A stretch of 64,000 nucleotides of DNA from the NCBI GenBank assembly GCA_963806555.1, contig CAWDYR010000017.1, positions 267,274-331,273 on the forward strand, read 5' to 3'. Of this stretch, positions 1 through 64,000 are shown one piece after another. The notes below the pieces were generated by a model. It ran no database searches. It was given only the letters and a program-made list of their open reading frames with translations, and had not been told where the DNA came from. How positions within the stretch are numbered: the first letter of the stretch is position 1; each line of letters starts with the position of its first letter. The position numbers and the translations under genes were made by a program. This stretch comes from an uncultured Bacteroidales bacterium (GTDB lineage Bacteria; Bacteroidota; Bacteroidia; Bacteroidales; VadinHA17).

Positions 1-1879
1 ACTCATCGGCTATTTCCTGCTGTGTTCTGTTCCTTTTGTCAGGTTTAACCAGGTTGATCCTGATATTGCCAAAGGCGCCTCCTCTTATCATAGTTGTGTA
101 ACCTATCCTCTCGGGGACTCTTTCTTCAACAAGATTGGCAATATCATCAGCATAGTTGAGCATGAATTCATACGTTGCACCCTCTGTTGCAGAAGTATTT
201 ACCGTGATCTGGGATCTGTCCTCAAGAGGGGCCATTTCAGCAGGAATTGTCATCCAGAACAATACTATCAAGCCTAGTGCAGCCACAAGTATAATGAAGG
301 CGGTCCGTCTGTGGTGAAGGAATGAATCCAATGCTCCTTTATAAAAATCATTCAGCCTTTGAAAGAATTTTTCTGTTTTCCTGTAGAACCAGGTATGGCT
401 TTTTTCCTTTCTTAAAAATTTAGTCGAGACCATTGGTGTAAGCGAAAGGGCAAGAAACGCTGAGATAGTTACTGTCCCGGCCATTACAATACCGAATTCC
501 CTGAAAAGTCTTCCGGTTATTCCCTGTAAAAACACAATTGGGAAGAAAACTGAAACCAGTGTTATTGTAGTTGAGATTATAGCGAAGTAGATCTCCTTTG
601 AACCCTTAAAACCTGCCTCAACAGGAGTCATTCCTGATTCGACCTTTACATATATGTTCTCCATCACCACAATTGCATCGTCGACCACAATTCCAATCGC
701 CAGCACTATTGCAAGAAGAGTCAGAACGTTTATTGAAAAACCGGCCAGGTACATTATAAAAAATGACCCGACAAGTGAAACCGGTATGACCAGGATAGGA
801 ATAATTGTTGCTCTCCAGCTTCGCAGGAAGAAGTAAATAATTATAACAACGAGGACAAATGCTATGTAGATTGTGTTTTTGACTTCCTTGATTGAGGAAC
901 GGATGTAATCAGTGTTGTCGTAATTTACGGCAACCTTTACATCGTCAGGGAGATCCTTTCTAATGTAATCAAGACGCCTGTAAATCTCATCAACAATCTC
1001 AATATGATTTGAACCTGGTTGTGGTACAACCGCAATCTGTGCCATAGGAACACCATTGTTTTTCAGAATGCCCCTGATATCTTCCGGACCCAGTTCAGCC
1101 CTTCCTATATCTTTAAACCTTACCAGCTGGTCACCGGTTTGTTTTATTATAAGGTCATTGAATTCCTTTGGAGTTGTCATGAGTCCCATTGTCCTGATGG
1201 TCAGCTGGGTTGTAGTGCCTTCTATCGAGCCTGAAGGAAGTTCAACGTTTTCGCGTGAAATAGCGCTTCGCACATCCATCGGGGTCAGTCCATATCCGGC
1301 CAGTTTCATGGGATCAATCCACAGCCTCATTGAATAACGCTTCTCTCCAAATATACTTATGGCGCTTACCCCTGAAACGGTCTGAAGTTGTTCCTTTAAG
1401 GTAAGGTCCGCAATTTCGGAAAGCTCAAGCAACGATCTTTTATTGCTTTCTATTGTAAGGAAGAGGATGGGATTGGCATCGGCGTCAGCTTTGGTGACAG
1501 TAGGAGGGTCACAGTCCTGGGGAAGCCTTCGCATCGCCTGTGAAACCTTGTCTCTCACATCGTTTGCAGCTGTCTCCAGGTCGACAGAGAGTTCAAATTC
1601 AACTGTTATCCTGCTCGATCCCTGGCTGCTGACACTTGTAAGAGTACGGACACCCGGGATCCCGTTTATGGATTGCTCCAGCGGTTCAGTGATCTGGGTC
1701 TCAATAACATCTGAGTTAGCCCCCGGGTAGGAGGTATTGACAGAGATGATAGCGGGATCTACACTGGGGAATTCACGTATCCCAAGAAAAGTCAATCCGA
1801 CAACTCCGAACAGAAGGATAACAATTGCAAATACTGTTGCAAGAACAGGACGGTTTATACTTACTGATGAAAGACTCAT
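1..1879 (-). CDS. RND (AcrB/HAE1-type) efflux permease, first ~626 codons; gene runs off the window start
   Basis: My translation of the minus strand from ATG 1879 (MSLSSVSINRPVLATVFAIVILLFG...SYPGANSDVIETQITEPLE...VDDAIVVMENIY...) is open to position 1. It is absent from the ORF track because there is no stop in the window. It lies 18 bp downstream of the adaptor gene. Confidence 0.85.
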   Translation of the reverse strand, partial: MSLSSVSINRPVLATVFAIVILLFGVVGLTFLGIREFPSVDPAIISVNTSYPGANSDVIETQITEPLEQSINGIPGVRTLTSVSSQGSSRITVEFELSVDLETAANDVRDKVSQAMRRLPQDCDPPTVTKADADANPILFLTIESNKRSLLELSEIADLTLKEQLQTVSGVSAISIFGEKRYSMRLWIDPMKLAGYGLTPMDVRSAISRENVELPSGSIEGTTTQLTIRTMGLMTTPKEFNDLIIKQTGDQLVRFKDIGRAELGPEDIRGILKNNGVPMAQIAVVPQPGSNHIEIVDEIYRRLDYIRKDLPDDVKVAVNYDNTDYIRSSIKEVKNTIYIAFVLVVIIIYFFLRSWRATIIPILVIPVSLVGSFFIMYLAGFSINVLTLLAIVLAIGIVVDDAIVVMENIYVKVESGMTPVEAGFKGSKEIYFAIISTTITLVSVFFPIVFLQGITGRLFREFGIVMAGTVTISAFLALSLTPMVSTKFLRKEKSHTWFYRKTEKFFQRLNDFYKGALDSFLHHRRTAFIILVAALGLIVLFWMTIPAEMAPLEDRSQITVNTSATEGATYEFMLNYADDIANLVEERVPERIGYTTMIRGGAFGNIRINLVKPDKRNRTQQEIADE

Positions 1880-1897
1880 TACTTTGGATTTGGTGTT

Positions 1898-3004
1898 TTA
1901 CTGATTTTTAATCAGGGTGTCAAGCACGACAGGAAGGTTATGCCTCAACTGTAAAATACCCGTAGTCAGCAGGGTATCGCCGAATTTCAGCCCGTCGACG
2001 ATCTGAACGAGCGATTCGGTGCGCAGCCCGACTCCCACCTCGATAGTTGCAGCTTTCCCTTTCCTGTATACGAAAACGGTTTCTCCTTCCATCTGAGGGG
2101 TTACGGCTTCCGTAGGAATTGCTATTGCATCTTCTATTCTTGAAAGAAGGAGAGTGATTGTTGCGGTACGACCCGATTTCAACTCCTCGTTTTTATTAGG
2201 ATACATTGCCCTGATCACGATTGTTCTGGTTTCTTCGGTGATCTGGGGTTCAACAGCATAAACAGATGCTTCATAAGTTTTATCGCTGCCATACACTGTG
2301 AACGAAACAGGGAATCCGATAGTGACCTCATCGGTGTAGATCTCAGGGATTGCAAATTCAAGTTTTATAGGTCTGATCTTAACCAGTCTGGCAATTTTTG
2401 TTGACGCATTGGTATAACTTCCTTCGCTGACATATCTCAATCCAATCATTCCATCGAACGGAGCGCGGAGCTCAGTTTCTGAAATACGAGCCAGGATAAG
2501 ATTGATATCTGCCTGAATTGTCTGAAGTTCGGTCACTATCTGGTCATAACTTTCCTGGCTTATTGCATCCTTATCAAGCAGGCTGCGCTGACGGAATTCT
2601 TTTTCCTCAACAAGTTTTTTCTGCGCCTGAAGTTTTTGCAGTTGAGCCTGCAAAGGCTTGTCATTGATTTTGGCAAGAAGATCACCTTTCTTTACGCGCG
2701 TTCCTTCAGTAAAATTTATACCTACAATTTTCCCTGATGTTTCAAATGATAATTCAACCTCTTCATCCGGAATTAACTTCCCGGTGCTGTTGTAGTAGTT
2801 GTTCATGACAGTAGGTGAAATCAGAAACCCGCTGACATTGAGCAGTTGACGTCCCTGCATTCCGCCTGCACCCGGGCCCGATCCCGGTCCACCGGACCGG
2901 CCTGAATCCGAAGCAAAAAGTGGTTTAATCTTTGGATAGAATATTATTGCTGCAATCACCAGGATCAGTAAGATTGTGATTATCATTTTTTGTCTTTTCT
3001 TCAT
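1898..3004 (-). CDS. RND efflux periplasmic adaptor (membrane fusion protein)
   Basis: 368-aa ORF with an N-terminal TM, a coiled-coil stretch (LQAQLQKLQAQKKLVEEKE) and a beta-rich C-terminus. It is immediately upstream of the RND permease on the same strand. Confidence 0.85.
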   Translation of the reverse strand: MKKRQKMIITILLILVIAAIIFYPKIKPLFASDSGRSGGPGSGPGAGGMQGRQLLNVSGFLISPTVMNNYYNSTGKLIPDEEVELSFETSGKIVGINFTEGTRVKKGDLLAKINDKPLQAQLQKLQAQKKLVEEKEFRQRSLLDKDAISQESYDQIVTELQTIQADINLILARISETELRAPFDGMIGLRYVSEGSYTNASTKIARLVKIRPIKLEFAIPEIYTDEVTIGFPVSFTVYGSDKTYEASVYAVEPQITEETRTIVIRAMYPNKNEELKSGRTATITLLLSRIEDAIAIPTEAVTPQMEGETVFVYRKGKAATIEVGVGLRTESLVQIVDGLKFGDTLLTTGILQLRHNLPVVLDTLIKNQ

Positions 3005-3256
3005 ATCCGGCCGGAATTTTTAATAAAACTCATTGAATGTTAACAGTTTACTTTAGTTGTTATTTGGTACAGATTACTAAATAATCAAAGCACGCAAAGG
3101 TATGTAATTTGCAGTTTATTAGGTAATTCATGTTTTGAAAATTGTGTTAAAATTTCATAAATCAGAGTTTACCTTTCACTTTATATGCTGATCTCAGCAT
3201 GCGGTTGAATTAAATAAAACTGATTATTTTTGCTATATAAATTTAACTCAGGTTTT

Positions 3257-3724
3257 ATGATCCAGAGAATTCAATCGCTTTACCTGTCTTTGACAATAAT
3301 ACTTCCTTTATTATTCCTGAAAGGAAGTTTTTTAAAGTTTATTAACAAAACCGGGTCTGAGTTCTTCATGAATTTCGCCGGGACATGGCAGCAATCCGGG
3401 GTAGCCGATCCCGGTCTTCTATTGAAACAGATCCCTCTTTCGGTAATTATTATCCTGATCCCGGTTGTCGGGCTGGCTGCACTTTTTACTTTTAAAAACA
3501 GAAAGCTTCAGATGAAATTAACATCAGCGGTCATCCTGTCAGCTGTAATCCTGACTGGCCTGATTATCTACTATGCGATTTCAGTAATTAATATCAACCA
3601 GGTTGAGGTTGTACCTGGTTTTAAAATGTTAATCCCGGCGCTGATCATTGTATTCGGAATCCTTGCCCTCAGGGGAATCAGAAAGGATGAAAACCTTGTA
3701 AGATCTTACGACAGACTCAGGTGA
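3257..3724 (+). CDS. small polytopic membrane protein (DUF4293-like)
   Basis: The track ORF 3230..3724 uses TTG. ATG 3257 gives MIQRIQSLYLSL... with about 4 hydrophobic helices. The family call is from memory of this N-terminus. Confidence 0.5.
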   Translation: MIQRIQSLYLSLTIILPLLFLKGSFLKFINKTGSEFFMNFAGTWQQSGVADPGLLLKQIPLSVIIILIPVVGLAALFTFKNRKLQMKLTSAVILSAVILTGLIIYYAISVININQVEVVPGFKMLIPALIIVFGILALRGIRKDENLVRSYDRLR

Positions 3725-3806
3725 CTGATATGTTCTCCTGATTACCTCCGAATCAACCTACCCCGGCCAGACGAATTTAGATAACATCATAAGTGGATGC
3801 GTTAAA

Positions 3807-4265
3807 TCAAATTATCTGCATGTTTTCCTGGCTGGTGATTTTTTCGCAATAGTGGCATTTCAATGAAACATTCTTTTTTGATACCACTTTGAACCTTGTT
3901 GTCACAGCTTCAAAATTAGTAATGCATTTCGGATTCATACACTTTGCAATGCCAACTATATTGTCAGGCACTTCCACTACCTTTTTTTCAACTACTTCAT
4001 AGTCTCTTATAATATTTAACTTTGCGTCGGGGGCAACAAGAGCTATCCTGTTTATATCTGCGTCCTCAAAAAACTTATCTGATATCTTGATAATTGCTTT
4101 TCTCCCGAGCTTCTTACTCTCAAGGTTGGTCCCGAAAGTTATCTGGCTGTCGATATGGTCAAGCCTGAGTATCTGAATTACCTTGAAAAGGTTTTTGGCA
4201 GGAATATGATCGATGACAGTACCATTTTGTATGGCGCTGACACTCAATTGTTTTGGTTCTTTCAT
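3807..4265 (-). CDS. pyrI: aspartate carbamoyltransferase regulatory subunit
   Basis: [22 protein letters not shown]... with a C-terminal Zn cluster (CMNPKC...CHYCEK). It is directly downstream of pyrB. The internal Met at 4265 is preferred over the 4304 start, which overlaps pyrB. Confidence 0.85.
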
Positions 4266-4279
4266 AATTGTTCTTCCCA

Positions 4280-5188
4280 TTATTTTATTCCTAAAAGTGA
4301 ACATAGAATTGACTGGCGGGTAAAGACTCCGTTCAGAGCCTGTTCGAAGTAGTATGCTTTCGGATTGGAGTCGACATCAGTATGAATTTCATTAACTCTT
4401 GGAAGCGGATGGAGTATCCTCATGTTTGGCTTTGTATTGTCAAGCATTGAATTTTTAAGCACGTATACGTTCTTCACCTTTTCATACTCAATAGGGTCAG
4501 AAAACCTTTCCTTCTGGACCCTTGTCATATAAATTATGTCAGCCTTTGAAATTATGTCTGTGAAGTCGGAGTGCTCATAGTATTTAAGCCCGAGGTTTTC
4601 GAGGTATAGTTTGAATTCATCAGGCATTTTAAGCTCTTCAGGTGAGATGAAATTAAATGTTGTATTCCATCTTGACATGGCCATCATCAGGGAGTGGACT
4701 GTCCTGCCGTATTTCAGGTCCCCGACCATAAAAATATTCAGATTGTCAAGTGTTCCCTGGGTTTTACGGATGGAATACATGTCGAGCAGGGTTTGAGTGG
4801 GATGCTGGTTTGCGCCATCACCTGCATTTATTACAGGAACAGAAGCCACCTCACTTGCGAATCTGGCGCTTCCTTCAACGGGATGACGCATAACTATCAG
4901 ATCGCTGTAGTTGCTTACCATCCTGATGGTGTCGTGAAGGGTTTCCCCTTTTGAGACACTTGAGCTGTTTGCATCTGAAAAGCCTACTATTTTACCGCCC
5001 AGCCGGTTAATGGCGCTTTCAAAACTAAGCCTTGTCCGGGTTGAAGGTTCAAAAAACAGGGTTGCTATAACTTTCCCTTCAAGCAGCTTCTGAACAGGAT
5101 TATTTTCAAATTCCCCTGCAAGGTCAAGAATCCTGAGCACTTCATCAGTTGTCAGATCGTCAATTGATACTAAGCTTCTGTTTCTCAT
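4280..5188 (-). CDS. pyrB: aspartate carbamoyltransferase catalytic subunit
   Basis: 302 aa with the [19 protein letters not shown] and LHPLPRV signature motifs. Confidence 0.92.
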
Positions 5189-5302
5189 TAATATGGCTAT
5201 ATTAGTTGATCAGGTGAATTATTATCAAATTTACCTAAGAAAATAGAAATTACTTAACAAATGTTAATAATTATTTAACAACTTATAATCCGTCATTTTC
5301 AC

Positions 5303-5914
5303 TCAGTGTCTCATGATAAATCTGGATTCAAGGCCTTCAATTCTTGTCAGCAGTTTTATGATGCGATCCCTGGCAGAAATCCTGAAATTGATATCAATAC
5401 GGCATTTAAGATCAAATTCATGGCCTGAACCGGCGATATCTTCTTCTTTAATTATTTTCATGACATCATTCATCGAAGAATAGGGGAAGAGTAACTCATA
5501 GTAATCCCTGACTGTTAATTCCACTACCACCCCGTTGGAGATGGCTGATTCAGCGGCTGACCTGTATGCATTTATCAATCCGCTCACTCCAAGAAGTTTT
5601 CCTCCAAAATATCTTACAACGACAATTAGAATATTGGTGAGCCCATGTGAATTAATCTGCCCCAGAATTGGTTTGCCTGCTGTTCCTGATGGCTCGCCGT
5701 CATCATTCACCCGGAAAGTATCTCTCTCCTGACCCAGCATATAAGCAAAACAGTGGTGTCGGGCATCATGATGTTCTTTTCTTAAAGCCTCGATAACCGG
5801 CTTTGTCTCTTCCGCGGAAGAAACAGGGTATGCAAAGGCTATAAACCGGCTCCCTTTTTCTTTATAAATCCCCTGGGAAAAAGATTTGATAGTCAAATAA
5901 GTATCGGATTCCAT
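5303..5914 (-). CDS. IMPACT/YigZ family protein
   Basis: KGSRFIAFAYPV, ARHHCFAYML and NDDGEPSGTAGKPIL motifs typical of UPF0029/YigZ. Confidence 0.75.
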   Translation of the reverse strand: MESDTYLTIKSFSQGIYKEKGSRFIAFAYPVSSAEETKPVIEALRKEHHDARHHCFAYMLGQERDTFRVNDDGEPSGTAGKPILGQINSHGLTNILIVVVRYFGGKLLGVSGLINAYRSAAESAISNGVVVELTVRDYYELLFPYSSMNDVMKIIKEEDIAGSGHEFDLKCRIDINFRISARDRIIKLLTRIEGLESRFIMRH

Positions 5915-6031
5915 AATAAAATAATGCCAGCATTCTTTCGTTGGTATATAGTTACAATATTAATTAATTTGAGAAGACGGTTTCCGGTTCGGGTAAAAAA
6001 CTATATTTTTGTCAGTAATTGAGATAATTGC

Positions 6032-6415
6032 ATGAGTGTACTATTAGATGAAAAAGATCTTCAGAAACTTATTGTTATAGGCGACAGGATACTGATTAAA
6101 CCAAAGGTGCCTCAGTCACAGACAAAAAGCGGACTTTTTCTTACCTCCCGGAGTTAATGAGAATGAGAAGGTACAGATCGGTTATGTACTTAAGGTTGGT
6201 CCGGGTTATCCTATTCCCTCAATCACCGATCCCGATGAACCCTGGAAAGGTCAATCGGATGAACCAAAATATGTTCCGCTTCAGCCAAAGGAGGGAGACC
6301 AGGCGGTTTATCTCCAGAGCAGCGCCATAGAAATCGGATTCAACAAAGAAAAATATGTAGTTGTTCCACAATCTGCAATTTTGTTGCTTCTCAGAGATGA
6401 CGGACTATTTGAATA
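6032..6415 (+). pseudogene. GroES/Cpn10-like co-chaperone family protein with an apparent 1-nt frameshift
   Basis: Frame A gives MSVLLDEKDLQKLIVIGDRILIKPKVPQSQTKSGLFL, then a stop. The next frame continues PPGVNENEKVQIGYVLKVGPGYPIP...VVVPQSAILLLLRDDGLFE*. The shift is at the T5 run near 6135-6145. Both halves fall below the track cutoff. Confidence 0.6.
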
Positions 6416-6434
6416 AAAGTGGCAATCATGGAAA

Positions 6435-6822
6435 ATGTATATCTTAAAGGGGAAAAAAATTCTGATAGTTGAGGATGATGTGTCCAGCAGGTTGTATCTG
6501 AATAAAATACTTGAAAAAACCGGTGCCATACTGATAAGTGCATGTGATGGCAGTGAAGCAATTGAAGCTGCAATGGAAAATCCGGATATAGATATTATCC
6601 TGATGGATATCCAGCTTCCTGTTATTGATGGTTATGGGGCTGCAAAAAAAATAAGGGAGATTCAGAAGTAAAGTTGTAATTATCGCCCAGACTGCATACA
6701 GCCTTCTTGGTGATCGTGAAAAGATAATTTCATCAGGTTTCGATGATTACATAGTCAAACCAATATTTCCACAGCAACTAATAGAAAAACTTACAAAGGC
6801 TGTCAATAAAACTGCACCCTGA
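6435..6822 (+). pseudogene. stand-alone response-regulator receiver domain with an apparent frameshift near 6665
   Basis: KKILIVEDD...DIILMDIQLP in one frame. VVIIAQTAYSLLGDREKIISSGFDDYIVKPIFPQQL... follows in the +1 frame and ends at TGA 6820-6822. Confidence 0.7.
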
Positions 6823-6843
6823 TCTTCATCCAAACCTGCCAGG

Positions 6844-8019
6844 TCATTCAGGATAGACTGAAAGCTGGCTGAACTCCCTCTTAAATTCTTCAATTTCATA
6901 CTGCCATCTCTGCTTTTCGTATATTACAGGAACCCTGTTGGTAAGGGAAGTTCTCATTATGGAATCGCCTGAAAGGATATCAAAAGGCATCAGGTTGTAT
7001 TCATATTCATAGGGTGGCAAATTGAATTTCAGAGATCCGGGCGGCGAGGTTTCAAGGATGGCGTCAAAAATTTCAAGTGCCGTGCCAACCGGGTAATAGG
7101 CTTCGGGATTTGTAACATGTATCTGTATTCCGTTGCAATATTGTCCTGAAAACTTATTAAAAGTGGGTATGAAACCGTGGCCCCTGAAAGCACAACCTGG
7201 AATATTTCTTGCATCAAGGTTCTTTTTCAGCTTTTCCTGATCTATAAAAGGAGCACCAAAAAGCTCAAACGGGATTGTTGTGCCCCTTCCCTCTGACAGG
7301 TTCAGGGCTTCGGCAAGGACCGTCCCCGGATATACAATTGCTGTTGCGGGAGTTGGCATGTTGGGGGAGGGGATCACCCATGGAAGACCCGTTTCGCCGT
7401 AGAACGAACCCCGCCTCCAATCTTTCATCCACACTACATTCAGATCACAATTAGGGTAGTATTTTTCCCTGATCCACAAAGCCATTTCTCCGATAGTCAT
7501 CCTGTGGCACATTGGCAGGGATGCTCCGCCGACAAAGGTAAAATACTCTTCTTTCAGTACCGGCCCGTCAAAAGGCAGTCTGCCAACCGGATTGGGCCGG
7601 TCAAGAATCCAGACAGGAATCCCGGCTCCGGCACAGGCTTCAATACATAATTTTGTTGTCCAGATATATGTGTATAACCTTGCTCCGACATCCTGAAGAT
7701 CAATTAAAAGGGCGTCTATTCCCTGAAGCATTTCACTTGTCGGCTTCCGGTGTTCTCCATAGAGGCTGTACACGGGAATCCTGTAAACGGGATGGATATT
7801 GGTTCCCCACTCAATCATGTTGTCCTGTGTCTGCCCGTATAAACCGTGCTGAGGCCCGAATACCGCAGCAAGAGAACACTCTTTATTTTTATGAAACAGA
7901 TCAACAATATGCTTAAAATCAGGGGTAATGCTTGGCGAATGGCATAAAATCCCGATCCTCTTTCCCTTCAACGCAATAGGGAATTGCCTGACTATCTGAT
8001 CCAACCCCGTCTGTACCAT
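6844..8019 (-). CDS. DUF1343 family protein (NamZ-like exo-beta-N-acetylmuramidase)
   Basis: 391 aa. The N-terminal KGKRIGILCHSPSI...GPQHG and overall length fit DUF1343. Called from memory. Confidence 0.7.
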   Translation of the reverse strand: MVQTGLDQIVRQFPIALKGKRIGILCHSPSITPDFKHIVDLFHKNKECSLAAVFGPQHGLYGQTQDNMIEWGTNIHPVYRIPVYSLYGEHRKPTSEMLQGIDALLIDLQDVGARLYTYIWTTKLCIEACAGAGIPVWILDRPNPVGRLPFDGPVLKEEYFTFVGGASLPMCHRMTIGEMALWIREKYYPNCDLNVVWMKDWRRGSFYGETGLPWVIPSPNMPTPATAIVYPGTVLAEALNLSEGRGTTIPFELFGAPFIDQEKLKKNLDARNIPGCAFRGHGFIPTFNKFSGQYCNGIQIHVTNPEAYYPVGTALEIFDAILETSPPGSLKFNLPPYEYEYNLMPFDILSGDSIMRTSLTNRVPVIYEKQRWQYEIEEFKREFSQLSVYPE

Positions 8020-8164
8020 TTCTGAATTTTTATTAAATGCTATATTCTGTAACTATGTTAACTTAGCAGATTATTTTTCCGGCAACTAAAAACGAAATAA
8101 GTTAATATTCTTTCATAAGTTTAGACCATTAAACAAATTAACAAAATAAATCCGAGGAAATAGT

Positions 8165-9904
8165 ATGAAGAAGTTTCTTCAAATTCGGCTGCAATTTTTG
8201 CTCATTATAATACTTCTCATTTCCTGTTCAAGGAAGACGGAGCAAAGGGTTGTAATCCTGGCTACTACAGATATTCATGGGGTAATACTTCCTTACGATT
8301 TTATCGAAAAAAAGGACCTGAATGCTTCACTTGCGCATGTTTATACCTATGTAAAAAAGACAAGGACAGAAAACAGGAATGTGTTGCTCCTTGATGGCGG
8401 AGATAATTTGCAGGGACAGCCTGAAGTTTACTATTACAATTTCATTGACACGGTTTCTCCTCATTTTAATTCCCTGGTAATGAATTATATGGGCTACGAT
8501 GCCGGTACTGCGGGCAACCATGACATTGAAGCCGGGCACTCGGTCTATGACAGGCTTGTAAAAGAGTATAAATTCCCGATACTTGCTGCCAACGCTGTTG
8601 ATAAAACAGGAGATCCGTATTTCAAGCCTTTTACAATCGTTGAAAGGAATGGATTGAAGATAGCGGTTTTAGGGCTCATCACACCTGCCGTACCAACCTG
8701 GCTACCCCCTGAACTATACTCGGGTATTGAATTCACTGATATGGTTGTGGCTGCAAAGCGCTGGATGCCTGTAATGAAAAAAGAGAAGCCCGACCTTATT
8801 GTCGGACTCTTTCATTCAGGATGGGACGAAAGGGATATTGAGGATAGTGGAACCGGATCATCCTATGAGAACGGCTCAGCATCGGTTGCCTGGGAAGTAC
8901 CCGGCTTCGACATAATTTTTAATGGCCACGACCATAATGTTGTTAACCGGAAATTTGTCAATTCAGCCGGAGATACAGTGCTGATCCTCGACGGAGGAAG
9001 CAGGTCGGAAAAAATTGCCCGTGCCGATGTAATCTTCTCATCAGGGAGAAAGTCAGTAACCGGTGACATTATTAATGCGGATAACTACAGAACGGATCCT
9101 GCCTTCATAAAGGAGTTTTCCGGACAGGAAAAGATTATAAACCTGTATGTTGACAAAGTCATTGCTTCTTCCGAAGAAGATATTTCATCCAGGGTATCAT
9201 ATTTTGGCTCTTCGGCCTTTGTGGATATGATCCATGAGATCCAGCTTGAAATTACAGGGGCTGATGTTTCCTTTGCTGCGCCGCTCTCCTTTGACGTGAA
9301 GATCTCCTCCGGCCAGGTTACAGTAGGCGACATGTTCAAATTATACCGGTTTGAAAATATGCTTTACACAATGTCAATGTCGGGAGCAGAGATCAGAAAA
9401 TACCTTGAGTTCTCATATTCAGAATGGCTTAACACGATGAAAGGTCCGGGAGACATGCTTCTTAAATTCAGACTCGATAAATCCGGAAAACCTGCGCTGA
9501 CGAATGGTAAGGCATGGCTGAAAAATCAACCTTATAATTTTGATTCTGCTGCAGGGATCGACTACGTTGTTGATGTAGGAAAACCTGAAGGGGAACGGGT
9601 TCTGATCAAAGCATTTTCAAATGGCAAACCATTCGAATTGAACAAAACATACCGGGTGGCAGTTAACTCGTACAGAGGGAACGGTGGCGGAGGTCATTTC
9701 ACTGAGGGAGCGGGAATTAACAAAAATGATCTCGCTAAGCGGTTGATATCTTCCACTGACAGGGATTTAAGGTACTATATCATGAAATCGCTTGAATCAA
9801 AGGAAGTAATCAAGCCACTGGCCCTTAATAACTGGAGAATTATACCTGAGGAGTGGGTTAAAACTGCAAAAACGCGTGAGTATAAACTCTTATTCGGCAG
9901 ATAG
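8165..9904 (+). CDS. secreted bifunctional metallophosphatase/5'-nucleotidase lipoprotein
   Basis: Lipoprotein signal (LLISCS), calcineurin-like motifs TTDIHG, GGDNLQG, GNHD and GHDH, and a C-terminal 5'-nucleotidase-like domain. Confidence 0.8.
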   Translation: MKKFLQIRLQFLLIIILLISCSRKTEQRVVILATTDIHGVILPYDFIEKKDLNASLAHVYTYVKKTRTENRNVLLLDGGDNLQGQPEVYYYNFIDTVSPHFNSLVMNYMGYDAGTAGNHDIEAGHSVYDRLVKEYKFPILAANAVDKTGDPYFKPFTIVERNGLKIAVLGLITPAVPTWLPPELYSGIEFTDMVVAAKRWMPVMKKEKPDLIVGLFHSGWDERDIEDSGTGSSYENGSASVAWEVPGFDIIFNGHDHNVVNRKFVNSAGDTVLILDGGSRSEKIARADVIFSSGRKSVTGDIINADNYRTDPAFIKEFSGQEKIINLYVDKVIASSEEDISSRVSYFGSSAFVDMIHEIQLEITGADVSFAAPLSFDVKISSGQVTVGDMFKLYRFENMLYTMSMSGAEIRKYLEFSYSEWLNTMKGPGDMLLKFRLDKSGKPALTNGKAWLKNQPYNFDSAAGIDYVVDVGKPEGERVLIKAFSNGKPFELNKTYRVAVNSYRGNGGGGHFTEGAGINKNDLAKRLISSTDRDLRYYIMKSLESKEVIKPLALNNWRIIPEEWVKTAKTREYKLLFGR

Positions 9905-9961
9905 AAAAAGTACTTTAATTCCTTAACGGATAATTACTTTGTGATTATTTCGTTTTAAATT

Positions 9962-10591
9962 ATGAAAACAAAGCGCAAAATAGTTAATGATGGAAGTATG
10001 CTTCCCCTTGTTGAAGAGTTTTTTACTGTCCAGGGAGAAGGTTACCATACGGGTGAAGCTGCCTGGTTTATTCGTCTGGGAGGATGTGATGTGGGATGCA
10101 ACTGGTGTGATTCACGATTTGCATGGAATCCTGATATTCACCCGCTTGTTGATGCAGAGACTATTATTGCACATGCAGCTCTTTCTGGCACAAAATCTGT
10201 AGTTGTTACGGGTGGCGAGCCGCTTATGTGGAATCTTGATCTCTTATGCTCGGGTCTTAAGAAGAAGAATATCAAGACATTCATAGAGACATCGGGAGCA
10301 TATCCTTTAAGCGGGGAGTGGGACTGGATATGTCTTTCCCCTAAGAAGAATTCACCGCCTGATGCGTTGATTTGTAATAGTGCCGATGAACTGAAAGTAA
10401 TAATTGAAGTAAAGCATGATTTTGAATGGGCAGAAAAATACCGGACGTACGTTAATGAAGGATGCCGCCTTTTTCTGCAACCAGAGTGGAGCAGGTTTGA
10501 TACAATTATACCCGAAATTGTCGGTTATGTCAAAAAAAATCCTGAGTGGAAGATTTCACTCCAGGTTCACAAGTATATGCATATACCATAA
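9962..10591 (+). CDS. queE: 7-carboxy-7-deazaguanine synthase (radical SAM)
   Basis: LPLVEEFFTVQGEGYHTGEAAWFIRLGGCDVGCNWCD contains the CX3CX2C cluster and the QueE N-terminal motif. Confidence 0.85.
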   Translation: MKTKRKIVNDGSMLPLVEEFFTVQGEGYHTGEAAWFIRLGGCDVGCNWCDSRFAWNPDIHPLVDAETIIAHAALSGTKSVVVTGGEPLMWNLDLLCSGLKKKNIKTFIETSGAYPLSGEWDWICLSPKKNSPPDALICNSADELKVIIEVKHDFEWAEKYRTYVNEGCRLFLQPEWSRFDTIIPEIVGYVKKNPEWKISLQVHKYMHIP

Positions 10592-10598
10592 CGACGTT

Positions 10599-12536
10599 AT
10601 GCGGATTTTCTTAACGATATTTCTGTTAACAGCTTCCTGCTTCATCTCAGGAACGACGGAAGCCCAGAATTATCATACTACTTCCAGTAAAGCCCTGAAA
10701 GTATATAAGGACGGGGTTTCCAACTTTGAATTTCTCGATTACCGGAATGCGGAATTTTATCTTAAACAGGCCGTTCAGATAGACAGCAAATTCTATGAAG
10801 CCTATATGGTGCTTGGTGAACTGCTGCTGAAGCAAAGGCGTTACTCTGAAGCCGCCGAGAATTACCACATGGCTGTTAATTTAGATTCGTTGGTCTATAA
10901 GCCGGTATTCTTCAGCCTGGCGACAGCTGAATTTATGTCGGGCAACTACGTGGATGCACTCAGACATTATGAGAAATATCTCAACACTGAAAAAATTTCT
11001 GAGAAGAACAGGGATGAGGCAATCAAAAATGTAAAAAACTGCCACTTTGCTATTGAAGCATTAAAGCATCCTGTTCCATTTAGTCCTGTCAGCGTCGGAG
11101 ATGGTATAAATACGGCCGCTGATGAGTATTGGCCATCCATTACCGTGGATGGTCAGACCATGATGTTCACAAGGCAGTCAAAACCCATCCAGACAGCAGG
11201 AGCAAGAAGTATTCCCCAGGAAGATTTCTATTTAAGCTTTCAGTCAGGCAATGGCTGGCAAAAAGCAGTAAACGCTGGATATCCTCTTAACACTCCTCAA
11301 AATGAAGGAGCCCAGAGTCTGTCATCTGATGGCACCTATATGTTCTTTACAGCCTGTGAGCGCCCCGGTGGTTTAGGAAGCTGCGATATCTTCTTTTCGG
11401 CATTCAATAACGGAAAATGGTCATTTCCCTTTAACCTTGGCGCTCCTGTGAATTCCTCCAAATGGGAATCACAGCCATCGATAAGTTCAAACGGCAAAAT
11501 GCTGTTTTTTTCGAGTAACAGGCCCGGGGGAGAAGGTGGCAAGGATCTCTGGTATTCAGTTATCAATGAGAAAGGGAAATGGGCAAACCCTGTAAATCTT
11601 GGGAAAACGATAAACAGCCCGGGCGATGAGATGTCACCCTTTATACACTTCGACGGACGCACACTATATTTCTCTTCGGATGGCTGGGCCGGAATGGGAG
11701 GTTTTGATATTTATAAGACCACAATGAAGGAAGACACAACCTGGACTGAACCACAAAACCTTGGTTATCCTATTAATACATACAATGACGAAACGGGGCT
11801 CATTATAAATTCTGAGGGACAAGAAGCCTATTATTCTTCAAAAAAGGACGATCAGAATGGCAAGAATATCTATTCTTTTACCCTTTATGAGTCTGTAAGA
11901 CCCGATCCCGTAGCTTACCTTAAAGGGAAAGTATCTGACAGAATAAATGGAAAAATGCTGGTTGCAGGTTATGAACTTATCAATCTTTCGACAGGGAAAC
12001 CGGTTGTCAGTAATACTACAGACGGCAACGGGAATTTCCTTGTTTGTCTTCCTTCAGGATTTAATTATGCCCTTAACGTAAGTAAGGCGGGTTACCTTTT
12101 TTTCTCTGAAAACTTCATGTTCGAGGGAGACCACCCGGTATTAAAACCATATCTGATGCCGATAAAGCTGAGCCCGTTAAAGGTAGGTGAAAGGATGCTT
12201 CTCGCCAATGTCTTCTTTGAGACTGATTCATGGGAATTAAAGAAAGAATCAAGGATAGAACTGAATAAGCTAATGGATCTTCTCTCGGATAATATGGAAC
12301 TTGTTGTTGAAATAGGAGGGTATACCGATGCCACGGGAAACAATGAACACAATCTCGTCCTCTCGGAGAAAAGGGCTCTTTCGGTCGTCAATTTCCTTGT
12401 GGAAAACGGGATCGCGGCCGACAGGCTTAAATACAAAGGTTATGGCAACAGCTCGCCAATAGGGGATAATATAACATCCGAAGGCAGGAAGCTTAACAGG
12501 CGAACAGAAGTCCAGATCCTTGACCTGAAAAAATAA
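10599..12536 (+). CDS. OmpA-family protein with TPR, TolB-like (PD40) repeats and a C-terminal OmpA peptidoglycan-binding domain
   Basis: Start moved to ATG 10599 (MRIFLTIFLLTASCF signal peptide), because the track start 10416 overlaps queE. The C-terminus VVEIGGYTDATGNNEHNLVLSEKRALSV is OmpA_C-like. Confidence 0.8.
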   Translation: MRIFLTIFLLTASCFISGTTEAQNYHTTSSKALKVYKDGVSNFEFLDYRNAEFYLKQAVQIDSKFYEAYMVLGELLLKQRRYSEAAENYHMAVNLDSLVYKPVFFSLATAEFMSGNYVDALRHYEKYLNTEKISEKNRDEAIKNVKNCHFAIEALKHPVPFSPVSVGDGINTAADEYWPSITVDGQTMMFTRQSKPIQTAGARSIPQEDFYLSFQSGNGWQKAVNAGYPLNTPQNEGAQSLSSDGTYMFFTACERPGGLGSCDIFFSAFNNGKWSFPFNLGAPVNSSKWESQPSISSNGKMLFFSSNRPGGEGGKDLWYSVINEKGKWANPVNLGKTINSPGDEMSPFIHFDGRTLYFSSDGWAGMGGFDIYKTTMKEDTTWTEPQNLGYPINTYNDETGLIINSEGQEAYYSSKKDDQNGKNIYSFTLYESVRPDPVAYLKGKVSDRINGKMLVAGYELINLSTGKPVVSNTTDGNGNFLVCLPSGFNYALNVSKAGYLFFSENFMFEGDHPVLKPYLMPIKLSPLKVGERMLLANVFFETDSWELKKESRIELNKLMDLLSDNMELVVEIGGYTDATGNNEHNLVLSEKRALSVVNFLVENGIAADRLKYKGYGNSSPIGDNITSEGRKLNRRTEVQILDLKK

Positions 12537-12540
12537 GAAA

Positions 12541-12567
12541 ATAGTTGCCTGGGTGGGCAACTATTTT
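12541..12567. terminator. bidirectional intrinsic terminator hairpin between convergent genes
   Basis: ATAGTTGCC-tgggtg-GGCAACTAT is a 9-bp perfect stem followed by TTT. It lies between the OmpA gene (+) and the HK-like gene (-). Confidence 0.6.
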
Positions 12568-12618
12568 CAGCGCATGCCTTGGGGGCAGTCCGACATTGTA
12601 AAGACAAGACATCTGTTA

Positions 12619-13455
12619 TCAGATCGTAATCATGGTGTTCAGATAGTTATTCGCTGAATTTTCAGCATTTACTTTGGTGGCGGGAATTGTAAAGAATATC
12701 CCTGATCCGTTTAATCCATTACATTCGATCCAGAGGGAACCCTCCATCATCTGAATCAGGTTTCTCGTTAAGATGAGATTTACCGCCGAATAAGTATCAT
12801 TAAATTTGTTAAGTGCCTGGGCAGGGTCCTGCGTTTGAAGGAACTCCTGTGACTTAAAGTAACCCTGACCTGAATCAAGGATATAAAAGGTCATCTTCTC
12901 ATCCCTGAAGTAATAACCAACCTTGATATACCCCGATGTTGTGTTGCTGAGAGCATTCTGAAACAGGTTACGGACAACCCTTGTTGCCCTGTTGCTGTCA
13001 ATCAGATACTCAGCGTTCTTAAACGATTGGTTTTCAGTTACAAGGATAAGCTCCTTGTATTTGTCCTTTCTTAGTATCTCCCTGAATTCTGAAAAGAGAT
13101 CATTGAACATCCTGTCAGGATTACAAATTCTTTGTTCGGCTATTGAATTACCCGTATCAATGATTGCCGAATCAAGAAAATTGTCAAACAGGGATATCAG
13201 TTGTTCGCAGGATTCATAGATAAGATTGCTGAACTCTTCCCTTTCAGCTTCTTCATATTCCTTTTTGTTCAGGAGAAAGGCAAATGCAACTATGGCATTC
13301 ATCTGGGTTCTCATTTCGCGTGACAATCCGGTCAGGAGTGAAGGACAATTAATCATACTATGTTTCAACGATTCCATAATCTTCACCGCTTTCAGGTCTT
13401 TTGGTCCGGACGCTTCCGGTACACCACCTTTGTTATATCCCGAAATATCAAACAT
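12619..13455 (-). CDS. soluble histidine-kinase-like protein (DHp + HATPase_c) lacking the phospho-acceptor His
   Basis: The H-box position reads LSREMRTQMNAI (consensus SHE[LIM]RTPLNAI). The N box (QNALSNT), G1 (DSGQG) and G2 (GLNGSG) are present. There is no TM or sensor domain. Confidence 0.65.
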   Translation of the reverse strand: MFDISGYNKGGVPEASGPKDLKAVKIMESLKHSMINCPSLLTGLSREMRTQMNAIVAFAFLLNKKEYEEAEREEFSNLIYESCEQLISLFDNFLDSAIIDTGNSIAEQRICNPDRMFNDLFSEFREILRKDKYKELILVTENQSFKNAEYLIDSNRATRVVRNLFQNALSNTTSGYIKVGYYFRDEKMTFYILDSGQGYFKSQEFLQTQDPAQALNKFNDTYSAVNLILTRNLIQMMEGSLWIECNGLNGSGIFFTIPATKVNAENSANNYLNTMITI

Positions 13456-13480
13456 TGGCTAAGTTTTCCCTCAGACGAGG

Positions 13481-14227
13481 CTACTTTAAATTTCTACTCA
13501 GTTTCCTGGCGTCCTTTTTGTAAATGCTTTTCGATCTTTCAATTACAGCAAGCTGTTCAGCTGCTTTTTGCATTTCTTCAGTTTTAATGTAGCACAATGC
13601 AAGATACCACCTGGCATGATCGATATAAAGGTTGTTATTGTCCTCGATGACGTTCCCAAATGATTTCTTAGCTTCGGGATAATTTTCTATTTCAAAATTT
13701 GAAATCCCTTTCAACAGAGCGGCTTGCATATCGCCAGGCTTGTTTTCCAATGCCCGTGAGAAATAGATAGCCGCGATTCTGTAATCATGTATCTCATAAT
13801 ATTCAAGCGCCAGGTTAAAATCAGGATTGCCGATCGCCACCCCCGACCGCAGGGAGGAGGTTGCTTCGTAAGCCCTGTAGTATCTTTCCATGATCTCCTC
13901 TTTACCCGGGTTTTTATTGGAAATCAGGGCGATTCCACCCAGGGTAACAAGGCATGCAATCAATGCTGCATATTTAATTTTGATAAGCCGTTGATGCTTT
14001 CGGGGTGAAACATCGGTTTCCCTTTTCTTCTCAATCGAGTTGAGCTTGTTCCTGAGGTTGATAACATCCTGTTTTTTGAGAATGGCATCGGCTTTTTGAC
14101 GGATTCCGACTTCGTTCCGAAGCTTTTGGTTTCCATCCATTTCTCTTCTGAACCATTGCTTTTCAGCTTCATCCATCTCTCCGGCATTATACCGTTCGAT
14201 GAAATATGAAAAATCGTTTGTTTTCAT
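13481..14227 (-). CDS. single-pass membrane protein with extracytoplasmic TPR repeats (anti-sigma-like topology)
   Basis: 248 aa: an ~85-aa charged N-domain, a TM (YAALIACLVTLGGIALI), then TPR-like repeats (YRIAAIYFSRALE..., YPEAKKSFGNVIE...). Confidence 0.7.
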   Translation of the reverse strand: MKTNDFSYFIERYNAGEMDEAEKQWFRREMDGNQKLRNEVGIRQKADAILKKQDVINLRNKLNSIEKKRETDVSPRKHQRLIKIKYAALIACLVTLGGIALISNKNPGKEEIMERYYRAYEATSSLRSGVAIGNPDFNLALEYYEIHDYRIAAIYFSRALENKPGDMQAALLKGISNFEIENYPEAKKSFGNVIEDNNNLYIDHARWYLALCYIKTEEMQKAAEQLAVIERSKSIYKKDARKLSRNLK

Positions 14228-14424
14228 GATCTTGCAGACTGTTTATATTTTATTAAATCCATATTAATATCAGTTATTAAGCTGATGCATACGGTTACAC
14301 AGGTATTCTGTGTGCCTGCTCTACAGATATTAATCAGTTATACTAACCTCAGTATCTCCTGACTTCTCAAGCGTATTCCAAACATCCGGAGGTAAAACCT
14401 TCCGGGTTTATCATTATGTTTCCA

Positions 14425-14483
14425 AAAAGCACTCCACTGAAGGAGTTTATTATTAAAAGCACTCCACTGAAGGAGTTATTATT
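14425..14483 (-). repeat. tandem 30/29-bp direct repeat; each unit is a small hairpin plus T-run on the minus strand (terminator/attenuator-like)
   Basis: AAAAGCACTCCACTGAAGGAGTT(T)ATTATT occurs twice back to back. Each unit has an ACTCC/GGAGT stem, and on the minus strand it is followed by GCTTTT. It lies 40-100 nt downstream of the peptide ORF stop. Confidence 0.55.
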
Positions 14484-14521
14484 AACTGCCCTCTCCCGGG
14501 CAAAAGGGTTTTATTTAGTGT

Positions 14522-14659
14522 TCAAATCTGGACTAATGGGGGAACAGGCCGCAATATAGGATCACCGGCATCACCGCCTTTAACACATATCATCTCCTCA
14601 GTTGAAAGGATAAACTCATTAAAAATCTCCTCAGTCTGTTCGGGTTTAATTTTTTTCAT
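14522..14659 (-). CDS. 45-aa precursor peptide with a double-glycine (GG) leader
   Basis: My translation is MKKIKPEQTEEIFNEFILSTEEMICVKGG|DAGDPILRPVPPLVQI*. The last 12 leader residues fit LSxxELxxIxGG. It is below the 60-aa track cutoff and sits 4 kb from a C39-peptidase ABC exporter. Confidence 0.7.
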   Translation of the reverse strand: MKKIKPEQTEEIFNEFILSTEEMICVKGGDAGDPILRPVPPLVQI

Positions 14660-14895
14660 TGGTTCAAATTTTAGTCGTTGATACTTGGTTTAGGTAATTC
14701 GCATTTCTACTGTTACATGTCGGAAAACCTGATTTTGTGACAAAGAAAAATCAACTATTTTTAGAAAAAATCACTAATTATTGAAAATCAAAGATTTACA
14801 AAAGGAGAAATTATCGATATTTGTAATCAGTTTGGCATTTCCATTTAAAGTTGTGATCTTTAGATGGGGAAATTTTACATACCGGCAGCGACCTG

Positions 14896-17800
14896 ATGAT
14901 TTTAAAGAGTCATATACTGTTGTTTATTGCACTTCTTATTTGCACCATCAGCCCTTCTGAGGCAAAGATGGCGGGATCAGTCCTTTACAACTTTTCTCCG
15001 ATTCCCGAAAATGACCCCACAGGCAAAACCGGAATTCTTCAGAAGGATAATTTTACTCCGATTCTTGAGAAGTTGAATTCCGATTTCCAGGTTTCTGTTA
15101 ACTCCGGCGATACATTAAAAGCCAGGAATATAGTAAATTCCATACTAAAGATTCTCAACGGGAATGATACCGATGATTTAATCTTTTCAAGCTCCCGGTA
15201 CTATGTTGGCGTATTTTATTTAATTGCCGGAAAAAATACAGAGGCAATGGAGTGGCTTAAACTTGCGTCGGCCGGAAGGGAACAACTTAAATGCGAGGAT
15301 GAGATTTATTCAAAATGCCTTTACAACATTGGGCTTGCATACCATAACCTCGGGGACTTCAAAAGCATGGAACAGTACACACTTCGCTCCCTGGCCATTG
15401 TCAGAAAACTGAATGGGGAAAATGCTCCTCTTTTAATAAGAAGCCTATCCAGCCTGGTCACGGCAAATTTTGGACTCAATGAATATAATAAAGCTATAGT
15501 CTATGGTAATCAAGCACTTAAACTTATAAACGGGCAAAAAGGAAATTTGACCAATGAGATAGCCGGCTTATATGCAAATTTAGGGATATGCCATGCAAGA
15601 CTGTCAGACTACTCCAAGGCGGCGCTTTACCTTGAGAAAGCAGAATCAATTTATAATCAGATGCCTTTTACCGATAATGCAGTCTATATTAATCTGTTGA
15701 ATAATCTTGGCGCCACATATTTTCAAATGGGATCCAGGGAAAAATCAGATGAGTATTTTAACAGGGGATTTGAAATGGCAAGAACATCAAATTCAATTAT
15801 GTCACTTAACTTCCTGAACAGTTTTGCAGTTGTTCTTGCAAAGGCAGGAAAAGTGACTGAAGGTGAGGAACTGATTTTAAATGCCCTGGAAAGAGCAAGA
15901 AAATCATCAGGCCCCGACTCAAAAGATTACTTTGAAGTGCTGAAGAACTATGCTGAATATCTCCGGTCATATAAAATCGACATGGGTAAATCACGGCTTC
16001 AGTATGAAAAGTGTCTGGTGTATCTCGAAACCCATGAAGAGGATATTTTCTTAAGAAACCCGATAATTTTTGGATATGCCCTCGTGCTGACCGAGACCGG
16101 CGATTCAGGTAAGGCACTCGATATTATTCAGGAATTGCTTTTTTCCCGCATACCGGGGAAAAAAGAATATACAGCAGTGGAAAATCCGGAAATTGAATTG
16201 ATTGAACCGGATCAGTGGTCTCTTGAAGTACTGAAGGCGAAATACAGGATACTCTGGGATATCTTTAATAAATCCCGGAACTGGGGGTACATGGTAGCTG
16301 CTTCAGGAACATCAGAACTGATTGTAGCTTTGCTTGAAAAGGTCAGGATCAATATAAGTGAAGAAGATAGCAGGTTGATTCTTGGAGACCGCTACAGGGA
16401 CTTTTACCTGTTTGCAATCCGGGATTTTGAACTTTGTTTCAGGCATACGGGAAATGCAGAATACAGGGAGAAGGCGTTTGAATTTTCAGAGAAAAGCAAA
16501 GTTGCAGGGCTTCTTGCTTCAACCAGGGAGCTTAAAGCCACTCAGTTTCATATACCTTCCGATGTAGCCGACCTGGAGCGGGGGCTTAAGTCAGAGATCA
16601 GCGTTTATAATGCACACATCTCAGACGAAGAAACACGGAAGGTGCCCAATGCTAATCTTCTTGCCGAATGGAAGGAAATTGTATTTGACGCAACTGCGAA
16701 ACGGGATTCCCTGATCAGGCTCTTTGAAAAACAGTACCCTGAGTACTATCTTATCAAGTATAATACAAAGGTTATAGAACCCCGTGATATTCCTTCAATA
16801 GCAGGGAGGAGCACAAACTACTTAAATTATGTTGTATCAGATTCCATTATATACATCTTTCTCACTAACAGGAAATTCAGGCAGCTTATTACTGTTCCTG
16901 TTGATACAGGATTTTTTAACAATGTGAGAGAATTCAGAAGCCTTCTTTCAATGCCATCGCCTCTTAGCGACGCAAAATCCGAATTCATCAGGTACCAGCA
17001 TTCAGGCATCCGGCTATATAAGACAATCATCGAACCCGTCAGAAAGTATCTTATCTCCAACAGGATTTTAATTTCCCCCGATGATATTCTATCATATATA
17101 CCATTTGAGACACTTCCTGTTGCACCGGTTTCAGAAGATGAAATCCTCTATAGTGAACTGCCATATCTTATGAAAGAATTCAACATTTCATATACTTATT
17201 CGGCAACTCTTCTGGCTGAACAGGCAAAGAAAGGGTTAAGGCTTTCAAACAGCCTGATAGCGTTTGCCCCGGTATATACGGAAAGCATAAACATCGACTC
17301 CCTGTTATTGACAAGGGATGTGAGGCAATCAATCATTACTGATCTTCCATTTGCACGACAGGAGGCAGAATATGTATCAGATCTGACAGGAGGAAGGCTC
17401 TACATAAATAGTGGAGCAACCGAAGCAGTTTTCAAGGAAAAAGCAGGAGATTTCGACATTATTCATATGGCAATGCACACGATCCTTAATGATCAATTTC
17501 CGATGCATTCGAAAATGTTGTTTTATCAGGCAAAAGATTCAGTTGAAGATGGATTTCTTAACACTTATGAAGTTTATGATATCCCTTTGAAAGCGAAAAT
17601 GGTGATTCTCAGCTCCTGTAATACAGGGACCGGAAATTTGTATTCGGGAGAGGGAATCCTCAGCCTGGCGAGGGGATTTTTATATTCAGGAAGCCAGTCA
17701 GTGGTTATGTCGATGTGGGAGATTGAAGACAGATCCGGAACGGAGATAGTAAAGAACTTCTACAACCACCTGAAAAGAGGTGAGCCAAAGAGCAAAGCCC

Positions 17801-17991
17801 TCAAAAGGGCCAGGCTCGATTATCTTAAGAATGCCGATATGCTCAGGTCACATCCTTATTTCTGGTCATCGCTTATTATATATGGGAATAATGACCCGCT
17901 CTATTATTCCAGACAAATCTTAATTACTGCAGGCGCAGTTGTAATCGCCGTCAGCCTGTTTCTTCTGCTGTATTTTCACAAATTCAGGTAG
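14896..17991 (+). CDS. TPR-repeat CHAT-domain (caspase-fold) protein with signal peptide and C-terminal TM anchor
   Basis: 1031 aa: N-terminal signal (ILLFIALLICTISPSEA), many TPR-like repeats, a C-terminal CHAT region with His (DIIHMAMHT) and Cys (VILSSCNTG), and a terminal TM (ITAGAVVIAVSLFLLLYF). Confidence 0.8.
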   Translation: MILKSHILLFIALLICTISPSEAKMAGSVLYNFSPIPENDPTGKTGILQKDNFTPILEKLNSDFQVSVNSGDTLKARNIVNSILKILNGNDTDDLIFSSSRYYVGVFYLIAGKNTEAMEWLKLASAGREQLKCEDEIYSKCLYNIGLAYHNLGDFKSMEQYTLRSLAIVRKLNGENAPLLIRSLSSLVTANFGLNEYNKAIVYGNQALKLINGQKGNLTNEIAGLYANLGICHARLSDYSKAALYLEKAESIYNQMPFTDNAVYINLLNNLGATYFQMGSREKSDEYFNRGFEMARTSNSIMSLNFLNSFAVVLAKAGKVTEGEELILNALERARKSSGPDSKDYFEVLKNYAEYLRSYKIDMGKSRLQYEKCLVYLETHEEDIFLRNPIIFGYALVLTETGDSGKALDIIQELLFSRIPGKKEYTAVENPEIELIEPDQWSLEVLKAKYRILWDIFNKSRNWGYMVAASGTSELIVALLEKVRINISEEDSRLILGDRYRDFYLFAIRDFELCFRHTGNAEYREKAFEFSEKSKVAGLLASTRELKATQFHIPSDVADLERGLKSEISVYNAHISDEETRKVPNANLLAEWKEIVFDATAKRDSLIRLFEKQYPEYYLIKYNTKVIEPRDIPSIAGRSTNYLNYVVSDSIIYIFLTNRKFRQLITVPVDTGFFNNVREFRSLLSMPSPLSDAKSEFIRYQHSGIRLYKTIIEPVRKYLISNRILISPDDILSYIPFETLPVAPVSEDEILYSELPYLMKEFNISYTYSATLLAEQAKKGLRLSNSLIAFAPVYTESINIDSLLLTRDVRQSIITDLPFARQEAEYVSDLTGGRLYINSGATEAVFKEKAGDFDIIHMAMHTILNDQFPMHSKMLFYQAKDSVEDGFLNTYEVYDIPLKAKMVILSSCNTGTGNLYSGEGILSLARGFLYSGSQSVVMSMWEIEDRSGTEIVKNFYNHLKRGEPKSKALKRARLDYLKNADMLRSHPYFWSSLIIYGNNDPLYYSRQILITAGAVVIAVSLFLLLYFHKFR

Positions 17992-18581
17992 TTCTTATAT
18001 TCGGGATCCCCTTTTATAAGTTCCATCAGGGCTTCTTTGCTCAGATACTTTTTCCGCCTGGCGTATGTTTCATTCTTAAGATTCATTCTTACAGCGATCT
18101 CTTCGTACGACAGACCCTCCGAAAACAGAGTCAGAATTTTTTGGGAATCAGCCTTTAACTTTTGAAACGCCCTGCTGACTATTTTTTCAAGGATCAGTTC
18201 ATCCACATCATTATCAACATCCGGAATATCGGTATCAATTTCAATGTTTTTAACACTTTTTCTTAGCTGGCAACTCCAGATGTTCCTGGCTATTCCAAAA
18301 AAATAGCCCTTCAGATCGGATGTCAGCTTAAACTCATTGTCCGAGATCTGATTATAGAAGGCTATTATCGTCTCCTGAAACACATCCGACACATCCGCTT
18401 CGGTACCGCTGTTCTTTAAGACATAGTGCCTGACGGGCTGGCGGTAATTGTCGTACAACCAGTTAAGAATCTTTTCGTCTTGCCGGCGGATGCCTTCAAT
18501 TATTGTATTATCTGAGATCTTACGGAACAATCGCTGATTTTTACCCGATAATAAGTTGACAAATATAGTATTTCCTGACAT
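17976..18581 (-). CDS. sigma-70 family RNA polymerase sigma factor (ECF-like, 201 aa)
   Basis: Region-2-like FQETIIAFYNQI...YFFGIARNIW and a region-4 HTH, LSYEEIAVRMNLKNETYARRKKYLSKEAL. Its 3' end overlaps the CHAT gene by 16 bp in a convergent arrangement. Confidence 0.75.
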   Translation of the reverse strand: MSGNTIFVNLLSGKNQRLFRKISDNTIIEGIRRQDEKILNWLYDNYRQPVRHYVLKNSGTEADVSDVFQETIIAFYNQISDNEFKLTSDLKGYFFGIARNIWSCQLRKSVKNIEIDTDIPDVDNDVDELILEKIVSRAFQKLKADSQKILTLFSEGLSYEEIAVRMNLKNETYARRKKYLSKEALMELIKGDPEYKNYLNL

Positions 18582-18691
18582 TAAAGTATTGATCTGTCAG
18601 TTCTGCAATTGATTTAAGGAAAAGCATGAGCATTATTTTTTGATGGAAAAATATAGTTACTTTACGCATTTTATAACCCAGGTTTCCCAAT

Positions 18692-20878
18692 ATGGCCTTT
18701 CCGTTTGTAAAACAATATGATGCTATGGATTGTGGTCCCGCCTGCATTAAGATGGTAGCCGGGTATTACAAACGGAGTTATTCGCTCGATTATCTCCGGA
18801 AAAAATGCTATATAACAAGGGAGGGGGTTTCATTTCTCGGCCTTTCAGAGGCTGCTGATTCATTGGGATTCAGGACGCTGGGTGTGAAGATCACATTTGA
18901 AATGCTGGCAGATAAAGTTACAATGCCATGCATCGTACACTGGGGACAGAAACATTTTGTTGTAGTTTACAGAATCAAAAATGACAAAATCCGGGTTGCC
19001 GATCCTGCAACAGGACTAATTCAATATACACGGGATCAATTCGAAAAAAAATGGATCAGCTCGGTAACCGATGGAAAACAGACAGGCCTGGTCCTGATAA
19101 TAGAACCGACTCCGGCGCTGTTTACGGCTGAAGATGAGCAGAAAAAACCCGGTGGATTCCGGTTTTTGCTGAAGTACTTTAAGCTTTACAAAAAATTTCT
19201 GGGCCAGTTGATTCTTGGCCTGGTACTGGGAAGCTGTATTCAGCTGATCATACCATTTCTGACCCAGTCAATTATTGATATAGGTCTGAATAATAATGAC
19301 ATAGGGTTTATTTACCTGATTCTCTTCGCCCAGCTTGCCCTTGTTGCAGGGAGGTTGTCGGTTGAATTTATAAGGGGATGGCTTCTTCTTTATATAGGAT
19401 CCAGGGTCAACGTTGCAATAATCTCAGGTTTTTTGCAGAAACTGATGGCCCTTCCGGTCGCATTTTATGACACAAAGCTGACAGGGGATATTCTGCAGAG
19501 AATTGAGGACAACAACAGGATTGAGGAGTTTCTCACTTCGGCAAGCCTCAGCATTCTCTTTTCATTCTTTAACCTTATAATATTCGGTATTGTACTGGCT
19601 ATTTTCAGTATCAAGATATTTGTATTGTTTCTTACGGGCACTACCCTGTACATTTTATGGGTCTCCCTGTTCATGAAATCAAGGGCCAGGCTTGATAACC
19701 AGCGCTTCAGGGAAATGTCAGCATCCAATTCGAAGCTCATTAGTATCATTAACGGGATGCAGGAGATTAAGCTAACACAGAGTGAGCTTAGCAAACGATG
19801 GGACTGGGAAAAACATCAGGCTTCTTTGTTCGGGTTGAGGGTAAAGGGACTTGGCCTGATTCAGTATCAATCGGCAGGGGCGACCCTCATCAGCGAGATA
19901 ATGAATATCCTTATTACGATAATTGCGGCAACAGCAGTTCTTAAGGGAAATATGACCCTGGGTATGATGCTTGCAGTTCAATTTATTATCGGACAGCTAA
20001 ATGTTCCGGTAAACCAGATAATCGGATTCTTCCGGATGTCTCAGGACGCTAAAATGAGCCTCGACAGGCTTGCCGAGGTTCATAATATGGAAGATGAGGA
20101 AACCGAGTCAGAAAATAAAATCAATAAACTTCCTGACAATAAAAATATCCGTGTAAACAACCTGTCATATCAATACGAAGGACCACGTTCTCCTTTTGCC
20201 TTAAAAAATGCTGACCTGTTGATAGAACAGAACAAGGTTACGGCAATAGTGGGAGTAAGCGGAAGCGGAAAGACCACACTGTTGAAAATGCTTCTTGGAT
20301 TTTATCAGCCTGTAACGGGAGAAATTCTGATAGGAGATACCCCTGTTTCAAATCTAAGTCTGAAACTCTGGCGCGAAAAGGTGGGTGCGGTAATGCAGGA
20401 TGGCTTTTTGTTTCCCGACACCATTGCAGGAAATATAGCACCCGGTTCGGAGGAAATCGATGAGAGCAGGATGAAAAAGGCTGCTGAAACTGCAAATATC
20501 AGGGGATTTATCGACTCCCTGCCACTTGGCTACAACACCAGGATCGGAGCAAACGGCCATGGATTGAGCGAGGGACAGAAGCAAAGGTTGCTCATCGCCA
20601 GGGTGATATATAAAGATCCTGATATTTTAATTTTTGATGAAGCCACAAATTCCCTCGATGCCAATACTGAAAAGGCAATCGTTGAAAACCTGGCTGATTT
20701 CTATCGGGGTAAAACTGTCATTATTGTTGCTCACCGACTGAGCACTGTCAGGAATGCCGATAAAATTGTTGTTCTGGATACGGGGCAGATAACTGAAACG
20801 GGAAATCATGAGAGTCTTATTGAAAAAAGAGGAACATATTATAATCTCGTTAAAAACCAGCTTGAACTTGGTAATTGA
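18692..20878 (+). CDS. peptidase-C39-domain ABC transporter (bacteriocin/peptide processing and export, PCAT)
   Basis: The N-terminus KQYDAMDCGPACIKMV (catalytic Cys) and WGQKHFVVVY (His), six TM segments, Walker A GVSGSGKTT, signature LSEGQKQR and Walker B ILIFDEATNSLD. Confidence 0.9.
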   Translation: MAFPFVKQYDAMDCGPACIKMVAGYYKRSYSLDYLRKKCYITREGVSFLGLSEAADSLGFRTLGVKITFEMLADKVTMPCIVHWGQKHFVVVYRIKNDKIRVADPATGLIQYTRDQFEKKWISSVTDGKQTGLVLIIEPTPALFTAEDEQKKPGGFRFLLKYFKLYKKFLGQLILGLVLGSCIQLIIPFLTQSIIDIGLNNNDIGFIYLILFAQLALVAGRLSVEFIRGWLLLYIGSRVNVAIISGFLQKLMALPVAFYDTKLTGDILQRIEDNNRIEEFLTSASLSILFSFFNLIIFGIVLAIFSIKIFVLFLTGTTLYILWVSLFMKSRARLDNQRFREMSASNSKLISIINGMQEIKLTQSELSKRWDWEKHQASLFGLRVKGLGLIQYQSAGATLISEIMNILITIIAATAVLKGNMTLGMMLAVQFIIGQLNVPVNQIIGFFRMSQDAKMSLDRLAEVHNMEDEETESENKINKLPDNKNIRVNNLSYQYEGPRSPFALKNADLLIEQNKVTAIVGVSGSGKTTLLKMLLGFYQPVTGEILIGDTPVSNLSLKLWREKVGAVMQDGFLFPDTIAGNIAPGSEEIDESRMKKAAETANIRGFIDSLPLGYNTRIGANGHGLSEGQKQRLLIARVIYKDPDILIFDEATNSLDANTEKAIVENLADFYRGKTVIIVAHRLSTVRNADKIVVLDTGQITETGNHESLIEKRGTYYNLVKNQLELGN

Positions 20879-20886
20879 TATACAGA

Positions 20887-22176
20887 ATGGATGACAAGGA
20901 ACAAAATATAATATATTCTGAACCTGTAAACGAAATAATGGGACGTCCCCCCGGAAGAGTGTTACGATGGGGAAATGCAATTATGTTACTGGTTTTTGTG
21001 CTCTTTTTATTTTTCGCCTGGATTATAAAATATCCTGATACCATTCCTGCTCCGGTAGAAATTACTACTGTCATTCCTCCGGTAACCCTGGTATCAAAAA
21101 TTACAGGAAGAATCAAAAAGCTGTATGTCAGCGACAGGGAGAATATCAGCAAGGGACAGTTGATTGCAGTTATGGAGACTGCAGCATCGGTAGATGAACT
21201 GAATATCCTGCGCCAATTCATCGATACCATCAGGAACCCTGAATCAATGAAGCTTTCAGGATTGCCTGAATTTACTGAACTTGGAGAGATCCAGGAATAC
21301 TGGGGCACTTTCCGGAAAACCCTTTCAGATTTTAACAATTACATCATAAATGATTTTTACGGCAAAAAAGTCAGTTCAATAACCGATGAAATAGACGGGA
21401 TTCTGGTCTATATTGGCCGGGTAAAGGTAAAAGAGAGTTTTTTCACTGAAAATCAGCTGATTGAAACTAAAAAGTTCAGAAGGGATTCCATGCTTTATCT
21501 GAGTGGCGTTTTTTCAGAGACTGAGCTTGAAAAATCGCGTCAGTCACTTCTGAGGATGAATATTGAACTTCAGCAGGTGCGTCTTGACCATTCTGCAAAA
21601 TCGATTGAGCTTGCAGAAAAAAAACAGCTTCTGCAGGATTATAAGATTAAAAGGATTGAAGAGGGGGAGAGATATTATTCTGTTCTGAATGAATCGTTTC
21701 TGAATCTCAAAGCACAGGTGAAGATTTGGGAGAATACTTATCTCCTCATTTCGCCTTTCAGCGGCGTTGTAACCTTCACCAGATTCTGGAGCGAAAACCA
21801 GACCGTAAACAAGGATGAACCTGTACTTAGTATCGTTCCGCTGGACGCGGGTGATTACGTCGGAAGGATATATCTCAAAATGAATCGTTCGGGGAAAGTA
21901 AAAACAGGGCAGGAAGCAAATATCAAGTTAAGCGGATTCCCGTACCTTGAATACGGCATGTTAAAAGGTGTGATCAAGTCCAAATCGCTTGTGCCCTCGG
22001 GCGATACTTACGTGATAGAGCTCAGCTTGCCTTCCGGCCTGACCACCCTGTACGGCAGGAAACTCGATTTTACCCAGAATATGCAGGGCACCGCTGAGAT
22101 TATCACTGACGACCTCAGTCTGCTCCGGAAAATAATCAATCCGTTCCGGTACCTTGTCTCCAGAAACAGAAGCTAA
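20887..22176 (+). CDS. HlyD-family secretion adaptor
   Basis: ATG lies 9 nt after the PCAT stop (the track TTG 20875 is also possible). It has an N-terminal TM (AIMLLVFVLFLFFAWII), a long coiled coil and a C-terminal beta domain. Confidence 0.8.
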   Translation: MDDKEQNIIYSEPVNEIMGRPPGRVLRWGNAIMLLVFVLFLFFAWIIKYPDTIPAPVEITTVIPPVTLVSKITGRIKKLYVSDRENISKGQLIAVMETAASVDELNILRQFIDTIRNPESMKLSGLPEFTELGEIQEYWGTFRKTLSDFNNYIINDFYGKKVSSITDEIDGILVYIGRVKVKESFFTENQLIETKKFRRDSMLYLSGVFSETELEKSRQSLLRMNIELQQVRLDHSAKSIELAEKKQLLQDYKIKRIEEGERYYSVLNESFLNLKAQVKIWENTYLLISPFSGVVTFTRFWSENQTVNKDEPVLSIVPLDAGDYVGRIYLKMNRSGKVKTGQEANIKLSGFPYLEYGMLKGVIKSKSLVPSGDTYVIELSLPSGLTTLYGRKLDFTQNMQGTAEIITDDLSLLRKIINPFRYLVSRNRS

Positions 22177-22177
22177 T

Positions 22178-22351
22178 TTATTTCTTTGAATAGGGTTCGT
22201 AGTCGTCATCAACTGTTGATGAAGAAAGTGATGAACCCGGCATCCCTTTTTTTCCACTGCCGGCCTGGTTCTTTTTTATGTATTTCTGATATAACCTTAC
22301 TCCTGCAAAAGCCAGGGCGACTGCCAAAAGTATTATTTCAGTTCTTTCCAT
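22178..22351 (-). CDS. 57-aa single-TM small protein (hypothetical)
   Basis: My translation is MERTEIILLAVALAFAGVRLYQKYIKKNQAGSGKKGMPGSSLSSSTVDDDYEPYSKK*. There is no other support. Confidence 0.3.
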   Translation of the reverse strand: MERTEIILLAVALAFAGVRLYQKYIKKNQAGSGKKGMPGSSLSSSTVDDDYEPYSKK

Positions 22352-22646
22352 TTTATTATTGGTTTGTGTTACTAAAACAGTGTTTTACCACGATCCGGAT
22401 ATTCTTTAGATTCAGCGTTCAAATATACTTATAATAAAAGTTTTGTACCTGAAATCAGAATGAGATTTGTAATAAAGAAATGAGTTTTTAAGCCAGGCTT
22501 CAGGCGCTTAATGATTGATTATCATTTTAATTTAAGGTAAAACTTTGAGTTTTATTAAATAATTCAATATTTTCGTACTCTGAAAAATCCATGGCTTGCC
22601 ATGGTGTGCTGAATTTGGGAAGATATTGAACCTTAATGGATTGAAT

Positions 22647-24633
22647 ATGATTATAGAAAATCCGGATGACACTGTTCGTGAAGAACAGAACGGCGCGAAT
22701 GAAGATGCTGCCGGTACTGAGAACCCTTTAAAAGCGGAAAAAGCGGAAAAAGCCGGATCTGCAGAAGCTGAAGAAACAAAGGAACCGGATACTGAAAGTA
22801 TCAAAAAGAAGAGCGAACCTGAAAAAAATGATGTTCCTGCAGTAGCCGAGAAACACTCCTCCGTACCGGAAGAGTTTCATGATCTGGAAGATATCGAACT
22901 TCCTCCGGTTGATTACTCAGGTTATTCAAAGCATGAGCTTGTCGAAACTCTTGCCCTCATCATAGAGAACCGCCCTCCTTCAGAGATCCGTGAAGATGTG
23001 GAAAGGATCAAGACTTTTTTCTATAAGAAGATAAAGGGAGAAGCGGAAGAGAGAAAAACTAAATTTCTGGAAGGCGGAGGGAAGATTGAAGATTACAAGA
23101 TCTATGTTGATCCTCTCGATTACCGTGTAAAGGAACTTCTTGAAAAATTCAGGGAGAAAAAGAATGATTTCAATAAGGTTCAGGAAGCCGAGAAATACGA
23201 TAATCTTAAGAAGAAATACGATATAATTGATAAGATAAAAGATCTTGTCAACCGTGAAGAGTCAATAAATAAAACTTTCCATGATTTCCGTTCACTGCAG
23301 AACGAATGGCACTCAATTGGTGTAGTTCCTCAGGCATCGTTGAAAGATCTCTGGGAAAACTATCATCACAGCGTTGAAGTATTTTACGATTATATCAAGA
23401 TAAATAAGGAGCTCCGTGATCTTGATCTGAAAAAAAATCTCGAGATCAAGATTTCGTTGTGTGAAAAGGCTGAAGAGCTCCTTCTTGAACCTAATCCGGT
23501 AAATGCTTTCAGATTTCTGCAGGATTATCATAACCAGTGGCGGGAAATAGGACCGGTACCTCAGGAATCCAAAAATGAGATCTGGGAAAGATTCAGGGAA
23601 GCAACATCTCAGATCAACAAAAGACATCATGAGTACTTCGAAAAACAAAAAGATGATCAGAGAAAGAACCTTGATGCCAAAATAGCCTTGTGTGAAGAAG
23701 TTGAAGCCATCAACCTTCAGGAAATAAAGAGTTTCAGGGATTTCGACGAAAGAGCAGATAAGATTGTTGCCCTTCAGAAAATGTGGAGGACAATAGGGTT
23801 TGCACCCAAAAAACAGAACAATAAGGTCTACCAGAGGTTCAGGGAGGCCTGCGATACCTTCTTTGAGAAAAAGAGAAGTTTCTACGCTGATAATAAGGAG
23901 ACACAGCTAAACAACCTTCAGCTAAAAACCGAACTGTGCATTCAGGCTGAAGCACTTCAGGAGAGCACTGACTGGAAAACCACATCAGATGCTCTTATCA
24001 GGCTTCAGAAAGAATGGAAGGAGGTAGGTCCCGGTTCCGCGAAAACAGTCTGAGAAACTCTGGAAACGATTCCGTAAGGCCTGCGACCATTTCTTTAACA
24101 GGAAAGCAGAGTACTTCGCAAATCTTGATACCTCTTATGAGGATAATCTGAAGGCAAAGCTTGCTATCATTGACGAACTTGAGAAATTTGAACCAGGAAC
24201 TGATGTTCAGGCTGCATTTGAACGACTTAAAGATCTCCAGAGAAAATGGACTGAAATCGGTTTTGTACCTTTCAATAAAAAGGAAGAGATCACAAACAGG
24301 TACAGAAACGCCCTGAATAAGGAATTTGACAAGCTGAAAATAGGAGATGAGGATAAGAGCATCCTTAAATACAGGACAAAGCTTGACAATCTTAAAGCAA
24401 ATCCCAAAGCATCAAGAAAAGTAAGGAATGAAAGGGATAAATTTTTTACCAAGATCAAACAGCTTGAAAGTGATATTGTTCTCTGGGAAAATAATATTGG
24501 ATTCTTTGCCAAATCGACAAATGCTGACACTATGATCAGGGAGGTTCAGGAAAAGATTGAAAATGCAAAGAAAATGATTAAGACACTTGAAGAAAAAGTC
24601 AAAATGATAGACCAGTCAGGTCTCGATGATTGA
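22647..24633 (+). pseudogene. DUF349 repeat protein with an apparent frameshift near 24034
   Basis: Repeated W(K/R)xIGxVP...W.RF...F modules. The frame breaks at WKEVGP (CCC run) and continues in +1 as VPRKQSEKLWKRFRKACDHFF... to TGA 24631-24633. Confidence 0.75.
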
Positions 24634-24675
24634 TATTTGAGAACCACGAATGTATAATTTAAAAAAATTCCTGCA

Positions 24676-26284
<1,609 letters not shown>

Positions 26285-26324
26285 ATAAGAAAAACGAACC
26301 AAATATTCAATATTTTCACAAAGA

Positions 26325-28290
26325 ATGGATAAAAATACTATAACCGGCATAGTTCTTATATTTCTGATTTTCATTGGATTTAGTGTATTCAACGGGAGCC
26401 GGTTAAACAAATCATATGAAAAAGTAATAGTTAAAGCTGATTCTCTATATGCAAAAGGCGATCTGGAAAATGCCAGGGCTGAATATCTTAACGCCCTCCG
26501 GTTTAAACCCAACCAGCCTGAAGCTATTGCAAAAGTAAATGAGCTGAACCAGAAACTGGGCTTTGTACAGGCTCCGCAAACAACCGATAGTATCGGTGTT
26601 AAACCGGCTCAAAGTGAACTTGCTGGAACAGTTCCGGTTAATGCCGTGGTCGATTCCAGCCAGTTTGGGGTCTTTGGAGGTTCCACTGCCGGCGACACTG
26701 CCATGATCACACTTGAAAACAATAAGATAAGACTAAAAATCTCTCCTAAAGGAGGAAGGGTTTTTTCTGCACTTCTTAAAGATTATAAAACCCATGATTC
26801 GCTTCCCCTGATACTTTTTTCAGGTGACTCGACAGTTTTTGGTTTTAATTTTTATACCTCTGATAACAAGGCAATACAGACAAATAATCTGTATTTTAAA
26901 CCGGTATCGGATAACCGGATTTTCTCAGTGACTTCACAGCCTGAAAGTGTAATTCTCAGATTGATGGCAGGAGAAAATAAATATATCGAATATAAATACA
27001 CTCTCGCACCTGACAAATATATGGTCGATTTTGATGTTACCTTTAATTCAATGGAGAACATCGTGGCATCGAATCAGAACAGCCTGACATTCGACTGGAG
27101 GATGTATATACCCCAGCAGGAAAAAGGAAGGCAGAATGAAGAAAACTATTCGACAATAAAATATAAATACTTCCAGGACGATGTTGTCAGCCTCAAGCTG
27201 AGATCCCAAAAGGATGAAACTACCGATATAACGACAAAGCTGAGCTGGATAGCATTCCAGGACCAGTTTTTTTCCTCTGTACTGATAACTAACGATTTTT
27301 TTCTTAACGGCTCCTTAACATCAACCAGAACTGTAACATCACCCAGGTATATAAGATATTATACAGCAGAAGTCGGAGTGCCCTTCAATCCGGGTGCAAA
27401 TTCTTCTTTAGGAATGAAATTGTATTACGGTCCTAACCATATTTCCACCCTTAGGAAAGAGGGTCTTGAGCTTGAAAAGCTTGTTTATCTTGGCAAGACC
27501 ATCATTGGCTGGATAAACAGATTTGTAATTATTCCTGTATTTAACTGGCTTGAGAAGTATATTTCTAGCTACGGACTTATAATTCTTATCCTAACAATTA
27601 TAATAAAGATAGTTCTCTTCCCCCTCACTTTTAAGTCATACCAGTCGCAGGCAAAAATGCAGGTGTTAAAACCACTTGTAGAGGAGATGGGTAAAAAGTA
27701 TCCCAAAAAAGGAAGATGCCATGAAAAAGCAGCAGGCTACAATGGAACTGTATAAAAGAGCCGGGGTAAATCCCATGGGAGGGTGCCTTCCCATGCTCCT
27801 TCAGATGCCAATACTGTTTGCCATGTTCAGGTTTTTCCCTGTGTCAATTGAACTTCGGCAGGAACATTTTCTGTGGGCCACCGACCTGTCAACATACGAT
27901 TCTATACTTACTTTGCCTTTCAAGATACCAATGTATGGTGACCATGTAAGTCTCTTTACCCTTCTGATGACCGCCTCCACGCTTCTGACAATGAAGATGA
28001 CCGGATCATCTCCCGGACAGGATCAACCCGGTATGAAGGCTATGATGTATATGATGCCCATAATGTTCATGCTAATCCTGAATAATTTCTCATCAGGATT
28101 GACATACTATTATTTTCTGGCAAATATTCTTACTTACCTCCAGAACTTTGTATCGAAAAGATTTATTGATGAGAAAAAAGTTTTAGCTACCCTTGAAGAA
28201 AACAAGAAAAAGCCGGTCAAAAAATCAAAGTGGCAGCAGCGACTTGAAGCTGCTGCAAGACAAAGAGGAATTCAACCTCCTAAAAGGTAG
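26325..28290 (+). pseudogene. yidC: membrane protein insertase YidC (long Bacteroidota form), apparent frameshift near 27705
   Basis: The N-terminal TM plus periplasmic domain ORF ends at ...MGKKYPKK. The +1 frame continues (ED)AMKKQQATMELYKRAGVNPMGGCLPMLLQMPILFAMF..., the conserved YidC core. Confidence 0.85.
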
Positions 28291-28440
28291 GATCTCATAA
28301 TTTAGCAGAGGTAAATTTTACTAAAACCGGTCCGGATTGTGAAATATTTAACTATTCTTTCCTTTCTTATGTTAAATTTCCTTAATTAGATATTTAGGAT
28401 TTAAAATTTATCATATATTAGTTCTCCAAATTAAGGGGAA

Positions 28441-29475
28441 ATGGGGAAAAAAGTTAAAAACAAAGATTTAGCCGAACGGCTTAGCGTTTCCAGCACTTTA
28501 GTCTCACTTGTATTAAACAATAAGGCTGACCAGCATGGAATAAGAAAAGATACTCAGGAAAGAGTTCTTGCACTTGCAAGGCAGATGGGTTATTTCGAAC
28601 TGCAAAAAGACAAGCAGGAAGTTCTGCCTGTCGAGGAGAAACCCGGAGTGATAGGCATGATTGTCCCCTCACTTCATGATCCGTTCATATATGAATTAAC
28701 ACCATTCCTGCAAAAAGCTTTCTCAAGCATTGGTGTGGGTTTTTCCATAATGACGAAAGACCCCGATGATGACAGGTATAACCGGTTTGTCGGAGCATTC
28801 AGAAAGTTCTACAGCGGACTTATCCTTGTCGGTGAAGCTGCTGATGACTATACTATAAGAGCCCTCAGAGGATCGGGTTATCCCTTCGTAATGCTTGAAA
28901 AATCAGTGAAGTTACTTCGTCTGAACACAGTTTGCACCGATTTCAGGGAAGGCTCACAACGTGTGGTCGACCATATTGAAAAATTGGGTTACAAGAACAT
29001 ACTGATTGTAACCGATAGAATTCATGCGGGTAAGGATACGGCTCTTATTGAGATCCTTAAAGATGCTGTTGCGAAAAAACCTGAGATGAGCAAACCAATC
29101 CTCGTCGAATATGACCACTATATCAATGGGAACGAGACTGAGTCCGGTCTGATCGATAAGTACATGCGTCCGCCTTTCAGAGCAGAAATGATGATCGTAC
29201 TGCACGCCGAGCTGGTTTATACTGTAATGAAGCTGTTAAGAAAAAAGAAAATACGTGTTCCTCAGGATGTTGCATTGATTTCCATGGAAGAGGGTATCGG
29301 TTTCGATCTGATGTGCTCTCCGGTTACATGCCTCAGGAAACCTCTCACAGGGATGGCACTCAAAGTTGCAAATATGATCTGGTCCGAGGTAAAGAACTCA
29401 GGGAAAAGTAAATACAAACGACAGGTAAACATTTCTCCTGAACTGATAGTCAGAAACTCCTGCGGGACAATTTAG
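28441..29475 (+). CDS. LacI-family transcriptional regulator
   Basis: N-terminal HTH KDLAERLSVSSTLVSLVLNNK followed by a periplasmic-binding-protein-like sugar-binding fold of typical length (344 aa). Confidence 0.8.
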   Translation: MGKKVKNKDLAERLSVSSTLVSLVLNNKADQHGIRKDTQERVLALARQMGYFELQKDKQEVLPVEEKPGVIGMIVPSLHDPFIYELTPFLQKAFSSIGVGFSIMTKDPDDDRYNRFVGAFRKFYSGLILVGEAADDYTIRALRGSGYPFVMLEKSVKLLRLNTVCTDFREGSQRVVDHIEKLGYKNILIVTDRIHAGKDTALIEILKDAVAKKPEMSKPILVEYDHYINGNETESGLIDKYMRPPFRAEMMIVLHAELVYTVMKLLRKKKIRVPQDVALISMEEGIGFDLMCSPVTCLRKPLTGMALKVANMIWSEVKNSGKSKYKRQVNISPELIVRNSCGTI

Positions 29476-29683
29476 AGATCTGATAAAATGAGATTATCCG
29501 GAAGCATCCTGATGGTCATGTTAGTTTTTTTAGCTTCAGGGTGCCGGGAGCAACATCTCAGTAGATTCCTTATACTTTAGTCGACACAAAGCAGACCAGC
29601 AGACCTCTTAACAGCCGACCTTAAAAATTGTTAATATCTCAATTTTAGATCATTTAAAATTCAATTACCTTTGGTCCGTATTG

Positions 29684-29872
29684 GTTTTACAATGAAATAA
29701 AATCGTTGTAATGAAAAGGGAATGCGGTTTGAATCCGCGACAGTACCCGCTGCTGTGATGCCCGATCGTTTTACGATGATGGTTTTGGGAAATACCTGCC
29801 ACTGTTCCGGTAATCGGAATGGGAAGGCTTCCCGGAACCGGGACAAGTCAGAAGACCTGCCAGACAAACTTG
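29684..29872 (+). promoter_or_regulatory. cobalamin (B12) riboswitch
   Basis: AAAAGGGAATGCGGTTTGAATCCGCGACAGTACCCGCTGCTGTGA, then GCCACTG...GGGAAGGC, then the B12 box AGTCAGAAGACCTGCC at 29846-29861. It lies ~90 nt upstream of a TonB-dependent receptor. Confidence 0.85.
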
Positions 29873-29961
29873 AAGTTCAAAGCTTTCGGGAAAAAAAGCG
29901 CAGAATCATTTTTGATTCCCCTGATTCTTTATATCCCGGCAGCATAAAATGAAGTGCACAA

Positions 29962-31876
29962 TTGAAGACTGTTGCTTTTTATACTGCTTTATTGATTTCA
30001 ATGCACCTGCAGGGTCAACCATCCTTCAGGGAAGATACGATCCTTATTAACGAGGTGGTGATAAGCCGGAACACCATTAATCCTTCCCCCGGCTTCAAGA
30101 TAACATACCTCGACTCTTCAATCCTTAGCGGTTACAATCACAGGACCCTCGCTGATCTGCTCTCGGAGAACTCATCTATCTTTGTTAAATCTTACGGATC
30201 GGGAGGAATTGCCACTCCCTCATTCAGAGGAACCGGTCCTGGCCATACCCAGATTTCATGGAATAATATCAACCTTAATAATCCCATGCTCGGACAATTT
30301 GATCTGTCGCTTGTCCCGGCCGGATTTGCTGATGATGTTTATGTCTCCTATGGAGGAGGATCAATGGATATCAACAACGGTGGATTAGGCGGCATTGTCA
30401 ACATTGAAACAAAACCTGACTGGGATAACGGGAATCTCCTTTTTGTCAACCCGGGATTTGGCTCATTTGGGAGATATTCAGGATTGGTCAGGGTCAGGAC
30501 AGGTAACGCCCGCTTTCAGTCTGTTACCAGGGCTTTTTTGGGTTCAGCTGAAAATAACTTTCCCTACCTTAATAATATATGGAGCCCTGAACCGGTATTG
30601 GAAAGAAGGAAAAACAGCCAGGTAGTCCAGCGGGGGTTTATCCAGGAATTATATTTTAAAGGGATAAGGAATATTTTCTCAACGAGGCTCTGGTACCAGT
30701 CAGCCTCGAGGAACCTGCCTGTTCCGCTAAGCATGTTGTCGATGGACCAGGGGGAGAAACAGGATGACAGATCATTGCGGGCCCTTGTAAGCGTTGAATC
30801 ACTGGATAAAAGCACGGATTACATTGTTTCAGCCGCCTTTGTTGCCGACAGGCTTACCTATACCAACCGGCTGGCATCCATAAATTCTGAAAACAAAGCC
30901 GGAAGCCTGATCATGAAAGGTGTGATTATGCCGGAAATAAGTGATTTGCTAAGGCTGAAAATATTGTTCGATAATGAGCTGAATTTCATTAATTCAAATA
31001 ATTATCAGGGGAAAAGAACCAGGAACATGGCATCAGTGGCTGTTTCAGCCGAAACTGACTTCGCAGAATGGCTGACAGCCCGGCTCCTTACCAGGGAAAC
31101 CCTTCAGAACGACTCACTTCCTCAATCCCGACCTTTCACTTGGAGCAGAGATAAGGATCCTCCCGGGGAAGGATTATTTCATAAAAGCCAATTTCTCAAA
31201 GAATTCTAAGATTCCTACACTTAATGATATGTACTGGACACCTGGTGGTAATCCTGACCTTAAAAATGAGAGCGGTCTCATAACCGAGATCGGACTGGCA
31301 ATATCGGAAAAGTTATCTGCACTCTTAACATTCAGGGGTGAATTAACAGGCTTCAGGAATTTTATCAATGATATGATCCAATGGTACCCCGGGGAAAATT
31401 CATACTGGATAGCAGGTAATGTTAAAAAAATAACAACAGCCGGAATTGAATCGGAAGTTCATCTGATCTACGCAAAGGCAAGGTTCAGGGCGCTTGCCGA
31501 TATTGTTTACACTCTTACAAAAGCCAGGTCAGCAGGACTGACCGGCAATAACGGGGACCCGGGGAACAATCAGCTGATCTATGTTCCTGCCAACCAGTTT
31601 GGTTCAGGTATCAGGGTAAACTGGCGGACTCTTTTCTCATCAATTAAGGTAAACTACACCGGCCGCAGATACTTAACAGCTGACAATTCGCAATATCTGC
31701 AGGGTTATACTTTAAGCGACCTTAAGTTTGGAGTTTTAATGAATTCTAAAAACACATCGTACGATTTAAGCGTTATAGTTGATAACCTTTTTAATGTCAG
31801 TTACCAGGATATTGCCTGGTATCCTATGCCAGGACGGGCATATTCTCTGTCGATAGTATTTCAGTTAAAAAAATAA
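29962..31876 (+). pseudogene. btuB: TonB-dependent receptor (BtuB-like), apparent frameshift near 31110
   Basis: Plug-domain motifs (LADLLSENSSIFVKSYGSGGIATPSFRGTGPGHTQISWNNINLNNP). After the shift: LNPDLSLGAEIKDLPGKDYFIKANFSKNSKIPTLNDMYWTPGGNPDLKNE...SLSIVFQLKK. It sits behind a B12 riboswitch. The start is uncertain (TTG). Confidence 0.8.
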
Positions 31877-31879
31877 GAT

Positions 31880-32941
31880 ATGTGTAAAACGATTTTAATT
31901 GCAATTATTTCAGTCATGGGAGTTTCATGTCTGAAAATATCTGATCCTGTTATCATTGATCTTGAAGACTCATTCCTGTCGGGTCCCGGTGTTTTTGTCC
32001 TGAACGAAGGTAATTTTAAATCCGGGAACGGATCACTCTCCTTTTATTCTTACGATTCAGCCAAATTGTACAATAATACTTTTCAGTCAATAAACCACCG
32101 GCCACTGGGTGATGTACCTTATTCGATGAACATATCCGGTAGCAGGGCCTATATAGTTGTAAATAATTCAGGAAAGATAGAGGTGGTGGACAGGAACTCC
32201 CTCAAATCAATTACAACTGTAAATGGACTTACAGCGCCGAGATATATTTCATTTGTAAGCGACAAGAAAGGTTATGTCACAAGTCTCTATTCCGATTCGG
32301 TAGCAGTTTTGGACTTAACGTCAAATACTGTTTCGGGTTATATAAATGTCAGGCATCCGTCGGAATCGATAGCCGTTTCGTCTACGGAGGCCTTTATCGC
32401 AAATTGGGCGGGAGGCAACAGGATATTTGTTATAAACACCAGTACTGACCAGGTTGTTGATTCTATCGAAGTAGGTATGGAGCCTGAAAGCATGGTCGTT
32501 GACGGGGGTGGTACTCTCTGGGTGCTTTGTAACGGCGGCTGGCAGCGTGAATACTTTGCCGAACTGATTGCCATAAATACGATGACCCATACTATTGAGA
32601 TGCGTTTACCATTCCCATCGAAGACCGAGTCCCCAACATGCCTTCAAATTGACGGGACCGGTGAAACATTATTCTATCTTCTTGACGGGGTAAAACGAAT
32701 GAGCATTTATGCTGCCGCACTGCCGAATACAAATTTTATTTCCCCTGCTGAACGTAATTTCTACAAACTTGGGGTCAATCCCTCAAACAATGAGGTTTTT
32801 GTCACCGATGCATCGGATTATCAGCACAGGGGTTCAGTTTTAAGGTATAATAAAGACGGGGGTCTGATCTCAGTTCTGGAGGCTGAGATCATTCCTGGGG
32901 GCATGTGTTTCACGGGTGACAGGGAAGTGGTTACGCAATGA
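31880..32941 (+). CDS. beta-propeller surface lipoprotein (YncE/DUF5074-like; possible BtuG-type B12-capturing partner)
   Basis: Lipobox ISVMGVSC and repeated propeller-like blades. Its position directly after btuB matches Bacteroides B12 loci. The functional call is by context only. Confidence 0.5.
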   Translation: MCKTILIAIISVMGVSCLKISDPVIIDLEDSFLSGPGVFVLNEGNFKSGNGSLSFYSYDSAKLYNNTFQSINHRPLGDVPYSMNISGSRAYIVVNNSGKIEVVDRNSLKSITTVNGLTAPRYISFVSDKKGYVTSLYSDSVAVLDLTSNTVSGYINVRHPSESIAVSSTEAFIANWAGGNRIFVINTSTDQVVDSIEVGMEPESMVVDGGGTLWVLCNGGWQREYFAELIAINTMTHTIEMRLPFPSKTESPTCLQIDGTGETLFYLLDGVKRMSIYAAALPNTNFISPAERNFYKLGVNPSNNEVFVTDASDYQHRGSVLRYNKDGGLISVLEAEIIPGGMCFTGDREVVTQ

Positions 32942-34126
32942 AAGTAAAACGAAAAATAGCTCAGTTAACATCAGGATTTTTTGCGGTCAGCTGCCTGGCA
33001 CTGGTAATATTTTCGTGTACGGGGAAAAAGAAACCTGGTCATGAAGCCGGTTTAAATGCGAAAATGCTCATTGTCTCTCATGCGAAGAAGTTCAGAATAG
33101 AACTCGGGGATGGGTATTCGCAGGTTTCGGTCCTTGATCCGTGGCAGGGTGCAACAGAATGTGGTGCAGAACTGGTTTCTTGTCCCAAGGGGGAAAAAAC
33201 CTCCTGCCGGAATTGATACTGCTGAAATAATATATGTCCCGGTAAAAAACATAGTCTGCCTTTCGACTACTCATCTTGCAATGGTCTCCGCACTCGGCGA
33301 AGCAGGTTCGGTTACAGGATTTTCAGGAACAAAATTCATCTTTGACAGGGAGCTTGAAGAGAAAGTTACTAATGGAACTATCCGGGAGATAGGTTACGAG
33401 GATAACCTGAACAAGGAGCTTATTGTAGAATTAAATCCCGACCTGGTCATGGTTTATGGCGTGGGTAGTGAATCCTCAGGCTATACCGGTAAATTGAAAG
33501 AGCTGGGAATAAAAGTGTTTTTCAATGCCGACTACCTCGAAATGGATCCCCTGGGCAAAGCAGAATGGATTAAGCTGATGGGAGCCCTTTATTGCAAGGA
33601 GCAGTTAGCCGACTCAATCTTCAGTTCCGTGGAGGAAAAATACACCCGGCTGTGCAGCATCATCGGTGAAAAAGCTGCCAGACACCCTGATGTACTGTTA
33701 GGACTGCCTTTCAAGGATACCTGGTATATATCGCCCGGGAACTCATATATAAGCAAGCTGATACAGGACGCCGGAGGAAATTACCTCTGGAAAGACAAGG
33801 AATCCCCGGCTGCTTTTCCCTCAAGCCTGGAAACTGTTTACCTGAAAGCTTTGAAAGCTGAATATTGGCTCAACACCGGAACTGCAGACTCAAAAACAGG
33901 CATCTGTGCGGTTGATCCCCGCCTTGCTGACCTGGAAAGTTTCAGGAAGGGGAACCTGTTCAATAATAATAAAAGGATCAGCATTGGCGGTGGAAATGAT
34001 TACTGGGAAAGCGGTTCCATTAATCCTCATATAGTTCTTGCAGATATTGCAGCAATTCTTCATCCTGAACTTTTTCCGGACGCGGAACTGTACTATTATA
34101 AAAAACTAAACGGCGACAATCATTGA
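32938..34126 (+). pseudogene. ABC-type B12/iron-siderophore substrate-binding protein (BtuF-like), apparent frameshift near 33155
   Basis: A lipoprotein signal (FAVSCLALVIFSCTG) ORF, then the +1 frame ...NVVQNWFLVPRGKKPPAGIDTAEIIYVPVKNIVCLSTTHLAMVSALG..., typical of Peripla_BP_2. Confidence 0.75.
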
Positions 34127-35190
34127 TCTCAGGCGGCAGGATACTAACAGGGGCACTTGCGGGATCAGGAGGCAGGTTCAGACTTATCTTTTCAGGTCTT
34201 GTCATCCTGGTATTGATTTTGTTTCTGCTTGATCTCTTCCTGGGTTCTGTAATGCTGGGGCCGGGCGAGGTGATCAGGGCCTTTTTCTCAGATTCGGATG
34301 ATATTGCCGGAACCATAATTATGAAATTCAGGCTGCCAAAAGCCATAACCGCATTGGTGGTTGGTATTGCATTGTCAATTAGTGGCTTACAAATGCAAAC
34401 TCTGTTCCGCAATCCAATGGCCGGACCTTATGTCCTTGGTCTGAGTTCCGGGGCAAGTCTTGGAGTCGCTTTTGTAATCCTTGGTTTTTCATCAGGTCTG
34501 ACCCCCGACAGCATCAGTGGTTTCGGGAACTGGGCTATCGCAGCTGCTTCGTGGGCAGGGGCCGGCGCTGTAATGATCCTGATAATGATAATCTCAGCAA
34601 GGGTTAAGAATATTATGACAATACTGATCCTCGGTATAATGCTCTCAAGCGGAATATCAGCAATTGTAAGCATAATGCAGTACTTCAGCAATGAAACAAT
34701 GCTTAAAGCCTATGTAATCTGGACCATGGGCAGCCTGGGAAATCTTACTCCGTCGCAGATGAATGTAATGCTGGTATCAGTCTCAGCCGGTGTGGTGATG
34801 TGTTTTATATCTGTCAAGATGCTGAATGCAATGCTTCTTGGCGAAAACTATGCAGAAAGTATTGGCCTGAATGTAAGACTTGCCCGTTTTGTCATCATCA
34901 CCGGAACATGTATTCTTGCCGGCACAGTTACTGCCTTTTGCGGACCGATAGGATTTATCGGCATTGCAGTTCCTCATCTTGCCAGGATTCTCTTCAGGAC
35001 TCCGGACCATAAGATACTTATCCCCGGAACAATTCTGATCGGCGGCATTATAATGCTTGTCAGCGATATTATCTCTCAGATGCCCGGGTCGGATAGTGTT
35101 CTTCCTGTTAATTCAATAACAGCGCTTATAGGTATACCCATTGTAATATGGGTAATCTTCCAGAACCGCAGATATTCTGAAATTTTCTAA
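34123..35190 (+). CDS. FecCD-family ABC permease (BtuC-like)
   Basis: 355 aa with ~9-10 TM segments and a conserved GPIGFIGIAVPHLAR motif. It overlaps the neighbouring ORF by 4 nt. Confidence 0.85.
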   Translation: MISGGRILTGALAGSGGRFRLIFSGLVILVLILFLLDLFLGSVMLGPGEVIRAFFSDSDDIAGTIIMKFRLPKAITALVVGIALSISGLQMQTLFRNPMAGPYVLGLSSGASLGVAFVILGFSSGLTPDSISGFGNWAIAAASWAGAGAVMILIMIISARVKNIMTILILGIMLSSGISAIVSIMQYFSNETMLKAYVIWTMGSLGNLTPSQMNVMLVSVSAGVVMCFISVKMLNAMLLGENYAESIGLNVRLARFVIITGTCILAGTVTAFCGPIGFIGIAVPHLARILFRTPDHKILIPGTILIGGIIMLVSDIISQMPGSDSVLPVNSITALIGIPIVIWVIFQNRRYSEIF

Positions 35191-35202
35191 GCGGAGGTCA
35201 GG

Positions 35203-36210
35203 ATGGAGGAAATATTATCGTTTGACTCACTGGAAATAGGGTACACCTCCGGAAAATACAGAAAAGTGCTTCTTCCTGCACTCAAAGCCTCTTCAACGAA
35301 AGGGGAACTTATAGCAGTGATTGGCAAAAACGGCATCGGGAAAAGCACTCTTCTAAGGACAATTGCAGGTCTGCAGCCGGCGATTGCAGGAATACTTCTG
35401 ATCGATAACAGGAATATTGAGGATTACTCCAGACTTCAACTGTCGGCAAAAGTCGGCTACATATCGACAGAGATCATTAAGGTCAGCAACATGAAAGTCT
35501 ATGACCTTGTTTCTCTTGGCCGTTTTCCGCATACAAACTGGTTCGGCACGATAGATCAGTCGAACCATGATGCTGTGATGGATGCCCTGATGAAAGCCGG
35601 GATGACCGGGTTCATGGACAGACAGATTACCGAACTGTCGGACGGGGAACGCCAGAGAGCTATGATAGCGATGGTGCTTGCCCAGGACGCGGCAATAATG
35701 GTTATGGATGAACCTACAGCCTTTCTCGATATCAGCAGTAAATACGAGGTGATCCATCTTATGCGCGACCTTACCCGACGAGGGAATAAGACGATTATTT
35801 ATTCCACCCATGATTTCAACACTGCAGTCAGTCAGGCCGACAAGGTCTGGTTTATAACGGAGGAGGGCCTGCTTGAAGGCGCTCCTGAAGATATCATGAT
35901 AAAGGGCTCATTTAAAACCCTGTTTGATGAATCGAAAGTCATCTTCAATTCACTGGACGGAAGCTTTTCAATAAAGAATGAGTTCAGGGGTAAAATCAAT
36001 ATCAGGGGAGAAGGTGAAAAAAAATACTGGACTGAAAAAGCCCTGACAAGGGCGGGGTACTCAGTTTCCGGATCATCATCCCCGATTTCAGTTGAAACTC
36101 CGTCAGATTCCGATGCCCGGTGGAAATGCAGTATGTCTGGTAAATCAGGTGAATTTGAAACAATTTATGACCTGGTAAGCTGGATCAGGGGCAATGAGAT
36201 TATTTTCTGA
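35203..36210 (+). CDS. ABC transporter ATP-binding protein (BtuD/FecE-like) with an ~80-aa C-terminal extension
   Basis: Walker A GKNGIGKST, signature LSDGERQR and Walker B IMVMDEPTAFLD. Confidence 0.85.
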   Translation: MEEILSFDSLEIGYTSGKYRKVLLPALKASSTKGELIAVIGKNGIGKSTLLRTIAGLQPAIAGILLIDNRNIEDYSRLQLSAKVGYISTEIIKVSNMKVYDLVSLGRFPHTNWFGTIDQSNHDAVMDALMKAGMTGFMDRQITELSDGERQRAMIAMVLAQDAAIMVMDEPTAFLDISSKYEVIHLMRDLTRRGNKTIIYSTHDFNTAVSQADKVWFITEEGLLEGAPEDIMIKGSFKTLFDESKVIFNSLDGSFSIKNEFRGKINIRGEGEKKYWTEKALTRAGYSVSGSSSPISVETPSDSDARWKCSMSGKSGEFETIYDLVSWIRGNEIIF

Positions 36211-37621
36211 AATATTTCCTGTAATTTTCTATAAATGATGGAATATCTTCTACACTGATCTTTTTCGCTATTATCGTTTTGTTCCTGTCAAGGATATAAA
36301 CCAATGGTGTTGACTGGACATTGTAGTAGTATCCGAAATTTGTTTTCCTCTCCGGATCCCAGCCGTTGATCCACGTAATCTGGTTATCTTCAATATATTT
36401 TTCCCATTTCTCCCTTTCACCAGTGGTACATACTGCAAATACTTCTATCCCTTCATTTCTGGCTTTCTCATAATAGGCTTTAAGCTTTGGGGTGGCTTCC
36501 TTGCAATGTCCGCAATCCGGTTCCCAGAAGTAGAGTATTGTAAAATCTTTTTCTATATCATCAAGGGAGACGAAAATGCCTTTATATGAATCCATTACAA
36601 GATTATGGGCTTTCCTGCCAATCAGGTTTGGCCGTATCAGTTCAACCTGTTTTCTGAGGTCATCCTTAAATTCAGTTGAAACCCAGTCAGCTTTGCCTGC
36701 CAGGTAGATATCGTCGGCAAGTTTCACCACCACTGCATCGTGGCCCATTATCCCGCTCTCCCTGAAATGATTAAAAAGAAAGACGGCAACAAACTGGTAG
36801 ATTTTATAATTGTCTTTTACCTTGTTTATCAGTCTGTCAATCTCTTTGTTGATCGAATCGGGCGACTGGATCACTACATTGGTAAAGAAAGCATTCAGCC
36901 TTGCCTGGAGAATGGGAGTCCGCAGAAGCCTTTCATCGGTCAGGTCTGTATTATCAAAAAAATGGTCTTTATTGTAGAGGTATGTCCGTATCCATTTAAC
37001 CGAGTCGGGATTTTGTGTTCCTTCAGGAACCGTAATAACCGGGGGTTCAACTGGAAGCATAGCCTTTACAAGTATGGAAAGAAGGTTCCCTTTATTCTCC
37101 CTTATCTCACTCCGTAAATAAGATTTCATTGCATCTTCCTGCACCTTCTGCTTTTCAGTAAGTATTTTAAGGGAATCAGGATTCTGCCTGTTGTTTTGAA
37201 GCCTCTTGTTAATAGCAGAAGCTTTCTTTTGCATTTCGACCCATTGCTTCTGATAAGCAACAAAATGTGAATTCTCTTCAGATCCGGTAAATTTCAGTGT
37301 ATTAAAATAATCGGTGAAATTACAGGAAGCTGAAAAATGCTGATCTGCCGAAACAAGAACCTCAAAATACTGCTTGCCCGGAAGGACAACAAGGTAAATT
37401 CCCTGAGGCAGCTCCTCAGAGCCTGCGAAGGTACCAAAACCCGTTTTGTCAAGGTTAATGGTGTCCTTTATGAATTGTTTGTCGCCAAGATGATAACCCA
37501 GGTAGATTGCTGAATCCTGAAGCCCGTTAATATTTACAGAAATCTCATATCCCTGTTTTATCTGCCCGCATGAAAACATGTAAAATGGTACAAGAAGCAG
37601 GCAAACCGTTAACTTTTTCAT
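36200..37621 (-). CDS. TlpA-like thiol:disulfide oxidoreductase lipoprotein (N-terminal DUF5106-like + thioredoxin fold)
   Basis: Signal/lipobox (YMFSCG) and a C-terminal thioredoxin motif, YFWEPDCGHCKE. Confidence 0.75.
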   Translation of the reverse strand: MKKLTVCLLLVPFYMFSCGQIKQGYEISVNINGLQDSAIYLGYHLGDKQFIKDTINLDKTGFGTFAGSEELPQGIYLVVLPGKQYFEVLVSADQHFSASCNFTDYFNTLKFTGSEENSHFVAYQKQWVEMQKKASAINKRLQNNRQNPDSLKILTEKQKVQEDAMKSYLRSEIRENKGNLLSILVKAMLPVEPPVITVPEGTQNPDSVKWIRTYLYNKDHFFDNTDLTDERLLRTPILQARLNAFFTNVVIQSPDSINKEIDRLINKVKDNYKIYQFVAVFLFNHFRESGIMGHDAVVVKLADDIYLAGKADWVSTEFKDDLRKQVELIRPNLIGRKAHNLVMDSYKGIFVSLDDIEKDFTILYFWEPDCGHCKEATPKLKAYYEKARNEGIEVFAVCTTGEREKWEKYIEDNQITWINGWDPERKTNFGYYYNVQSTPLVYILDRNKTIIAKKISVEDIPSFIENYRKYFRK

Positions 37622-37743
37622 TAATTGATGACTTGAATTATTGAAGCAAAAATAGTCATTGCAATTTCTTTGCCAAAGCAGATGTTTCGGAATATTAATA
37701 AATTAATTGTACTTTTGATAGGTTAACCCTGAATTTTCTTTAA

Positions 37744-38700
37744 ATGAATATATCCATTCTGATTCCGGTCAATGATTTTGACATTGTGGCTCTTGTATTA
37801 AGCATGAGCGGCGGAATGGATAAGGTTCAGGAATTTACAGAGATTATTATTGGTGATGACGGGTCATCTGAGGAGTTCAGGAGAAAGTATAAATCCCTTG
37901 AAAATGACAAGGTAAAAGTAATAGTTTCAGAAAAGAATATCGGCAGGGCGGCAATCCGTAACCGTCTTATCACCGAGTCAAAAGGTGATTTTCTCCTGTT
38001 TCTTGATGCTGATGCCATGATCCCCGGCACTGCTGAAGCATTCCTTCATAAGTGGCTTGAATATGCCAGATACGCCAGGGTCATCTGCGGCGGAATACTT
38101 TATGCAAACACACCTCCCGGCGATCCTGACAAAATCCTTCGCTGGAAATACGGCAAGAAAAAAGACCAGAAAAAGGCATCTGAAAGAAATAAGCATCCCC
38201 ATGCCAGCTTCACAACATTCAATGTCCTTATCGACAGGACTATTTTTTCGAGGATAAGGTTCTATGAAGAACTTAAAAAGTACGGCTTCGAAGACACACT
38301 CTTCGGATACCAGCTGAAAAAAGCCGGAATTAATGTATTGCACATCGATAACGGGCTTGTGCACGAAGGGCTTGAAACAAACAAGGAATTTCTTACAAAG
38401 ACCAAATTCAGCATTGAAAACCTGAGCAGGCTTTATGATAATGTCACTGATAAAAGAACATTTACCTCAATTGTGGGATTGCTAAGGGGATACAGGCGGT
38501 TGAGATTTTTTCATCTGACAAGGATCCTTGCAGGTTTGTTCATACGATACCGCGACAAGATGGAAATCAGGCTTGATTCGGCAAATGCATCGATCACATT
38601 GTTTAAATTCTATAAGATCAGCATGTTCTGCACATATCGTGAAATCCACCGGAGAAGGAAGATATTGCCGATGTTCAATATTCCTCCCGACGCAATCTAA
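37744..38700 (+). CDS. family 2 glycosyltransferase
   Basis: ISILIPVND...IIIGDDGSSE...LLFLDADA: DXD-type GT-A motifs. Confidence 0.75.
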   Translation: MNISILIPVNDFDIVALVLSMSGGMDKVQEFTEIIIGDDGSSEEFRRKYKSLENDKVKVIVSEKNIGRAAIRNRLITESKGDFLLFLDADAMIPGTAEAFLHKWLEYARYARVICGGILYANTPPGDPDKILRWKYGKKKDQKKASERNKHPHASFTTFNVLIDRTIFSRIRFYEELKKYGFEDTLFGYQLKKAGINVLHIDNGLVHEGLETNKEFLTKTKFSIENLSRLYDNVTDKRTFTSIVGLLRGYRRLRFFHLTRILAGLFIRYRDKMEIRLDSANASITLFKFYKISMFCTYREIHRRRKILPMFNIPPDAI

Positions 38701-39389
38701 ATATCCACCCGGCCAATATCAATATTCCCGTCAGACCTCCTTTCGGCTTTCAAAACAAAACTGAACCTTCCCGTCATTGTGCACAGGAAGAAATCGGTAG
38801 GAGGGGAGAATTCAATATTTGAAGAATTGAAAAACCTCTTCCCGGAGGTATTTCTCAGATCTGCGATCTCCCTGTCAATTGACATATCCTTTCCTGAAAC
38901 CAGGGCTTTTATATATTCTGCGCAAAGAAGGTCTTCTCTGGCAGATTCAGACCCTCTGTACCCCATTGCTACTAGCGACAGGTGGTCCGGATTTACTGAC
39001 TTGATATACGCGGATGTGGCAACGGCATTCACCAGACTGCCGGCAAGAAGGATCCCGGCATTTATTGCATTAACAAGGCCGCTGGTTCCGGCTGTCGTGG
39101 TTTGTATGACTGTCATGCCTGAAAGGTCTCTTGTAAGTACTTCGGTAGGGCTGTTTCCAAGATCAAATCCCGGTACCTTTCTTTCGTTCCGCTCACCTAT
39201 CAGGATTGATTTTCTGTACTTTTTCTTCAGTTTAAATGCTTCGCTTATGTCACAGGTGGCAATTATTCTTACCGCCCCGGCATCAAAAGCATAGCATGCA
39301 ACTGAGAATGCCCTGAAGACATCAATTATCACTGTCAGTCCCCGTGAAAGTTTTGCACCCTCTGTAAATTCAAGTATCTCAATATTCAT
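38697..39389 (-). CDS. 2-phosphosulfolactate phosphatase (ComB) family protein
   Basis: 230 aa. TVIIDVFRAFSVACYA...GERN and the length fit the ComB family. Called from memory. Confidence 0.6.
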   Translation of the reverse strand: MNIEILEFTEGAKLSRGLTVIIDVFRAFSVACYAFDAGAVRIIATCDISEAFKLKKKYRKSILIGERNERKVPGFDLGNSPTEVLTRDLSGMTVIQTTTAGTSGLVNAINAGILLAGSLVNAVATSAYIKSVNPDHLSLVAMGYRGSESAREDLLCAEYIKALVSGKDMSIDREIADLRNTSGKRFFNSSNIEFSPPTDFFLCTMTGRFSFVLKAERRSDGNIDIGRVDI

Positions 39390-39568
39390 TCTCTGATAAT
39401 TCGATGGAAAAGTAGTAATTATTTTTATTTACGGATGATGAATAATAATAGATCCCTGCAAGCGTTAAGTGATTGAAAATTATATCTATCAATAAATATA
39501 AAGGAGACCGGTCATATACCTTTATGTATTTTGTATATTTGAACCTGTGAGTTTTAGAGTAATAAGAT

Positions 39569-40906
39569 ATGCCAAAACCACTTCCCTGGATAATCGAAAA
39601 AGCCAATTACCTCAATGATGCTATCTGGCATACGTCCCTGTCAGATATTTCAAAAAGGAAATTATTTCTTATCAGGCAATTACGGATTATTGTCCTTGCT
39701 GCCCGTGGTTTTATGAATGACAAAGTTCAGCTTCGGTCTTCAGCCCTTACTTTCTACTCGTTATTATCAGTTATCCCGATAGCAGCAATTGGTTTTGCAA
39801 TTGCAAAAGGATTCGGGCTTGATCAGGACCTCGAACAGATCATAATGAGAGAGTTCAGAACACAGCCTGAAGTTCTGAACTGGTTGCTTTCATCCTCACG
39901 CAGCGCCCTTGAGGAAACAAAGGGCGGCTATATTGCCGGAGTGGGTATCATAATCCTATTCTGGTCCGTTATGTCATTACTTGACCAGATTGAGAGTTCG
40001 TTCAATCATATCTGGCAGATAAGGATCCCAAGGTCGTGGTACCGGAAATTTACAGATTACCTGACTATGATGCTTATTGCTCCCGTATTGCTGATACTCT
40101 CGAGCAGTATTACGGTTATTGTCGGTACAAAGCTGTCGGATTTCATCTCACAGGCTGCCATTCTTGATTTCTTTAAGCCGGTTGTAAGCTTCCTCATTAA
40201 GCTTATTCCATATCTTCTGACATGGATCACTCTTACAATTCTGTTCATGGTGATGCCCAATACCAAGGTGAAGTTCAAGCCGGCATTTATGGCCGGCGTT
40301 GTTGTCGGGACCATACTTCAGGTGTTGCAATGGCTCTATATCGACCTTCAGTTTGGCATTTCAAAACTGAACGCCATCTACGGGAGCTTTGCAGCAATTC
40401 CCCTTTTTATCATCTGGCTCCAGGCCAGCTGGACAATTGTTCTTCTTGGAGCTGAGCTCTCATTTGCCAATCAGAACCTTTCACGTTACGAATTTGAATC
40501 AGAATCACTTAATGTAAGTCAGTTTCAAAAGAAAGCTCTTGTTCTTATGATAATGAACAGGCTGATCAGGAATTTTTCATCAGGAGGGAAGCCAAACAGT
40601 GCAGCAAATATTGCCATTTCTCTTAAGATACCCGTAAGGCTTGTCACCGACATTCTCCAGGATCTGAATAGCGCTGAGCTTATCTCAATGATCCATGAAG
40701 AGGAACATGAAGAACGTTTATATCAGCCTGCGATGGATATAAACAAGCTGACTGTCAGCTTTGTCCTGGACAGGCTTGAAAAGAAAGGCACTGAACATCA
40801 GATTTTTGCCAAAGGGAAGGAGTACGAAAAAGTGATAAAAATGCTTGATAAGTTTGACAGGCTCATTGCCAGATCGGATTCCAATATTCTGATCAGGGAT
40901 CTTTAA
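39569..40906 (+). CDS. YihY/BrkB family membrane protein with a C-terminal winged-helix-like extension
   Basis: LRSSALTFYSLLSVIPIAAI... with six TM segments and GSFAAIPLFIIWLQASW, then an ~140-aa soluble tail. Confidence 0.75.
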   Translation: MPKPLPWIIEKANYLNDAIWHTSLSDISKRKLFLIRQLRIIVLAARGFMNDKVQLRSSALTFYSLLSVIPIAAIGFAIAKGFGLDQDLEQIIMREFRTQPEVLNWLLSSSRSALEETKGGYIAGVGIIILFWSVMSLLDQIESSFNHIWQIRIPRSWYRKFTDYLTMMLIAPVLLILSSSITVIVGTKLSDFISQAAILDFFKPVVSFLIKLIPYLLTWITLTILFMVMPNTKVKFKPAFMAGVVVGTILQVLQWLYIDLQFGISKLNAIYGSFAAIPLFIIWLQASWTIVLLGAELSFANQNLSRYEFESESLNVSQFQKKALVLMIMNRLIRNFSSGGKPNSAANIAISLKIPVRLVTDILQDLNSAELISMIHEEEHEERLYQPAMDINKLTVSFVLDRLEKKGTEHQIFAKGKEYEKVIKMLDKFDRLIARSDSNILIRDL

Positions 40907-40920
40907 CAGCCTTTTTTCAC

Positions 40921-41014
40921 CGCAAAGCACGCTAAGATGTCGCAAAGCTCGCAAAGCTAAAACACAAAATGGAGATCTTTGCGGACTTTGCGTCATTCCT
41001 TTGCGCCCTTTGCG
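40921..41014. repeat. palindromic array of the heptamer CGCAAAG (3 forward, 4 inverted copies) between convergent genes
   Basis: CGCAAAG at 40921, 40941 and 40950. CTTTGCG at 40977, 40986, 40999 and 41008. It can fold into a long imperfect hairpin. Confidence 0.8.
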
Positions 41015-41156
41015 GTTAAGGGATTAGGACTTTTTCAACAGCCCCAACCTAATGCAACTAAATGATGTCAGCCCTGAATGGGCTGAATAAAACTGTATCA
41101 ATGACCTTTGTGCAAGTGCCTTATAATGTGTAACTAATGCAATGTTGTTATTATAT

Positions 41157-41837
41157 CTACCTGAATTCCTTTACGAAGCTGACGAATTCATCGAATGACT
41201 GCCATTCGTGAAAGAAATAATGAGGAAGAGGCAGAACTATATGCTTTGTACCGGTTTTCTTCTTCCAGTAATCATTAAGGTTTTTAGCAGGAAAAACCCT
41301 GTCAATCTCACTTGTTACAGCATAATCCCATCTGAAGCCAGGTTCGCTTTGTTCCATGATCCGGTTATATAACCACCTGAGTTCATCATTAAGCGATTTT
41401 AACGACCTGTGAGGTATCCTGTCGGCATTCCTGAGGTAGGTTTTTTTGTCGCCAAACATCCTCAGGTAGAATTTATCCATGTTCTCTTCCGTGATATTAT
41501 TAAGAGTTCCTTCAAAAATATTAAGGGGGATTCCGTAATGGTTATCGGCAGGTACAGGAGTTCCGTTCACGGCAATTGTAAGGTCGGGCTTTATTCCTGT
41601 TCTGGGAGACAGGAATTCTGCAGCCCAGACTCCCAGCGACCATCCGATGAGTGTTATTGATTTATAGGTTTTTGTTTCGGGAAGGACAAGCGCTTCATCA
41701 GCCGAATAATTATAAAAGAGGATGAAATCAAAATCATCTGTGCACAACGGGGTGAACACATTTTCATCAGTGCCCCAGCCGCCATACAATATAATCAGAT
41801 CATCGTTTTTTTCCCTTCTTCTTATATAGGTTTTCAT
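41157..41837 (-). CDS. DUF452 / BioG-like pimeloyl-ACP methyl ester esterase
   Basis: LIILYGGWGTDENVF...FILFYNYS...ITLIGWSLGVWAA (nucleophile-elbow-like). Called from memory of the DUF452 pattern. Confidence 0.55.
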   Translation of the reverse strand: MKTYIRRREKNDDLIILYGGWGTDENVFTPLCTDDFDFILFYNYSADEALVLPETKTYKSITLIGWSLGVWAAEFLSPRTGIKPDLTIAVNGTPVPADNHYGIPLNIFEGTLNNITEENMDKFYLRMFGDKKTYLRNADRIPHRSLKSLNDELRWLYNRIMEQSEPGFRWDYAVTSEIDRVFPAKNLNDYWKKKTGTKHIVLPLPHYFFHEWQSFDEFVSFVKEFR

Positions 41838-42311
41838 AGCTTTCCCCAACCTTTATACAGGAATCTCAACTTTCCCCGTAACAGCGTATTATCAAAGATA
41901 GTTTATTTTTTTCGAAACCAAAACCGCACCGGGGAATTTGAAAATCAGAAAGCAGTGAAAAAAATAAGAGGAGGGAGAGTTGTTGTGAAAATCAGGGAGC
42001 GGGCTTTATTAGTGAGATAATTCCCGTGTCTACTGTCTGATAAAAGGACGGAACCATGGTTAGCTGGCGCTGATCCTCAGGTTCCAGATGTGAAAGTCAA
42101 TGTCTGCAATACAATCCTGATGATTTCCACTCACAACCCTCGCTATTCTCCTCTTATACCAATAGCATGAGCTTGGAACAAATCTATAAAAAAAAAATTT
42201 AACCTGCAAATATTATTTTTAAAAATAATACTAACTAAATTTTGCAATCAGGTGGGAATATTTTGCTAAATTTGATCAGATAACCCTGCTTTTTCAACTC
42301 AGAACTGTTTT

Positions 42312-43157
42312 ATGGTCGCCGAACTTGAAAAAATATCCTACGATGACAATGGCGGTATCAGGGTTGAATATATTGCTGAACCCAATGGTTTCTGGCACTT
42401 CCATCCGGAATATGAAATTACACTGAACACAAAACGCAGCGGCACGCGGATTGTTGGCGACAGTGTAGAACTCTTCGACAAATACGACCTGGTGCTTATA
42501 GGTGGTAATATCCCGCACTGCTGGAATTACTACAGAGATGACAACTCTGTGCCCGAACAGGGCATAATGCTTCATTTCAGGCTTGCATCGCTGGGCGAGG
42601 CGCTATTATCCCAGCATGAGCTTCACTGTGTCAAAGAGCTGCTTCTTGATTCTGAAAGAGGCCTGGCATTTTCAACAAATGATGCCATCAGGGCAGAAGC
42701 AGTTCTTGCAAATATGGCAACCAGCAAGGGTATTGACAAGATGATCAACTTCTTCAGCCTTCTTAAGATATTGTGCACCTCGGAAAAAAGAACTTTTTTA
42801 TGCTCTGATAATTACAGGCAGGCATTTGATGAAAGAGGCAACAAGAAAATGACCGATGTTTATAATTATATAAGGGAAAACTACTTCAAGCCAATCTCTC
42901 TTGAGCGTATTTCAAGGGTTGCACACATGAGTCCCTTTGCCTTCGCAAGGTATTTTAAAAAGAACTGTGGCGCCGGATTTATTGAATATCTCAACAGGGT
43001 CAGGATGAATAAAGCCTGCCACCTTTTGCGCGAAACAGATTATCCTGTCAATGAAATAGCTGCCGAATGCGGCTTCTCAAGTATCTCCAACTTCAACAAG
43101 CAATTCAGGAAAACTGAAAGTCTTACCCCAACCATTTACAGGGCTCAGTTTAAATAG
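42312..43157 (+). CDS. AraC-family transcriptional regulator (cupin N-domain + HTH_18)
   Basis: The C-terminus ISLERISRVAHMSPFAFARYFKKNCG...NEIAAECGFSSISNFNKQFRK is a double HTH of AraC type. Confidence 0.85.
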   Translation: MVAELEKISYDDNGGIRVEYIAEPNGFWHFHPEYEITLNTKRSGTRIVGDSVELFDKYDLVLIGGNIPHCWNYYRDDNSVPEQGIMLHFRLASLGEALLSQHELHCVKELLLDSERGLAFSTNDAIRAEAVLANMATSKGIDKMINFFSLLKILCTSEKRTFLCSDNYRQAFDERGNKKMTDVYNYIRENYFKPISLERISRVAHMSPFAFARYFKKNCGAGFIEYLNRVRMNKACHLLRETDYPVNEIAAECGFSSISNFNKQFRKTESLTPTIYRAQFK

Positions 43158-43212
43158 CGCGCCGGGGAACTTTACCTGATTTTATCTATTTTTACAAAAA
43201 ATTCTGATATCA

Positions 43213-45018
43213 ATGACCATTATTGAGAAGATATTGGCTTTTCATTCAAAATTTGAAATCGTCAGACCCGGAGACATTGCGGACATTGAAATCGATACCA
43301 GGGTTGCCAGGGATTTCGGAGGCGCCAACGTGGTAAAAAATATGAAAGATTTTGGCTTGCAGATTGAAAATCCGGAGGCCACTTTTTTTACTTTCGATTG
43401 CAACCCTACAGGCTCGGATCAGAAATATGCCGTTAATCAACATATCTGCCGACTGTTTGCAAGGGAGCATGGCATCAGGGTTTATGATATTGATGCCGGC
43501 ATTGGCACCCATATCCTTATTGAAGAAGGTATTGTATTTCCGGGCGCAACGGCTGTTTCAACCGATTCCCACGCAAACATACTGGGCGCTGTTGGCGCCT
43601 TCGGCCAGGGTATGGGTGACATGGATATCGCTGCATCATGGAATAAAGGCAGGGTCTGGTTCAGGATACCTGAATCGGTAAGGATCAACCTTAACGGCAA
43701 GCTGCCTGATAATGTCAGCGCCAAGGATATTGTACTTAACCTTCTTAAAATATTCGGCGCGAACTCCCTCCTCGGCGTTTCGGTTGAAATGTACGGTGAA
43801 GCATCAGAAAGCCTGACTCTGGACCAGAGAATAACTGTTTCATCAATGGCAACTGAAATGGGAGCAATTATTATTCTTTTTCCGCCTTCAGGGGAAGTGA
43901 TAGATTATTGCTCTTCCAGGTCAAAAGTCAGGTTTAAACCTCAGTATGCCGACAGGGATGCACTCTACTCCAGAACTATCGATATCGATGTCACGGGTTT
44001 CGTACCGATGATATCACGTCCGGGCCAGCCTCACGATACAGTTGACGTGAGCGAATTGCACGGCATTAAGATCGACTCGGCTTTTATCGGAAGCTGCACG
44101 AACGGACGTATGGAAGACCTTTTAAAAGCAGCGCAGATCCTGAAGGGCAGAAAAGTAGCACCCGGAGTAGTCCTGAAAATTGTTCCGGCAACCGACAGAA
44201 TATGGAAAACCTGCCTTGAAAGCGGTCTTATCGGTGTATTCAAGGAGGCAGGCGCTCTCGTTTCAAATGCAGGTTGTGCAGGGTGTGCGGCGGGTCAGGT
44301 TGGACAGAATGGTCCGGGAGAAGTGACTGTAAGCACGGGTAACAGGAACTTTCCCGGGAAGCAGGGAAAGGGAAGCGTGTACCTTGCATCCCCGGAGGTT
44401 GTTGCGGCATCGGCGGTAGCAGGCTTTATCACAACACCATCCGGGATCCCTGAGAAACCGGCAGAGTTTATCTTTAAGCCGGCATCAACAGTTAAAGATG
44501 TCAAAAGACCTGAGACTCCGCGAAAGGAAGCTAAAACTGAAATTCTGGAGGGAAGAATATGGTACATAAGAAAAGATAACATCGACACTGATATGATCTT
44601 TCATAACAGGTACCTGTCGATAACTGAGCCCGGGGATATGGGACGTTATACCTTTGACAACCTGCAGGGATATGAGGATTTTGCGAAAAAAGCAGCGGTG
44701 GGAGATATTGTATTCGCCGGCAGTAACTTCGGATCGGGCAGCTCCCGCCAGCAGGCGGTCGATTGCTTTATTTCTCTGGGCATCCGCGCTATCATAGCCG
44801 GATCGTTCGGGGCTATTTATGAAAGGAACGCCATAAATGCGGCATTTCCCGTCATAAGCTGTAAAAATCTGAATCAACTTGAACCGGCTGATGGTGATAC
44901 CGTAAGGATAAACCTCATTACCGGACAGATTGAAAACCTGCGGAACGGATTATCGGTATCCGGCGATCCGTTCTCTGAAGTGCAGCTTAATATCTACCGG
45001 AACGGGGGGCTCTTATGA
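43213..45018 (+). CDS. aconitase-family hydro-lyase with large and small subunits fused (LeuC-LeuD-like, 601 aa)
   Basis: MTIIEKILAFHS..., IGSCTNGRMEDL and CAGCAAGQ Fe-S ligand regions. The C-terminal swivel domain has GSNFGSGSSRQQAV. Confidence 0.8.
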   Translation: MTIIEKILAFHSKFEIVRPGDIADIEIDTRVARDFGGANVVKNMKDFGLQIENPEATFFTFDCNPTGSDQKYAVNQHICRLFAREHGIRVYDIDAGIGTHILIEEGIVFPGATAVSTDSHANILGAVGAFGQGMGDMDIAASWNKGRVWFRIPESVRINLNGKLPDNVSAKDIVLNLLKIFGANSLLGVSVEMYGEASESLTLDQRITVSSMATEMGAIIILFPPSGEVIDYCSSRSKVRFKPQYADRDALYSRTIDIDVTGFVPMISRPGQPHDTVDVSELHGIKIDSAFIGSCTNGRMEDLLKAAQILKGRKVAPGVVLKIVPATDRIWKTCLESGLIGVFKEAGALVSNAGCAGCAAGQVGQNGPGEVTVSTGNRNFPGKQGKGSVYLASPEVVAASAVAGFITTPSGIPEKPAEFIFKPASTVKDVKRPETPRKEAKTEILEGRIWYIRKDNIDTDMIFHNRYLSITEPGDMGRYTFDNLQGYEDFAKKAAVGDIVFAGSNFGSGSSRQQAVDCFISLGIRAIIAGSFGAIYERNAINAAFPVISCKNLNQLEPADGDTVRINLITGQIENLRNGLSVSGDPFSEVQLNIYRNGGLL

Positions 45019-45034
45019 TACCCGAACGGCCATC

Positions 45035-45150
45035 CAACCTGCAACCCGCAACGTGCAACCTGCAACCTGCAACCTGCAACCCGCAACCTGTAACATGCAA
45101 CCTGCAACCTGCAACCTGCAACCCGCAACCTGTAACCCCCAACCCTCAAC
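45035..45150. repeat. about 16 tandem copies of a 7-bp unit (GCAACCY) in the intergenic spacer
   Basis: ...CAACCTGCAACCCGCAACGTGCAACCTGCAACCTGCAACCTGCAACCCGCAACCTGTAACATGCAACCTGCAACCTGCAACCTGCAACCCGCAACCTGTAACCCCCAACCCTCAAC. Confidence 0.9.
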
Positions 45151-45159
45151 TTTAAAGCC

Positions 45160-46395
45160 ATGAATCCATCAACATTTGCAGAAAAAATATTCAATGCAGC
45201 CGCCGGGACAATTGTCTTTGCCCGTCCTGACATAATGCTTACCCACGACAATACTGCCAGCATTTTCAGGACTTTCCAGAAGATGGGAGGGGAGAAGGTT
45301 GCGGATCCGGGCCAGATGCTTGTTGTTCTTGATCACAATGCACCACCTGCCGATGCAAAGCTTGCCAATCAGTACCAGGAGATACGGAATATTGTTGCTG
45401 AACAGCACATAGATAATTTTTATGATGCCGGGAAAGGGATCTGCCACCAGGTGATGTCGTACCATGCACGTCCCGGTATGCTGGTTGTGGGCAGCGACAG
45501 CCATACGTCAACAGCAGGGGCGTTCAATGCTTTTGCTGCCGGAATCGACAGGACCGAATCGGCAGGTATCTGGAAAAGAGGCGAGACATGGTTCAGGGTT
45601 CCTGAATCGTTGAAGATAACACTCTCGGGCAGGCTGCGGGAGCGGGTTTCGGCAAAGGATCTCGCGCTGTGGATCATAGGTATGATCGGATCTGACGGGG
45701 CTAATTACATGTCGGTCGAATACCATGGCGAGGGAGTGAAAAGCCTTTCGGTTTCAGACAGGATGACAATTGCCAATCTGGCTTCAGAGATGGGAGCGAA
45801 GAATGCAGTTTTTCCGGCTGATAAAATCCTGAGCGATTTTCTGGGTGGCAGGGTTGAAGATTTCAATCCGGTATGGGCTGATGAAGGTGCATCCTACATA
45901 AGGGAAATATCGATAGATCTGAATGAGATAATCCCGGTAGTCGCAGCACCGCATAATGTCGAAAATATAGTGTCGGTCCACGACGCAGCAGGAACTGTAG
46001 TTCATGAAGGTCTTATTGGCACCTGCACAAACGGCAGGCTTGAAGATCTGAGAGTCGCCGCTGAGATTCTGAGGGGCAAAACTATTAAGAGCGGATTTCA
46101 GCTTAATATAATTCCTGCCTCACAGCCGGTTTTGCTTCAGGCTATCAGGGAAGGATTGATAGCTGTCTTCATTGAAGCCGGCGCCAATGTGTTAACGCCC
46201 TCATGCGGACCATGTCTGGGAACAGGGCAGGGGATACCGGCCAGCGGTCATACGGTGATCTCAACAGCCAACCGTAATTTTCAGGGAAGAATGGGAAACA
46301 AGGAGGCAAGGATCTACCTTGCCTCTCCGGCAACTGTTGCTTCATCAGCTTTAACGGGGGTTATTACCGATCCCACGGAAAGAACCGGACAGTGA
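45160..46395 (+). CDS. aconitase-family hydro-lyase large subunit (LeuC/HacA-like, 411 aa)
   Basis: DIMLTHDNTA..., VVGSDSHTSTAGAF, IGTCTNGRLEDL and SCGPCLG cluster motifs. Confidence 0.85.
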   Translation: MNPSTFAEKIFNAAAGTIVFARPDIMLTHDNTASIFRTFQKMGGEKVADPGQMLVVLDHNAPPADAKLANQYQEIRNIVAEQHIDNFYDAGKGICHQVMSYHARPGMLVVGSDSHTSTAGAFNAFAAGIDRTESAGIWKRGETWFRVPESLKITLSGRLRERVSAKDLALWIIGMIGSDGANYMSVEYHGEGVKSLSVSDRMTIANLASEMGAKNAVFPADKILSDFLGGRVEDFNPVWADEGASYIREISIDLNEIIPVVAAPHNVENIVSVHDAAGTVVHEGLIGTCTNGRLEDLRVAAEILRGKTIKSGFQLNIIPASQPVLLQAIREGLIAVFIEAGANVLTPSCGPCLGTGQGIPASGHTVISTANRNFQGRMGNKEARIYLASPATVASSALTGVITDPTERTGQ

Positions 46396-46945
46396 CAGAT
46401 TCCCCTTTTCAGTTGAGCAGGGTAAAACCTTAGAGATACAACCAGGGGAGAAAAGGCGGCTTGGAAATGTCTGGAACTATTCGGATATTGATAACCTCAA
46501 TACTGATCAGATGTTTGCCGGAAAACATACATACAGTGTTTTAAGCTCCGATCCGGCATCCATTGTCCCGCACCTGTTTGAGGATTTTGATCCTGCATTC
46601 AGATCAGGTGCCAGGGCCGGTGACATAATCGTTGCGGGTGATAATTTCGGATGCGGAAGTTCGAGGGAACATCCGTCGGTAGGGCTTGCCTATATCGGGA
46701 TCAGCGCAATTATTGCAAAGTCGGTAAACAGGATCTTTTACAGGTCTTCGGTAAATCAGGGACTTGCGCTTATTGTCAGCAGGGAAGCTGTAGAGGCGTA
46801 CAGGCCGGGGGATGCTGTTAGTGTTAGTTTTGAAAACGGGATTATCAGCGTAGGGCAAAAGACATTCAGGTTTGAACCGCTTCCTGAGAAGCTGAAGCAG
46901 ATCATTGACAAAAAAGGGCTTGTCAATTACATGAAATCGGTATAA
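46392..46945 (+). pseudogene. aconitase-family small subunit (LeuD/HacB-like); start region apparently frameshifted
   Basis: The track ORF starts at 46511, but homology-like sequence (GNVWNYSDIDNLNTDQMFAGKHTY) extends upstream in the same frame with no start codon. GTG 46392 overlaps the upstream stop but is in another frame. The GDNFGCGSSREHP motif is present. Confidence 0.65.
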
Positions 46946-47024
46946 CAGGTTAGTGTCAGAGGCGCTTATCAAGATTATCCTACGTACAACTCGCGATTTG
47001 GATTGGTGAAATTGAAAAAAGATG

Positions 47025-47032
47025 TATTTTTG
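47025..47032 (+). promoter_or_regulatory. Bacteroidota-type -7 promoter box (TAnnTTTG) upstream of tRNA-Arg
   Basis: TATTTTTG at 47025-47032 with TTTG at 46997-47000, ~95 nt upstream of the tRNA. Confidence 0.35.
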
Positions 47033-47126
47033 CAGCCGGCAACAAAAAGGTTCCGTAGCTCATCCCGATAGCTGTCGTAAGGCTCCCGGGACTGCGGTAC
47101 ATGCGAAGGTTCTGTTGCAAAGTATT

Positions 47127-47200
47127 GGTTCCGTAGCTCAGCTGGATAGAGCAACAGCCTTCTAAGCTGTGGGTCGGGCGTTCGAATCGCCCCGGAATCA
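47127..47200 (+). tRNA. tRNA-Arg (anticodon TCT)
   Basis: Acceptor GGTTCCG/CGGAATC, D arm GCTCAGCTGGATAGAGC, anticodon stem ACAGC/GCTGT with loop CTTCTAA, and T arm GGGCGTTCGAATCGCCC. CCA is not encoded. Confidence 0.9.
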
Positions 47201-47342
47201 CTAAGAGAATTAAGAGTTAGAGAGTTTTGTCAAGGTGGCCATGAAGGGTTTGGCGGTAGAGGGCGCAGATTGGATTCGCAGAATTTCCTGATTTCTTTAA
47301 CTTTAGAATCTACCATGGCGATTGCATTTTTATTATTTGAAA

Positions 47343-48147
47343 TTATCCCGATTTTTCAAAGCTGTCTGAAAAGAATTCTATCAACACAGGTGCCAGAGCT
47401 TTAGGACTCACACCGTGTGTCTGGCCAGCTAATGTACGAATTTGCACATGGGGAATATATTTGCTGATTGCCTGAGCCGCATCTCGCATACTGTATTGTG
47501 CCTGCGCCGCCGTGCATGACAAGTGTCGGGATTTTTATACGTCTAAGGAGGGAAACTGGCAGGGCATGTCCTTCACCCATAACCTCACTGTCATATACTA
47601 ATGTTGGAGCCATTGCCTCCAGCCCCCGCCACATTGGCATGCGTTTTATGGCTTGAATTTGTTTGTCCGAAACACCTGCAGATCGGATGAACAAGGCGAC
47701 GGCATCTCCTTTGCGTCCCTCCTTGAGCAACTTCTTAAGTTGGCCGTAGTATTCATTGGCGGTTTTACATTCTTCGTCATCTAACGAATATGGCGCTTCG
47801 TATATGGCTAACTTTCTGACTTTTTTGTACAGTTTGGCTGCAACCTGAAGTGCAATAGCTGCACCTGAAGAATGACCATAAAGGCAAACGGTTCCTTCAA
47901 CCGCATCTATAAGTGAGACGATATCTTCAAATTCACGGCGAGGCGAATATGGTTTTGTGTCTGTACTATCACCGCGTCCTCGTCGGTCATAGCTTACGAC
48001 AGTGAAATGGGATGCAAGCAGCTTTGCTAACCTGGAACCGGACTTTCCTGAATTTAGAGCCCCGAGCACTAATATCACAACCTCTCCATGACCTGCTTTT
48101 TCATAAGCAATTGTTGTACCATCCTTTGATGTCACCTTCGCTCTCAT
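47343..48147 (-). pseudogene. alpha/beta hydrolase, apparent frameshift near 47500
   Basis: Nucleophile elbow GHSSGA. After VMHGGAG the correct frame continues AQYSMRDAAQAISKYIPHVQIRTLAGQTHGVSPKALAPVLIEFF...* (catalytic His) and ends at 47343. Confidence 0.75.
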
Positions 48148-48183
48148 GAGTTATTACAGATTTTGTAAGATCATTGAAAACCT

Positions 48184-48350
48184 CAGCTCAAACCCGGTGG
48201 GCTGTTCCAGCGTATTTGGAATTTCAGGCGACATATTCTTTAGCTTTTTTAATACGTTTTAAATCACTTGCTTAAAGCTTCTTTTCTTCCTAAAGGTCAA
48301 AGTCATTCTGAAGTACAAGCCAGAATTTTGCGGAGTTGCCAAAATAGTAA
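48184..48350 (-). repeat. ~167-bp copy (about 90% identity by eye) of the higA 3' end plus its downstream flank; decayed higA remnant
   Basis: It aligns with 51040..51208. The remnant reads ...YYFGNSAKFWLVLQNDFDL* then stops, and keeps the final KEYVA* codons. Confidence 0.8.
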
Positions 48351-48829
48351 CCTTTCGCTTTTGGCCAATCAGTTAAAACTCTATCATCAATTTTGGTATT
48401 CGGTTTTTTGCTATATCCAATATCAGCATTCCAAGGTTCAGTTATGGGCTCATAAACTAATTGGCCTTGGTTATCACCTTTAAAATCATTACAATACAAC
48501 TCCATTTTAGCTTCGATTATCTCAATCCCCTTTGGTAATTCGGATAAATCCCATTGTATTAAAAACCTCTCATCACAATTTCTGTAATCAACCTGCTTGT
48601 TTACTAAATCTTGTTTCCATTTTCCTTGAAAATATAAATTCCCTGCTCCGCTTGGATTAGATTTATCGGGGTTACAGGTACAAATATATAATTCATTACT
48701 TATTTTATTAATGACTATAGTATCAGATGGGGTTTTGCTTATCGCATTTTTATCCCCTTCAGGATTCGATCCGCATCCAGGAAAAACCGATGCACAAAGC
48801 GCAATGACTAATAATTGATTTAATTTCAT
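48290..48829 (-). CDS. DNRLRE-domain lipoprotein whose last ~19 codons derive from the higA remnant
   Basis: MKLNQLLVIALCASVFPGCGS lipobox and FLIQWDLSELPKGIEIIEAKMELYC...YEPITEPWNADIGYSKKP (DNRLRE-like). The C-terminal YYFGNSAKFWLVLQNDFDL nearly equals the HigA sequence. Confidence 0.65.
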   Translation of the reverse strand: MKLNQLLVIALCASVFPGCGSNPEGDKNAISKTPSDTIVINKISNELYICTCNPDKSNPSGAGNLYFQGKWKQDLVNKQVDYRNCDERFLIQWDLSELPKGIEIIEAKMELYCNDFKGDNQGQLVYEPITEPWNADIGYSKKPNTKIDDRVLTDWPKAKGYYFGNSAKFWLVLQNDFDL

Positions 48830-48975
48830 TTTTAGACAATTTATAGTTAGTAGGTTTACCCAATTTCTCAAATTTGTCAGCACCAGTGACCGGAGCTTTA
48901 AAAGCAGTTTGTCTTTATCCCAAGAAGTTTTTCCGGTCAATCTGATACGATTCAAGCGATATTGGTTACTGACAT

Positions 48976-49954
48976 TTAATGTTTGTAGTCATGTTCCACA
49001 ATAATTACTACTTTACCTTTGTGCGCACCTTCACCAAAATGCCTGAATGCTTCAGGAACTTCCTCTAACCTGTAAGGTTCATCTATCACGGGCTTGATTT
49101 TACCAGCTTCGAAAAGCTCATTCACATAGGCTAAATCCTTGTTTTGCTTCAGGCCAACGATACGTATTTTCTTTTTACTGGTAACAGAGATCCAGGGCCC
49201 TAGTAATAAAGCCTGTAAAAGCCTGACCATAGTACCTCCAACTGTGACATAAATTCCATCAGGACATAATGCGCGGACATAATCGAATATCGAACGCTTT
49301 GTCTTAACATCAAGAATCAGATCATAACATTGGCCGTTTTTAGTGAAATCTTCCTGTTTGTAATTAATGACATGATCAAAACCAATTGAGCGCATCATAT
49401 CCAATTTGCCGGAGCTGTCAACACCAGTAACTTCAACTCCAATATAATTTGGCAATCTGCACGGCAAATGTACCTACGCCACCACCCGCACCATTAATTA
49501 AGAGTTTTTGTCCGGAATGAATATTCCCCTTATCACGAAGACCCTGTATCGCCAGCATTGCTGCCTGAGGTATTGCTGCTGCTTCCCCGAAGCTCATACT
49601 GACAGGCTTTAGGACCAATTCGTTTTCATGAGCACAAACATATTCAGCGAAGCCTCCCCAATTGCCGCTCAGATCTCCATACACTTCATCCCCGAACTGA
49701 AACTTCTTTATCTTATTGCCAACAGCTTCAATTCGTCCTGCAATGTCGGAGCCAAGTATTTTTATTTTTGGTTTAAGCAGACCATTGATGAGGCGATTTA
49801 TGAGATCACCCTGAAGGAGGCCCAAATCCCAATCATTTATTGAAACCGCATAAATTTTTATCAGGACCTCATCCTCGCCGGGAACAGGTTTATCTACCTC
49901 TTTTAATTCAAGAACATCAGGTGTTCCGTATTTTGTATAGACAATTGCTTTCAT
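48976..49954 (-). pseudogene. MDR-family NAD(P)H quinone oxidoreductase / Zn-type alcohol dehydrogenase, 1-nt frameshift near 49450
   Basis: The N-half ends ...NGAGGGVGTFAVQIAKLY and the C-half continues GVEVTGVDSSGKLDMMRSIGFDHVI... It is a paralog of the intact 62578..63522 gene. Confidence 0.8.
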
Positions 49955-50004
49955 TTTCTATTTCATATCTGGAGTACTATTCTGCCTGTTATCAAATTGG
50001 CCAA

Positions 50005-50122
50005 ATTTAACAGGCGGTACGTCGTAAATAAAAGAAACATCGGGTGCAGGTTTTAGCAGTCCGGGGTGCAGGGTTTTGCAAAAACCATGACAAGCCCATT
50101 AATCATACCGTCCGCGTTAGGC
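50005..50122 (-). other. attC-like recombination site candidate (118 nt), the best example in the window
   Basis: Minus strand: GCCTAAC-GCGGACGGTA...TACCGCCT-GTTAAAT. Both boxes fit RYYYAAC/GTTRRRY perfectly. The arms pair (TAAC/GTTA, GG/CC, CGGTA/TACCG) with an extrahelical A on the 5' arm. The TAA stop of the upstream ORF lies inside GCCTAAC. Confidence 0.6.
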
Positions 50123-50845
50123 GTTTGTAGTGTTTATTAATCCTATAATAGTGAGAAAGTTAGAAAATAATTGTCGTCCCGTGTTTTGATAATCTGATTT
50201 AATTGTTTTAAAATCAGATCGCAGTTGTTTAGCATTAAGTTTTTGAAGGTCTGAATCCTCAATTAACCAGGATTCCAGGAGATCATTTGTTAACTCAAAA
50301 TGTGATTGAATACCATATGCCGTTTTACCTATTTTTACAATTTGATTTCTGCAGAAATCACCGGTGGCTAAAAGAGTCATCTGTGGAGTAAGTTTTACAG
50401 TCTCCCCATGTAGTTGAAAGACTGTAAGATTATCAGACAGGTTTTTAAAGATTTTATCTTTCCTTCCTTTGGAGGTTAATTTTACTTTGAAGAACTTGTT
50501 TTTGGGATCTCTGAATCCTGTTTCGTTCGTTTGACACTTTTCAACCGTGCCACCCATTGCTTTGACTAAGGTCTGAAGTCCTAAACAGATTCCGAGATAG
50601 GGAATTTGTAACTGAATAGCTTTTCTGATTAATGCAAGCTCATTTTGCATTTTCGGAGTCAAATCATTAGCGCTGTCTGGTCCCCCGAGTACAATTAGTG
50701 CACTGTAATTTTCAATGGCTTCAATTAATGTTGAATTATCAAAATCAATTATTTGGTATTCAAGGTTATGCTCTTTCAATAGAATTTCGATGAGTCCGGG
50801 ATTTTCCCTGGGCACGTTTCTAATAATCAGAATTGGTCTGGTCAT
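50117..50845 (-). CDS. class I glutamine amidotransferase (GATase1) family protein
   Basis: ALIVLGGP...PYLGICLGLQ (nucleophile Cys)...GIQSHFE (His). Confidence 0.8.
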   Translation of the reverse strand: MTRPILIIRNVPRENPGLIEILLKEHNLEYQIIDFDNSTLIEAIENYSALIVLGGPDSANDLTPKMQNELALIRKAIQLQIPYLGICLGLQTLVKAMGGTVEKCQTNETGFRDPKNKFFKVKLTSKGRKDKIFKNLSDNLTVFQLHGETVKLTPQMTLLATGDFCRNQIVKIGKTAYGIQSHFELTNDLLESWLIEDSDLQKLNAKQLRSDFKTIKSDYQNTGRQLFSNFLTIIGLINTTNA

Positions 50846-51039
50846 AAGTATTTGTTTCAGTTGTAAAGCACCGTATGAAATTCTGGTTCTCTTACTTGCT
50901 TTGATCCGGGAAAGATGTCCTGGATCCTATTTATTATTCGAAATGAAATATTCTGGTCGGGAAGCAATTTCATCAGAGTTCGAAAAAGTTCGAAATAAAT
51001 CTTCCGAAATATTTCGCAATAAAATCCGTAGGAGCGGGG

Positions 51040-51208
51040 TCAGTTCAAACCCGGGGGGCTGTTCAATCGCATTTGGAATTTTATGCGACATATTCTTTAG
51101 CTTTCTTAATACGTTTTAAATCACTGGCTTTAAGTTTTTTTTCTTCCTCAAGGTCAAAGTCATTCTGAAGTCCAAGCCAGAATTTTGCGGAGTTACCAAA
51201 ATAGTAAC
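51040..51208 (-). repeat. intact-side copy of the ~167-bp duplication (higA 3' end + flank)
   Basis: See 48184..48350. It contains a hairpin-like AACCCGGGGGGCTGTT motif that also occurs at 48193 and, perfectly, at 61976 (AACAGCCCGGTGGGCTGTT). Confidence 0.8.
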
Positions 51209-51380
51209 TTAGTCTGAGAGCAGTATTCGCAGTAATGCTTCTGTGTCCTTTTATTATTTCAGAAGTTCTTGTCTGAGGAATTCCAATGTCCTTTGATAAT
51301 CTGTAGGCAGATATTTTTAAGGGTTTGAGGAATTCTTCCAACAGTATTTCACCCGGGTGGATATTTGCTAACTTTTCCAT
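51081..51380 (-). CDS. higA: HigA-family antitoxin (XRE HTH)
   Basis: MEKLANIHPGEILLEEFLKPLKISAYRLSKDIGIPQTRTSEIIKGHRSITANTALRLSYYFGNSAKFWLGLQNDFDLEE is the canonical HigA/VapI pattern. Confidence 0.9.
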   Translation of the reverse strand: MEKLANIHPGEILLEEFLKPLKISAYRLSKDIGIPQTRTSEIIKGHRSITANTALRLSYYFGNSAKFWLGLQNDFDLEEEKKLKASDLKRIKKAKEYVA

Positions 51381-51385
51381 TGTTT

Positions 51386-51670
51386 CTATTTATGATAGTC
51401 AATGATTCTTACTTCACCTGCATTTCCATCTTCCCATTTGAAAACAATTCTCCATTGGTCATTGATCCTGATACTGTAGAAGTTGCTCATTTTCCCTGAT
51501 AACTTTTCCAACATGTTAGAAGGTGGGGTTCTTAAGTCTATGAGGTCCTGTGAGTTGTTAAGCATTCTTAATTTTCTCCTTCCTATTTGTTGGATTTCTG
51601 CCGGTAGATTTTTAACTCTATCACCGTTCCATATTTTCTCAGTCTCCCTGGATCCAAAAGAGGAAATCAT
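51386..51670 (-). CDS. higB: HigB-type toxin (plasmid maintenance system killer, RelE/ParE superfamily)
   Basis: 94 aa: ...RETEKIWNGDRVKNLPAEIQQIGRRKLRMLNNSQDLIDLRTPPSNMLEKLSG...YSIRINDQWRIVFKWEDGNAGEVRIIDYH. It lies 5 nt upstream of higA. Confidence 0.88.
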   Translation of the reverse strand: MISSFGSRETEKIWNGDRVKNLPAEIQQIGRRKLRMLNNSQDLIDLRTPPSNMLEKLSGKMSNFYSIRINDQWRIVFKWEDGNAGEVRIIDYHK

Positions 51671-51860
51671 ACACGTGTCGCGTTACTAACGACAAAGATA
51701 AGTATTATAAATCAAATTGTCAAATCTCAAACGGGATGCTACTACATGACTCATTACGGGAGTCTGTCTGCGTGACAAACAAATGGTTAAAACATGACAC
51801 CACCCGGGGGGGCAGACCAGAGTCTGAAAGTTCTTTAGTAGTTTTATATTCTTAAAAATG

Positions 51861-52829
51861 CTACTCATAGTTTACCAGAGTAATATCGTCAAAATAAGCT
51901 GTCCCTGTTGATTTTCCGTTCAAAATCAAAAACAGGTTGATACTTTCTGTCAATGAGATATAATAGGGGATTTCAACAGCGTATTCAATAAAGTCGGATG
52001 TCCCACTTAAATCTTTTACTCCCTGGGTCGTAGAAAAGAAAGTAAACTTAGGATTCGCATTACCCCTGATTGCAAAGTATACTCCTTTATCAGTAACGTT
52101 ATCTAATTTAATCTTTACCTGGAGAACCAGCTTTGTGGATTGCTTAATACCTTGAGGAATAAGAGTATACACCCAATAAGAAAAATCATCGGTCGAAGTT
52201 GATGGTGAATCAGATTTGATCGCCAGACAAGTGCCCGGTGAAACAAAAACAGAAGAGCTTATTTCTCCTTTACTTGTGCAACCCGGGGATTTAAAGTAAA
52301 GCCAGGAATTTGAAGCCGCATTAATTGTATCCATAAGAATAACTTTTGCAGTTTTTCGTTCAACTGCCCAGTCAGGTTGTGGTGAAGATGGAATGAATAG
52401 TATATCCAGATAGTATTTCCGCTTTTCCGGAGTAAATTCCGAATAGCACGAATAGAAGCCGTTCGGTGCCATAATTGTCGTGAAATCACCATTTGGGAGT
52501 ATTGTATTATCATGCATCCGGCCCAATATTGCATGCCCTAATTCATGGAAAAGTAATATTTCTTTATTAATATCACTGGAATTCTCCCAACAGTAAGACC
52601 GTATTACCACATCGTTAGTCAAACCGTAACCGCAATAGTACTTCAAAGTATCTCCATAAGTAACTTTTAATTTACTGATATCAATTTTGACGTTTCTTAA
52701 ATCAGCTTCAGTCACAAAACGATCAACATATTCCTGAAAGGCGGGATCTATTACAGATTGATCTTCCTTTTTACATGAGTTTGAAAATATCAAACAAGTT
52801 ACTATCATCAGGAGATTAATCCTTTTCAT
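51861..52829 (-). CDS. lipoprotein with an HExxH zinc-metallopeptidase motif (hypothetical)
   Basis: MKRINLLMIVTCLIFSNSC lipobox, then LLFHELGHAILGRMHDN. There is no further family recognition. Confidence 0.55.
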   Translation of the reverse strand: MKRINLLMIVTCLIFSNSCKKEDQSVIDPAFQEYVDRFVTEADLRNVKIDISKLKVTYGDTLKYYCGYGLTNDVVIRSYCWENSSDINKEILLFHELGHAILGRMHDNTILPNGDFTTIMAPNGFYSCYSEFTPEKRKYYLDILFIPSSPQPDWAVERKTAKVILMDTINAASNSWLYFKSPGCTSKGEISSSVFVSPGTCLAIKSDSPSTSTDDFSYWVYTLIPQGIKQSTKLVLQVKIKLDNVTDKGVYFAIRGNANPKFTFFSTTQGVKDLSGTSDFIEYAVEIPYYISLTESINLFLILNGKSTGTAYFDDITLVNYE

Positions 52830-52941
52830 ATGATTTTTGTTTAGGGTTAGCAATGAATTATTAATCACAAAAATTATGCAATTTCTTGTTCTCTTAAGAC
52901 TGAAACTCTCGTATAATCTGCCATCTGGTCGGTTGAATTAA

Positions 52942-53304
52942 TTATTTTCTTTTTATAGTCTGTCTTTTACTATTTGTCATCTCAATAGCAAAATCTTCGT
53001 ATCCTATTTCTTTAATCCTGTTGATACATGCTGACCTGTCTGAATTAAAAATATAACCAAATACTTTTGAAATAAAATTGTTGTATTTTTTGCACTCCAT
53101 TAACTCTATGGTCATACAATCAGCGCAACCTGGAAGTTTATTTTCCATACAACACTGTCTGATCTTACACCATGAAGCTTTAATATTATCTTTACATCCC
53201 GGACATTTTTCCTTTAAATAAGATCTGCAAGCTCCGCAATATAATCCACAGAAGGCTATCAGACTCTGATCAGCCACTATTTCTTTTTGGTTTGTTGCTT
53301 TCAT
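52942..53304 (-). CDS. DUF3795 Cys-rich protein
   Basis: FCGLYCGACRSYLKEKCPGCKDN...WCKIRQCC...CADC. It is a paralog of 62063..62494. Confidence 0.7.
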   Translation of the reverse strand: MKATNQKEIVADQSLIAFCGLYCGACRSYLKEKCPGCKDNIKASWCKIRQCCMENKLPGCADCMTIELMECKKYNNFISKVFGYIFNSDRSACINRIKEIGYEDFAIEMTNSKRQTIKRK

Positions 53305-53473
53305 ATTTCTGATATTATTAGTGTTTCTTCCTCAATTCTTTCGGTGAAATCTTTTTCACTTAATTTATGTCTTTGCCTGTTTCAAATATATAAAAATTGT
53401 CCTTTTCTATATGGCTTTGAAGTTATGGTTAAGCCTTTTTGTCCGATTAAAATGGTGATCAAGCTGGGCTTAA

Positions 53474-53551
53474 ACTTAACGGCCCGGTAGTATGGTAAGT
53501 TGCCGTCGGAGCCTGCCCTGAGTACAGTGTATAGAGCCCTATGTATTAGCT
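53474..53551 (-). other. degenerate member of the short attC-like element family
   Basis: ACTTAAC...TATAGAGCCCTATGTATTAGC shares the ...TATAG(A/T)G(C/T)CCTATG(T/A)RT(T/A)AGC arm with 55875..55933 and 58561..58616, but its two arms no longer pair well. Confidence 0.3.
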
Positions 53552-53723
53552 CGTCCTATTTATTTAACTGCTTATCCCTTTCGGTCAAGTAAAATATAAT
53601 ATGACAATCGGTAATCATGAATTAATCAAGTGTTACATAAGTAAATTTATAACCCCTTCCCTCCTGATATCTTAAAAACCGCGGAGCGGTTACAACAAGG
53701 AAGCCACTTATGTGGCGATATGT

Positions 53724-54384
53724 GAATAACCTCCGGTGAAACCGGAGGTTGGCAATCCCCCCAGACTTCTCAGCTCTGGAGGAGCTGAATTTGCTATCTA
53801 AGGAAAATATCTTTCATCTATCTTTATACCGGATTGCATAATCAGGCTCCTGTACTCCTCCTCAAAACTCTTTTTCTTATGATGCTCTTGCTGGTTCTTG
53901 ATATAGTCTATTAGATCTCCCAGATCCTTATATGAGCAGGTGAAGGATCCATATCCATCGGCCCATCCGTCAAATGATGGGAAAAGTCCTCTTTCCTTCA
54001 TCCATACCGATGTTGAAACTTTCAACTCCCTCATGAAATCTGATAGTGCATATGAGGGGTGTAGATCGGTCAGAATGTGCAAGTGATTTTCGGTACCGTT
54101 TATACGATACAGATGACTGTTCTTGTTTTTTATTATCCCTGTAATGTAAGAGAAGAGCTGCTCAGCATGCTCCAGATTTACTGAAGCCATGCTGTTTTTT
54201 GTCCTGAACACAATGTGGTACAGTAACTGGCGATAGCTTGACATGGTGATAAAGATTAAGTTAATAATACAACGAGACAAAAGCAAGGTATTAATTTTGC
54301 ACTTAAAATGCAAGTATATTAAGGCCCTTCAGGGCTTGACGTCGGGAGAGATGGCCTTACCTCCGGTTGCACCGGAGGTTATTC
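53724..54384 (-). mobile_element. IS200/RAYT-type unit: Y1 transposase gene flanked by inverted copies of a 26-nt hairpin repeat
   Basis: The left repeat is GAATAACCTCCGGTGAAACCGGAGGT (53724-53750). The right repeat, reverse-complemented, is GAATAACCTCCGGTGCAACCGGAGGT (54359-54384). Each contains a CCTCCGGT/ACCGGAGG stem. Confidence 0.7.
53798..54244 (-). CDS. IS200-like / REP-associated tyrosine (Y1, HUH) transposase
   Basis: MSSYRQLLYHIVFRTKN...ENHLHILTDL (HUH)...SVWMKERG...GYGSFTCSYKDL...YIKNQQEHH is the typical Y1_Tnp pattern. Confidence 0.8.
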   Translation of the reverse strand: MSSYRQLLYHIVFRTKNSMASVNLEHAEQLFSYITGIIKNKNSHLYRINGTENHLHILTDLHPSYALSDFMRELKVSTSVWMKERGLFPSFDGWADGYGSFTCSYKDLGDLIDYIKNQQEHHKKKSFEEEYRSLIMQSGIKIDERYFP

Positions 54385-54712
54385 ATATTCAGTCATTTTA
54401 ATGACTGCTTTGTCAAGCCCCTGATAGGGCTTTGGATTCGAGTTAATTTTCGTTCCCGCATAGTATAGGGGAGGTGTAGAAATAGGAAATAGCCATCCAA
54501 TAACCTGGGATTGAAGCAAATTACTAAAAATGTTAGCTACTTGTTTAAAGGGGATAAGCAGTTTTATTTAATCAGTTAATATATTCTTTTTGATTGATCC
54601 AATAAGTAATATCGGATTATCCATAGGATTTAATCCTTCCTGAATCTTTTGAAGTTGATTAGAGAGATCTGGTCGTATTGAATGATTCTCATTCGATTTA
54701 TTATTTGTCAAT

Positions 54713-55785
54713 TCAATATGGATTATATATAACACAAATTTTATTTTCAGGTAATAAGGTTGGAAAATTTAGTATTTCACCATTACATTCTTGTATCTTA
54801 CCTGTTATATCATCGGTATATGATTTAATCTTTAAAAAGGATCTGTCTGCTTTATTAAGGAAATAATAATATCTATCATAATTGGATAAAGTCCAACTGC
54901 CTTCCTGACTCTGTCCTGTGTAAATACTTTCATTCAATAGAATAAAACCAGAATTGTCAACTTGTGGAAATCCAACCCTGCTTTCTCCAATTTCGAAGCC
55001 CATTGAACGCATGTAGTTCCTTTGAGAATTGTAAGAGACTATAAGATAAGGGGATAAATTATTGTTACTATACCTGAAAAGGGTATCATCATAAACATAA
55101 TAAGAGTAGATGTCATTTTCTCCCTGACAAAATAGTAATCTCTGGACTGTTTCTTCATTAAGTCTTGCATCCAGAACTTTTCGTGAATTGGTAATACCAG
55201 TGATTAAATCGCCTTTAAAATTCTGGCTGAACATGGCATATCGATTTGTATCAACATGTATGGAAACCATTGATCCCAAAATCAGAGAATCATTATATAC
55301 TAAAAAAGTACCCCAGGGGCCCGGGAAACATTTCTTAATGGGATCTAAGAATATCTCTTTTTCGATATCATAGATCTGAAATCTATCTTTGTTTTGTAAT
55401 CTGTCTGCGATAAACAGCAGACCTCTACTTTTATAAAAATAATAATCAATAACAGAAGAAAGTTCTTCCGGCCCTCTTCCAAATTTTATCATCTTTCTTA
55501 CGAAGTGACCATCGGATGTGAACTTATAAATGCCATTCATATCAATGACAATAATATTGTCTTTTGCAAGAATAATTCTTGGATTAAGCCCAATTAAGGA
55601 CTCTGGAGTTGTTTCCAGCCTGACGAAATTATAACTGTCAATTAAATCGCTAAGCTTTAAGTCGATAGTTGTTTTGCAATTATCAAAACTTACATTAAAA
55701 CCGACTTATCTTGATTTTTAAGTTTTTGATTAGTACATGATACAAGGATAATTGCAAGAAATAGAAAAGCAAGTTTCGGTTTCAT
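54713..55785 (-). pseudogene. 6-bladed beta-propeller lipoprotein (BF3164-like), apparent frameshift near 55700
   Basis: An upstream piece, MKPKLAFLFLAIILVSCTNQKLKNQDKS (lipobox), in another frame joins ...FDNCKTTIDLKLSDLIDSYNFVRLETTPESLIG...IVIDMNGIYKFTSDGHFV... Confidence 0.65.
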
Positions 55786-55874
55786 AGTCAGGAGCATTTA
55801 ATTATTTGAGATTCAATTATAATATTGAATACCTTTATGTAGGATTTGTCCTTAATGTGCGATTGGCATGAATG

Positions 55875-55933
55875 CTAACGGCAGTCAACGTGGGCTCGGG
55901 TGCTGCGCACCGTATAGAGTCCTATGAATAAGC
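55875..55933 (-). other. short attC-like element (core box decayed)
   Basis: Minus strand: GCTTATT-CATAGGACTC-TATA-CGGTGCGCAGCACCC-GAGCCCAC-GTTGACTGCCGTTAGC. GGGCTC/GAGTCC and central GGGTGC/GCACC stems are present. It lies 15 nt after the stop of the upstream ORF. Confidence 0.45.
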
Positions 55934-55948
55934 TGTTGTATGTTATTG

Positions 55949-56767
55949 TTAATCAAGAGATTTAATCTCAAACAAATATGGCCAGAATTTGCCTGTAACA
56001 AATATTTTATCTCTTTTTGAGTCATATGCAATACCATTGGTTGCTTCAGATAATGGATTTTCTTTTCTGGCTCTTATAGATAGGTTTGTTAAATCAATTA
56101 ATGCCACGATCTTACCATTGGCTGGATCAATTTTTGCGATAAAATTAGTTGTCCAAATATTTGCGTAGATAAAACCATTTATATATTCCAACTCATTAGT
56201 ATAAAGGGCAGATGATCCATTATATGTGACATTGATCCTTTTTATTTCTGTAAGGCTGTCCGGATCCCAATAATAAAGATAATTAGTCCCATCACTCATT
56301 ATTATTGATTGTCCATCGGTAGTCATCCCCCAACCTTCATTGTTTTTGTAACTGAATGAACCAATCTGTTTAAAATCCCTGGCATTATAAATGAATCCGA
56401 TCTGGTTTTTATAAGTCAATTGGAAAAGTCTATCATCTAAGAATATAATACCCTCACCGAAATATTTGTTACGATCTATTTCCACCTTAACGTCAATCTC
56501 ACCAGTCTTAAGATTTAAAGGTCCTATTACAGACTTTGTATTTGGATAGTTTTCCGGGGAACCGGTACTTTCATAAAGTTTGCCATCATAAAAAACCAGT
56601 CCCTCTGTATAGGAATTGATACTATGAGGATAAGTCTTTGTTACAGAATATTTAATAATCTTGATACCATTGAGATCATTAATCTCAGCTTGTGATTTTG
56701 GTTTTTGTTTACTTGTGCAACTAATGACCAGGAAAATGCCAAAAACTGAAAGAAAGCCTTTTATCAT
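55949..56767 (-). CDS. glutaminyl-peptide cyclotransferase (bacterial/plant beta-propeller type)
   Basis: YPHSINSYTEGLVFYDGKLYESTG...GEGIIFLDDRLFQLTYKNQIGFIY...EGWGMTTDG...LNELEYINGFIYANIW. Signal/lipobox VISCTS. Start taken at MIKGF. Confidence 0.75.
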   Translation of the reverse strand: MIKGFLSVFGIFLVISCTSKQKPKSQAEINDLNGIKIIKYSVTKTYPHSINSYTEGLVFYDGKLYESTGSPENYPNTKSVIGPLNLKTGEIDVKVEIDRNKYFGEGIIFLDDRLFQLTYKNQIGFIYNARDFKQIGSFSYKNNEGWGMTTDGQSIIMSDGTNYLYYWDPDSLTEIKRINVTYNGSSALYTNELEYINGFIYANIWTTNFIAKIDPANGKIVALIDLTNLSIRARKENPLSEATNGIAYDSKRDKIFVTGKFWPYLFEIKSLD

Positions 56768-56804
56768 AGATTCTCGATTGTAGATTGTAGTTTTCTTTTT
56801 TGCA

Positions 56805-56843
56805 AGGTTCATCTATCACGGGCTTGATTTTACCGGCTTCGAA
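56805..56843 (-). pseudogene. 39-bp relic of a third MDR oxidoreductase copy
   Basis: AAGGTTCATCTATCACGGGCTTGATTTTACCGGCTTCGAA matches 49075..49113 with 1 mismatch (encoding FEAGKIKPVIDEP). Confidence 0.7.
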
Positions 56844-56892
56844 TGCCTTGAACGCAGGTGTGCGCTTTTGGTGCGATGTAAATTTCAATCGT

Positions 56893-57570
56893 TTACCATA
56901 AGAATGGAATAATCTTATATCGCACCTTTTTTTTATATTCGATATAACCGTCTAATCCTTTTTCTAATATAAACTCTTCGTTCTTCATTCTCGTGCTCAT
57001 CTGAAGCGGGAATATTATTAATGGAATTAATGCATAGAATGACCCTAATACCAGTGGCATAAACATAAAGATTAGTATAGCTGCAGAGTACATAGGATGT
57101 CTTACAATGCCGTATAGTCCTGAATCAATGACTTTTTGCTTTTCCTGGATTTCTACCACTCTGGATGCATATGAATTCTGACGCATAACCATAAAGAACA
57201 GAATGTAACCTGTCAGCACGATGATAGCAGATATTACTACAACCGGCAATGGAACTGACGACCACTGAAATCTATAATCTAATCCTGATATAATGAATGC
57301 TGACAAAAATATTATTGATGTAAGCAAAACGACTTTCTTTTGTGTCTTTTCTTTTTCGTTTGTATTCATGCGCTTAAATAAAAGTTCAGGGTCACGGGTT
57401 ATCAGATAAACTATCACAAATAGCATTGGAATAAACAATACTCCCATAAAAAGCCATGCATTCCAGAATTTGATTGATCCGGCCGGAATAAACAGCAGAG
57501 CTGAAATAATTATAGTCGCAGGAATAAATCTGGCTAATGCCATGCTTATTAGCTGTTGCTTCTTGTACAT
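56893..57570 (-). CDS. isoprenylcysteine carboxyl methyltransferase (ICMT/PEMT) family membrane protein
   Basis: 5-6 TM segments and a C-terminal GLYGIVRHPMYSAAILIFMFMPLVLGS motif. Confidence 0.75.
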   Translation of the reverse strand: MYKKQQLISMALARFIPATIIISALLFIPAGSIKFWNAWLFMGVLFIPMLFVIVYLITRDPELLFKRMNTNEKEKTQKKVVLLTSIIFLSAFIISGLDYRFQWSSVPLPVVVISAIIVLTGYILFFMVMRQNSYASRVVEIQEKQKVIDSGLYGIVRHPMYSAAILIFMFMPLVLGSFYALIPLIIFPLQMSTRMKNEEFILEKGLDGYIEYKKKVRYKIIPFLW

Positions 57571-57646
57571 TTTAATAAGTTTAAGTCGGTGGTTAATATT
57601 AAGAAAAAGTTCAAGGTCATGTTTTAAATTTTTACAAATCTTATTT

Positions 57647-57922
57647 TCAAAATTTAACTTGAGGTTGGTTCATCTCATATAAATAAATGTATGAACTAAA
57701 AAGTTCGATACCAAAGATTTTGTTATTTTCTTCATCAACATCCATTTTGAGAATTTTTGGTGTCAATTTGAAAAGAATCGGAGGGGTGCCTGAATCTTCC
57801 CATGTGGTTTTAATTAAAGAAACAGTATCTGTTATTTCACGGTTATCAACATTAAGATCGATATCCAATGCATAAATGAAACTTTGGGTAGAAGAAACTG
57901 ATGTCAGCTTGTCATCAGGCAA
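57647..57922 (-). CDS. hypothetical 91-aa protein (TTG start; possibly a gene fragment)
   Basis: Only the ORF supports it; no motif was recognised. It starts 28 nt after the arr stop. Confidence 0.3.
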   Translation of the reverse strand: MPDDKLTSVSSTQSFIYALDIDLNVDNREITDTVSLIKTTWEDSGTPPILFKLTPKILKMDVDEENNKIFGIELFSSYIYLYEMNQPQVKF

Positions 57923-57950
57923 TCAATGGGGTGGTCGGGGTTCGTAGGGT

Positions 57951-58379
57951 TTAGTCCTCAATTGCCTCAATACCTTGTTGCCTGAGTCGTTCAAGGTTGT
58001 CTTTCATAGTCTTAAGCTGCTCCGGTGTATGTCCCTGCCATTCTGTAATTTCACTTATGACCCTAAGCGGAAACATAGAACGGTATGACTTTGTCGGATT
58101 ACCTGGGAATCTTTTGTCAGTTAAGTTTGGATCGTCCTCAATTGGGCCTGTTGGCTCTACTATATAAATTCTTTCACATCCTTCACCCAAAGCAAGTTCA
58201 GCACCCCAGATTGCAGCATCCAGGGTGGCTGTCAGGTAGATATATTTTGCCTTCTTTCTCTGTCCGTAATTTGAATGAAAGCCGGGTTCAATAAGGTCCC
58301 CTTCTTTCAAATCTGCCTTTGTCCCATGATAGAATGTCACTGAGATCTGGCTGTTAGTCGTTGCTGTTGATTTGTCCAT
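57951..58379 (-). CDS. arr: NAD+--rifampin ADP-ribosyltransferase
   Basis: FYHGTKADLKEGDLIEPG...YIYLTATLDAAIWGAELA...IYIVEPTGPIEDDPNLTDKRFPGNPTKSYRSMFPLRV...WQGH...IEAIED tracks my recollection of Arr-2/Arr-3 almost block for block. Confidence 0.88.
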   Translation of the reverse strand: MDKSTATTNSQISVTFYHGTKADLKEGDLIEPGFHSNYGQRKKAKYIYLTATLDAAIWGAELALGEGCERIYIVEPTGPIEDDPNLTDKRFPGNPTKSYRSMFPLRVISEITEWQGHTPEQLKTMKDNLERLRQQGIEAIED

Positions 58380-58492
58380 CTCTGTCGCTACCAGGCAGGC
58401 AGGGTTTGTATTGTGTACACCTTAAAAACCATTCATAAATTCAACAGCTTCAGCCGTTCTTTTGACTGAAGAAAGTTTTCGTATCTTTTTTT

Positions 58493-58546
58493 CAAGACCG
58501 CAGGACCGCAAGACCGCAGGACCGCAAGACCACAAGACCACAAGAC
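58493..58546. repeat. 6.75 tandem copies of an 8-bp unit (CARGACCR)
   Basis: CAAGACCG CAGGACCG CAAGACCG CAGGACCG CAAGACCA CAAGACCA CAAGAC, in the 5' leader of arr. Confidence 0.9.
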
Positions 58547-58560
58547 TTTTTTGGGATTTA

Positions 58561-58616
58561 TTTCAACGTGGGCATTACCGGGTGCTGCGCACCCTATAGT
58601 GCCCTATGTGTTAGCA
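58561..58616 (-). other. short (56-nt) attC-like recombination site candidate
   Basis: Minus strand: TGCTAAC-ACATA-GGGCA-C-TATA-GGGTGC-GCA-GCACCC-GGTAA-TGCCC-AC-GTTGAAA. Pairings are AAC/GTT, GGGCA/TGCCC and a central 6-bp stem. The 5' arm is longer (ACATA against AC). It starts 10 nt after the ABC gene stop. Confidence 0.55.
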
Positions 58617-58625
58617 CATGTATTG

Positions 58626-59291
58626 TTATTGTCTCTCTGGCAGATATCCCCAAATAATCAGGTCTTGTTTTGTTTTTACTGGTTTTAGTCCCCCATCAAA
58701 TAGTTGGTAATATTTGTTTGCAACATCGAGTACATTTCTGTAATCGTGGTCAGTCAGGATAATCCCTTTTTTAATGGATTTGTCCTGGATCATGTTTCTA
58801 ACTAGCTCTATATGAAGAGGTGAAATCCCATTAAAAGGTTCGTCCAGAAGGACAAAGATAGAATCCAAATTCAGTAGTAATTTGACCTCCAGATATCTTG
58901 ATTCTCCACCAGATAAATTGCCAATTTTAGTCCCGGTTACTTTTGAAAGTACTTCATCTTCAAGAAATACTTTTTGATCAAAGTCATCAGAATATATCTC
59001 AACCACCTTGTTTACTGTAATGTTTTTGGGTAAAAAATTGTCCTGCGGGAGATATGAGATAATGTTTTTTGACTTAAAAGGTTGGGTTAGTACTTCATCA
59101 TTGATCCTGATGAATTTGTAGTCGGTAAAAAGAGTTCCAAAAATTATCTTTAGTAAGGTTGTTTTGCCTGTTCCGTTTCTTCCAAGAATTCCAATAATAT
59201 CTCCCGGCCGGCATTTTAGAGCAATATCTGTCAAAACCTGTTTGTCCCCAAATGATTTGCGAATACTGTCGACTTCAAGCAGGTTAGACAT
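58626..59291 (-). CDS. ABC transporter ATP-binding protein
   Basis: Walker A GRNGTGKTT, signature LSGGESRY and Walker B FVLLDEPF. 221 aa. Confidence 0.85.
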   Translation of the reverse strand: MSNLLEVDSIRKSFGDKQVLTDIALKCRPGDIIGILGRNGTGKTTLLKIIFGTLFTDYKFIRINDEVLTQPFKSKNIISYLPQDNFLPKNITVNKVVEIYSDDFDQKVFLEDEVLSKVTGTKIGNLSGGESRYLEVKLLLNLDSIFVLLDEPFNGISPLHIELVRNMIQDKSIKKGIILTDHDYRNVLDVANKYYQLFDGGLKPVKTKQDLIIWGYLPERQ

Positions 59292-59616
59292 ACTGTAAAA
59301 TGTATAATAATGGTAGAATGAATATCAAATGCAGGGTGTATGTGAGTATCAATAGTTTGATTTTGCTTATCCCCATGTTATAATAGAAATAGTATTCGTT
59401 TTTTCTGCTTATCTCAAAGTAGTATGCAGAAAGGAGGAAACCACCAGTCATTATCCAGAATGCAAAGGCTGAAATTACGAGAAACATTGGGGAGTGTGAA
59501 GATTCTTTTGAAAGAAGCAAGTAGGATAAAAATGTCAAGACAGTTGAAAAAACGATATTTAATTTCAGAATTGTCTTATTATAAGGCAGAAGAAGTCTAG
59601 TCATGTCTTGTCCCAA
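59284..59616 (-). CDS. 110-aa membrane protein translationally coupled to the ABC ATPase
   Basis: Three hydrophobic helices and an 8-nt overlap with the downstream ATPase gene. Confidence 0.5.
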   Translation of the reverse strand: MGQDMTRLLLPYNKTILKLNIVFSTVLTFLSYLLLSKESSHSPMFLVISAFAFWIMTGGFLLSAYYFEISRKNEYYFYYNMGISKIKLLILTYTLHLIFILPLLYILQYV

Positions 59617-59764
59617 TTGAATATGTTGTTAGCATATGTATTTTTTAGCCGCGCGATGGAAGAGTCCCCGTCGACAGTATCTATCGTATTGATTTTCAAG
59701 TTTTCTAAGGCCGTAGAGAGTCGAAGACACTGACCGACTGAAAGGAGCGTCAGTGCGAAGCATG

Positions 59765-59809
59765 GGTTTTGTTGTGACAAAAAAATGACTTTTATTGTCC
59801 GTGTTAGCG
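59765..59809 (-). other. conserved ~45-nt attC-arm module (inverse-core side)
   Basis: Minus strand: CGCTAACACGGACAATAAAAGTCATTTTTTTGTCACAAC. It is homologous to 50078-50122, 61179-61224 and 63628-63673. The partner arm here was not identified. Confidence 0.4.
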
Positions 59810-59842
59810 TTTCGTTCAGGCTTAATTAATTATCATGATATC

Positions 59843-60442
59843 TTAGTCATGTTCTAGTTGTTCTATCTCGTCAATATCTTTATTGAGCTTTTTGTAACGT
59901 TCATAAATTGAATATTTAAAAGTAAGATACATTGATGAGAAGAAAACCAGGACAATCAATAGCAAAGGTAGAATTGAGAAAAAATCTAACGTGATAGTAA
60001 TCTTATGAATAATCATTAATAGAAATCCTATCATTGCCAGAGGCATTAAAAGATATCTTATTTTGGTGGTCTTTATTTTATATTTCTCAAGTTCTGCAAT
60101 AACCTTTTTTATGGACAATACTGGCATAGTGAAATCAATTTCACGAATCAGTGTGAAATATCTGATATCCCAGATATAGTTGATAATATAAACAGGTAGA
60201 AACAAGCCTAATCCAATAAAAAATTTCGTAGAAATATTAAATTGAACATTCAGAATCAGTATTAATGAAACAAACAGAATAGGAGAAAAAATCCATAATC
60301 CTGCATTGATTTTTATCCAGTTTAATCTTTTCCGGGGTTTTTCAATTAATATATGTCTCAATACTTCTTTATTAAGGCGGGTATTTTCCGTTATTTTTTT
60401 ATCATATTCCTGCCATATATTTTGTAATTCTGCTAATTCCAT
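59843..60442 (-). CDS. polytopic membrane protein downstream of an ECF sigma (possible anti-sigma/partner)
   Basis: 199 aa: an N-terminal soluble ~40 aa (MELAELQNIWQEYDKK...) followed by 4 TM segments. It lies 4 nt after the sigma gene. Confidence 0.5.
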   Translation of the reverse strand: MELAELQNIWQEYDKKITENTRLNKEVLRHILIEKPRKRLNWIKINAGLWIFSPILFVSLILILNVQFNISTKFFIGLGLFLPVYIINYIWDIRYFTLIREIDFTMPVLSIKKVIAELEKYKIKTTKIRYLLMPLAMIGFLLMIIHKITITLDFFSILPLLLIVLVFFSSMYLTFKYSIYERYKKLNKDIDEIEQLEHD

Positions 60443-60446
60443 TTTG

Positions 60447-60950
60447 TTAAATTTTTGAAGTGGCTAAGTTTTTGAGTTGTTCTTTAATTCTGCTAATCCT
60501 TGTACCGACATTTGTCTTTGAAATCCCGGTTATCTCAGATATTTCATCATGTGAATTGCCATCCAGATAGAGCAGGATTATTGCTTTATTTAACTGATTT
60601 AACTCATCAATACACTGGTATAAGATTTCAGAATGTGATGAGTCCGGAGGTTCCGTTATCCAGACTGGACTTTCAAATTGTTTCAGATCAGCCGGAAAAT
60701 ACAACTTGTCACTTTTCTTTTTACGGTTAAAATTCAGGGAAGTGTTAATTGCTACACGGTAGATCCAGGTAGATATTCTGGAATCTCCTTTAAATCGTCC
60801 AAATGATTTCCAAAGTTCCAGAGTAATGTCATTAATCAAGTCCTCTTTATCATGCATCGAATTTGTATATGCTCTCGAAATCTTTAAAAGAATCCCGATA
60901 TTTTTTTCTAAAATATCAAGAAATATGTCCTTTTGTTTATTGTCTGTCAT
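60447..60950 (-). CDS. ECF-type RNA polymerase sigma-70 factor
   Basis: Region 2 (DLINDITLELWKSF...TWIYRVAINTSLNF) and a region 4 HTH (SHDEISEITGISKTNVGTRISRIKEQL). Confidence 0.85.
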   Translation of the reverse strand: MTDNKQKDIFLDILEKNIGILLKISRAYTNSMHDKEDLINDITLELWKSFGRFKGDSRISTWIYRVAINTSLNFNRKKKSDKLYFPADLKQFESPVWITEPPDSSHSEILYQCIDELNQLNKAIILLYLDGNSHDEISEITGISKTNVGTRISRIKEQLKNLATSKI

Positions 60951-61110
60951 TTGTCATGCTGTTACTGTTTTTGGTAAAAATTATTCTGTGATCACATTTT
61001 ACCCAATTAGTAACAGAGCCTGGTTAAAAATCACATAGGACGATGTATTTACTTTTGAAGAATTAATTCATTGAGCTGTTAGCGTTTCGCGCACCCTGAG
61101 GGGAGCGAAG

Positions 61111-61224
61111 GGTGGGTGCAAGAACCATTACAAATCTGTCTTGTGAGCAGGAGCACCTGCCTGCCGGCAGGCAGGAAAGCAAAAACCGTGACAAACAACT
61201 TACCCATATTGTCCGTGTTATAGC
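61111..61224 (-). other. attC-like element (about 114 nt) after hicB
   Basis: Minus strand: GCTATAAC-ACGGACAATATG...perfect palindrome CCTGCCTGCCGGCAGGCAGG...GATTTGTAATG-GTTCT. Arm pairing is imperfect (AAC/GTT, CAA/TTG). It shares the 45-nt module. Confidence 0.4.
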
Positions 61225-61237
61225 TAGTGTTATTATT

Positions 61238-61639
61238 TTAAAGTCTATGTATAAGGTTTATTTCCAGGAGTTCTTGTCCGATCTGATGAATGCCAAGTAG
61301 AATTTTCTCAGTTTGGGCATCAGAAGGTCTCTTGCGACCTTGCACATATTGTGAAAGCAGTGTCGGATTCATGCCTATCTTATTAGCAAGAAACTTTGCA
61401 TTTATAACTTTATAATATTGGAAGAATTGTTTAAAGTCAATGTCAAACTTAAGATTCTCCTGAGCAATTACAATTTTCTCTTCTTCAAAGTAGAGATTTG
61501 CAGCTTCAAGGGCATTATTTATTAACTCGGGTACTGTTCTGCCCGTAGTATAAATTGGATATATCTCAGAAAAAGCTGAAAAACCAGTGTCTGTTTTTTC
61601 AACCATCATTTTTATCTTTTTATTTGTCGTTTTCATCAC
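61238..61639 (-). CDS. hicB: HicB-family antitoxin with a C-terminal HTH
   Basis: MVEKTDTGFSAFSEIYPIYTTGRTVPELINNALEAANLYFEEE..., then an XRE-like FLANKIGMNPTLLSQYVQGRKRPSDAQTEKIL. Confidence 0.8.
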   Translation of the reverse strand: MMKTTNKKIKMMVEKTDTGFSAFSEIYPIYTTGRTVPELINNALEAANLYFEEEKIVIAQENLKFDIDFKQFFQYYKVINAKFLANKIGMNPTLLSQYVQGRKRPSDAQTEKILLGIHQIGQELLEINLIHRL

Positions 61640-61650
61640 ACCTCAAATTT

Positions 61651-61845
61651 CTAATTGTCTAACTTTATTCCGGCATCCTTGAGAATCTTTTTCTCTAAAC
61701 CTTTACCAACCTCCTGACTTCCATGATTTGGAAAGATGATAATCCCTGGTTTTTTATTATGCTTAAGTTTTACATGTGATCCTTTTTGTGAGATCGGAAA
61801 CCATCCATCTCTTGTCAGGATCTTAAATAATTCAGAACATTTCAT
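61651..61845 (-). CDS. hicA: HicA-family mRNA interferase toxin
   Basis: MKCSELFKILTRDGWFPISQKGSHVKLKHNKKPGIIIFPNHGSQEVGKGLEKKILKDAGI is the canonical YcfA/HicA pattern. Confidence 0.85.
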   Translation of the reverse strand: MKCSELFKILTRDGWFPISQKGSHVKLKHNKKPGIIIFPNHGSQEVGKGLEKKILKDAGIKLDN

Positions 61846-61935
61846 TGACAAATTGAATCACAAATATGCTACAAAGGTAAATAATAATTTACTTTCTCGC
61901 AAGGAAATTATTATCGGAATTGGTACTGGCATTAG

Positions 61936-62052
61936 CTATAATGGCCCGGCAATAAAGAGGGCCGGGCGTTTAGGAACAGCCCGGTGGGCTGTTGTCTCTG
62001 CTTAAGCATAACGGCCAGGCAATAAAAGGCGTTTTATTGTCCTTGTTATAAA
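61936..62052 (-). other. cluster of three hairpins: two attC-like mini-palindromes flanking a perfect 7-bp stem-loop
   Basis: On the + strand: B is CTATAAT-GGCCCGGC-AATAAAGAG-GGCCGGGC-GTTTAGG (61936-61974). T is AACAGCCC-GGT-GGGCTGTT (61976-61993). A is GCATAAC-GGCCAGG-CAATAAAA-ggcg-TTTTATTG-TCCTT-GTTATAA (62006-62052). Confidence 0.5.
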
Positions 62053-62062
62053 CCGTTTATTA

Positions 62063-62494
62063 TTAAAGCTTCGAGCAGGCAAGACATTTGTCCCGGTGAA
62101 CACTTAATGTTGCTCCACAAGCCATACATTTTCTTCTTTCTGTCTCGAATGCAAGAAAGTAATCTATTCCTTTCTCTTTTATCATGATAAGATTTTCAAG
62201 AACACTTGTGTTGTATTTTGTCCTATATCTTTTATCAAGTTGTTTTAATCTCAGGCATGGATATTTCTGGCATTCATAGCAGAACTTAGAATCTGTTTTT
62301 TGTAGTAGATCACAATTTCTGATGACACAATGAACTCTTGCTTTACCTTGATCTACTTGCCAACATCCCGGGCATTTATTCTTTGGTCTCATATAGCCAA
62401 TGCAGGAACCACAGTTCATTCCGCAAGGAGCCAGCATGGATTTTTCAAAAGTGACTGAGGTGTTATAGGTTTTATTGGTTGCAGAATGTCTCAT
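62063..62494 (-). CDS. DUF3795 Cys-rich protein (second paralog)
   Basis: CGMNCGSCIGYMRPKNKCPGC...CVIRNCDLL...FCYECQKYPC...CMACGATLSVHRDKCLAC. Confidence 0.7.
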   Translation of the reverse strand: MRHSATNKTYNTSVTFEKSMLAPCGMNCGSCIGYMRPKNKCPGCWQVDQGKARVHCVIRNCDLLQKTDSKFCYECQKYPCLRLKQLDKRYRTKYNTSVLENLIMIKEKGIDYFLAFETERRKCMACGATLSVHRDKCLACSKL

Positions 62495-62577
62495 ATCATG
62501 ATGAATTTTCTATTTGTGCAGTATACAAAAAACTTTCTTTTGGGCAGGATTTCAATGGTTTATAACGGCCCGTCAAA

Positions 62578-63522
62578 TTAGTTACATATAGTTATTGCTA
62601 CACCTCCTTTTTTGTGTCCTTTTCCTACATATTCGTGAGCTTCAACAATTTGTTCCAAAGGATAACTTCTATCAACGACTGGTTTTATATGACCATTTTC
62701 AATCAGCTCTTTGATTAAAGCAAGACGGTTTGAGTCTAATATTAGTTTTCCATCATCAATTGATACGTATTTTCCCTTTGGGGTAAGAGCCTTTTTGCAC
62801 GCTTCCTTTAATTTTGAGGTTTTAATTTTACCAACTGCATCAAGGATAAAATCATATTGCTTTATAAGGTTAATAGAATCCTCTTTAGTGTAATCAATTA
62901 CTGTATCTGCTCCCAAAGATTTCACCAGTTCTATATTCGATGTACTGCATACACCGGTAACTTCCGCCCCAAGGTACTTAGCATATTGAACTGCTGTAGT
63001 CCCGGAGGTTCCTGAAGCTCCATAAATAAGCACTTTTTGTCCGCGTTGAATATTTCCTTTTTCCATATATTGAAATGCTAAAAGTCCGCCATAGGCTGCC
63101 ACAGTCGCTTCTTCATAGGATAAATTATTTGGTTTTAGTGCCAGACATCCATATGTCGAATCTGTCTCTTTCATGCATTTGTACTCAGCATATGCACCAA
63201 GTCCAAAACCTGTGAGCCCATAGACCTGGTCACCTGGTTTAAATCTCTTTATGTTTTTACCTGCTGATTCAATTTCTCCTGCCAGCACCAAACCTATTAT
63301 AGACTTTCTCGGTTTTGTCAAACCAAGCATTATTCGCATCGGGATCCAAAATTGAATAGGTATTTGAGAACCCCGAATGAAAATGTCACTTGCTGTTACT
63401 GCTGTAGCATATATTTTTATGAGTACTTCATCATCCTTAGGAGCAGGTTTTTCAACCTCTTTGAGTTTAAGAACTTCAGGTGGTCCGTATTTTGTGCATA
63501 TAATTGCTTTCATTTTTTCCAT
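62578..63522 (-). CDS. MDR-family NAD(P)H quinone oxidoreductase / Zn-type alcohol dehydrogenase (intact paralog)
   Basis: MKAIICTKYGPPEVLKLKEVEKPAP...GASGTSGTTAVQYAKYLGAEVTGV...GHIKPVVDRSYPLEQIVEAHEYVGKGHKKG. Confidence 0.85.
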   Translation of the reverse strand: MEKMKAIICTKYGPPEVLKLKEVEKPAPKDDEVLIKIYATAVTASDIFIRGSQIPIQFWIPMRIMLGLTKPRKSIIGLVLAGEIESAGKNIKRFKPGDQVYGLTGFGLGAYAEYKCMKETDSTYGCLALKPNNLSYEEATVAAYGGLLAFQYMEKGNIQRGQKVLIYGASGTSGTTAVQYAKYLGAEVTGVCSTSNIELVKSLGADTVIDYTKEDSINLIKQYDFILDAVGKIKTSKLKEACKKALTPKGKYVSIDDGKLILDSNRLALIKELIENGHIKPVVDRSYPLEQIVEAHEYVGKGHKKGGVAITICN

Positions 63523-63553
63523 ATCACATATTTTATTGATTTGATGTATACAA

Positions 63554-63677
63554 AGCAGGTAAGTGGGCAGGGGAGGGGTCCGGGTTTGTCCCCAGGTTCT
63601 GGTCCCGGTAGACGACTCAGAACCCTCGCAAAAACTGTGACAAACTTATTTACTTTTTTGACCATATTAGCTGCTGT
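63554..63677 (-). other. attC-like element (about 124 nt, boxes degenerate)
   Basis: Minus strand: AGCAG-CTAAT-ATGG...TTTGTCACAGTTTTTGC...CCAC-TTAC-CTGCT. Arms pair as AGCAG/CTGCT, TAA/TTA and TGG/CCA. It starts directly after the upstream stop. Confidence 0.35.
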
Positions 63678-64000
63678 TTATTTCATTCCTGTTAGCACTT
63701 TTTCTAATATTAAATTAAATTCTGTCGGTTTTTCTATCATTGGATAATGTCCTGTTGCAGAGATAGTTTCCACTTGAAAACTATTTTTACAATGGTTTTT
63801 CAGTCCAGTTTCGTTTGTTGGAAAACCGTCATTATTTATTAAATACAACTTGTAATTAAGCTGTTCTAATCTTTGTGCATCGGTGTAAGCGTATTGCATT
63901 TGGTTCATAAATGTTCCATAGCCAATAACGGAATCGCTATTTGCAAAATCAGTTTTTACTCTGTCTTTCACTTCCTTTGAAGTTGTTGGGTGAAAAAGCA
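63678..64000 (-). CDS. alpha/beta hydrolase, C-terminal part (gene starts beyond the window end)
   Basis: ...ISATGHYPMIEKPTEFNLILEKVL is the typical catalytic-His C-terminus. The frame is open to position 64000. Confidence 0.6.
   Translation of the reverse strand, partial: LFHPTTSKEVKDRVKTDFANSDSVIGYGTFMNQMQYAYTDAQRLEQLNYKLYLINNDGFPTNETGLKNHCKNSFQVETISATGHYPMIEKPTEFNLILEKVLTGMK

Follow-up and report, generated by a model that had tools for sequence, protein, structure and literature searches.

Peptide pheromone signaling is textbook knowledge for Gram-positive bacteria, where the double-glycine (GG) systems include ComC/ComAB/ComDE/ComX, Blp, and plantaricin A; in Bacteroidota it is, to our knowledge, almost unknown. 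Among diderms, PCAT exporters with cargo other than bacteriocins are found in RaxX/RaxABC of Xanthomonas, where RaxX requires a sulfotransferase, and in EbfG/PteB of Synechococcus. Proteolytic release of a sigma factor operates in the DegS/RseA/RseP/sigma-E pathway of Escherichia coli, in which free C-termini of peptides activate a periplasmic protease, a single-pass anti-sigma factor is cut, and an ECF sigma factor is freed. We know of no studied member of the sigma/TPR/CHAT trio found in distant Bacteroidota. HetC of Nostoc is a further diderm PCAT with non-bacteriocin cargo (PMC10986499). CHAT proteases act in craspase, where Csx29 cleaves Csx30 and CASP-sigma is freed (PMC10028731), and in DdvA, for which self-cleavage by its own CHAT domain has been proposed (PMC11506125).

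Here, we analyzed a locus within the window, a stretch of 64,000 nucleotides from an uncultured Bacteroidales bacterium. In a large group of uncultured Bacteroidales, the genes for a GG peptide, its exporter, and the sigma/TPR/CHAT trio sit together in a single locus that may represent a so far undescribed circuit for peptide sensing. The clade carrying it is common in anoxic sediments, peat, and digesters. All six ORFs named in the initial annotation were present, and their domains and catalytic residues were confirmed; they are listed below together with a kinase gene.

12619..13455, minus strand: soluble HisKA+HATPase kinase, 26 nt downstream of the TPR gene
13481..14227, minus strand: 248-aa single-pass TPR membrane protein (TPR_16 1e-10; conservation profile)
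14522..14659, minus strand: GG precursor peptide gene, 45 codons (ORF list and homologue alignment)
14896..17991, plus strand: TPR-CHAT protein with signal peptide, ~12 TPR-like helical pairs, CHAT domain, and C-terminal TM anchor
17976..18581, minus strand: ECF-type sigma factor with sigma-2 and sigma-4 regions (Sigma70_r2, Sigma70_r4_2, Sigma70_ECF)
18692..20878, plus strand: PCAT with C39 domain, 6-TM domain, and NBD (Pfam/NCBIfam profiles and structure-sequence alignment)
20887..22176, plus strand: HlyD-family periplasmic adaptor (HlyD_3 profile and translation)

The peptide gene and its exporter

The precursor reads MKKIKPEQTEEIFNEFILSTEEMICVKGG up to the predicted GG cleavage point and DAGDPILRPVPPLVQI beyond it, giving a leader of 29 aa that ends EEMICVKGG and a core of 16 aa. 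As criteria for a double-glycine leader we used GG at -2/-1, hydrophobic residues at -4, -7, and -12, and an acidic residue at -8/-9; the leader LSTEEMICVKGG carries V-4, M-7, L-12, E-8, and E-9 at these positions. Across 43 diverse peptide sequences, GG and M-7 were invariant, and E-8 and L-12 were at least 90% conserved. We found 24 close homologues, and a profile search expanded the family to 986 protein clusters; in the search for distant relatives, the best 120 of 986 matches all belonged to the close family. Because the peptide has 986 homologous clusters, we ruled out a chance small ORF and dropped that reading. The peptide matched no curated family of Pfam or NCBIfam, even at E <= 5. 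The gene occupies the same site in 69 of the 73 genome loci and in ~60 metagenome loci (~140 related loci overall), so that the small ORF and its GG motif passed the test of conservation in syntenic loci that the initial annotation had set. As its conservation indicates, the 45-codon ORF is a real, constrained gene. It had been described as unannotated; some public records do carry it, as 'hypothetical protein'.

Cores across the clade are 12-18 aa long, have a net charge of -1 or 0, and almost never contain Cys. They keep the pattern [DE]..[DE]P..P..PP[IV]x[IL]-stop, with Ile as the C-terminal residue in 66 of 73; basic residues often, though not always, occupy core positions 8-9 and the penultimate position. 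The mean identity of the final 12 leader residues was 74% as compared to 78% for the PCAT, and the pairwise identity of the core was 0.44 as compared to 0.48 for CHAT, indicating that the core evolves at about the rate of the neighboring proteins. The peptide is inherited vertically at a fixed chromosomal site and is neither patchy nor mobile. Its charge and length, its universal presence, and the lack of immunity and maturase genes make the predicted peptide unlike a typical bacteriocin. The size, charge, near-lack of Cys, slow evolution, and vertical inheritance of the core agree with the earlier suggestion that it fits a signal better than a bacteriocin. The only radical-SAM gene close by matched QueE models alone (best 113 bits, below the 200-bit cut-off) and gave no peptide maturase match, in keeping with the earlier claim that no modification enzyme or immunity gene lies nearby. 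A RiPP with a radical-SAM maturase was rejected on account of these QueE-only matches. We also rejected a mobile bacteriocin island, since the chromosomal context is fixed and integrase and immunity genes are absent.

The exporter carries Peptidase_C39 (2.4e-37, residues 3-122), ABC_membrane (2.5e-27), and ABC_tran (1.6e-31) domains. Its C39 catalytic set is complete, with Q8, C14, H88, and D104 invariant in 70 orthologues; the catalytic residues flagged in the initial annotation align. Residues 4-721 align with residues 14-722 of PCAT1 (4ry2; 364 bits), and ComA structures align over the full length (324 bits). The scores for TIGR01193 and TIGR03796 stayed below the equivalog cut-offs, which makes the protein a family member of no named subfamily. 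The adaptor matched HlyD_3 with 33.9 bits (5.7e-8), above the Pfam cut-off of 22.2, and TIGR01843 with 63.9 bits (1.3e-17), below the cut-off of 208. It had been placed 9 nt downstream of the exporter; it does follow the PCAT directly, and its ATG at 20887 leaves a gap of 8 nt from the PCAT stop. The locus contains no outer-membrane channel gene. We infer that the C39 domain cleaves the precursor after GG and that the neighboring PCAT exports the core.

The sigma/TPR/CHAT trio and the kinase

The TPR-CHAT protein matched the CHAT (3.2e-53) and TPR_12 (7e-28) profiles, and the His/Cys dyad proposed by the initial annotation corresponds to H861 and C908, which are invariant in 89 sequences. The AF2 model (pLDDT 84) places a signal-like helix at the N-terminus and another helix, at 1006-1030, at the C-terminus, and the cytoplasmic tail after this anchor comprises ~four residues. 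The top Foldseek matches of the model were separase (3e-14), DdvA (1e-13), and Csx29 (3e-11), within an overall range to 1e-10. The protein combines a caspase fold, a His/Cys dyad, and a preceding TPR-like solenoid, the features of the separase/craspase/DdvA type. An exact look-up of the window's TPR-CHAT protein gave no match on record.

The sigma factor scored 62 bits against TIGR02937 (cut-off 42.9) and contains sigma-2 and sigma-4 regions only, as in ECF (group 4) sigma factors. By coordinates, its gene is convergent with the CHAT gene and overlaps it by 16 bp; it stands alone in the window, ~3.7 kb from the TPR gene, an arrangement that departs from the co-transcription of an anti-sigma gene with its sigma gene. 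The 248-aa TPR protein is predicted to consist of a conserved cytoplasmic N-domain (~1-85), a TM segment, and a periplasmic TPR domain; a basic stretch precedes the hydrophobic segment at ~85-103, and the TPR matches fall at 137-227. Its single-sequence AlphaFold model (pLDDT 42.6) was unusable. A profile search of PDB and Pfam with the N-domain gave no anti-sigma match, and the conservation profile of the protein contains no His/Cys zinc motif.

Further evidence on this protein came from five plasmid loci of Cytophagales that also carry the trio. The window sigma factor is homologous to the sigma factors of these trios (E 4e-22 to 4e-19). The Cytophagales TPR homologues (profile E 4e-26, 5e-26, and 2e-11) lie immediately downstream of the sigma gene, and in four of the five loci the two genes are adjacent, with anything from a 4-nt overlap to a 17-nt gap between them. 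Because these homologues directly follow a homologous sigma gene, the anti-sigma reading gains support. On the basis of context and topology, the 248-aa TPR protein is likely to be the anti-sigma factor of this sigma factor. The initial annotation had proposed the same role, which is strengthened by the Cytophagales gene order, although the N-domain shows no detectable similarity to known anti-sigma domains.

In the window, the TPR gene probably shares an operon with the kinase gene that follows it. Peptide, TPR, and kinase genes lie in this order on one strand, the order is preserved in most loci of the Bacteroidales clade, the TPR-kinase gap is only 26 nt, and the kinase comprises HisKA and HATPase domains with no TM or sensor domain of its own. 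These features would suit a peptide that signals via the kinase and not the sigma factor, with the TPR protein and the soluble kinase as the two halves of a split sensor kinase, an arrangement akin to ComC/ComD-type pheromone sensing, the response regulator being encoded elsewhere. We consider such signaling improbable. The H-box carries Arg instead of the phospho-acceptor His in the window and in 18 of 66 orthologues, three loci (L016, L039, and L058) lack the gene, and the conserved block contains no response regulator. Moreover, the Cytophagales TPR homologues pair with a sigma gene and have no kinase beside them.

Two modules and a possible circuit

We examined 5-20 kb of flanking sequence around the five Cytophagales trios and found no PCAT, HlyD, or peptide gene. 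The trio (sigma factor, 248-aa TPR protein, and TPR-CHAT; module A) is a unit found across Bacteroidota, while the unmodified GG peptide with PCAT and HlyD (module B) is confined, here, to one large, vertically evolving Bacteroidales clade. The locus is composed of two modules of different age, the peptide and PCAT/HlyD being the addition, and the sigma-TPR order seen in Cytophagales is the ancestral-type arrangement. When outgroup CHAT proteins served as seeds for a metagenome scan, the matches again fell in this syntenic clade, and no intermediate lineage emerged that would show how the modules joined.

This distribution is what would be expected if the two modules were independent and neighbors through descent only, an explanation that we regard as only slightly less probable than the coupling favored below. 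The exported peptide could then serve narrow-spectrum antagonism, act as a matrix or surface factor, or be an interspecies cue, and the trio could respond to some unrelated signal of the envelope or phage type, in line with the proposal for DdvA. Separate losses within the clade point the same way: L058 has lost the peptide and L115 the PCAT and HlyD (keeping the peptide), and both keep the trio; two further loci (L087 and L088) are without HlyD. The initial annotation had named independent segregation of the two gene sets as evidence against its proposal, and the Cytophagales trios and these losses bear this out in part. In addition, the housekeeping genes on either side (QueE, PorE-like, and DUF349) keep their synteny in all loci just as well as the six genes do, so gene order alone is no proof of coupling and may reflect only vertical descent.

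Against independence stands the position of the peptide gene. In every one of the ~140 loci it is embedded between the TPR and CHAT genes, ~4 kb from the PCAT and not beside the exporter. The TPR gene follows it in the same direction, separated from it by no more than a short hairpin. An acidic, very short, and slow-evolving core that has no immunity gene is also at odds with independent modules. The locus also contains conserved noncoding elements.

14487..14502, minus strand: stem-loop ~20 nt past the peptide stop, a putative attenuator or terminator separating the TPR gene from the peptide gene
14693..14700, minus strand: GAATTACC(C), a conserved element within the 5' UTR presumed for the peptide mRNA
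14713..14742, minus strand: two-part promoter-like motif ~55-85 nt upstream of the peptide ATG (42-locus alignment)
18645..18665, no strand assigned: conserved block with consensus AAAATATAAATATCTTTACTT in the divergent sigma/PCAT intergenic region

The promoter-like motif, TGTCACAAA-N11/12-GACATGTA, is near-invariant, with GTCAC-N15-GACATG at fixed spacing, which fits a -35/-10 geometry with a 16-nt spacer (TGTCAC-N16-CATGTA). It occurs as a single copy per locus in 69 of 73 genome and 58 of 62 metagenome loci, the deepest lineages included, and is invariant even where CHAT identity is only ~35%. L058 has lost the peptide gene, and there the motif stands immediately ahead of the TPR gene, which again argues against independent modules. 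The only transcription protein encoded within the conserved block is the sigma factor. We found no copy in front of the sigma, PCAT, or CHAT genes and no counterpart in the Cytophagales loci, so that we only infer the assignment of the motif to this sigma factor. Neither the window nor any locus contained a further copy, so the regulon could not be extended. In relatives, the stem-loop takes the form CCUGUUUU-N4-AAAACAGG with compensatory variants, and folding locus by locus gave a median z of -1.9, with z < -2 in 31 of 72 loci; RNAalifold found no consensus structure past the peptide stop because the alignment was out of register. The block at 18645..18665 shows > 90% identity over ~20 columns of a 70-locus alignment and resembles, in sequence, the Bacteroidetes -7 promoter box.

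Together, these observations make a coupling of the peptide/exporter module to the trio plausible. As the best explanation, tentatively held, we favor that the two modules have joined as a peptide-sensing circuit of CHAT protease, anti-sigma factor, and sigma factor. In such a circuit, the C39 domain would cut the precursor after GG, and the exported 12-18-aa core, acidic and Pro-rich with a hydrophobic last residue, would serve the cell as an extracytoplasmic cue of its own making. The mature peptide would be bound, possibly via its free conserved C-terminus, by one of the two periplasmic TPR domains, and binding would alter how CHAT cleaves the TPR protein in its periplasmic or juxtamembrane part. 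A site-1-like cut by CHAT would lead to the release of the sigma factor, which would drive the invariant promoter and raise both the peptide (positive feedback) and the anti-sigma factor (negative feedback). The binding of the peptide to either TPR domain and the link between CHAT and the TPR protein are proposals. That the entire chain holds, from a PCAT-exported GG peptide read by periplasmic TPRs, through a triggered CHAT cut of the anti-sigma factor, to an ECF sigma factor freed to drive the peptide promoter, we consider rather doubtful. If the peptide, of ~1.7 kDa, is released outside the cell, it could meet the TPR domains only by returning to the periplasm, which counts against the circuit.

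The same anatomy would also accommodate a peptide of opposite sign, acting as a competitive substrate or inhibitor of CHAT or as a ligand that stabilizes the anti-sigma factor, and with export holding the sigma factor inactive until dilution or degradation removes the peptide. A shared operon of peptide and anti-sigma factor would suit a joint 'off' role. Separase is restrained by bound substrates or pseudosubstrates, securin being the basis for this view. Restraint of this kind is also found in craspase (PMC10028731). We assign such a negative role a low probability, as the core lacks a conserved residue class typical of caspase-fold cleavage sites.

If the favored coupling of peptide export to the trio is real, the locus offers a concrete, testable case of peptide signaling in a diderm, with a 16-mer that can be synthesized. 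It would be a pheromone circuit of Bacteroidota that uses regulated proteolysis in place of a two-component receptor, and it would assign a ligand class to a widespread, uncharacterized sigma/TPR/CHAT trio. It would also suggest a possible signal for periplasmic CHAT sensors, whose cue was left as a question by the work on DdvA. The peptide itself represents a family of ~1000 clusters without a curated model.

Comparison with known systems

Several known systems share parts of this design. Gram-positive GG pheromones have in common with the window an unmodified short GG-leader peptide, a dedicated PCAT with an accessory protein, a kinase gene downstream of the peptide, and an alternative sigma factor as a possible output. 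In contrast to these systems, the host is a diderm, the kinase has no membrane sensor or, in the window, acceptor His, and the candidate receptor is a TPR protein with a CHAT protease and an anti-sigma-like protein; the locus has neither the membrane kinase receptor nor the response regulator of ComCDE/Blp. In the RaxX, HetC, and EbfG systems, a PCAT with or without a HlyD-type adaptor likewise exports a GG-leader peptide for signaling or development and not for killing, but none of them is known to be linked to a sigma/anti-sigma/CHAT module, and their peptide families are unrelated to that of the window. The conserved hydrophobic C-terminus of the peptide recalls the DegS pathway; DegS, however, is a serine protease of the PDZ type, responds to misfolded porins and not to a dedicated exported peptide, and is unrelated to CHAT/TPR.

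The initial annotation knew of no characterized circuit in which an exported peptide is coupled through CHAT proteolysis to a sigma factor; the step from CHAT proteolysis to a sigma factor is, as a principle, already known from Csx29/Csx30/CASP-sigma (PMC10028731) and DdvA/DdvS (PMC11506125). In type III-E craspase, a TPR-CHAT protease cleaves the inhibitor of an ECF-type sigma factor and transcription is turned on (PMC10028731). Unlike the window proteins, craspase is cytoplasmic, RNA-activated, and Cas7-11-bound, with no membrane topology and no exported peptide; Csx29 gave strong Foldseek matches to the window model, yet the NCBIfam Csx29 model scored only 15.8 bits, indicating no relationship at the sequence level.

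DdvA/DdvS shares with the window an ECF sigma factor, a single-pass anti-sigma topology, and a periplasmic TPR-CHAT with a His/Cys dyad that is a proposed site-1 protease, and DdvA structures (8rw5 and 8rot) were among the top matches of the predicted CHAT model (E ~1e-13). DdvA, however, is one polypeptide with an anti-sigma domain, a TM helix, and a periplasmic TPR-CHAT, whereas in the window these functions lie on two proteins: the TPR-CHAT is separate, with its own signal peptide and C-terminal anchor, and the TPR portion of the anti-sigma-like protein is confined to a small domain, this protein also lacking a His/Cys zinc motif and any detectable resemblance to known anti-sigma domains. 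In addition, the window locus has a GG-peptide export module instead of an attached defense island. The main text of the ECF classification paper contains no CHAT entry. Module A is a split relative of the DdvA/DdvS design, and the trio extends the logic of craspase and DdvA, from CHAT through an anti-sigma factor to an ECF sigma factor, to a split, membrane-anchored form. We know of no earlier description of this split periplasmic form or of its peptide-export partner.

The six genes and the peptide family

All six ORFs described in the initial annotation were present in the window with an exact match, and HMM scans verified the expected domain for each protein:

PCAT (C39 ABC exporter): Peptidase_C39 (2e-37), ABC_membrane, and ABC_tran
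HlyD adaptor: HlyD_3, with a score exceeding the Pfam cut-off
1031-aa protein: CHAT (3e-53) and several TPR families
Sigma factor: Sigma70_r2 and r4_2; TIGR02937 at 62 bits (cut-off 42.9)
248-aa single-pass protein, 13481-14227 (-): TPR_16 (1e-10)

The window PCAT aligned end to end with the solved transporters PCAT1 and ComA, and its C39 catalytic residues Q8, C14, H88, and D104 were invariant in 70 orthologues. Likewise, the His/Cys dyad of the CHAT domain, H861/C908, was invariant in 89 homologues. An alignment-based AlphaFold model of the CHAT protein (pLDDT 84, pTM 0.79) comprised, from the N to the C terminus, a signal-like helix, a disordered linker, a long TPR solenoid, a caspase-fold domain, and a C-terminal helix (residues 1006-1030); its top structural matches were separase, the anti-sigma DdvA, and craspase Csx29. 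A single-sequence structure model of the 248-aa TPR protein failed. The N-domain, which is the most conserved portion of this protein, gave no match to known anti-sigma domains in a profile search. Within its periplasmic juxtamembrane segment (residues ~104-135), RYYxxYE and SxRS were nearly invariant and the rest of the linker was variable. By analogy with the DdvA linker, this segment is a candidate protease site.

The 45-codon ORF proved to be a real gene, having 24 close homologues and the same place in related loci. A profile built from 43 diverse family members recovered 986 protein clusters, and among the matches listed all were unnamed or "hypothetical"; no curated Pfam or NCBIfam model matched the peptide, even at E = 5. 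The ORF founds an uncurated family. Across 73 species-level loci, the leader was 29 aa long almost without exception, and its last 12 residues (consensus LSxEEMIxV[KR]GG) showed a mean identity of 74%. The predicted mature peptide of the window is the 16-mer DAGDPILRPVPPLVQI, of about 1.66 kDa. In the 73 loci, cores of 12-18 aa followed the pattern [DE]..[DE]P[IV]..P..PP[IV]x[IL]-stop; the net side-chain charge was -1 or 0 in 59 of them, Ile was the C-terminal residue in 66, and Cys occurred in two. The core is not hypervariable, because its mean identity (0.44) is close to those of the CHAT (0.48) and TPR (0.55) proteins. Two related loci carried several peptide genes: five identical tandem copies with a period of 196 bp (L042:8824-9745) and two diverged copies whose cores differ, …DPVVKPNIPPVIL versus …DPVVKIVIPPVIL (L066:9444-9769). 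As the initial annotation had stated, no modification enzyme lies near. The sole close radical-SAM gene matched QueE models only (top score 113 bits, short of the cut-off of 200 bits) and no maturase model, and was rejected as a peptide maturase.

Conservation of the locus and its regulatory elements

A scan seeded with the CHAT protein, using one genome per species, yielded 248 relatives, the best 80 of which all belonged to uncultured Bacteroidales sampled from fens, peat, lake sediment, and digesters. All sufficiently long loci shared the order QueE, PorE-like OmpA protein, kinase, TPR protein, peptide, CHAT, sigma, PCAT, HlyD, 57-aa membrane ORF, and DUF349, and the sigma/TPR/CHAT trio was complete wherever a CHAT-seeded locus extended far enough to show it. 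A search of 1.84 billion representative proteins provided outgroup CHAT proteins (34-37% identity), and a metagenome scan from these seeds found the arrangement again identical, the deepest lineages included. This marks the locus as ancient and inherited vertically at a fixed chromosomal site. Individual relatives had lost the peptide and kinase (L058) or PCAT and HlyD with the peptide intact (L115), and others were without HlyD (L087 and L088) or the kinase (L016 and L039). Gene order alone leaves a joint function of the six genes unproven, because unrelated flanking genes are equally conserved. The main rival reading, possible though somewhat doubtful, is that the trio and the peptide-export genes are neighbours by descent with separate functions.

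Other features of the window were as follows:

12619-13455 (-): soluble histidine kinase gene, 3' of the TPR gene
22178-22351 (-): 57-aa ORF with one TM helix (MERTEIILLAVALAFAGVRLYQKY…), on the opposite strand directly 3' of HlyD, kept in most related loci and assigned to no known family
22584-24630: DUF349 gene in two overlapping frames; relatives have an intact 662-aa DUF349
24816-25591: pyrG (CTP synthase), fragments only; a 177-aa ORF matches residues 49-217 of the 534-residue model
29664-29878 (+): cobalamin riboswitch (92 bits)
44000-48000: G+C of 0.47-0.50, versus ~0.41 elsewhere in the window
47127-47200 (+): one tRNA gene

The split DUF349 and pyrG genes are either assembly-error frameshifts or pseudogenes.

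Noncoding elements around the peptide and sigma genes included the following:

~55-85 nt before the peptide ATG: two-part element TTTTTT..TGTCACAAA-N11/12-GACATGTA
14431-14476: hairpin ACTCCTTCAGTGGAGT, present twice in the interval that separates the peptide gene from the TPR gene, each copy inside a ~30-bp direct repeat and neither conserved among relatives
14693-14700 (-): GAATTACC(C) element, presumably within the 5' UTR of the peptide transcript and kept into the deepest lineages
18645-18665: block of ~21 bp (consensus AAAATATAAATATCTTTACTT) between the divergent sigma and PCAT genes, conserved at >90% across 70 loci

Both boxes of the two-part element were almost invariant, with a free spacer. 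In the form GTCAC-N15-GACATG, it occurred once per locus at a constant position, in 69/73 genome and 58/62 metagenome loci, and it was kept even where the CHAT proteins were only ~35% identical to that of the window. Read as GTCACA-N16-CATGTA, it would match sigma-70-family promoters in geometry. L058, which has lost the peptide gene, keeps the element immediately before the TPR gene. Its recognition by this sigma factor is unproven, because no second copy was found in the window or the related loci; the Cytophagales loci described below held none. Per-sequence folding gave a stem-loop 3' of the peptide stop codon in most loci, with compensatory changes, which would suit an attenuator separating an abundant precursor mRNA from the TPR and kinase genes further downstream. 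The block between sigma and PCAT differs from the peptide-promoter element and resembles the housekeeping Bacteroidetes -7 box; it may serve as such a promoter box for PCAT or sigma.

The sigma/TPR/CHAT trio in Cytophagales

Using tblastn of annotated plasmids, we found TPR-CHAT homologues in Cytophagales, on four Chondrinema litorale plasmids (L167, L168, L169, and L172) and on Emticicia pEMTOL03 (L171). These CHAT proteins also carry a signal peptide and a C-terminal anchor. A sigma-70-family gene adjoins the CHAT gene, or lies a few kb away, in all five loci, and in four the gene directly after it (4-nt overlap to 17-nt gap) encodes a protein of 233-253 aa; L168 showed no homologue of the TPR protein in the vicinity of its CHAT and sigma genes. 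With profiles from the window orthologues, three of the TPR homologues gave full-length matches (E 4e-26, 5e-26, and 2e-11) and the sigma factors matched at E 4e-22 to 4e-19, while the L172 TPR homologue was detected by tblastn (E 1e-4, 90% of the query covered). This operon partner, together with the membrane topology, supports the TPR protein as an anti-sigma.

Flanks of 20 kb at one Chondrinema locus and of 5-8 kb at the remaining four contained no PCAT or HlyD gene, and a scan of four Cytophagales loci turned up no homologue of the peptide. The peptide-export genes were found in the Bacteroidales clade only. The linkage of the trio with the peptide-export genes implied by the initial annotation holds as gene order across that clade but not in the Cytophagales, nor in the loci lacking the exporter (L115) or the peptide (L058). 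By these comparisons, the trio is an independent module. One C. litorale strain has four or more sigma/TPR/CHAT sets spread over different plasmids (the L168 set being the one in which the TPR homologue was not found), and in some sets genes for additional secreted hypothetical proteins separate sigma from CHAT. Several sets on separate plasmids, some with extra genes, suggest that the trio is a modular, sometimes mobile sensor family.

Proposed circuit and known systems

The best-supported reading is a composite locus, in which a Bacteroidota-type sigma/anti-sigma/periplasmic CHAT module has acquired a dedicated exported peptide, encoded upstream of the putative anti-sigma (TPR) gene on a shared strand. 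By analogy with known systems, the peptide would be exported and bound by a periplasmic TPR domain, the CHAT protease would cut the anti-sigma in a site-1-like manner, and the released sigma factor would feed back on the invariant promoter. We put this four-step mechanism forward tentatively: the parts described in the initial annotation and the peptide family are real, while the coupling of the peptide to CHAT and sigma is one that we infer. As a minor alternative, the peptide could be a negative element acting on the CHAT protease. Another minor one has the peptide read through the downstream kinase, whose ATP-binding motifs look intact and which carries SHEMRT in 48 of 66 orthologues; this reading is weakened because the window and the other 18 have Arg (SREMRT) at the position of the phospho-acceptor His, and the gene is absent from L016, L039, and L058.

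Each part of the composite locus is already known as a type, and control of ECF sigma factors by CHAT proteases has precedents. ECF54 is an actinobacterial group. CHAT-domain genes occur in its genetic context (review). In the literature searched, we found no description of a split periplasmic trio in Bacteroidota or of the peptide family, nor any account of a sigma/anti-sigma/CHAT module combined with a peptide exported by a PCAT. The proposed mechanism follows the demonstrated logic of craspase, in which a protease, Csx29, cleaves its partner Csx30 and thereby releases CASP-sigma (PMC10028731). It is likewise in line with the proposed model of DdvA, an anti-sigma with a periplasmic TPR-CHAT region (PMC11506125), and bears a looser likeness to DegS/RseA.

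Follow-up and report, generated by a model that had tools for sequence, protein, structure and literature searches.

The question raised by this locus is whether a 45-codon open reading frame (ORF) in a 64,000-nucleotide stretch of DNA from an uncultured Bacteroidales bacterium (the window) specifies a genuine secreted peptide and, if so, whether that peptide is a toxin or a signal. Peptide pheromones processed by C39-ABC transporters are a hallmark of cell-cell signaling in Gram-positive bacteria; C39 exporters in Gram-negative bacteria, and in Bacteroidota especially, are usually taken as bacteriocin machinery. A sequence-only reading of the window had proposed a double-glycine-leader precursor on the minus strand at 14522..14659 and had left the choice between bacteriocin and quorum peptide open. 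The ORF listing and a read of the reverse strand confirm this frame: it starts with ATG, runs for 45 codons and ends with a TGA stop (14522..14524, minus strand), giving the translation MKKIKPEQTEEIFNEFILSTEEMICVKGGDAGDPILRPVPPLVQI. Codons 1-29 (14573..14659, minus strand) correspond to the leader MKKIKPEQTEEIFNEFILSTEEMICVKGG, whose positions -12 to -1 read LSTEEMICVKGG, as had been stated, and codons 30-45 (14525..14572, minus strand) to the core DAGDPILRPVPPLVQI.

A strict search for a methionine followed by the leader pattern, a core of 10-40 aa and a stop retrieves one ORF in the window. Windows simulated with a first-order Markov model contain a mean of 0.07 such ORFs and 6.5% of them hold at least one; hence, the leader pattern alone is only modestly improbable. 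The decisive evidence for the reality of the gene is its conservation. Matching stretches number 152 in a collection of one genome per species; 80 of these loci were fetched, solely via the neighboring TPR gene and not via the peptide, all from metagenome-assembled genomes (MAGs) of uncultured organisms. A peptide profile detects the ORF in 75 of them, on the same strand as the TPR gene and 190-460 nt upstream of it. The five misses comprise four loci without upstream DNA and one genuine gene loss (L074), such that the gene is found at the same position in 75 of the 76 loci with enough upstream DNA to be informative. An exhaustive profile search for the peptide recovers 76 representative clusters. 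Variable sites number 17, 16 and 39 of 46 at the first, second and third codon positions, and pN/pS is 0.30 in the proposed frame versus 0.44-1.39 in the other five. In the 75 distinct leader sequences the nucleotide entropy by codon position is 10.3, 10.5 and 21.3 bits, and the invariant G-2, G-1, E-8, L-12 and V-4 are each specified by 2-5 synonymous codons. The start and stop positions are kept across the 75 loci. Conservation and codon-level variation, which had been named among the means of checking the ORF, thus both place the sense frame under purifying selection. Sequence comparison extends this to the whole peptide and shows the 45-codon ORF to be a genuine gene that a clade of uncultured Bacteroidales has kept.

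The competing reading of this DNA is a 47-aa antisense ORF on the plus strand (14416..14559). If the minus-strand ORF were untranslated, its conserved sequence might be a regulatory RNA or belong to this antisense frame, and in favor one could cite the shortness of the ORF and the fact that half of the related loci have some antisense ORF of 40 aa or more that overlaps the gene. However, neither possibility accounts for the concentration of variation at third positions, the synonymous codons at invariant residues and the fixed start and stop, and no Rfam family matches at or near the locus. The antisense ORF overlaps the peptide gene by only 38 nt; the remainder falls in a spacer that is rich in indels and not conserved, and that has a 29-30 nt duplication missing in the closest relatives. 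Its counterparts in other loci range inconsistently from 0 to 118 aa, and a scan of it against NCBIfam and Pfam returned no family. The antisense ORF, which is not conserved and lies opposite a frame under purifying selection, was rejected as the true reading, upholding the earlier choice of the minus strand; that the peptide ORF is untranslated is extremely improbable. The expectation that automated callers would leave it unannotated was not quite right: this protein and 24 relatives are present in public collections as gene-caller predictions, the named ones as "hypothetical protein". The GG-leader family models suggested for it did not recover it either, the peptide having no match to an NCBIfam family at E <= 10 or a Pfam family at E <= 0.01.

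The GG of the window peptide occupies residues 28-29, with the core following it, and the leader shows L-12, E-8, M-7, V-4, G-2 and G-1. Among the 77 unique family members these determinants are near-invariant, with L-12 in 74, S/T-11 in 77, E-8 in 76, M-7 in 77, V/I-4 in 77, K/R-3 in 76 and GG in all 77. The same positions were established as recognition determinants by mutagenesis of ComA (consensus L-12 xxx E-8 L-7) and by the co-crystal of LahT150, whose pockets take residues -4, -7 and -12 (PMC6363468). A leader of this class carries GG (or GA/GS) at -2/-1 ahead of the core, Glu at -8 and a hydrophobic residue at each of -4, -7 and -12. The first 29 residues show all of these and can be identified from their sequence as a double-glycine leader, in agreement with the original proposal. 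The candidate processing enzyme, a peptidase-C39 ABC exporter (PCAT) of 728 aa (18692..20878, plus strand), shows full-length similarity to PCAT1 and ComA and matches Pfam Peptidase_C39 at 2.4e-37. Its C39 domain aligns with those of LahT150, PCAT1 and ComA and retains the catalytic Gln10, Cys14, His88 and Asp104, which are conserved in 41 loci. It is translationally coupled to a gene for a HlyD-family membrane-fusion (adaptor) protein (20875..22176, plus strand), and the two lie 4 kb from the peptide gene. The leader rules and the intact C39 catalytic residues hence bear out the pairing of precursor and exporter made in the sequence-only reading. We predict that this exporter and its adaptor probably cut the precursor after Gly29 and secrete the 16-mer DAGDPILRPVPPLVQI. 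The product would be an unmodified, linear, proline-rich and slightly acidic peptide with a free C-terminal Ile and a predicted monoisotopic mass of 1698.97 Da. An outer-membrane channel gene is absent from the block described below; PCATs with HlyD adaptors in Gram-negative bacteria normally export out of the cell (PMC6363468).

The peptide gene belongs to a block of seven genes coding for the HlyD adaptor, the exporter, an ECF sigma factor, a TPR-CHAT protease, the peptide, a 248-aa TPR protein (TPR248) and a kinase-like protein. The block is found at one chromosomal position in all 80 fetched loci, which fits vertical inheritance rather than a patchy accessory trait. A part of this conserved neighborhood is plain synteny, since the right-hand flank (OmpA/PD40 and QueE) is common to all 80; in one locus (L095) the left flank has changed and the seven-gene block persists. 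The peptide and CHAT genes diverge from a common intergenic region in every locus. The area has just one small ORF, of 57 aa (22178..22351), on the far side of the HlyD gene; it was detected in 35 of the 80 loci, and L095 lacks it. Scanned with PADLOC, the block gave no defense system, only generic ATPase and TPR matches, and it holds no CBASS, CRISPR or other known defense genes. Genes for immunity or modification are likewise lacking within about 15 kb in the window and in the related 20-kb loci, and in no locus does a small membrane-protein gene flank the precursor.

The family cores are 12-18 aa long (16 aa in the window), consist of 26% Pro and 17% Ile, carry a net charge of -2 to +1 and contain no aromatic residues. 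Cys occurs in one of 74 cores, Ile or Leu is C-terminal in all 74, and the penultimate residue is K/R in 49 of them. These features bear on the proposal that the product is an antimicrobial, either a bacteriocin without modifications or a microcin-like peptide, perhaps of the proline-rich kind with an intracellular target. The PCAT and HlyD proteins would then export it, with the sigma, CHAT, TPR and kinase genes doing no more than regulate its production. The leader type, the C39-ABC exporter and the HlyD-family adaptor are shared with class II bacteriocins and microcins and make up the classical bacteriocin export set. The core is also the fastest-diverging part of the block (mean pairwise distance 0.55), its C-terminal P-P-[VI]-[KR]-[IL] presumably bears a loose likeness to the C-termini of insect proline-rich antimicrobial peptides, and the precursor gene is amplified in some genomes (five tandem copies in L079 and two in L040), multi-copy precursors being equally typical of bacteriocin loci. 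However, class II bacteriocins are cationic or amphipathic-hydrophobic, typically 25-60 aa long and accompanied by a dedicated immunity gene next to the structural gene, whereas the cores here are much shorter, neutral or acidic, neither amphipathic nor cationic and devoid of GxxxG or disulfide features. No small membrane immunity gene adjoins the precursor gene in any locus, the peptide has no match to bacteriocin family models, and the block is a fixed syntenic chromosomal feature of the whole clade rather than a patchy island. Going by its sequence, the predicted DAGDPILRPVPPLVQI does not resemble a class II bacteriocin, and we consider an antimicrobial role unlikely. The short, neutral to acidic, proline-rich cores, the lack of immunity or modification genes and the fixed chromosomal block instead favor a signal over a toxin, and on the question of bacteriocin versus quorum peptide the evidence leans to the signal.

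A further possibility is a RiPP precursor, with genes elsewhere in the genome supplying enzymes that alter the core before the GG site is cut and the product exported; Asp/Glu-Lys lactam or ester cross-links and proline hydroxylation are examples of such modifications. GG leaders are common among RiPP precursors (PMC6363468), and the cores keep acidic residues at their start and, in most members, Lys/Arg in the middle and near the end. These basic residues are nevertheless not invariant, Cys is almost absent and there is no conserved Ser/Thr pattern. Moreover, genes for ATP-grasp, radical-SAM/SPASM, LanM/LanB, YcaO or hydroxylase enzymes are absent within about 15 kb and from the 20-kb loci, bar one radical-SAM gene; the size (209 aa) and sequence of its product point to the housekeeping queuosine enzyme QueE. 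Modification of this kind is hence improbable.

Several of the remaining block genes would make up the sensing side of a signaling system. The sigma factor (201 aa, 17976..18581, minus strand) is of the ECF type, with matches to Pfam Sigma70_r2, Sigma70_r4_2 and Sigma70_ECF and to TIGR02937 (62 bits, cutoff 42.9), and its nearest solved relative is E. coli sigma-E. The TPR-CHAT protease (1031 aa, 14896..17991, plus strand), which is transcribed divergently from the peptide gene, begins with a hydrophobic, signal-like segment, continues with a TPR array and a CHAT domain and ends in a C-terminal TM helix with a short basic HKFR tail. It matches Pfam CHAT (3.2e-53) and TPR_12 (7.2e-28), shows the His-Cys dyad in the conserved motifs IIHMAMHT and LSSCNTG, and has no detectable sequence similarity to solved TPR-CHAT structures. 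Its topology, taken from hydropathy only, predicts that the bulk of the protein is periplasmic. The third component, TPR248 (13481..14227, minus strand), is co-oriented with the peptide gene and encoded just downstream of it. In this single-pass membrane protein, residues 1-72 form a three-helix domain and residues 84-102 the TM helix; a flexible linker leads to about three extracytoplasmic TPRs (135-247).

An AF2 model of the N-terminal 82 aa of TPR248 (pLDDT 80.6) has eight PDB matches, all of them ECF anti-sigma domains (RslA, RsiW), with TM-scores of 0.62-0.68 and rmsd of 1.3-2.1 A, but the domain is small and the E-values of 1-9 are non-significant. TPR248 matches no anti-sigma Pfam family and lacks a CHCC zinc motif. 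A PDB profile search with the N-terminal domain gave nothing relevant; what TPR248 hit in PDB by sequence or profile was limited to designed or consensus TPRs and noise. Foldseek with the full-length AF2 model (pLDDT 64) returned only weak generic TPR matches, none of them bearing on the N-terminus. We propose TPR248 as a candidate anti-sigma factor and/or peptide receptor. The last member of the block (278 aa, 12619..13455, minus strand) is a soluble HisKA and HATPase_c protein with no sensor domain or TM segment. Its phospho-acceptor His is replaced by Arg in the window (SREMRT), an Arg being present at this site in 13 of 41 species including the window, and its gene is missing from six related loci.

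This assemblage recalls the DdvA-DdvS system of Myxococcus xanthus, in which an ECF sigma factor is coupled to a transmembrane anti-sigma factor carrying a periplasmic TPR-CHAT domain; for the CHAT domain of DdvA, whose signal is unknown, a role as site-1 protease in regulated proteolysis has been proposed (PMC11506125). The present locus shares with it an ECF sigma gene adjoining one for a membrane-anchored TPR-CHAT protein with a His-Cys dyad, predicted to be extracytoplasmic, and a single-pass protein with a small three-helix cytoplasmic domain. It differs in that the anti-sigma-like domain and the TPR-CHAT region reside on two polypeptides specified by separate genes on opposite strands (13481..14227 and 14896..17991), in the missing CHCC zinc motif, in the inclusion of a GG peptide and exporter in the block and in the lack of CBASS, CRISPR or other defense genes.

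On the production side, the closest parallels are the Gram-positive inducing peptides of the ComC/CSP type with their ComAB exporters (also BlpC and PlnA-type peptides). The likeness extends to a short, unmodified, linear peptide with a double-glycine leader and its cleavage and export by a C39-ABC transporter with an accessory protein, all predicted in the present case, and to a precursor gene placed next to dedicated regulators under its own conserved promoter, here a promoter-like motif. In contrast to those systems, there is no pair of membrane histidine kinase and response regulator: the block has no response regulator, and its sole kinase-like protein is soluble and lacks the acceptor His in the window. 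Sensing is instead proposed to rely on the ECF sigma factor, the anti-sigma-like TPR protein and the TPR-CHAT protease. The host is also a Gram-negative Bacteroidales bacterium, and the core is acidic to neutral and proline-rich rather than cationic or hydrophobic. Double-glycine precursors that serve signaling or biofilm formation rather than killing, together with C39-ABC exporters, are found in RaxX/RaxB of Xanthomonas and EbfG/PteB of Synechococcus; their products are larger than the present peptide (RaxX being in addition tyrosine-sulfated), and they are not known to be accompanied by an ECF/TPR-CHAT module or to be related to it in sequence.

Peptide-binding TPR modules are a further parallel: in the RRNPP receptors (Rap, NprR, PlcR and PrgX), Hop TPR2A and PEX5 they bind short, extended linear peptides, often clamping the free C-terminus, and the C-terminal Ile/Leu is invariant in the family described here. 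Three-TPR peptide binders, namely YbgF, Hop TPR2A with MEEVD and RapI, are among the weak structural neighbors of the TPR248 model, at non-significant E-values of 0.02-0.3. The RRNPP receptors are cytoplasmic, with peptides that are Sec-exported and then re-imported, whereas the TPR domains of this locus are extracytoplasmic.

We further compared the divergence of the block members, with the caveat that the Mantel statistics are weak (R2 0.21) and that clade structure confounds them. Partial Mantel tests show co-variation of the leader with the exporter (0.41) and its C39 domain (0.36); the leader's best correlation is with the kinase-like protein (0.53), which itself correlates with the PCAT at 0.79; the core and the exporter do not co-vary (-0.37). 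Core distance correlates with the periplasmic domain of TPR248 (partial r 0.28, p = 0.001) and with the CHAT TPR array (0.26, p = 0.001), and shows no correlation with the CHAT catalytic domain, the sigma factor or the exporter. Co-variation is seen between the periplasmic TPR regions of TPR248 and the CHAT protein (0.48); it is only 0.17 between the ECF sigma factor and the cytoplasmic domain of TPR248, compared as a potential sigma/anti-sigma pair. Fast-evolving extracytoplasmic sequences could correlate without interacting. The correlation with the CHAT array, the divergent intergenic region shared by the two genes in every locus and the control of separase-like CHAT-family proteases by bound inhibitory peptides (PMC11506125) would all suit a peptide that serves the TPR-CHAT protease alone, as substrate, pseudo-substrate inhibitor or cofactor, and is exported merely for periplasmic delivery. 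This proposal, modeled on securin and separase, overlaps with the signal model. Against it, in a multiple regression on the core the TPR248 term stays significant and the CHAT TPR term vanishes once TPR248 is included, and export by PCAT and HlyD proteins would normally take the peptide out of the Gram-negative cell (PMC6363468); as a separate explanation it is doubtful.

Upstream of the peptide gene, 55 nt before the ATG, we found a bipartite promoter-like motif (14715..14742, minus strand) with the sequence TGTCACAAA-N11-CGACATGT, that is, GTCAC-N16-ACATG. All but one of 76 loci have it, at a distance of 44-82 nt from the ATG and with an invariable 16-nt spacer; it occurs once per locus, solely in front of the peptide operon. 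We infer that it is an ECF-type promoter; read as TGTCAC-N14-CGAC, its spacing falls 2-3 nt short of the classical ECF -35/-10 spacing, and the motif might instead serve another regulator as operator. No second copy, for instance ahead of the sigma, CHAT or exporter genes, is found in the window even with three mismatches allowed, so motif-based autoregulation of the sigma gene is unsupported. A second conserved element, GCGAATTACC (14693..14702, minus strand), lies about 33 nt before the ATG and has the consensus GAATTAcCC in the alignment of 75 loci. A relaxed form occurs in 48 loci at 18-41 nt from the ATG, and the element recurs before copies 2-5 of the five tandem genes of L079; it is probably within the 5' UTR. 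The stop codon is followed by a structured spacer (14384..14502, minus strand) with terminator-like hairpins: TGCCC/GGGCA at about 14487..14502, a duplicated ACTCC-loop-GGAGT-GCTTTT unit (14461..14476 and 14431..14446) and a 9-bp stem at 14384..14407. Folding of the 100 nt past the stop in 76 loci gives a median z of -1.76, versus -0.29 in a control region.

Taken as a signaling device, the locus would operate as follows. The exported 16-mer would be bound outside the cytoplasm by the TPR domain of TPR248 and/or the TPR array of the TPR-CHAT protease. Binding would lead to CHAT-dependent cleavage of the anti-sigma-like TPR248, which would free the ECF sigma factor (17976..18581) to drive the GTCAC-N16-ACATG promoter ahead of the peptide/anti-sigma operon. 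The outcome would be an autoinducing loop with built-in negative feedback, with a production side like that of a ComC/ComAB-type pheromone and a sensing side like that of a DdvA/DdvS-type TPR-CHAT anti-sigma switch split over two proteins. From its sequence context, the peptide is more likely a signal for the adjacent sigma-factor switch than an antibiotic, and to the specific proposal that it is the exported signal of an envelope sigma/anti-sigma/CHAT switch we give about an even chance.

A search of the literature on CHAT proteins with ECF sigma factors or PCATs and on GG peptides, including those of Bacteroidetes, yielded no description of this module. More tentatively, it may represent the first peptide autoinducer circuit described in Bacteroidota, in which a PCAT-exported, unmodified, proline-rich 12-18-mer would be read by a periplasmic TPR domain, upon which the TPR-CHAT protease would remove the anti-sigma factor and release the ECF sigma factor. 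If true, this would constitute a new receptor logic, and the peptide would show concretely what kind of signal, so far unknown, activates TPR-CHAT anti-sigma switches such as DdvA. The peptide family is missed by the current family models, and the profile together with the leader and core rules given here permits its annotation. In this whole clade of environmental Bacteroidales, a very small GG peptide of non-toxin-like character has stayed with four companions: the exporter, the ECF sigma factor, TPR248 with its anti-sigma-like domain and the caspase-like TPR-CHAT protease of the predicted periplasmic location. Should the peptide prove to be what sets off the switch, the locus would join GG-peptide export with the regulated proteolysis of anti-sigma factors, supply a testable ligand for a TPR-CHAT sensor and point to a peptide language in a phylum without an established one.

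The minus-strand ORF at 14522..14659 runs from an ATG at 14659 to a TGA at 14524..14522 and encodes the 45-aa product MKKIKPEQTEEIFNEFILSTEEMICVKGGDAGDPILRPVPPLVQI, a translation identical to that of the sequence-only reading. It is the sole match in the 64 kb in a strict six-frame search requiring a Met, the leader pattern, a core of 10-40 aa and a stop; simulated windows contain a mean of 0.07 such ORFs. The leader pattern alone is suggestive, and the case for a gene therefore rests on comparative evidence. Word-indexed searches recovered the window's own product together with 24 homologs of 42-69 aa. All these products had already been predicted, and the earlier description of the ORF as unannotated is to that extent inexact; the homologs that bear a name are labeled "hypothetical protein". 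The homolog alignment is invariant at E11, I12, L18, EEMI, VKGG, D30 and P34. Across the 12 loci carrying these homologs, variable sites at codon positions 1/2/3 number 17/16/39, and the proposed frame has a pN/pS of 0.30 versus 0.44-1.39 for the remaining five, with constraint on both the leader (0.33) and the core (0.28).

For a sample independent of the peptide, we searched a one-genome-per-species collection for relatives of the gene for TPR248, a 248-aa TPR protein encoded downstream (13481..14227, minus strand). Of the 152 matching stretches obtained, 80 were retrieved as loci, every one of them belonging to an uncultured Bacteroidales MAG. A profile run against six-frame translations finds the peptide ORF in 75 of the 80, on the same strand and 190-460 nt upstream of the TPR gene; four of the five misses have insufficient upstream DNA, and the remaining one, locus L074, is a true loss. 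Among 75 distinct leader sequences, invariant residues are specified by several synonymous codons (four each for G-1, G-2 and V-4, five for L-12 and two for E-8), and the entropy at codon positions 1/2/3 is 10.3/10.5/21.3 bits. The ORF is a gene on the minus strand, its conservation and synonymous variation bearing out the sequence-only reading. That reading had also raised an antisense 47-aa ORF (14416..14559) as a competitor, which we reject: it overlaps only the last 38 nt of the gene, and the rest lies in a spacer that is unalignable between relatives and holds a 29-30 nt duplication specific to the window. Antisense ORFs in other loci are anywhere from 0 to 118 aa long. Two of the related loci, L033 and L056, are separate contigs of one MAG (bin16(0d)), each with a TPR gene region (59% and 53% identical to the window, respectively), which could mean that the bin is mixed or that the genome has a second, paralogous locus.

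The gene lies between those for TPR248 and a 1031-aa TPR-CHAT protein (14896..17991, plus strand) in a block of seven that begins with a soluble HisKA/HATPase protein (12619..13455, minus) and continues past the CHAT gene with an ECF sigma factor (17976..18581, minus), a C39-ABC exporter (18692..20878, plus) and an HlyD-family adaptor (20875..22176, plus), whose ORF overlaps the exporter stop codon. All seven occur in identical order in related loci, as far as the contigs extend, and the block is retained even in distant members with cores ending in PPVTTDPEI. The flanking OmpA/PD40 and DUF349 genes and a 209-aa radical-SAM gene, which we read as QueE-like, likewise recur, so that part of the neighborhood conservation is plain synteny; one locus (L095) has unrelated genes in place of the left flank, so that the unit ends at HlyD on this side. 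The HisKA/HATPase gene is absent from six loci, and its product has SREMRT for SHEMRT, replacing the phospho-acceptor His with Arg, in 13 of 41 species including the window, all in a subclade with leaders ending in VKGG; the protein may be a pseudo-kinase. Between HlyD and DUF349 lies a 57-aa ORF (22178..22351, minus) whose product has a hydrophobic N-terminus and matches no family; the ORF is found in 35 of the 80 related loci and is absent from L095, whose flank differs. The mechanical OmpA/PD40/TPR ORF (10416..12536, plus) begins inside the radical-SAM gene; as the product is 645 aa in relatives, its true start is probably a Met near 10600, before a signal-like segment.

Several housekeeping genes in the window appear split or truncated (22596..24053, 24816..25349, 26325..28290 and 29962..31876): only 177 aa of CTP synthase are encoded, the YidC gene falls into two overlapping ORFs and that of a TonB-dependent receptor into separate ORFs for Plug and barrel, and the DUF349 protein has 485 aa where relatives have 662-715. 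Assembly indel errors or pseudogenes are the suggested cause; the peptide ORF, unlike these genes, agrees with its relatives. A cobalamin riboswitch (29664..29878, plus; 92 bits) lies directly upstream of genes for a TonB-dependent receptor, a DUF5074 protein, a periplasmic binding protein, a FecCD permease and an ABC ATPase, likely a B12 uptake operon.

The leaders of 77 unique family members end in the pattern L[ST]x[ED]EMIx[VI][RK]GG, with L-12 in 74, E-8 in 76, and M-7, V/I-4 and the double glycine in all 77. These near-invariant positions coincide with the recognition determinants of ComA, L-12 xxx E-8 L-7, and with leader residues -4, -7 and -12, which are held in the hydrophobic groove of LahT150 (PMC6363468). 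By these sequence rules the peptide is a member of the double-glycine-leader class. No NCBIfam or Pfam model matches it, the GG-leader precursor models suggested for comparison included, and it stands outside every curated family. The 728-aa exporter combines Peptidase_C39, ABC_membrane and ABC_tran domains and aligns end to end with PCAT1 (4ry2, 1e-107) and ComA (8hf7); its residues 1-123 align with LahT150 and PCAT1 and with the ComA peptidase domain, and Gln10, Cys14, His88 and Asp104 are conserved across 41 species. Strict-pattern and profile searches found no second GG-type ORF in the window. The leader determinants and conserved catalytic residues support the earlier proposal of a precursor served by this exporter: cleavage would follow Gly29, and the predicted exported product is DAGDPILRPVPPLVQI (1698.97 Da, pI 4.2).

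An exhaustive profile search yielded 76 representative clusters, which combined with the loci give 74 distinct cores. Their length is 12-18 aa, Pro and Ile account for 26% and 17% of the residues, aromatic residues are absent and Cys occurs in one core; net side-chain charge is -1 in 40, 0 in 27, -2 in five and +1 in two. The first residue is Asp/Glu in 59 and the last Ile/Leu in all 74, the typical pattern being [DE]x[DE]P[IV][ILV][KL]Pxx-PP[VI][KRI][IL]. This composition is unlike the class II bacteriocin profile. An atypical bacteriocin is an unlikely reading, as the peptide departs from class II in the features tested and no immunity-like gene occurs in the window flanks or any fetched locus; a RiPP precursor is more doubtful still, RiPP enzymes being absent from the same regions. 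One long-read MAG locus (L014, about 9558..9668) has a peptide ORF that stops early, right after GG (VKGGDSQRSNT-stop), probably through a frameshift or assembly indel in the core.

Upstream of the gene is a bipartite motif, TGTCACAAA...CGACATGT (14715..14742), found once in the window even at three mismatches and once per 20-kb locus. Of 76 loci, 75 have it in the form GTCAC-N16-ACATG at 44-82 nt from the start codon, always with a 16-nt spacer, a rigid spacing that fits a two-element promoter; we infer recognition by the ECF sigma factor. Classical ECF promoters have slightly longer spacing. A second element, GAATTACC, occupies 14693..14702, about 33 nt ahead of the start codon. Terminator-like hairpins follow the stop codon, in a region more structured than a control region (median z -1.76 vs -0.29, 76 loci); this suggests that a short transcript is strongly expressed and that some transcription continues into the TPR and kinase genes. 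Just after the gene (14425..14477), a 23-nt unit is duplicated at 30-nt spacing, each copy containing a small minus-strand terminator-like hairpin (ACTCC-loop-GGAGT-GCTTTT); the closest relatives (L001 and L002) have one copy. Locus L079 (8975..9905) carries five identical tandem gene copies with a 196-nt period and 99% identity, the promoter-like motif preceding copy 1 and the second element, GAATTACCC, each of copies 2-5, while L040 (9468..9796) has two diverged copies with differing cores. In L074 (9600..10020), which alone among the informative loci has no peptide gene, the kinase-like gene is missing as well. GTCAC-N16-ACATG here precedes the TPR gene by 105 nt, which suggests a clean deletion of the peptide gene; the locus could be a natural "listener-only" variant.

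TPR248 has a conserved N-terminal domain, one TM helix (84-102), a poorly conserved linker of low model confidence and about three TPRs. Its N-terminal 82 residues, modeled alone, form three helices (pLDDT 80.6). In the PDB this fold matches eight chains and no others, all from the ECF anti-sigma factors RslA and RsiW complexed with their sigma factors (TM 0.62-0.68, rmsd 1.3-2.1 A over 47-49 columns); E-values are 1-9, in keeping with the small size of the domain. TPR248 matches no anti-sigma family in Pfam, and its anti-sigma role is putative, if consistent with the model. In the CHAT protein, a signal-like N-terminus is combined with TPRs related to those of kinesin light chains and with a full-length CHAT domain (3e-53) in which the motifs IIH(L/M)AMHT and LSSCNTG are conserved; at the C-terminus is a TM helix with a basic tail of four residues. 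From these termini, the bulk of the protein is predicted to face the periplasm.

Across 41 species with complete blocks, and with QueE-like and OmpA distances from the flanks controlled for, core distance shows partial correlations with TPR248 (0.30; 0.28 for its periplasmic part) and the CHAT TPR array (0.26), each at p = 0.001, and none with the CHAT catalytic domain (-0.07), sigma factor (0.03) or exporter (-0.37). Leader distance correlates with the exporter (0.41; 0.36 for its C39 domain) and with none of the TPR parts. Rank-based multiple regression for the core leaves only the two parts of TPR248 positive (beta 0.21 and 0.19, p 0.017 and 0.021; R2 0.21), and the periplasmic TPR regions of TPR248 and CHAT co-vary (0.48). 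The direction is that predicted by a signal model, with the leader following the processing enzyme and the core following the TPR domains, although these are weak tests, Mantel statistics taking no account of the tree. This split is not explained by physical linkage: on the DNA, the leader separates the core from the CHAT gene. The best leader correlate is the kinase-like protein (0.53), itself correlated with the exporter (0.79), indicating a clade effect of the VKGG/His-to-Arg subclade. The ECF sigma factor and TPR248 cytoplasmic domain co-vary at only 0.17.

We judge the most likely function, at roughly even odds, to be that of an exported signaling peptide feeding an ECF sigma/anti-sigma/TPR-CHAT switch, followed in order by an atypical bacteriocin and, both improbable, a partner of the CHAT protease and a RiPP precursor; the system departs from ComC-type kinase-sensed pheromones in the features tested. 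In Myxococcus xanthus, the single-pass anti-sigma factor DdvA carries a TPR-CHAT module as its periplasmic part; this module is proposed as the site-1 protease that initiates regulated proteolysis and frees the ECF sigma factor DdvS; its activating signal is unknown (PMC11506125). The window block resembles the same design divided between two proteins, to which it would add a peptide predicted to be secreted.

Follow-up and report, generated by a model that had tools for sequence, protein, structure and literature searches.

The question raised by this locus is what kind of system assembled the run of unrelated genes that closes the window, by which we mean the whole 64,000-nt stretch of Bacteroidales DNA analysed. 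A preliminary description had read this run, from 47.3 kb onwards, as a sedentary chromosomal integron or CALIN array. Its core, that attC-like folded sites separate the cassettes of an array, was retained by our analysis, but the strict assignment to a sedentary chromosomal integron or CALIN was not. The system is integron-like rather than a canonical integron or CALIN because its recombinase is not IntI, its intact main-type sites measure ~390 nt and its ORF modules occur without a site of their own. Our favoured reading, which we consider probable, is that 47.2–64 kb forms the end of a chromosomal cassette array that lies farthest from the integrase and has partly decayed, and that this array belongs to an integron-like platform that operates as proposed below.

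Gene content and position of the array

All ORFs with family support in the array up to the window end (47401–63971) were found on the minus strand, as had been claimed for every credible ORF from 47.3 kb. The three plus-strand ORFs of at least 85 aa in the array were antisense to minus-strand genes or lay over repeats. Gene functions from 47.3 kb to the window end were mutually unrelated, and family matches upheld the earlier gene list, including its HigBA and HicAB pairs. The first half of this content comprised alpha/beta hydrolase, MDR/ADH, GATase, HigB/HigA, two DUF3795 proteins and glutaminyl cyclase; the remainder comprised ICMT, Arr, an ABC ATPase with a membrane partner, an ECF sigma factor with a membrane protein, and HicA with its partner. 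Computed GC content was 0.343–0.389 at 48–64 kb versus 0.386–0.504 in the rest of the window, in agreement with an AT-richness previously judged by eye. The genes and insertions were as follows.

47127..47201, plus: tRNA-Arg(TCT) (ARAGORN, Rfam), integrase-distal array boundary and conserved chromosomal landmark
47401..48147, minus: cassette ORF, alpha/beta hydrolase (Pfam Abhydrolase_6, E = 6e-14)
48183..48351, minus: higA remnant and downstream sequence, D1 duplicate of 51040-51208; ORF 48290-48955 reads through
48976..49954, minus: MDR/zinc-ADH pseudogene with 1-nt insertion (Pfam ADH_N and ADH_zinc_N_2 on two ORFs; L108 alignment)
50117..50845, minus: cassette ORF, class-I glutamine amidotransferase (Pfam GATase, E = 1e-21), stop codon overlapping R''
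51081..51670, minus: HigB/HigA toxin-antitoxin cassette (Pfam HigB-like_toxin, HTH_3)
51861..53304, minus: 335-aa lipoprotein-like protein and DUF3795 protein, no recognisable site separating the two ORFs
53695..54413, minus: IS200-like Y1 transposase gene (53798-54313) and flanking inverted hairpin repeats (Pfam Y1_Tnp, NCBIfam IS200, inverted repeat I1)
54713..55540, minus: cassette ORF, DUF5128 beta-propeller
55949..58379, minus: glutaminyl cyclase, ICMT, 91-aa ORF and Arr rifampin ADP-ribosyltransferase (Pfam)
58626..59616, minus: cassette, ABC ATPase and small membrane protein
59843..60950, minus: cassette, ECF-type sigma-70 factor and downstream membrane protein
61238..61851, minus: HicA toxin and HicB-like partner (Pfam HicA_toxin, E = 7.5e-20)
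62063..62494, minus: cassette ORF, second DUF3795 protein (57 % identical homolog in L051)
62578..63522, minus: cassette ORF, intact MDR/quinone oxidoreductase
63678..64000, minus: cassette ORF, 3' part, running past the window edge

Two MDR genes and a relic had been counted; the relic stood, while 48976–49954 proved to be a single MDR gene broken by a 1-nt frameshift, as shown by alignment to an unbroken L108 homolog (90 % identical). The relic, given as 39 bp, was 95 % identical to part of that gene (56801–56843 versus 49071–49113, direct repeat D8), and the higA remnant, also reported before, was 91 % identical to 51040–51208 (direct repeat D1, 169 nt). The four ORFs of 55949–58379, a stretch that includes the MDR relic, had no intervening site, and many other junctions between window genes lacked any site. 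The IS200-like element is an insertion into the array from outside the cassette system, and no copies of its hairpins were found in the window beyond its own flanks. Homologs of the MDR, HigBA, HicAB, DUF3795, ICMT and sigma genes were located inside arrays of unrelated MAGs, for example HigB/HigA in L090 (84–88 % amino acid identity, flanked by type I elements) and HicA with its partner in the L030 array (78–88 %). The two toxin–antitoxin pairs may help retain the window's part of the array, which continues past 64 kb, its last cassette ORF running off the window.

The array had been said to end beside tRNA-Arg, and that gene was confirmed. The aconitase–tRNA-Arg synteny was conserved in relatives, where tRNA-Arg is an insertion hot spot and an array was either present or absent at the same locus. 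In empty-site relatives tRNA-Arg was followed directly by C0-C2-C5-C1-C4, and in L121 the order was C4-C1-C2-C0, integrase, array. Minus-strand type I elements followed tRNA-Arg in four syntenic relatives with at least 2.5 kb of downstream sequence and in two short ones, and across 819 kb of syntenic sequence in relatives all nine matches lay after tRNA-Arg on the minus strand. On this synteny, the putative platform is bordered by tRNA-Arg at one end and by conserved backbone genes (Peptidase_M50 and its neighbours) at the other, and its integrase occupies the backbone end. As that end faces away from tRNA-Arg, the window's own integrase should be found beyond 64 kb on the minus strand. The earlier expectation of an integrase past the window end fits this arrangement, the L121 integrase abutting the genes that come immediately after tRNA-Arg in relatives with an empty site.

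Folded elements between the cassettes

Nine attC-like sites, all intergenic, were identified between 47.3 kb and the window end. The six palindromes located previously were all real members of the repeat family, and three further sites were added (53474–53549, 59774–59810 and 62560–62582).

50005..50122, minus: short, complete type I site (sequence, end-to-end pairing in DNA fold, nhmmer family match); R'' GCCTAAC, spacer GCGGA, L'' CGGTA; L' TACCG, spacer CCT, R' GTTAAAT
53474..53549, minus: hybrid site (D10), type II 5' arm CTAAT-ACATA-GGGCTC, type I 3' arm CCGGGCC-GTTAAGT
55873..55940, minus: degenerate type II site (D13), R'' decayed to CTTATT, then type I-like GCCGTTAGCA
58560..58622, minus: complete type II site, ~60 nt (DNA fold z = -3.6); R'' GTGCTAAC, ACATA, L'' GGGCA, GC hairpin, L' TGCCC, AC, R' GTTGAAA
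59774..59810, minus: truncated type I site (D3, nhmmer), 5' arm CGCTAAC-ACGGA-CAATAAAAG only
61104..61224, minus: truncated type I site (nhmmer), keeping the 5' arm, P2 5' strand and ~60 nt of interior, without 3' arm
61936..62052, minus: minimal complete type I site at 62006-62051 (TTATAAC-AAGGA-CAATAAAA, loop CGCC, TTTTATTG-CCTGGCC-GTTATGC; DNA fold z = -4.6) and orphan 3' arm at 61936-61958
62560..62582, minus: orphan type I 3' arm TTTGAC-GGGCC-GTTATAA, immediately past the MDR stop codon
63554..63677, minus: decayed type I site (D4), 5' arm GCTAAT-ATGGT-CAAAAAAG, P2 strand GTCACAGTTTTTGC, weak 3' arm

Both arms were kept in about four of the nine (50005–50122, 53474–53549, 58560–58622 and 62006–62051). 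With the other five truncated or decayed, and with its pseudogenes, relics and IS200-like insertion, the window's part of the array looks recombinationally worn. The boxes were YTAAC and GTTA(G/T)nn, with GTTGAAM in the second, short type, and corresponded only in part to the RYYYAAC and GTTRRRY consensus first suggested. The shared arm noted earlier, TTGTCAYRGTTTTTGC, was recovered: four matches were present against 0.25 expected (none of 100 shuffles reached four), all in the array and on the minus strand, and the remaining 47 kb of the window contained no array repeats. Homologs of the 58560–58622 site in L110, L115, L124 and L052 displayed L-box covariation, and the stretch 61104–61224 was 75–92 % identical to many loci.

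In other genomes the shared-arm family comprised 307 copies across 120 loci. Copies within each locus were all on one strand, with a spacing of ~1–1.5 kb; the arrays extended over at least 80 kb, and in one contig copies were spread across 208–288 kb. Intact type I elements, the main site type, were ~390 nt long (range 141–672). Their ends, YTAAC-NCGGA-L'' and L'-CCGGGCC-GTTAK, paired with strong covariation, and pairing stopped at TAAC/GTTA. The result is an attC-like stem with an R box (TAAC/GTTA), an asymmetric unpaired spacer of 5 and 7 nt (NCGGA/CCGGGCC), one bulged A and an L stem of 9–20 bp. Intact elements also carried two additional internal helices and 8–9 direct copies of a motif resembling the R''-spacer core. 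The 8 nt after GGAC (L'') and the 8 nt before GCCGGGCC (L') were perfectly complementary in 91 of 131 pairs, in at least ten variants. In the alignment count 90 % of cells were paired versus 39–51 % when the partner was slid, and double-change cells numbered 157 versus 65.6 ± 6.5 in shuffled data (0 of 500 shuffles reached 157), with just 42 % pairing at the three pairs outside TAAC/GTTA. Wobble statistics gave no strand preference (~22 G-U versus ~16 A-C in the RNAalifold table; 36 versus 44 outside position 12) and do not discriminate single-stranded DNA from other forms.

Recombinase, attI-like site and cassette movement

Array starts in relatives adjoined a co-oriented tyrosine recombinase of ~500 aa, and every array start seen carried this family. 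At four motif-selected loci the integrase lay upstream of the array in the same orientation, and when loci were selected by integrase alone, five of five informative loci had type I arrays downstream. The catalytic core resembles XerA and IntI, the closest solved core being XerA (33 % identity, collinear). An IntI had been anticipated, but the recombinase of the related arrays lacks ~43 aa of the IntI-specific region and scored 188 bits against TIGR02249 (cutoff 265). A tblastn search of 715 kb of array-bearing loci with an IntI1 query returned only recombinases without the insertion. The N-terminal extension of ~225 aa was modelled by AF2 as two tandem beta-beta-alpha-beta-beta-alpha-beta units, a fold for which no family match was obtained.

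In L207 and L209 the integrase and 2259 nt are identical, but immediately past GAGTTAG all similarity ends and the first cassettes differ; the motif ATAAAC-RAGTTAGG recurs at seven integrase loci. This strain comparison supports a candidate attI-like site, ...ATAAAC-RAG|TTAGG, located shortly past the recombinase gene. Cassette modules were common to different MAGs: L029 and L004 were 97.7 % identical across a whole module, and L022 had adjoining modules that stand apart in L084 and L029. Between orthologous ORF modules identity collapsed within ~30–45 nt inside each flanking element, and their downstream elements were not mutual nearest relatives. Circular cassettes or other recombination products were not encountered. 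ORF modules move independently of the elements on either side, a behaviour not foreseen by the canonical single-crossover attC model, and the initial view of canonical cassettes did not hold for shared ORF modules lacking a downstream site of their own.

In the mechanism we propose, the element would fold, most likely as single-stranded DNA, and the recombinase would cut and exchange strands at the TAAC/GTTA box, the presumed cleavage position. Exchange would join cassettes at the attI-like site and excise or reshuffle them between elements, and the N-terminal domains, judging from the AF2 model and motif statistics, may recognise the internal direct repeats, which would then serve as arm-type sites.

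Alternative readings and known systems

An alternative that we regard as unlikely is that cassettes are exchanged on double-stranded DNA instead of at a folded site, either by a double crossover at both ends of each ORF module or by plain homologous recombination between long similar repeats. The duplex sites would be R' CCCATATTG-CCGGGCC-GTTAGnn and the reverse complement of R'', CCCATATTG-TCCGT-GTTAGnn, with common arms and different spacers, giving each module two heterospecific Xer/dif-like sites, the arrangement used in recombinase-mediated cassette exchange or by pdif modules. The swapping of ORF modules without either flanking element, with breakpoints in the terminal arms on both sides, is consistent with this, as are mosaic elements (95 % identical blocks common to otherwise 77 % identical copies in one genome) and the XerA-like core. 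However, independent duplex sites need no L''/L' covariation within one element and give no reason for conserved helices P2 and P3, ~290 and ~100 nt apart, and the attI-like junction is sharp and falls at one position. Among the archaeal XerA and bacterial Xer recombinases, XerA has the closest solved catalytic core, but Xer uses one 28-bp duplex dif site in chromosome resolution. The pdif modules of Acinetobacter plasmids are likewise flanked by inverted core-like sites with common arms, but use host XerCD, without a dedicated integrase, an attI-like entry site or long folded elements. Lambda-type integrases with arm-binding domains also have extra N-terminal DNA-binding-like domains and multiple direct accessory repeats near the crossover; in contrast, the tandem N-terminal units here match no family, arm binding is putative and the substrate is a cassette array rather than a phage att site.

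It is improbable that a true IntI with its additional domain lies further along the contig and acts on ordinary attC sites scorable by IntegronFinder, as in a canonical sedentary chromosomal integron or CALIN. Type II sites (58560–58622 and relatives; ~60–65 nt, R'' GCTAAY, R' GTTGAAM) fit RYYYAAC/GTTRRRY well, the short sites 50005–50122 and 62006–62051 are within or near the canonical size range, and the array architecture with toxin–antitoxin cassettes is typical of chromosomal integrons. Against this stand the tblastn result, the 500-aa family at all array starts seen, the length of the main site type and the near absence of integrons from Bacteroidetes in RefSeq surveys (PMC9024848).

Sedentary chromosomal integrons, such as the Vibrio superintegron (IntIA, attIA, VCR-type attC), do share with the system described here large co-oriented arrays of unrelated 1–2-gene cassettes, toxin–antitoxin pairs and GC content below that of the host. 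They also share family-specific similar sites whose ends pair (R box AAC/GTT, unpaired spacer, L box) with covariation maintaining the structure, as well as a terminally placed tyrosine recombinase and an attI-like site with a strain-variable first cassette. They differ from it in the recombinase, which here is without the IntI-specific domain, is N-terminally extended and is co-oriented with the cassettes. The sites differ too, with two extra helices, internal direct repeats, 5/7-nt spacers and a single bulged A here, and with intact main-type elements far from the 57–141 nt that a canonical attC reading, as originally offered, implies; ORF modules, moreover, occur here without their own downstream site. 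In inverted-integrase integrons (Treponema denticola, some Planctomycetota, Cyanobacteria and Chlorobi) the integrase does run in the same direction as the cassettes, again outside Proteobacteria. Their integrases retain the insertion typical of IntI, and the attC covariance model recognises their attC sites, whose size is canonical.

We consider it very unlikely that the ~390-nt elements act as structured RNA, whether as an insulator, a terminator, a processing signal or an ncRNA, repeated between the genes of a variable island that the integrase merely integrates at tRNA-Arg. The elements have three covarying helices, as functional RNAs typically do, and the tRNA is a hot spot, but no Rfam family matched the elements, A-C mismatches were about as frequent as G-U pairs, and pairing ended exactly at the AAC/GTT core, where strains also part at the attI-like site. 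The integrase, furthermore, lies on the backbone side, away from the tRNA, and a simple island would not readily account for arrays of this length or for cassette shuffling. Generic REP/BIME- or MITE-type palindromes, possibly spread by the array's hairpin-flanked Y1 (RAYT-like) transposase, are scarcely credible and already contradicted by the restriction of the repeats to the tRNA-Arg locus in the window and in 819 kb from relatives, by a strict co-orientation unlike that of transposing elements and by the confinement of the Y1 hairpins.

The integron-like platform of which the segment is, on the favoured reading, the worn end was recognised in relatives, where it has three parts: the recombinase, the attI-like site and an array of co-oriented 1–2-gene cassettes with structured elements between them. 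No published description of such a platform was found in the literature. The platform is widespread in environmental Bacteroidales, and standard integron finders probably miss it.

The array segment in the window

Every family-supported ORF from 47.3 kb to the window end was found on the minus strand, and Pfam and NCBIfam assigned these genes to unrelated functions, comprising alpha/beta hydrolase, MDR/ADH, GATase, HigB/HigA, two DUF3795 proteins, glutaminyl cyclase, ICMT, Arr, an ABC pair, an ECF sigma pair and HicA with a partner. The cassettes consist of one or two unrelated, co-oriented genes and vary between genomes, as in integrons. The preliminary description had listed this gene content, and it was borne out, as were the lower GC content of the array (0.343-0.389 at 48-64 kb vs 0.386-0.504 in the rest of the window), the tRNA-Arg gene at its edge and its relics, namely a 169-nt higA duplicate and a 43-nt MDR relic displaying 91 % and 95 % identity, respectively, to their source copies. 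Two MDR genes had also been claimed; MDR sequence is indeed present, but the 'second MDR' (48976-49954) is a frameshifted pseudogene when compared with its intact, 90 % identical homologue at L108, a locus from another genome. Homology between L108 and the window's MDR cassette begins approximately 20 nt before the ATG, and L108 stops at its contig end.

We distinguished two kinds of attC-like sequence, a main repeat of ~390 nt with the plan YTAAC-NCGGA-L'' ... L'-CCGGGCC-GTTAK (type I) and a short site of ~60 nt (type II). Operationally, the window contains nine attC-like sites, all on the minus strand, and no recombinase. A CALIN is defined by at least two model-scored attC sites no more than 4 kb apart, with no IntI within 4 kb.

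Sites and other features of the array segment
47127-47201: tRNA-Arg(TCT)
50005-50122, minus strand: short type I element, both arms
53474-53549, minus strand: hybrid, 5' arm type II and 3' arm type I
53695-54413: IS200-like Y1 transposase gene with its own flanking hairpins, inserted in the array
55873-55940, minus strand: type II site, decayed
58560-58622, minus strand: type II site, complete
59774-59810, minus strand: type I element, only the 5' arm
61104-61224, minus strand: type I element, only the 5' half
61936-62052, minus strand: minimal complete type I element (62006-62051) with an extra 3' arm
62560-62582, minus strand: orphan 3' arm
63554-63677, minus strand: type I element, decayed

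Both arms were seen at 50005-50122, 62006-62051 and 58560-58622. The arm reported to be common to several spacers proved to be so, with four matches against 0.25 expected and none of 100 shuffles reaching four, and within the window it is confined to the array and to the minus strand. The palindromes previously taken as sites do represent a real repeat family, but intact copies greatly exceed in length the palindromes described. Sites are missing from several junctions, for example across the four genes at 55949-58379. Together with the truncated or decayed sites and the IS200-like insertion, these site-less junctions make this degraded, distal segment of the array look old and eroded.

Inverted 55-nt repeats border the Y1 transposase gene on either side, and both contain a hairpin ACCTCCGGT-NNN-ACCGGAGGT. 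REP/BIME elements mobilized by a RAYT, or generic REP sequences as the preliminary description had allowed, were rejected as the source of the array repeats. REP-type palindromes are short and dispersed over the whole genome in both orientations; the array repeats are restricted to the array locus, in the window and in 819 kb of syntenic DNA, and strictly co-oriented, whilst the Y1 hairpins are confined within the window to the flanks of their own gene. A Y1_Tnp gene was also present upstream of the integrase at loci L123 and L207. Separately, an 8-nt tandem repeat (CAAGACCG, 6.8 copies) lies at 58493-58546, just downstream of a type II site, and a Cobalamin riboswitch unrelated to the array was predicted at 29664-29878 on the plus strand (92 bits vs a gathering score of 31.5).

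Distribution and structure of the attC-like elements

A scan for the arm GGACRRTA-N8-20-TTGTCAYRGTTTTTGC, using one genome per species, returned at least 120 loci, and among the matches listed nearly all belonged to MAGs classified as Bacteroidales or 'Rikenellaceae' and originating from soil, sediment, fen and digester samples. Iterated nhmmer searches of these listed matches identified 307 copies; within each locus all copies were on a single strand, usually 1-1.5 kb apart, and one contig carried blocks of copies across 208-288 kb. Type I elements were also observed on contigs binned outside Bacteroidales, at L010, L028, L039, L051, L062, L065, L068, L080, L083 and L115, in bins of Saccharibacteria, Pirellulales, Gracilibacteraceae, Cloacimonadota, Acholeplasmataceae, Verrucomicrobiota, Gammaproteobacteria, Fibrobacter, Pelotomaculum and Aminicenantes. 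These contigs were mostly short, with L080 and L115 deriving from long ones (40 and 324 kb), and their placement could reflect either mis-binning or inter-phylum transfer.

The intact element at L004 runs from GCTAAC-ACGGA-CAATATGGG to CCCATATTG-CCGGGCC-GTTAGTG over about 390 nt, and the 172 complete copies had a median length of 392 nt (range 141-672). The two ends pair with covariation: perfect complementarity between the 8 nt following GGAC and the 8 nt preceding GCCGGGCC was seen in 91 of 131 copies, and at least ten complementary end variants were found, for example AATATGGG/CCCATATT, GGTATGTT/AACATACC and AATAAAGG/CCTTTATT. A direct count gave 90 % of cells paired, as against 39-51 % when partners were slid by 1-3 columns, and 157 double-change cells vs 65.6 +/- 6.5 in shuffled data, a value that none of 500 shuffles reached. 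The three positions outside TAAC/GTTA paired at chance level (42 %, and at the shuffled rate in the second count), so complementarity ends exactly at the AAC/GTT core. RNAalifold, applied to 33 diverse copies, predicted three helices: the first is a terminal stem (about 20 bp), the second pairs C-NN-TTTTTGC with GCAAAAA-N'N'-G and encloses ~290 nt, and the third encloses ~100 nt. We had considered that the 45-nt arm might be a short hairpin or terminator (ACGGACAA/TTGTCACGG followed by TTTTT). This reading was rejected because the sequence with which the 5' arm actually pairs is ~390 nt away, and the pairing of TTGTCAC-NN-TTTTTGC with a distant GCAAAAA-N'N' likewise speaks against it. No Rfam 15 family matched the element in the window at the gathering threshold, or on L004, L005, L031 or L123 at E <= 0.1.

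The architecture is that of attC, with TAAC/GTTA cores, unpaired, asymmetric spacers of 5 and 7 nt, one bulged A and a covarying L stem; the type I element is thus an attC plan with a very large conserved 'variable' region. Counts of G-T vs A-C mismatches gave no preference for a folding strand. In size, the type I median of 392 nt is outside the 57-141 nt range of attC, whereas type II and the short window sites fall in or near it. The type I interior holds 8-9 copies of [G/T][T/C]ACC-NN(N)-GA[C/T], one per 30-40 nt, in direct orientation (~520 forward vs 5 reverse); these GTACCGCGAC-type repeats resemble the R''-spacer core CTAACACGGAC. Type II sites (~60-65 nt) comprise GCTAAY-ACATA-GGGCTTCAT, a GC hairpin and ATGAAGCCC-AC-GTTGAAM, and were found in the window (58560-58622, 55873-55940 and the hybrid at 53474-53549) as well as at L110, L115, L124 and L052. 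Their L box covaries, and their boxes fit RYYYAAC/GTTRRRY well.

Integrase, entry site and chromosomal position

A tblastn search of the loci listed, with IntI1 as query, yielded five recombinase genes and no canonical IntI among them. Four of the five (L067, L109, L063 and the frameshifted L021) encode a protein of ~500 aa located upstream of the array and co-oriented with it, the far side of the integrase being free of repeats. The C-terminal 275 aa contain Phage_int_SAM_4 and Phage_integrase domains. NCBIfam scores were 215 bits for XerA (cutoff 220), 188 bits in two stretches for the integron integrase TIGR02249 (cutoff 265) and 183 bits for XerD (cutoff 330), and the nearest solved structures were archaeal XerA (33 % identity, collinear) followed by VchIntIA. 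Where VchIntIA has 68 residues the protein has 25, and an IntI-specific region of roughly 43 aa is therefore absent; this additional domain was not found in the recombinases adjoining related arrays. The IntI-type integrase that the preliminary description had envisaged is thus not what accompanies these arrays. An AlphaFold model (pLDDT 73.7) placed tandem beta-beta-alpha-beta-beta-alpha-beta domains (residues 1-73 and 129-197) and a disordered linker before the core. These N-terminal domains had no family match, and a fold search with the full model returned matches to the catalytic domain only. The recombinase family exceeds 6600 proteins at E <= 1e-20, and members with a source name are annotated as XerD, site-specific recombinase or site-specific integrase. 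We also selected loci by integrase alone and then inspected them for arrays: all five informative loci (L122, L123, L124, L205 and L206) had co-oriented type I elements downstream, whilst at L121 the contig stops 800 nt past the integrase gene. Two further observations concern individual loci. Within the array of L115, on the Aminicenantes-binned contig, lies a recombinase gene for 299 aa (4748-5647, minus strand) that is of this XerA/IntI-like type but lacks the N-terminal extension; a type I element, from which it is divergently oriented, lies at a distance of 90 nt. L121 has a longer G-rich tandem repeat (CAGGCTTCAGGCGG-like) at ~11520-11780, right after the integrase stop codon.

A variable first cassette adjoining the integrase, as expected of attI, was evident in relatives. 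An identical integrase, P0015, is encoded on contigs from different samples, and L207 and L209 are identical over 2259 nt, a stretch that takes in the integrase, a gene for 198 aa and a further 110 nt. Immediately past ...ACTAACGATATATATGAGTTAG divergence is complete, exactly after GAGTTAG, L207 continuing with TTAGCTG and an M4 peptidase cassette and L209 with TTAGGCT and two small ORFs, then a type I element. The motif ATAAAC-RAGTTAGG recurs 60-840 nt past the integrase or the 198-aa gene at L067, L207, L205, L124, L206, L021 and L122. This site behaves as expected of attI, in that the first cassette is strain-variable and the break falls at a GTTAG box like the R' of the elements. The ~198-aa gene, lipoprotein-like and situated between integrase and attI-like site in one subclade (L207 9552-10148; L021 ~4180-4760), is degraded in L124 and absent in L067, L109 and L122; its product could be an accessory factor. 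Integrase-proximal cassettes at L122 (16287-21476) and L206 (11633-16984) carry defence-type genes, including an nSTAND NTPase, a TIR protein, an RM methylase and NTase/HEPN and HepT pairs.

The location of the window's own integrase was approached through synteny. Scanning metagenomes with the large subunit of aconitase (45160-46395) as query recovered 80 syntenic loci (74-81 % aa identity), in nearly all of which tRNA-Arg follows the aconitase genes. In the empty-site relatives L150 and L152, tRNA-Arg is followed directly by the conserved backbone genes, in the order C0 (Peptidase_M50), C2, C5, C1 (Lnb_N) and C4 (MoxR), whilst further relatives have unrelated insertions after tRNA-Arg. Minus-strand type I elements lie past tRNA-Arg, as in the window, at L139, L161, L185 and L191 and at the short loci L158 and L163, and all nine type I matches in 819 kb of syntenic loci sit at the tRNA-Arg locus. 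None of the window's cassette genes was found at this locus in relatives; their homologues occur in arrays of unrelated MAGs. L121 has the order C4(-), C1(-), C2(+), C0(+), small ORFs, integrase(+) and array, which when flipped reads array(-), integrase(-), C0(-), C2(-), C1(+), C4(+). Taken with the empty-site order, this places the platform between tRNA-Arg and C0, with the integrase beside C0 and the array toward the tRNA. The integrase of the window is accordingly predicted from synteny to lie beyond 64 kb on the minus strand, in agreement with the earlier expectation of an integrase past the window end. Unrelated gene blocks, including an MFS-like 387-aa gene and a 420-600-aa surface protein, separate tRNA-Arg from the backbone at L133, L134, L149, L154, L155 and L178; insertions at this locus are thus common in the lineage, for which it is a general hot spot. 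At L182 (~8 kb after tRNA-Arg), tRNA-Arg is followed by ten co-oriented minus-strand ORFs of 159-225 aa, with no homologue in the other loci compared and no type I or type II matches, and this run may represent an array that uses a further kind of site.

Cassette exchange and relationship to known systems

Modules are shared between genomes: L029 2427-3224 and L004 6118-6914 match at 97.7 % identity over their full length, L022 has adjacent modules that stand apart in L084 and L029, and L004 and L114 have a common module (79 %). Identity at shared modules is lost within ~30-45 nt inside both flanking elements, and the elements that lie downstream of orthologous modules are not mutual nearest relatives. 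Neither the upstream nor the downstream element was found to be co-inherited with a shared ORF module. A canonical attC moves together with its cassette, through a single crossover at G|TT of R', and the shared modules here therefore differ from the canonical case; the unit of cassette plus own attC was not observed, the downstream elements of L029 and L004 not being orthologous. Two explanations are possible. The long repeats may be rapidly homogenized or rendered mosaic by homologous recombination, or exchange may resemble RMCE, with crossovers at both module ends between sites that have common arms but 7- vs 5-nt spacers. Elements of one genome have common mosaic blocks and a genome-specific 32-nt hairpin insertion. 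This hairpin (CCCGCTTTTTTATTGAAAAAGCGGG), which occupies one and the same position in many, though not all, of the type I elements of a single genome (L029, L020; CAVPCP010000008.1), suggests within-genome homogenization or copying of elements. Under either route, the covariation argues that folding would matter.

Among known systems, Xer/dif (pdif) modules did not fit. These are 28-bp XerC/XerD duplex sites with a 6-8-bp central region and no dedicated integrase, whereas the sites described here form the termini of a covarying 390-nt structure, and at the head of the array stands a dedicated integrase. Integrons are defined by the extra domain of IntI and by small attC hairpins. Like an integron, the platform has an integrase, an entry site and an array of cassettes between folded sites; unlike one, it lacks the IntI-specific domain, its main sites exceed the canonical size range and cassettes were not seen to move with their own attC. 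The preliminary description of a sedentary chromosomal integron or CALIN was hence right in kind as a cassette array but wrong as to family, two defining integron features being absent or not observed. We consider there to be about an even chance that the window holds the tail end of one representative of an undescribed integron-like class, widespread in Bacteroidales and characterized by an XerA/IntI-like recombinase with two N-terminal domains and no IntI insertion, an attI-like ATAAAC-RAG|TTAGG, ~390-nt three-helix elements with 8-9 direct repeats and arrays of at least 80 kb. Modules appear to be swapped without the elements on either side, and the exchange chemistry may therefore depart from that of attC x attI; a two-ended reaction is one example.

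No description of this platform was found in the literature searched, which is no proof of novelty. The prevailing view confines integrons essentially to proteobacteria and has them almost missing from Bacteroidetes, in whose genomes IntegronFinder 2.0 reported a single complete integron (PMC9024848). If our reading is correct, these platforms would escape IntegronFinder. A 2026 permafrost study detected no attC on 97.4 % of contigs with 'integron-type' recombinases and proposed novel attC sites (PMC13323075); several type I-bearing MAGs derive from the fen system of that study. The elements are a concrete candidate for these 'novel attC' sites of permafrost soils, and could explain part of the soil-metagenome recombinases lacking attC (PMC13323075). 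The interest lies in the system to which the window's segment belongs more than in the degraded segment itself: integron logic with another recombinase family and sites ~4x larger, across hundreds of environmental Bacteroidales genomes, in arrays matching Vibrio superintegrons in size. It offers a testable case of a simple Xer-like recombinase recognizing folded DNA without the IntI insertion, and its arr, toxin-antitoxin and defence-like cassettes (TIR, HEPN/NTase, RM) amount to a hidden reservoir of mobile accessory genes. If functional, these platforms would make cassette-capture systems phylogenetically and mechanistically broader than thought.
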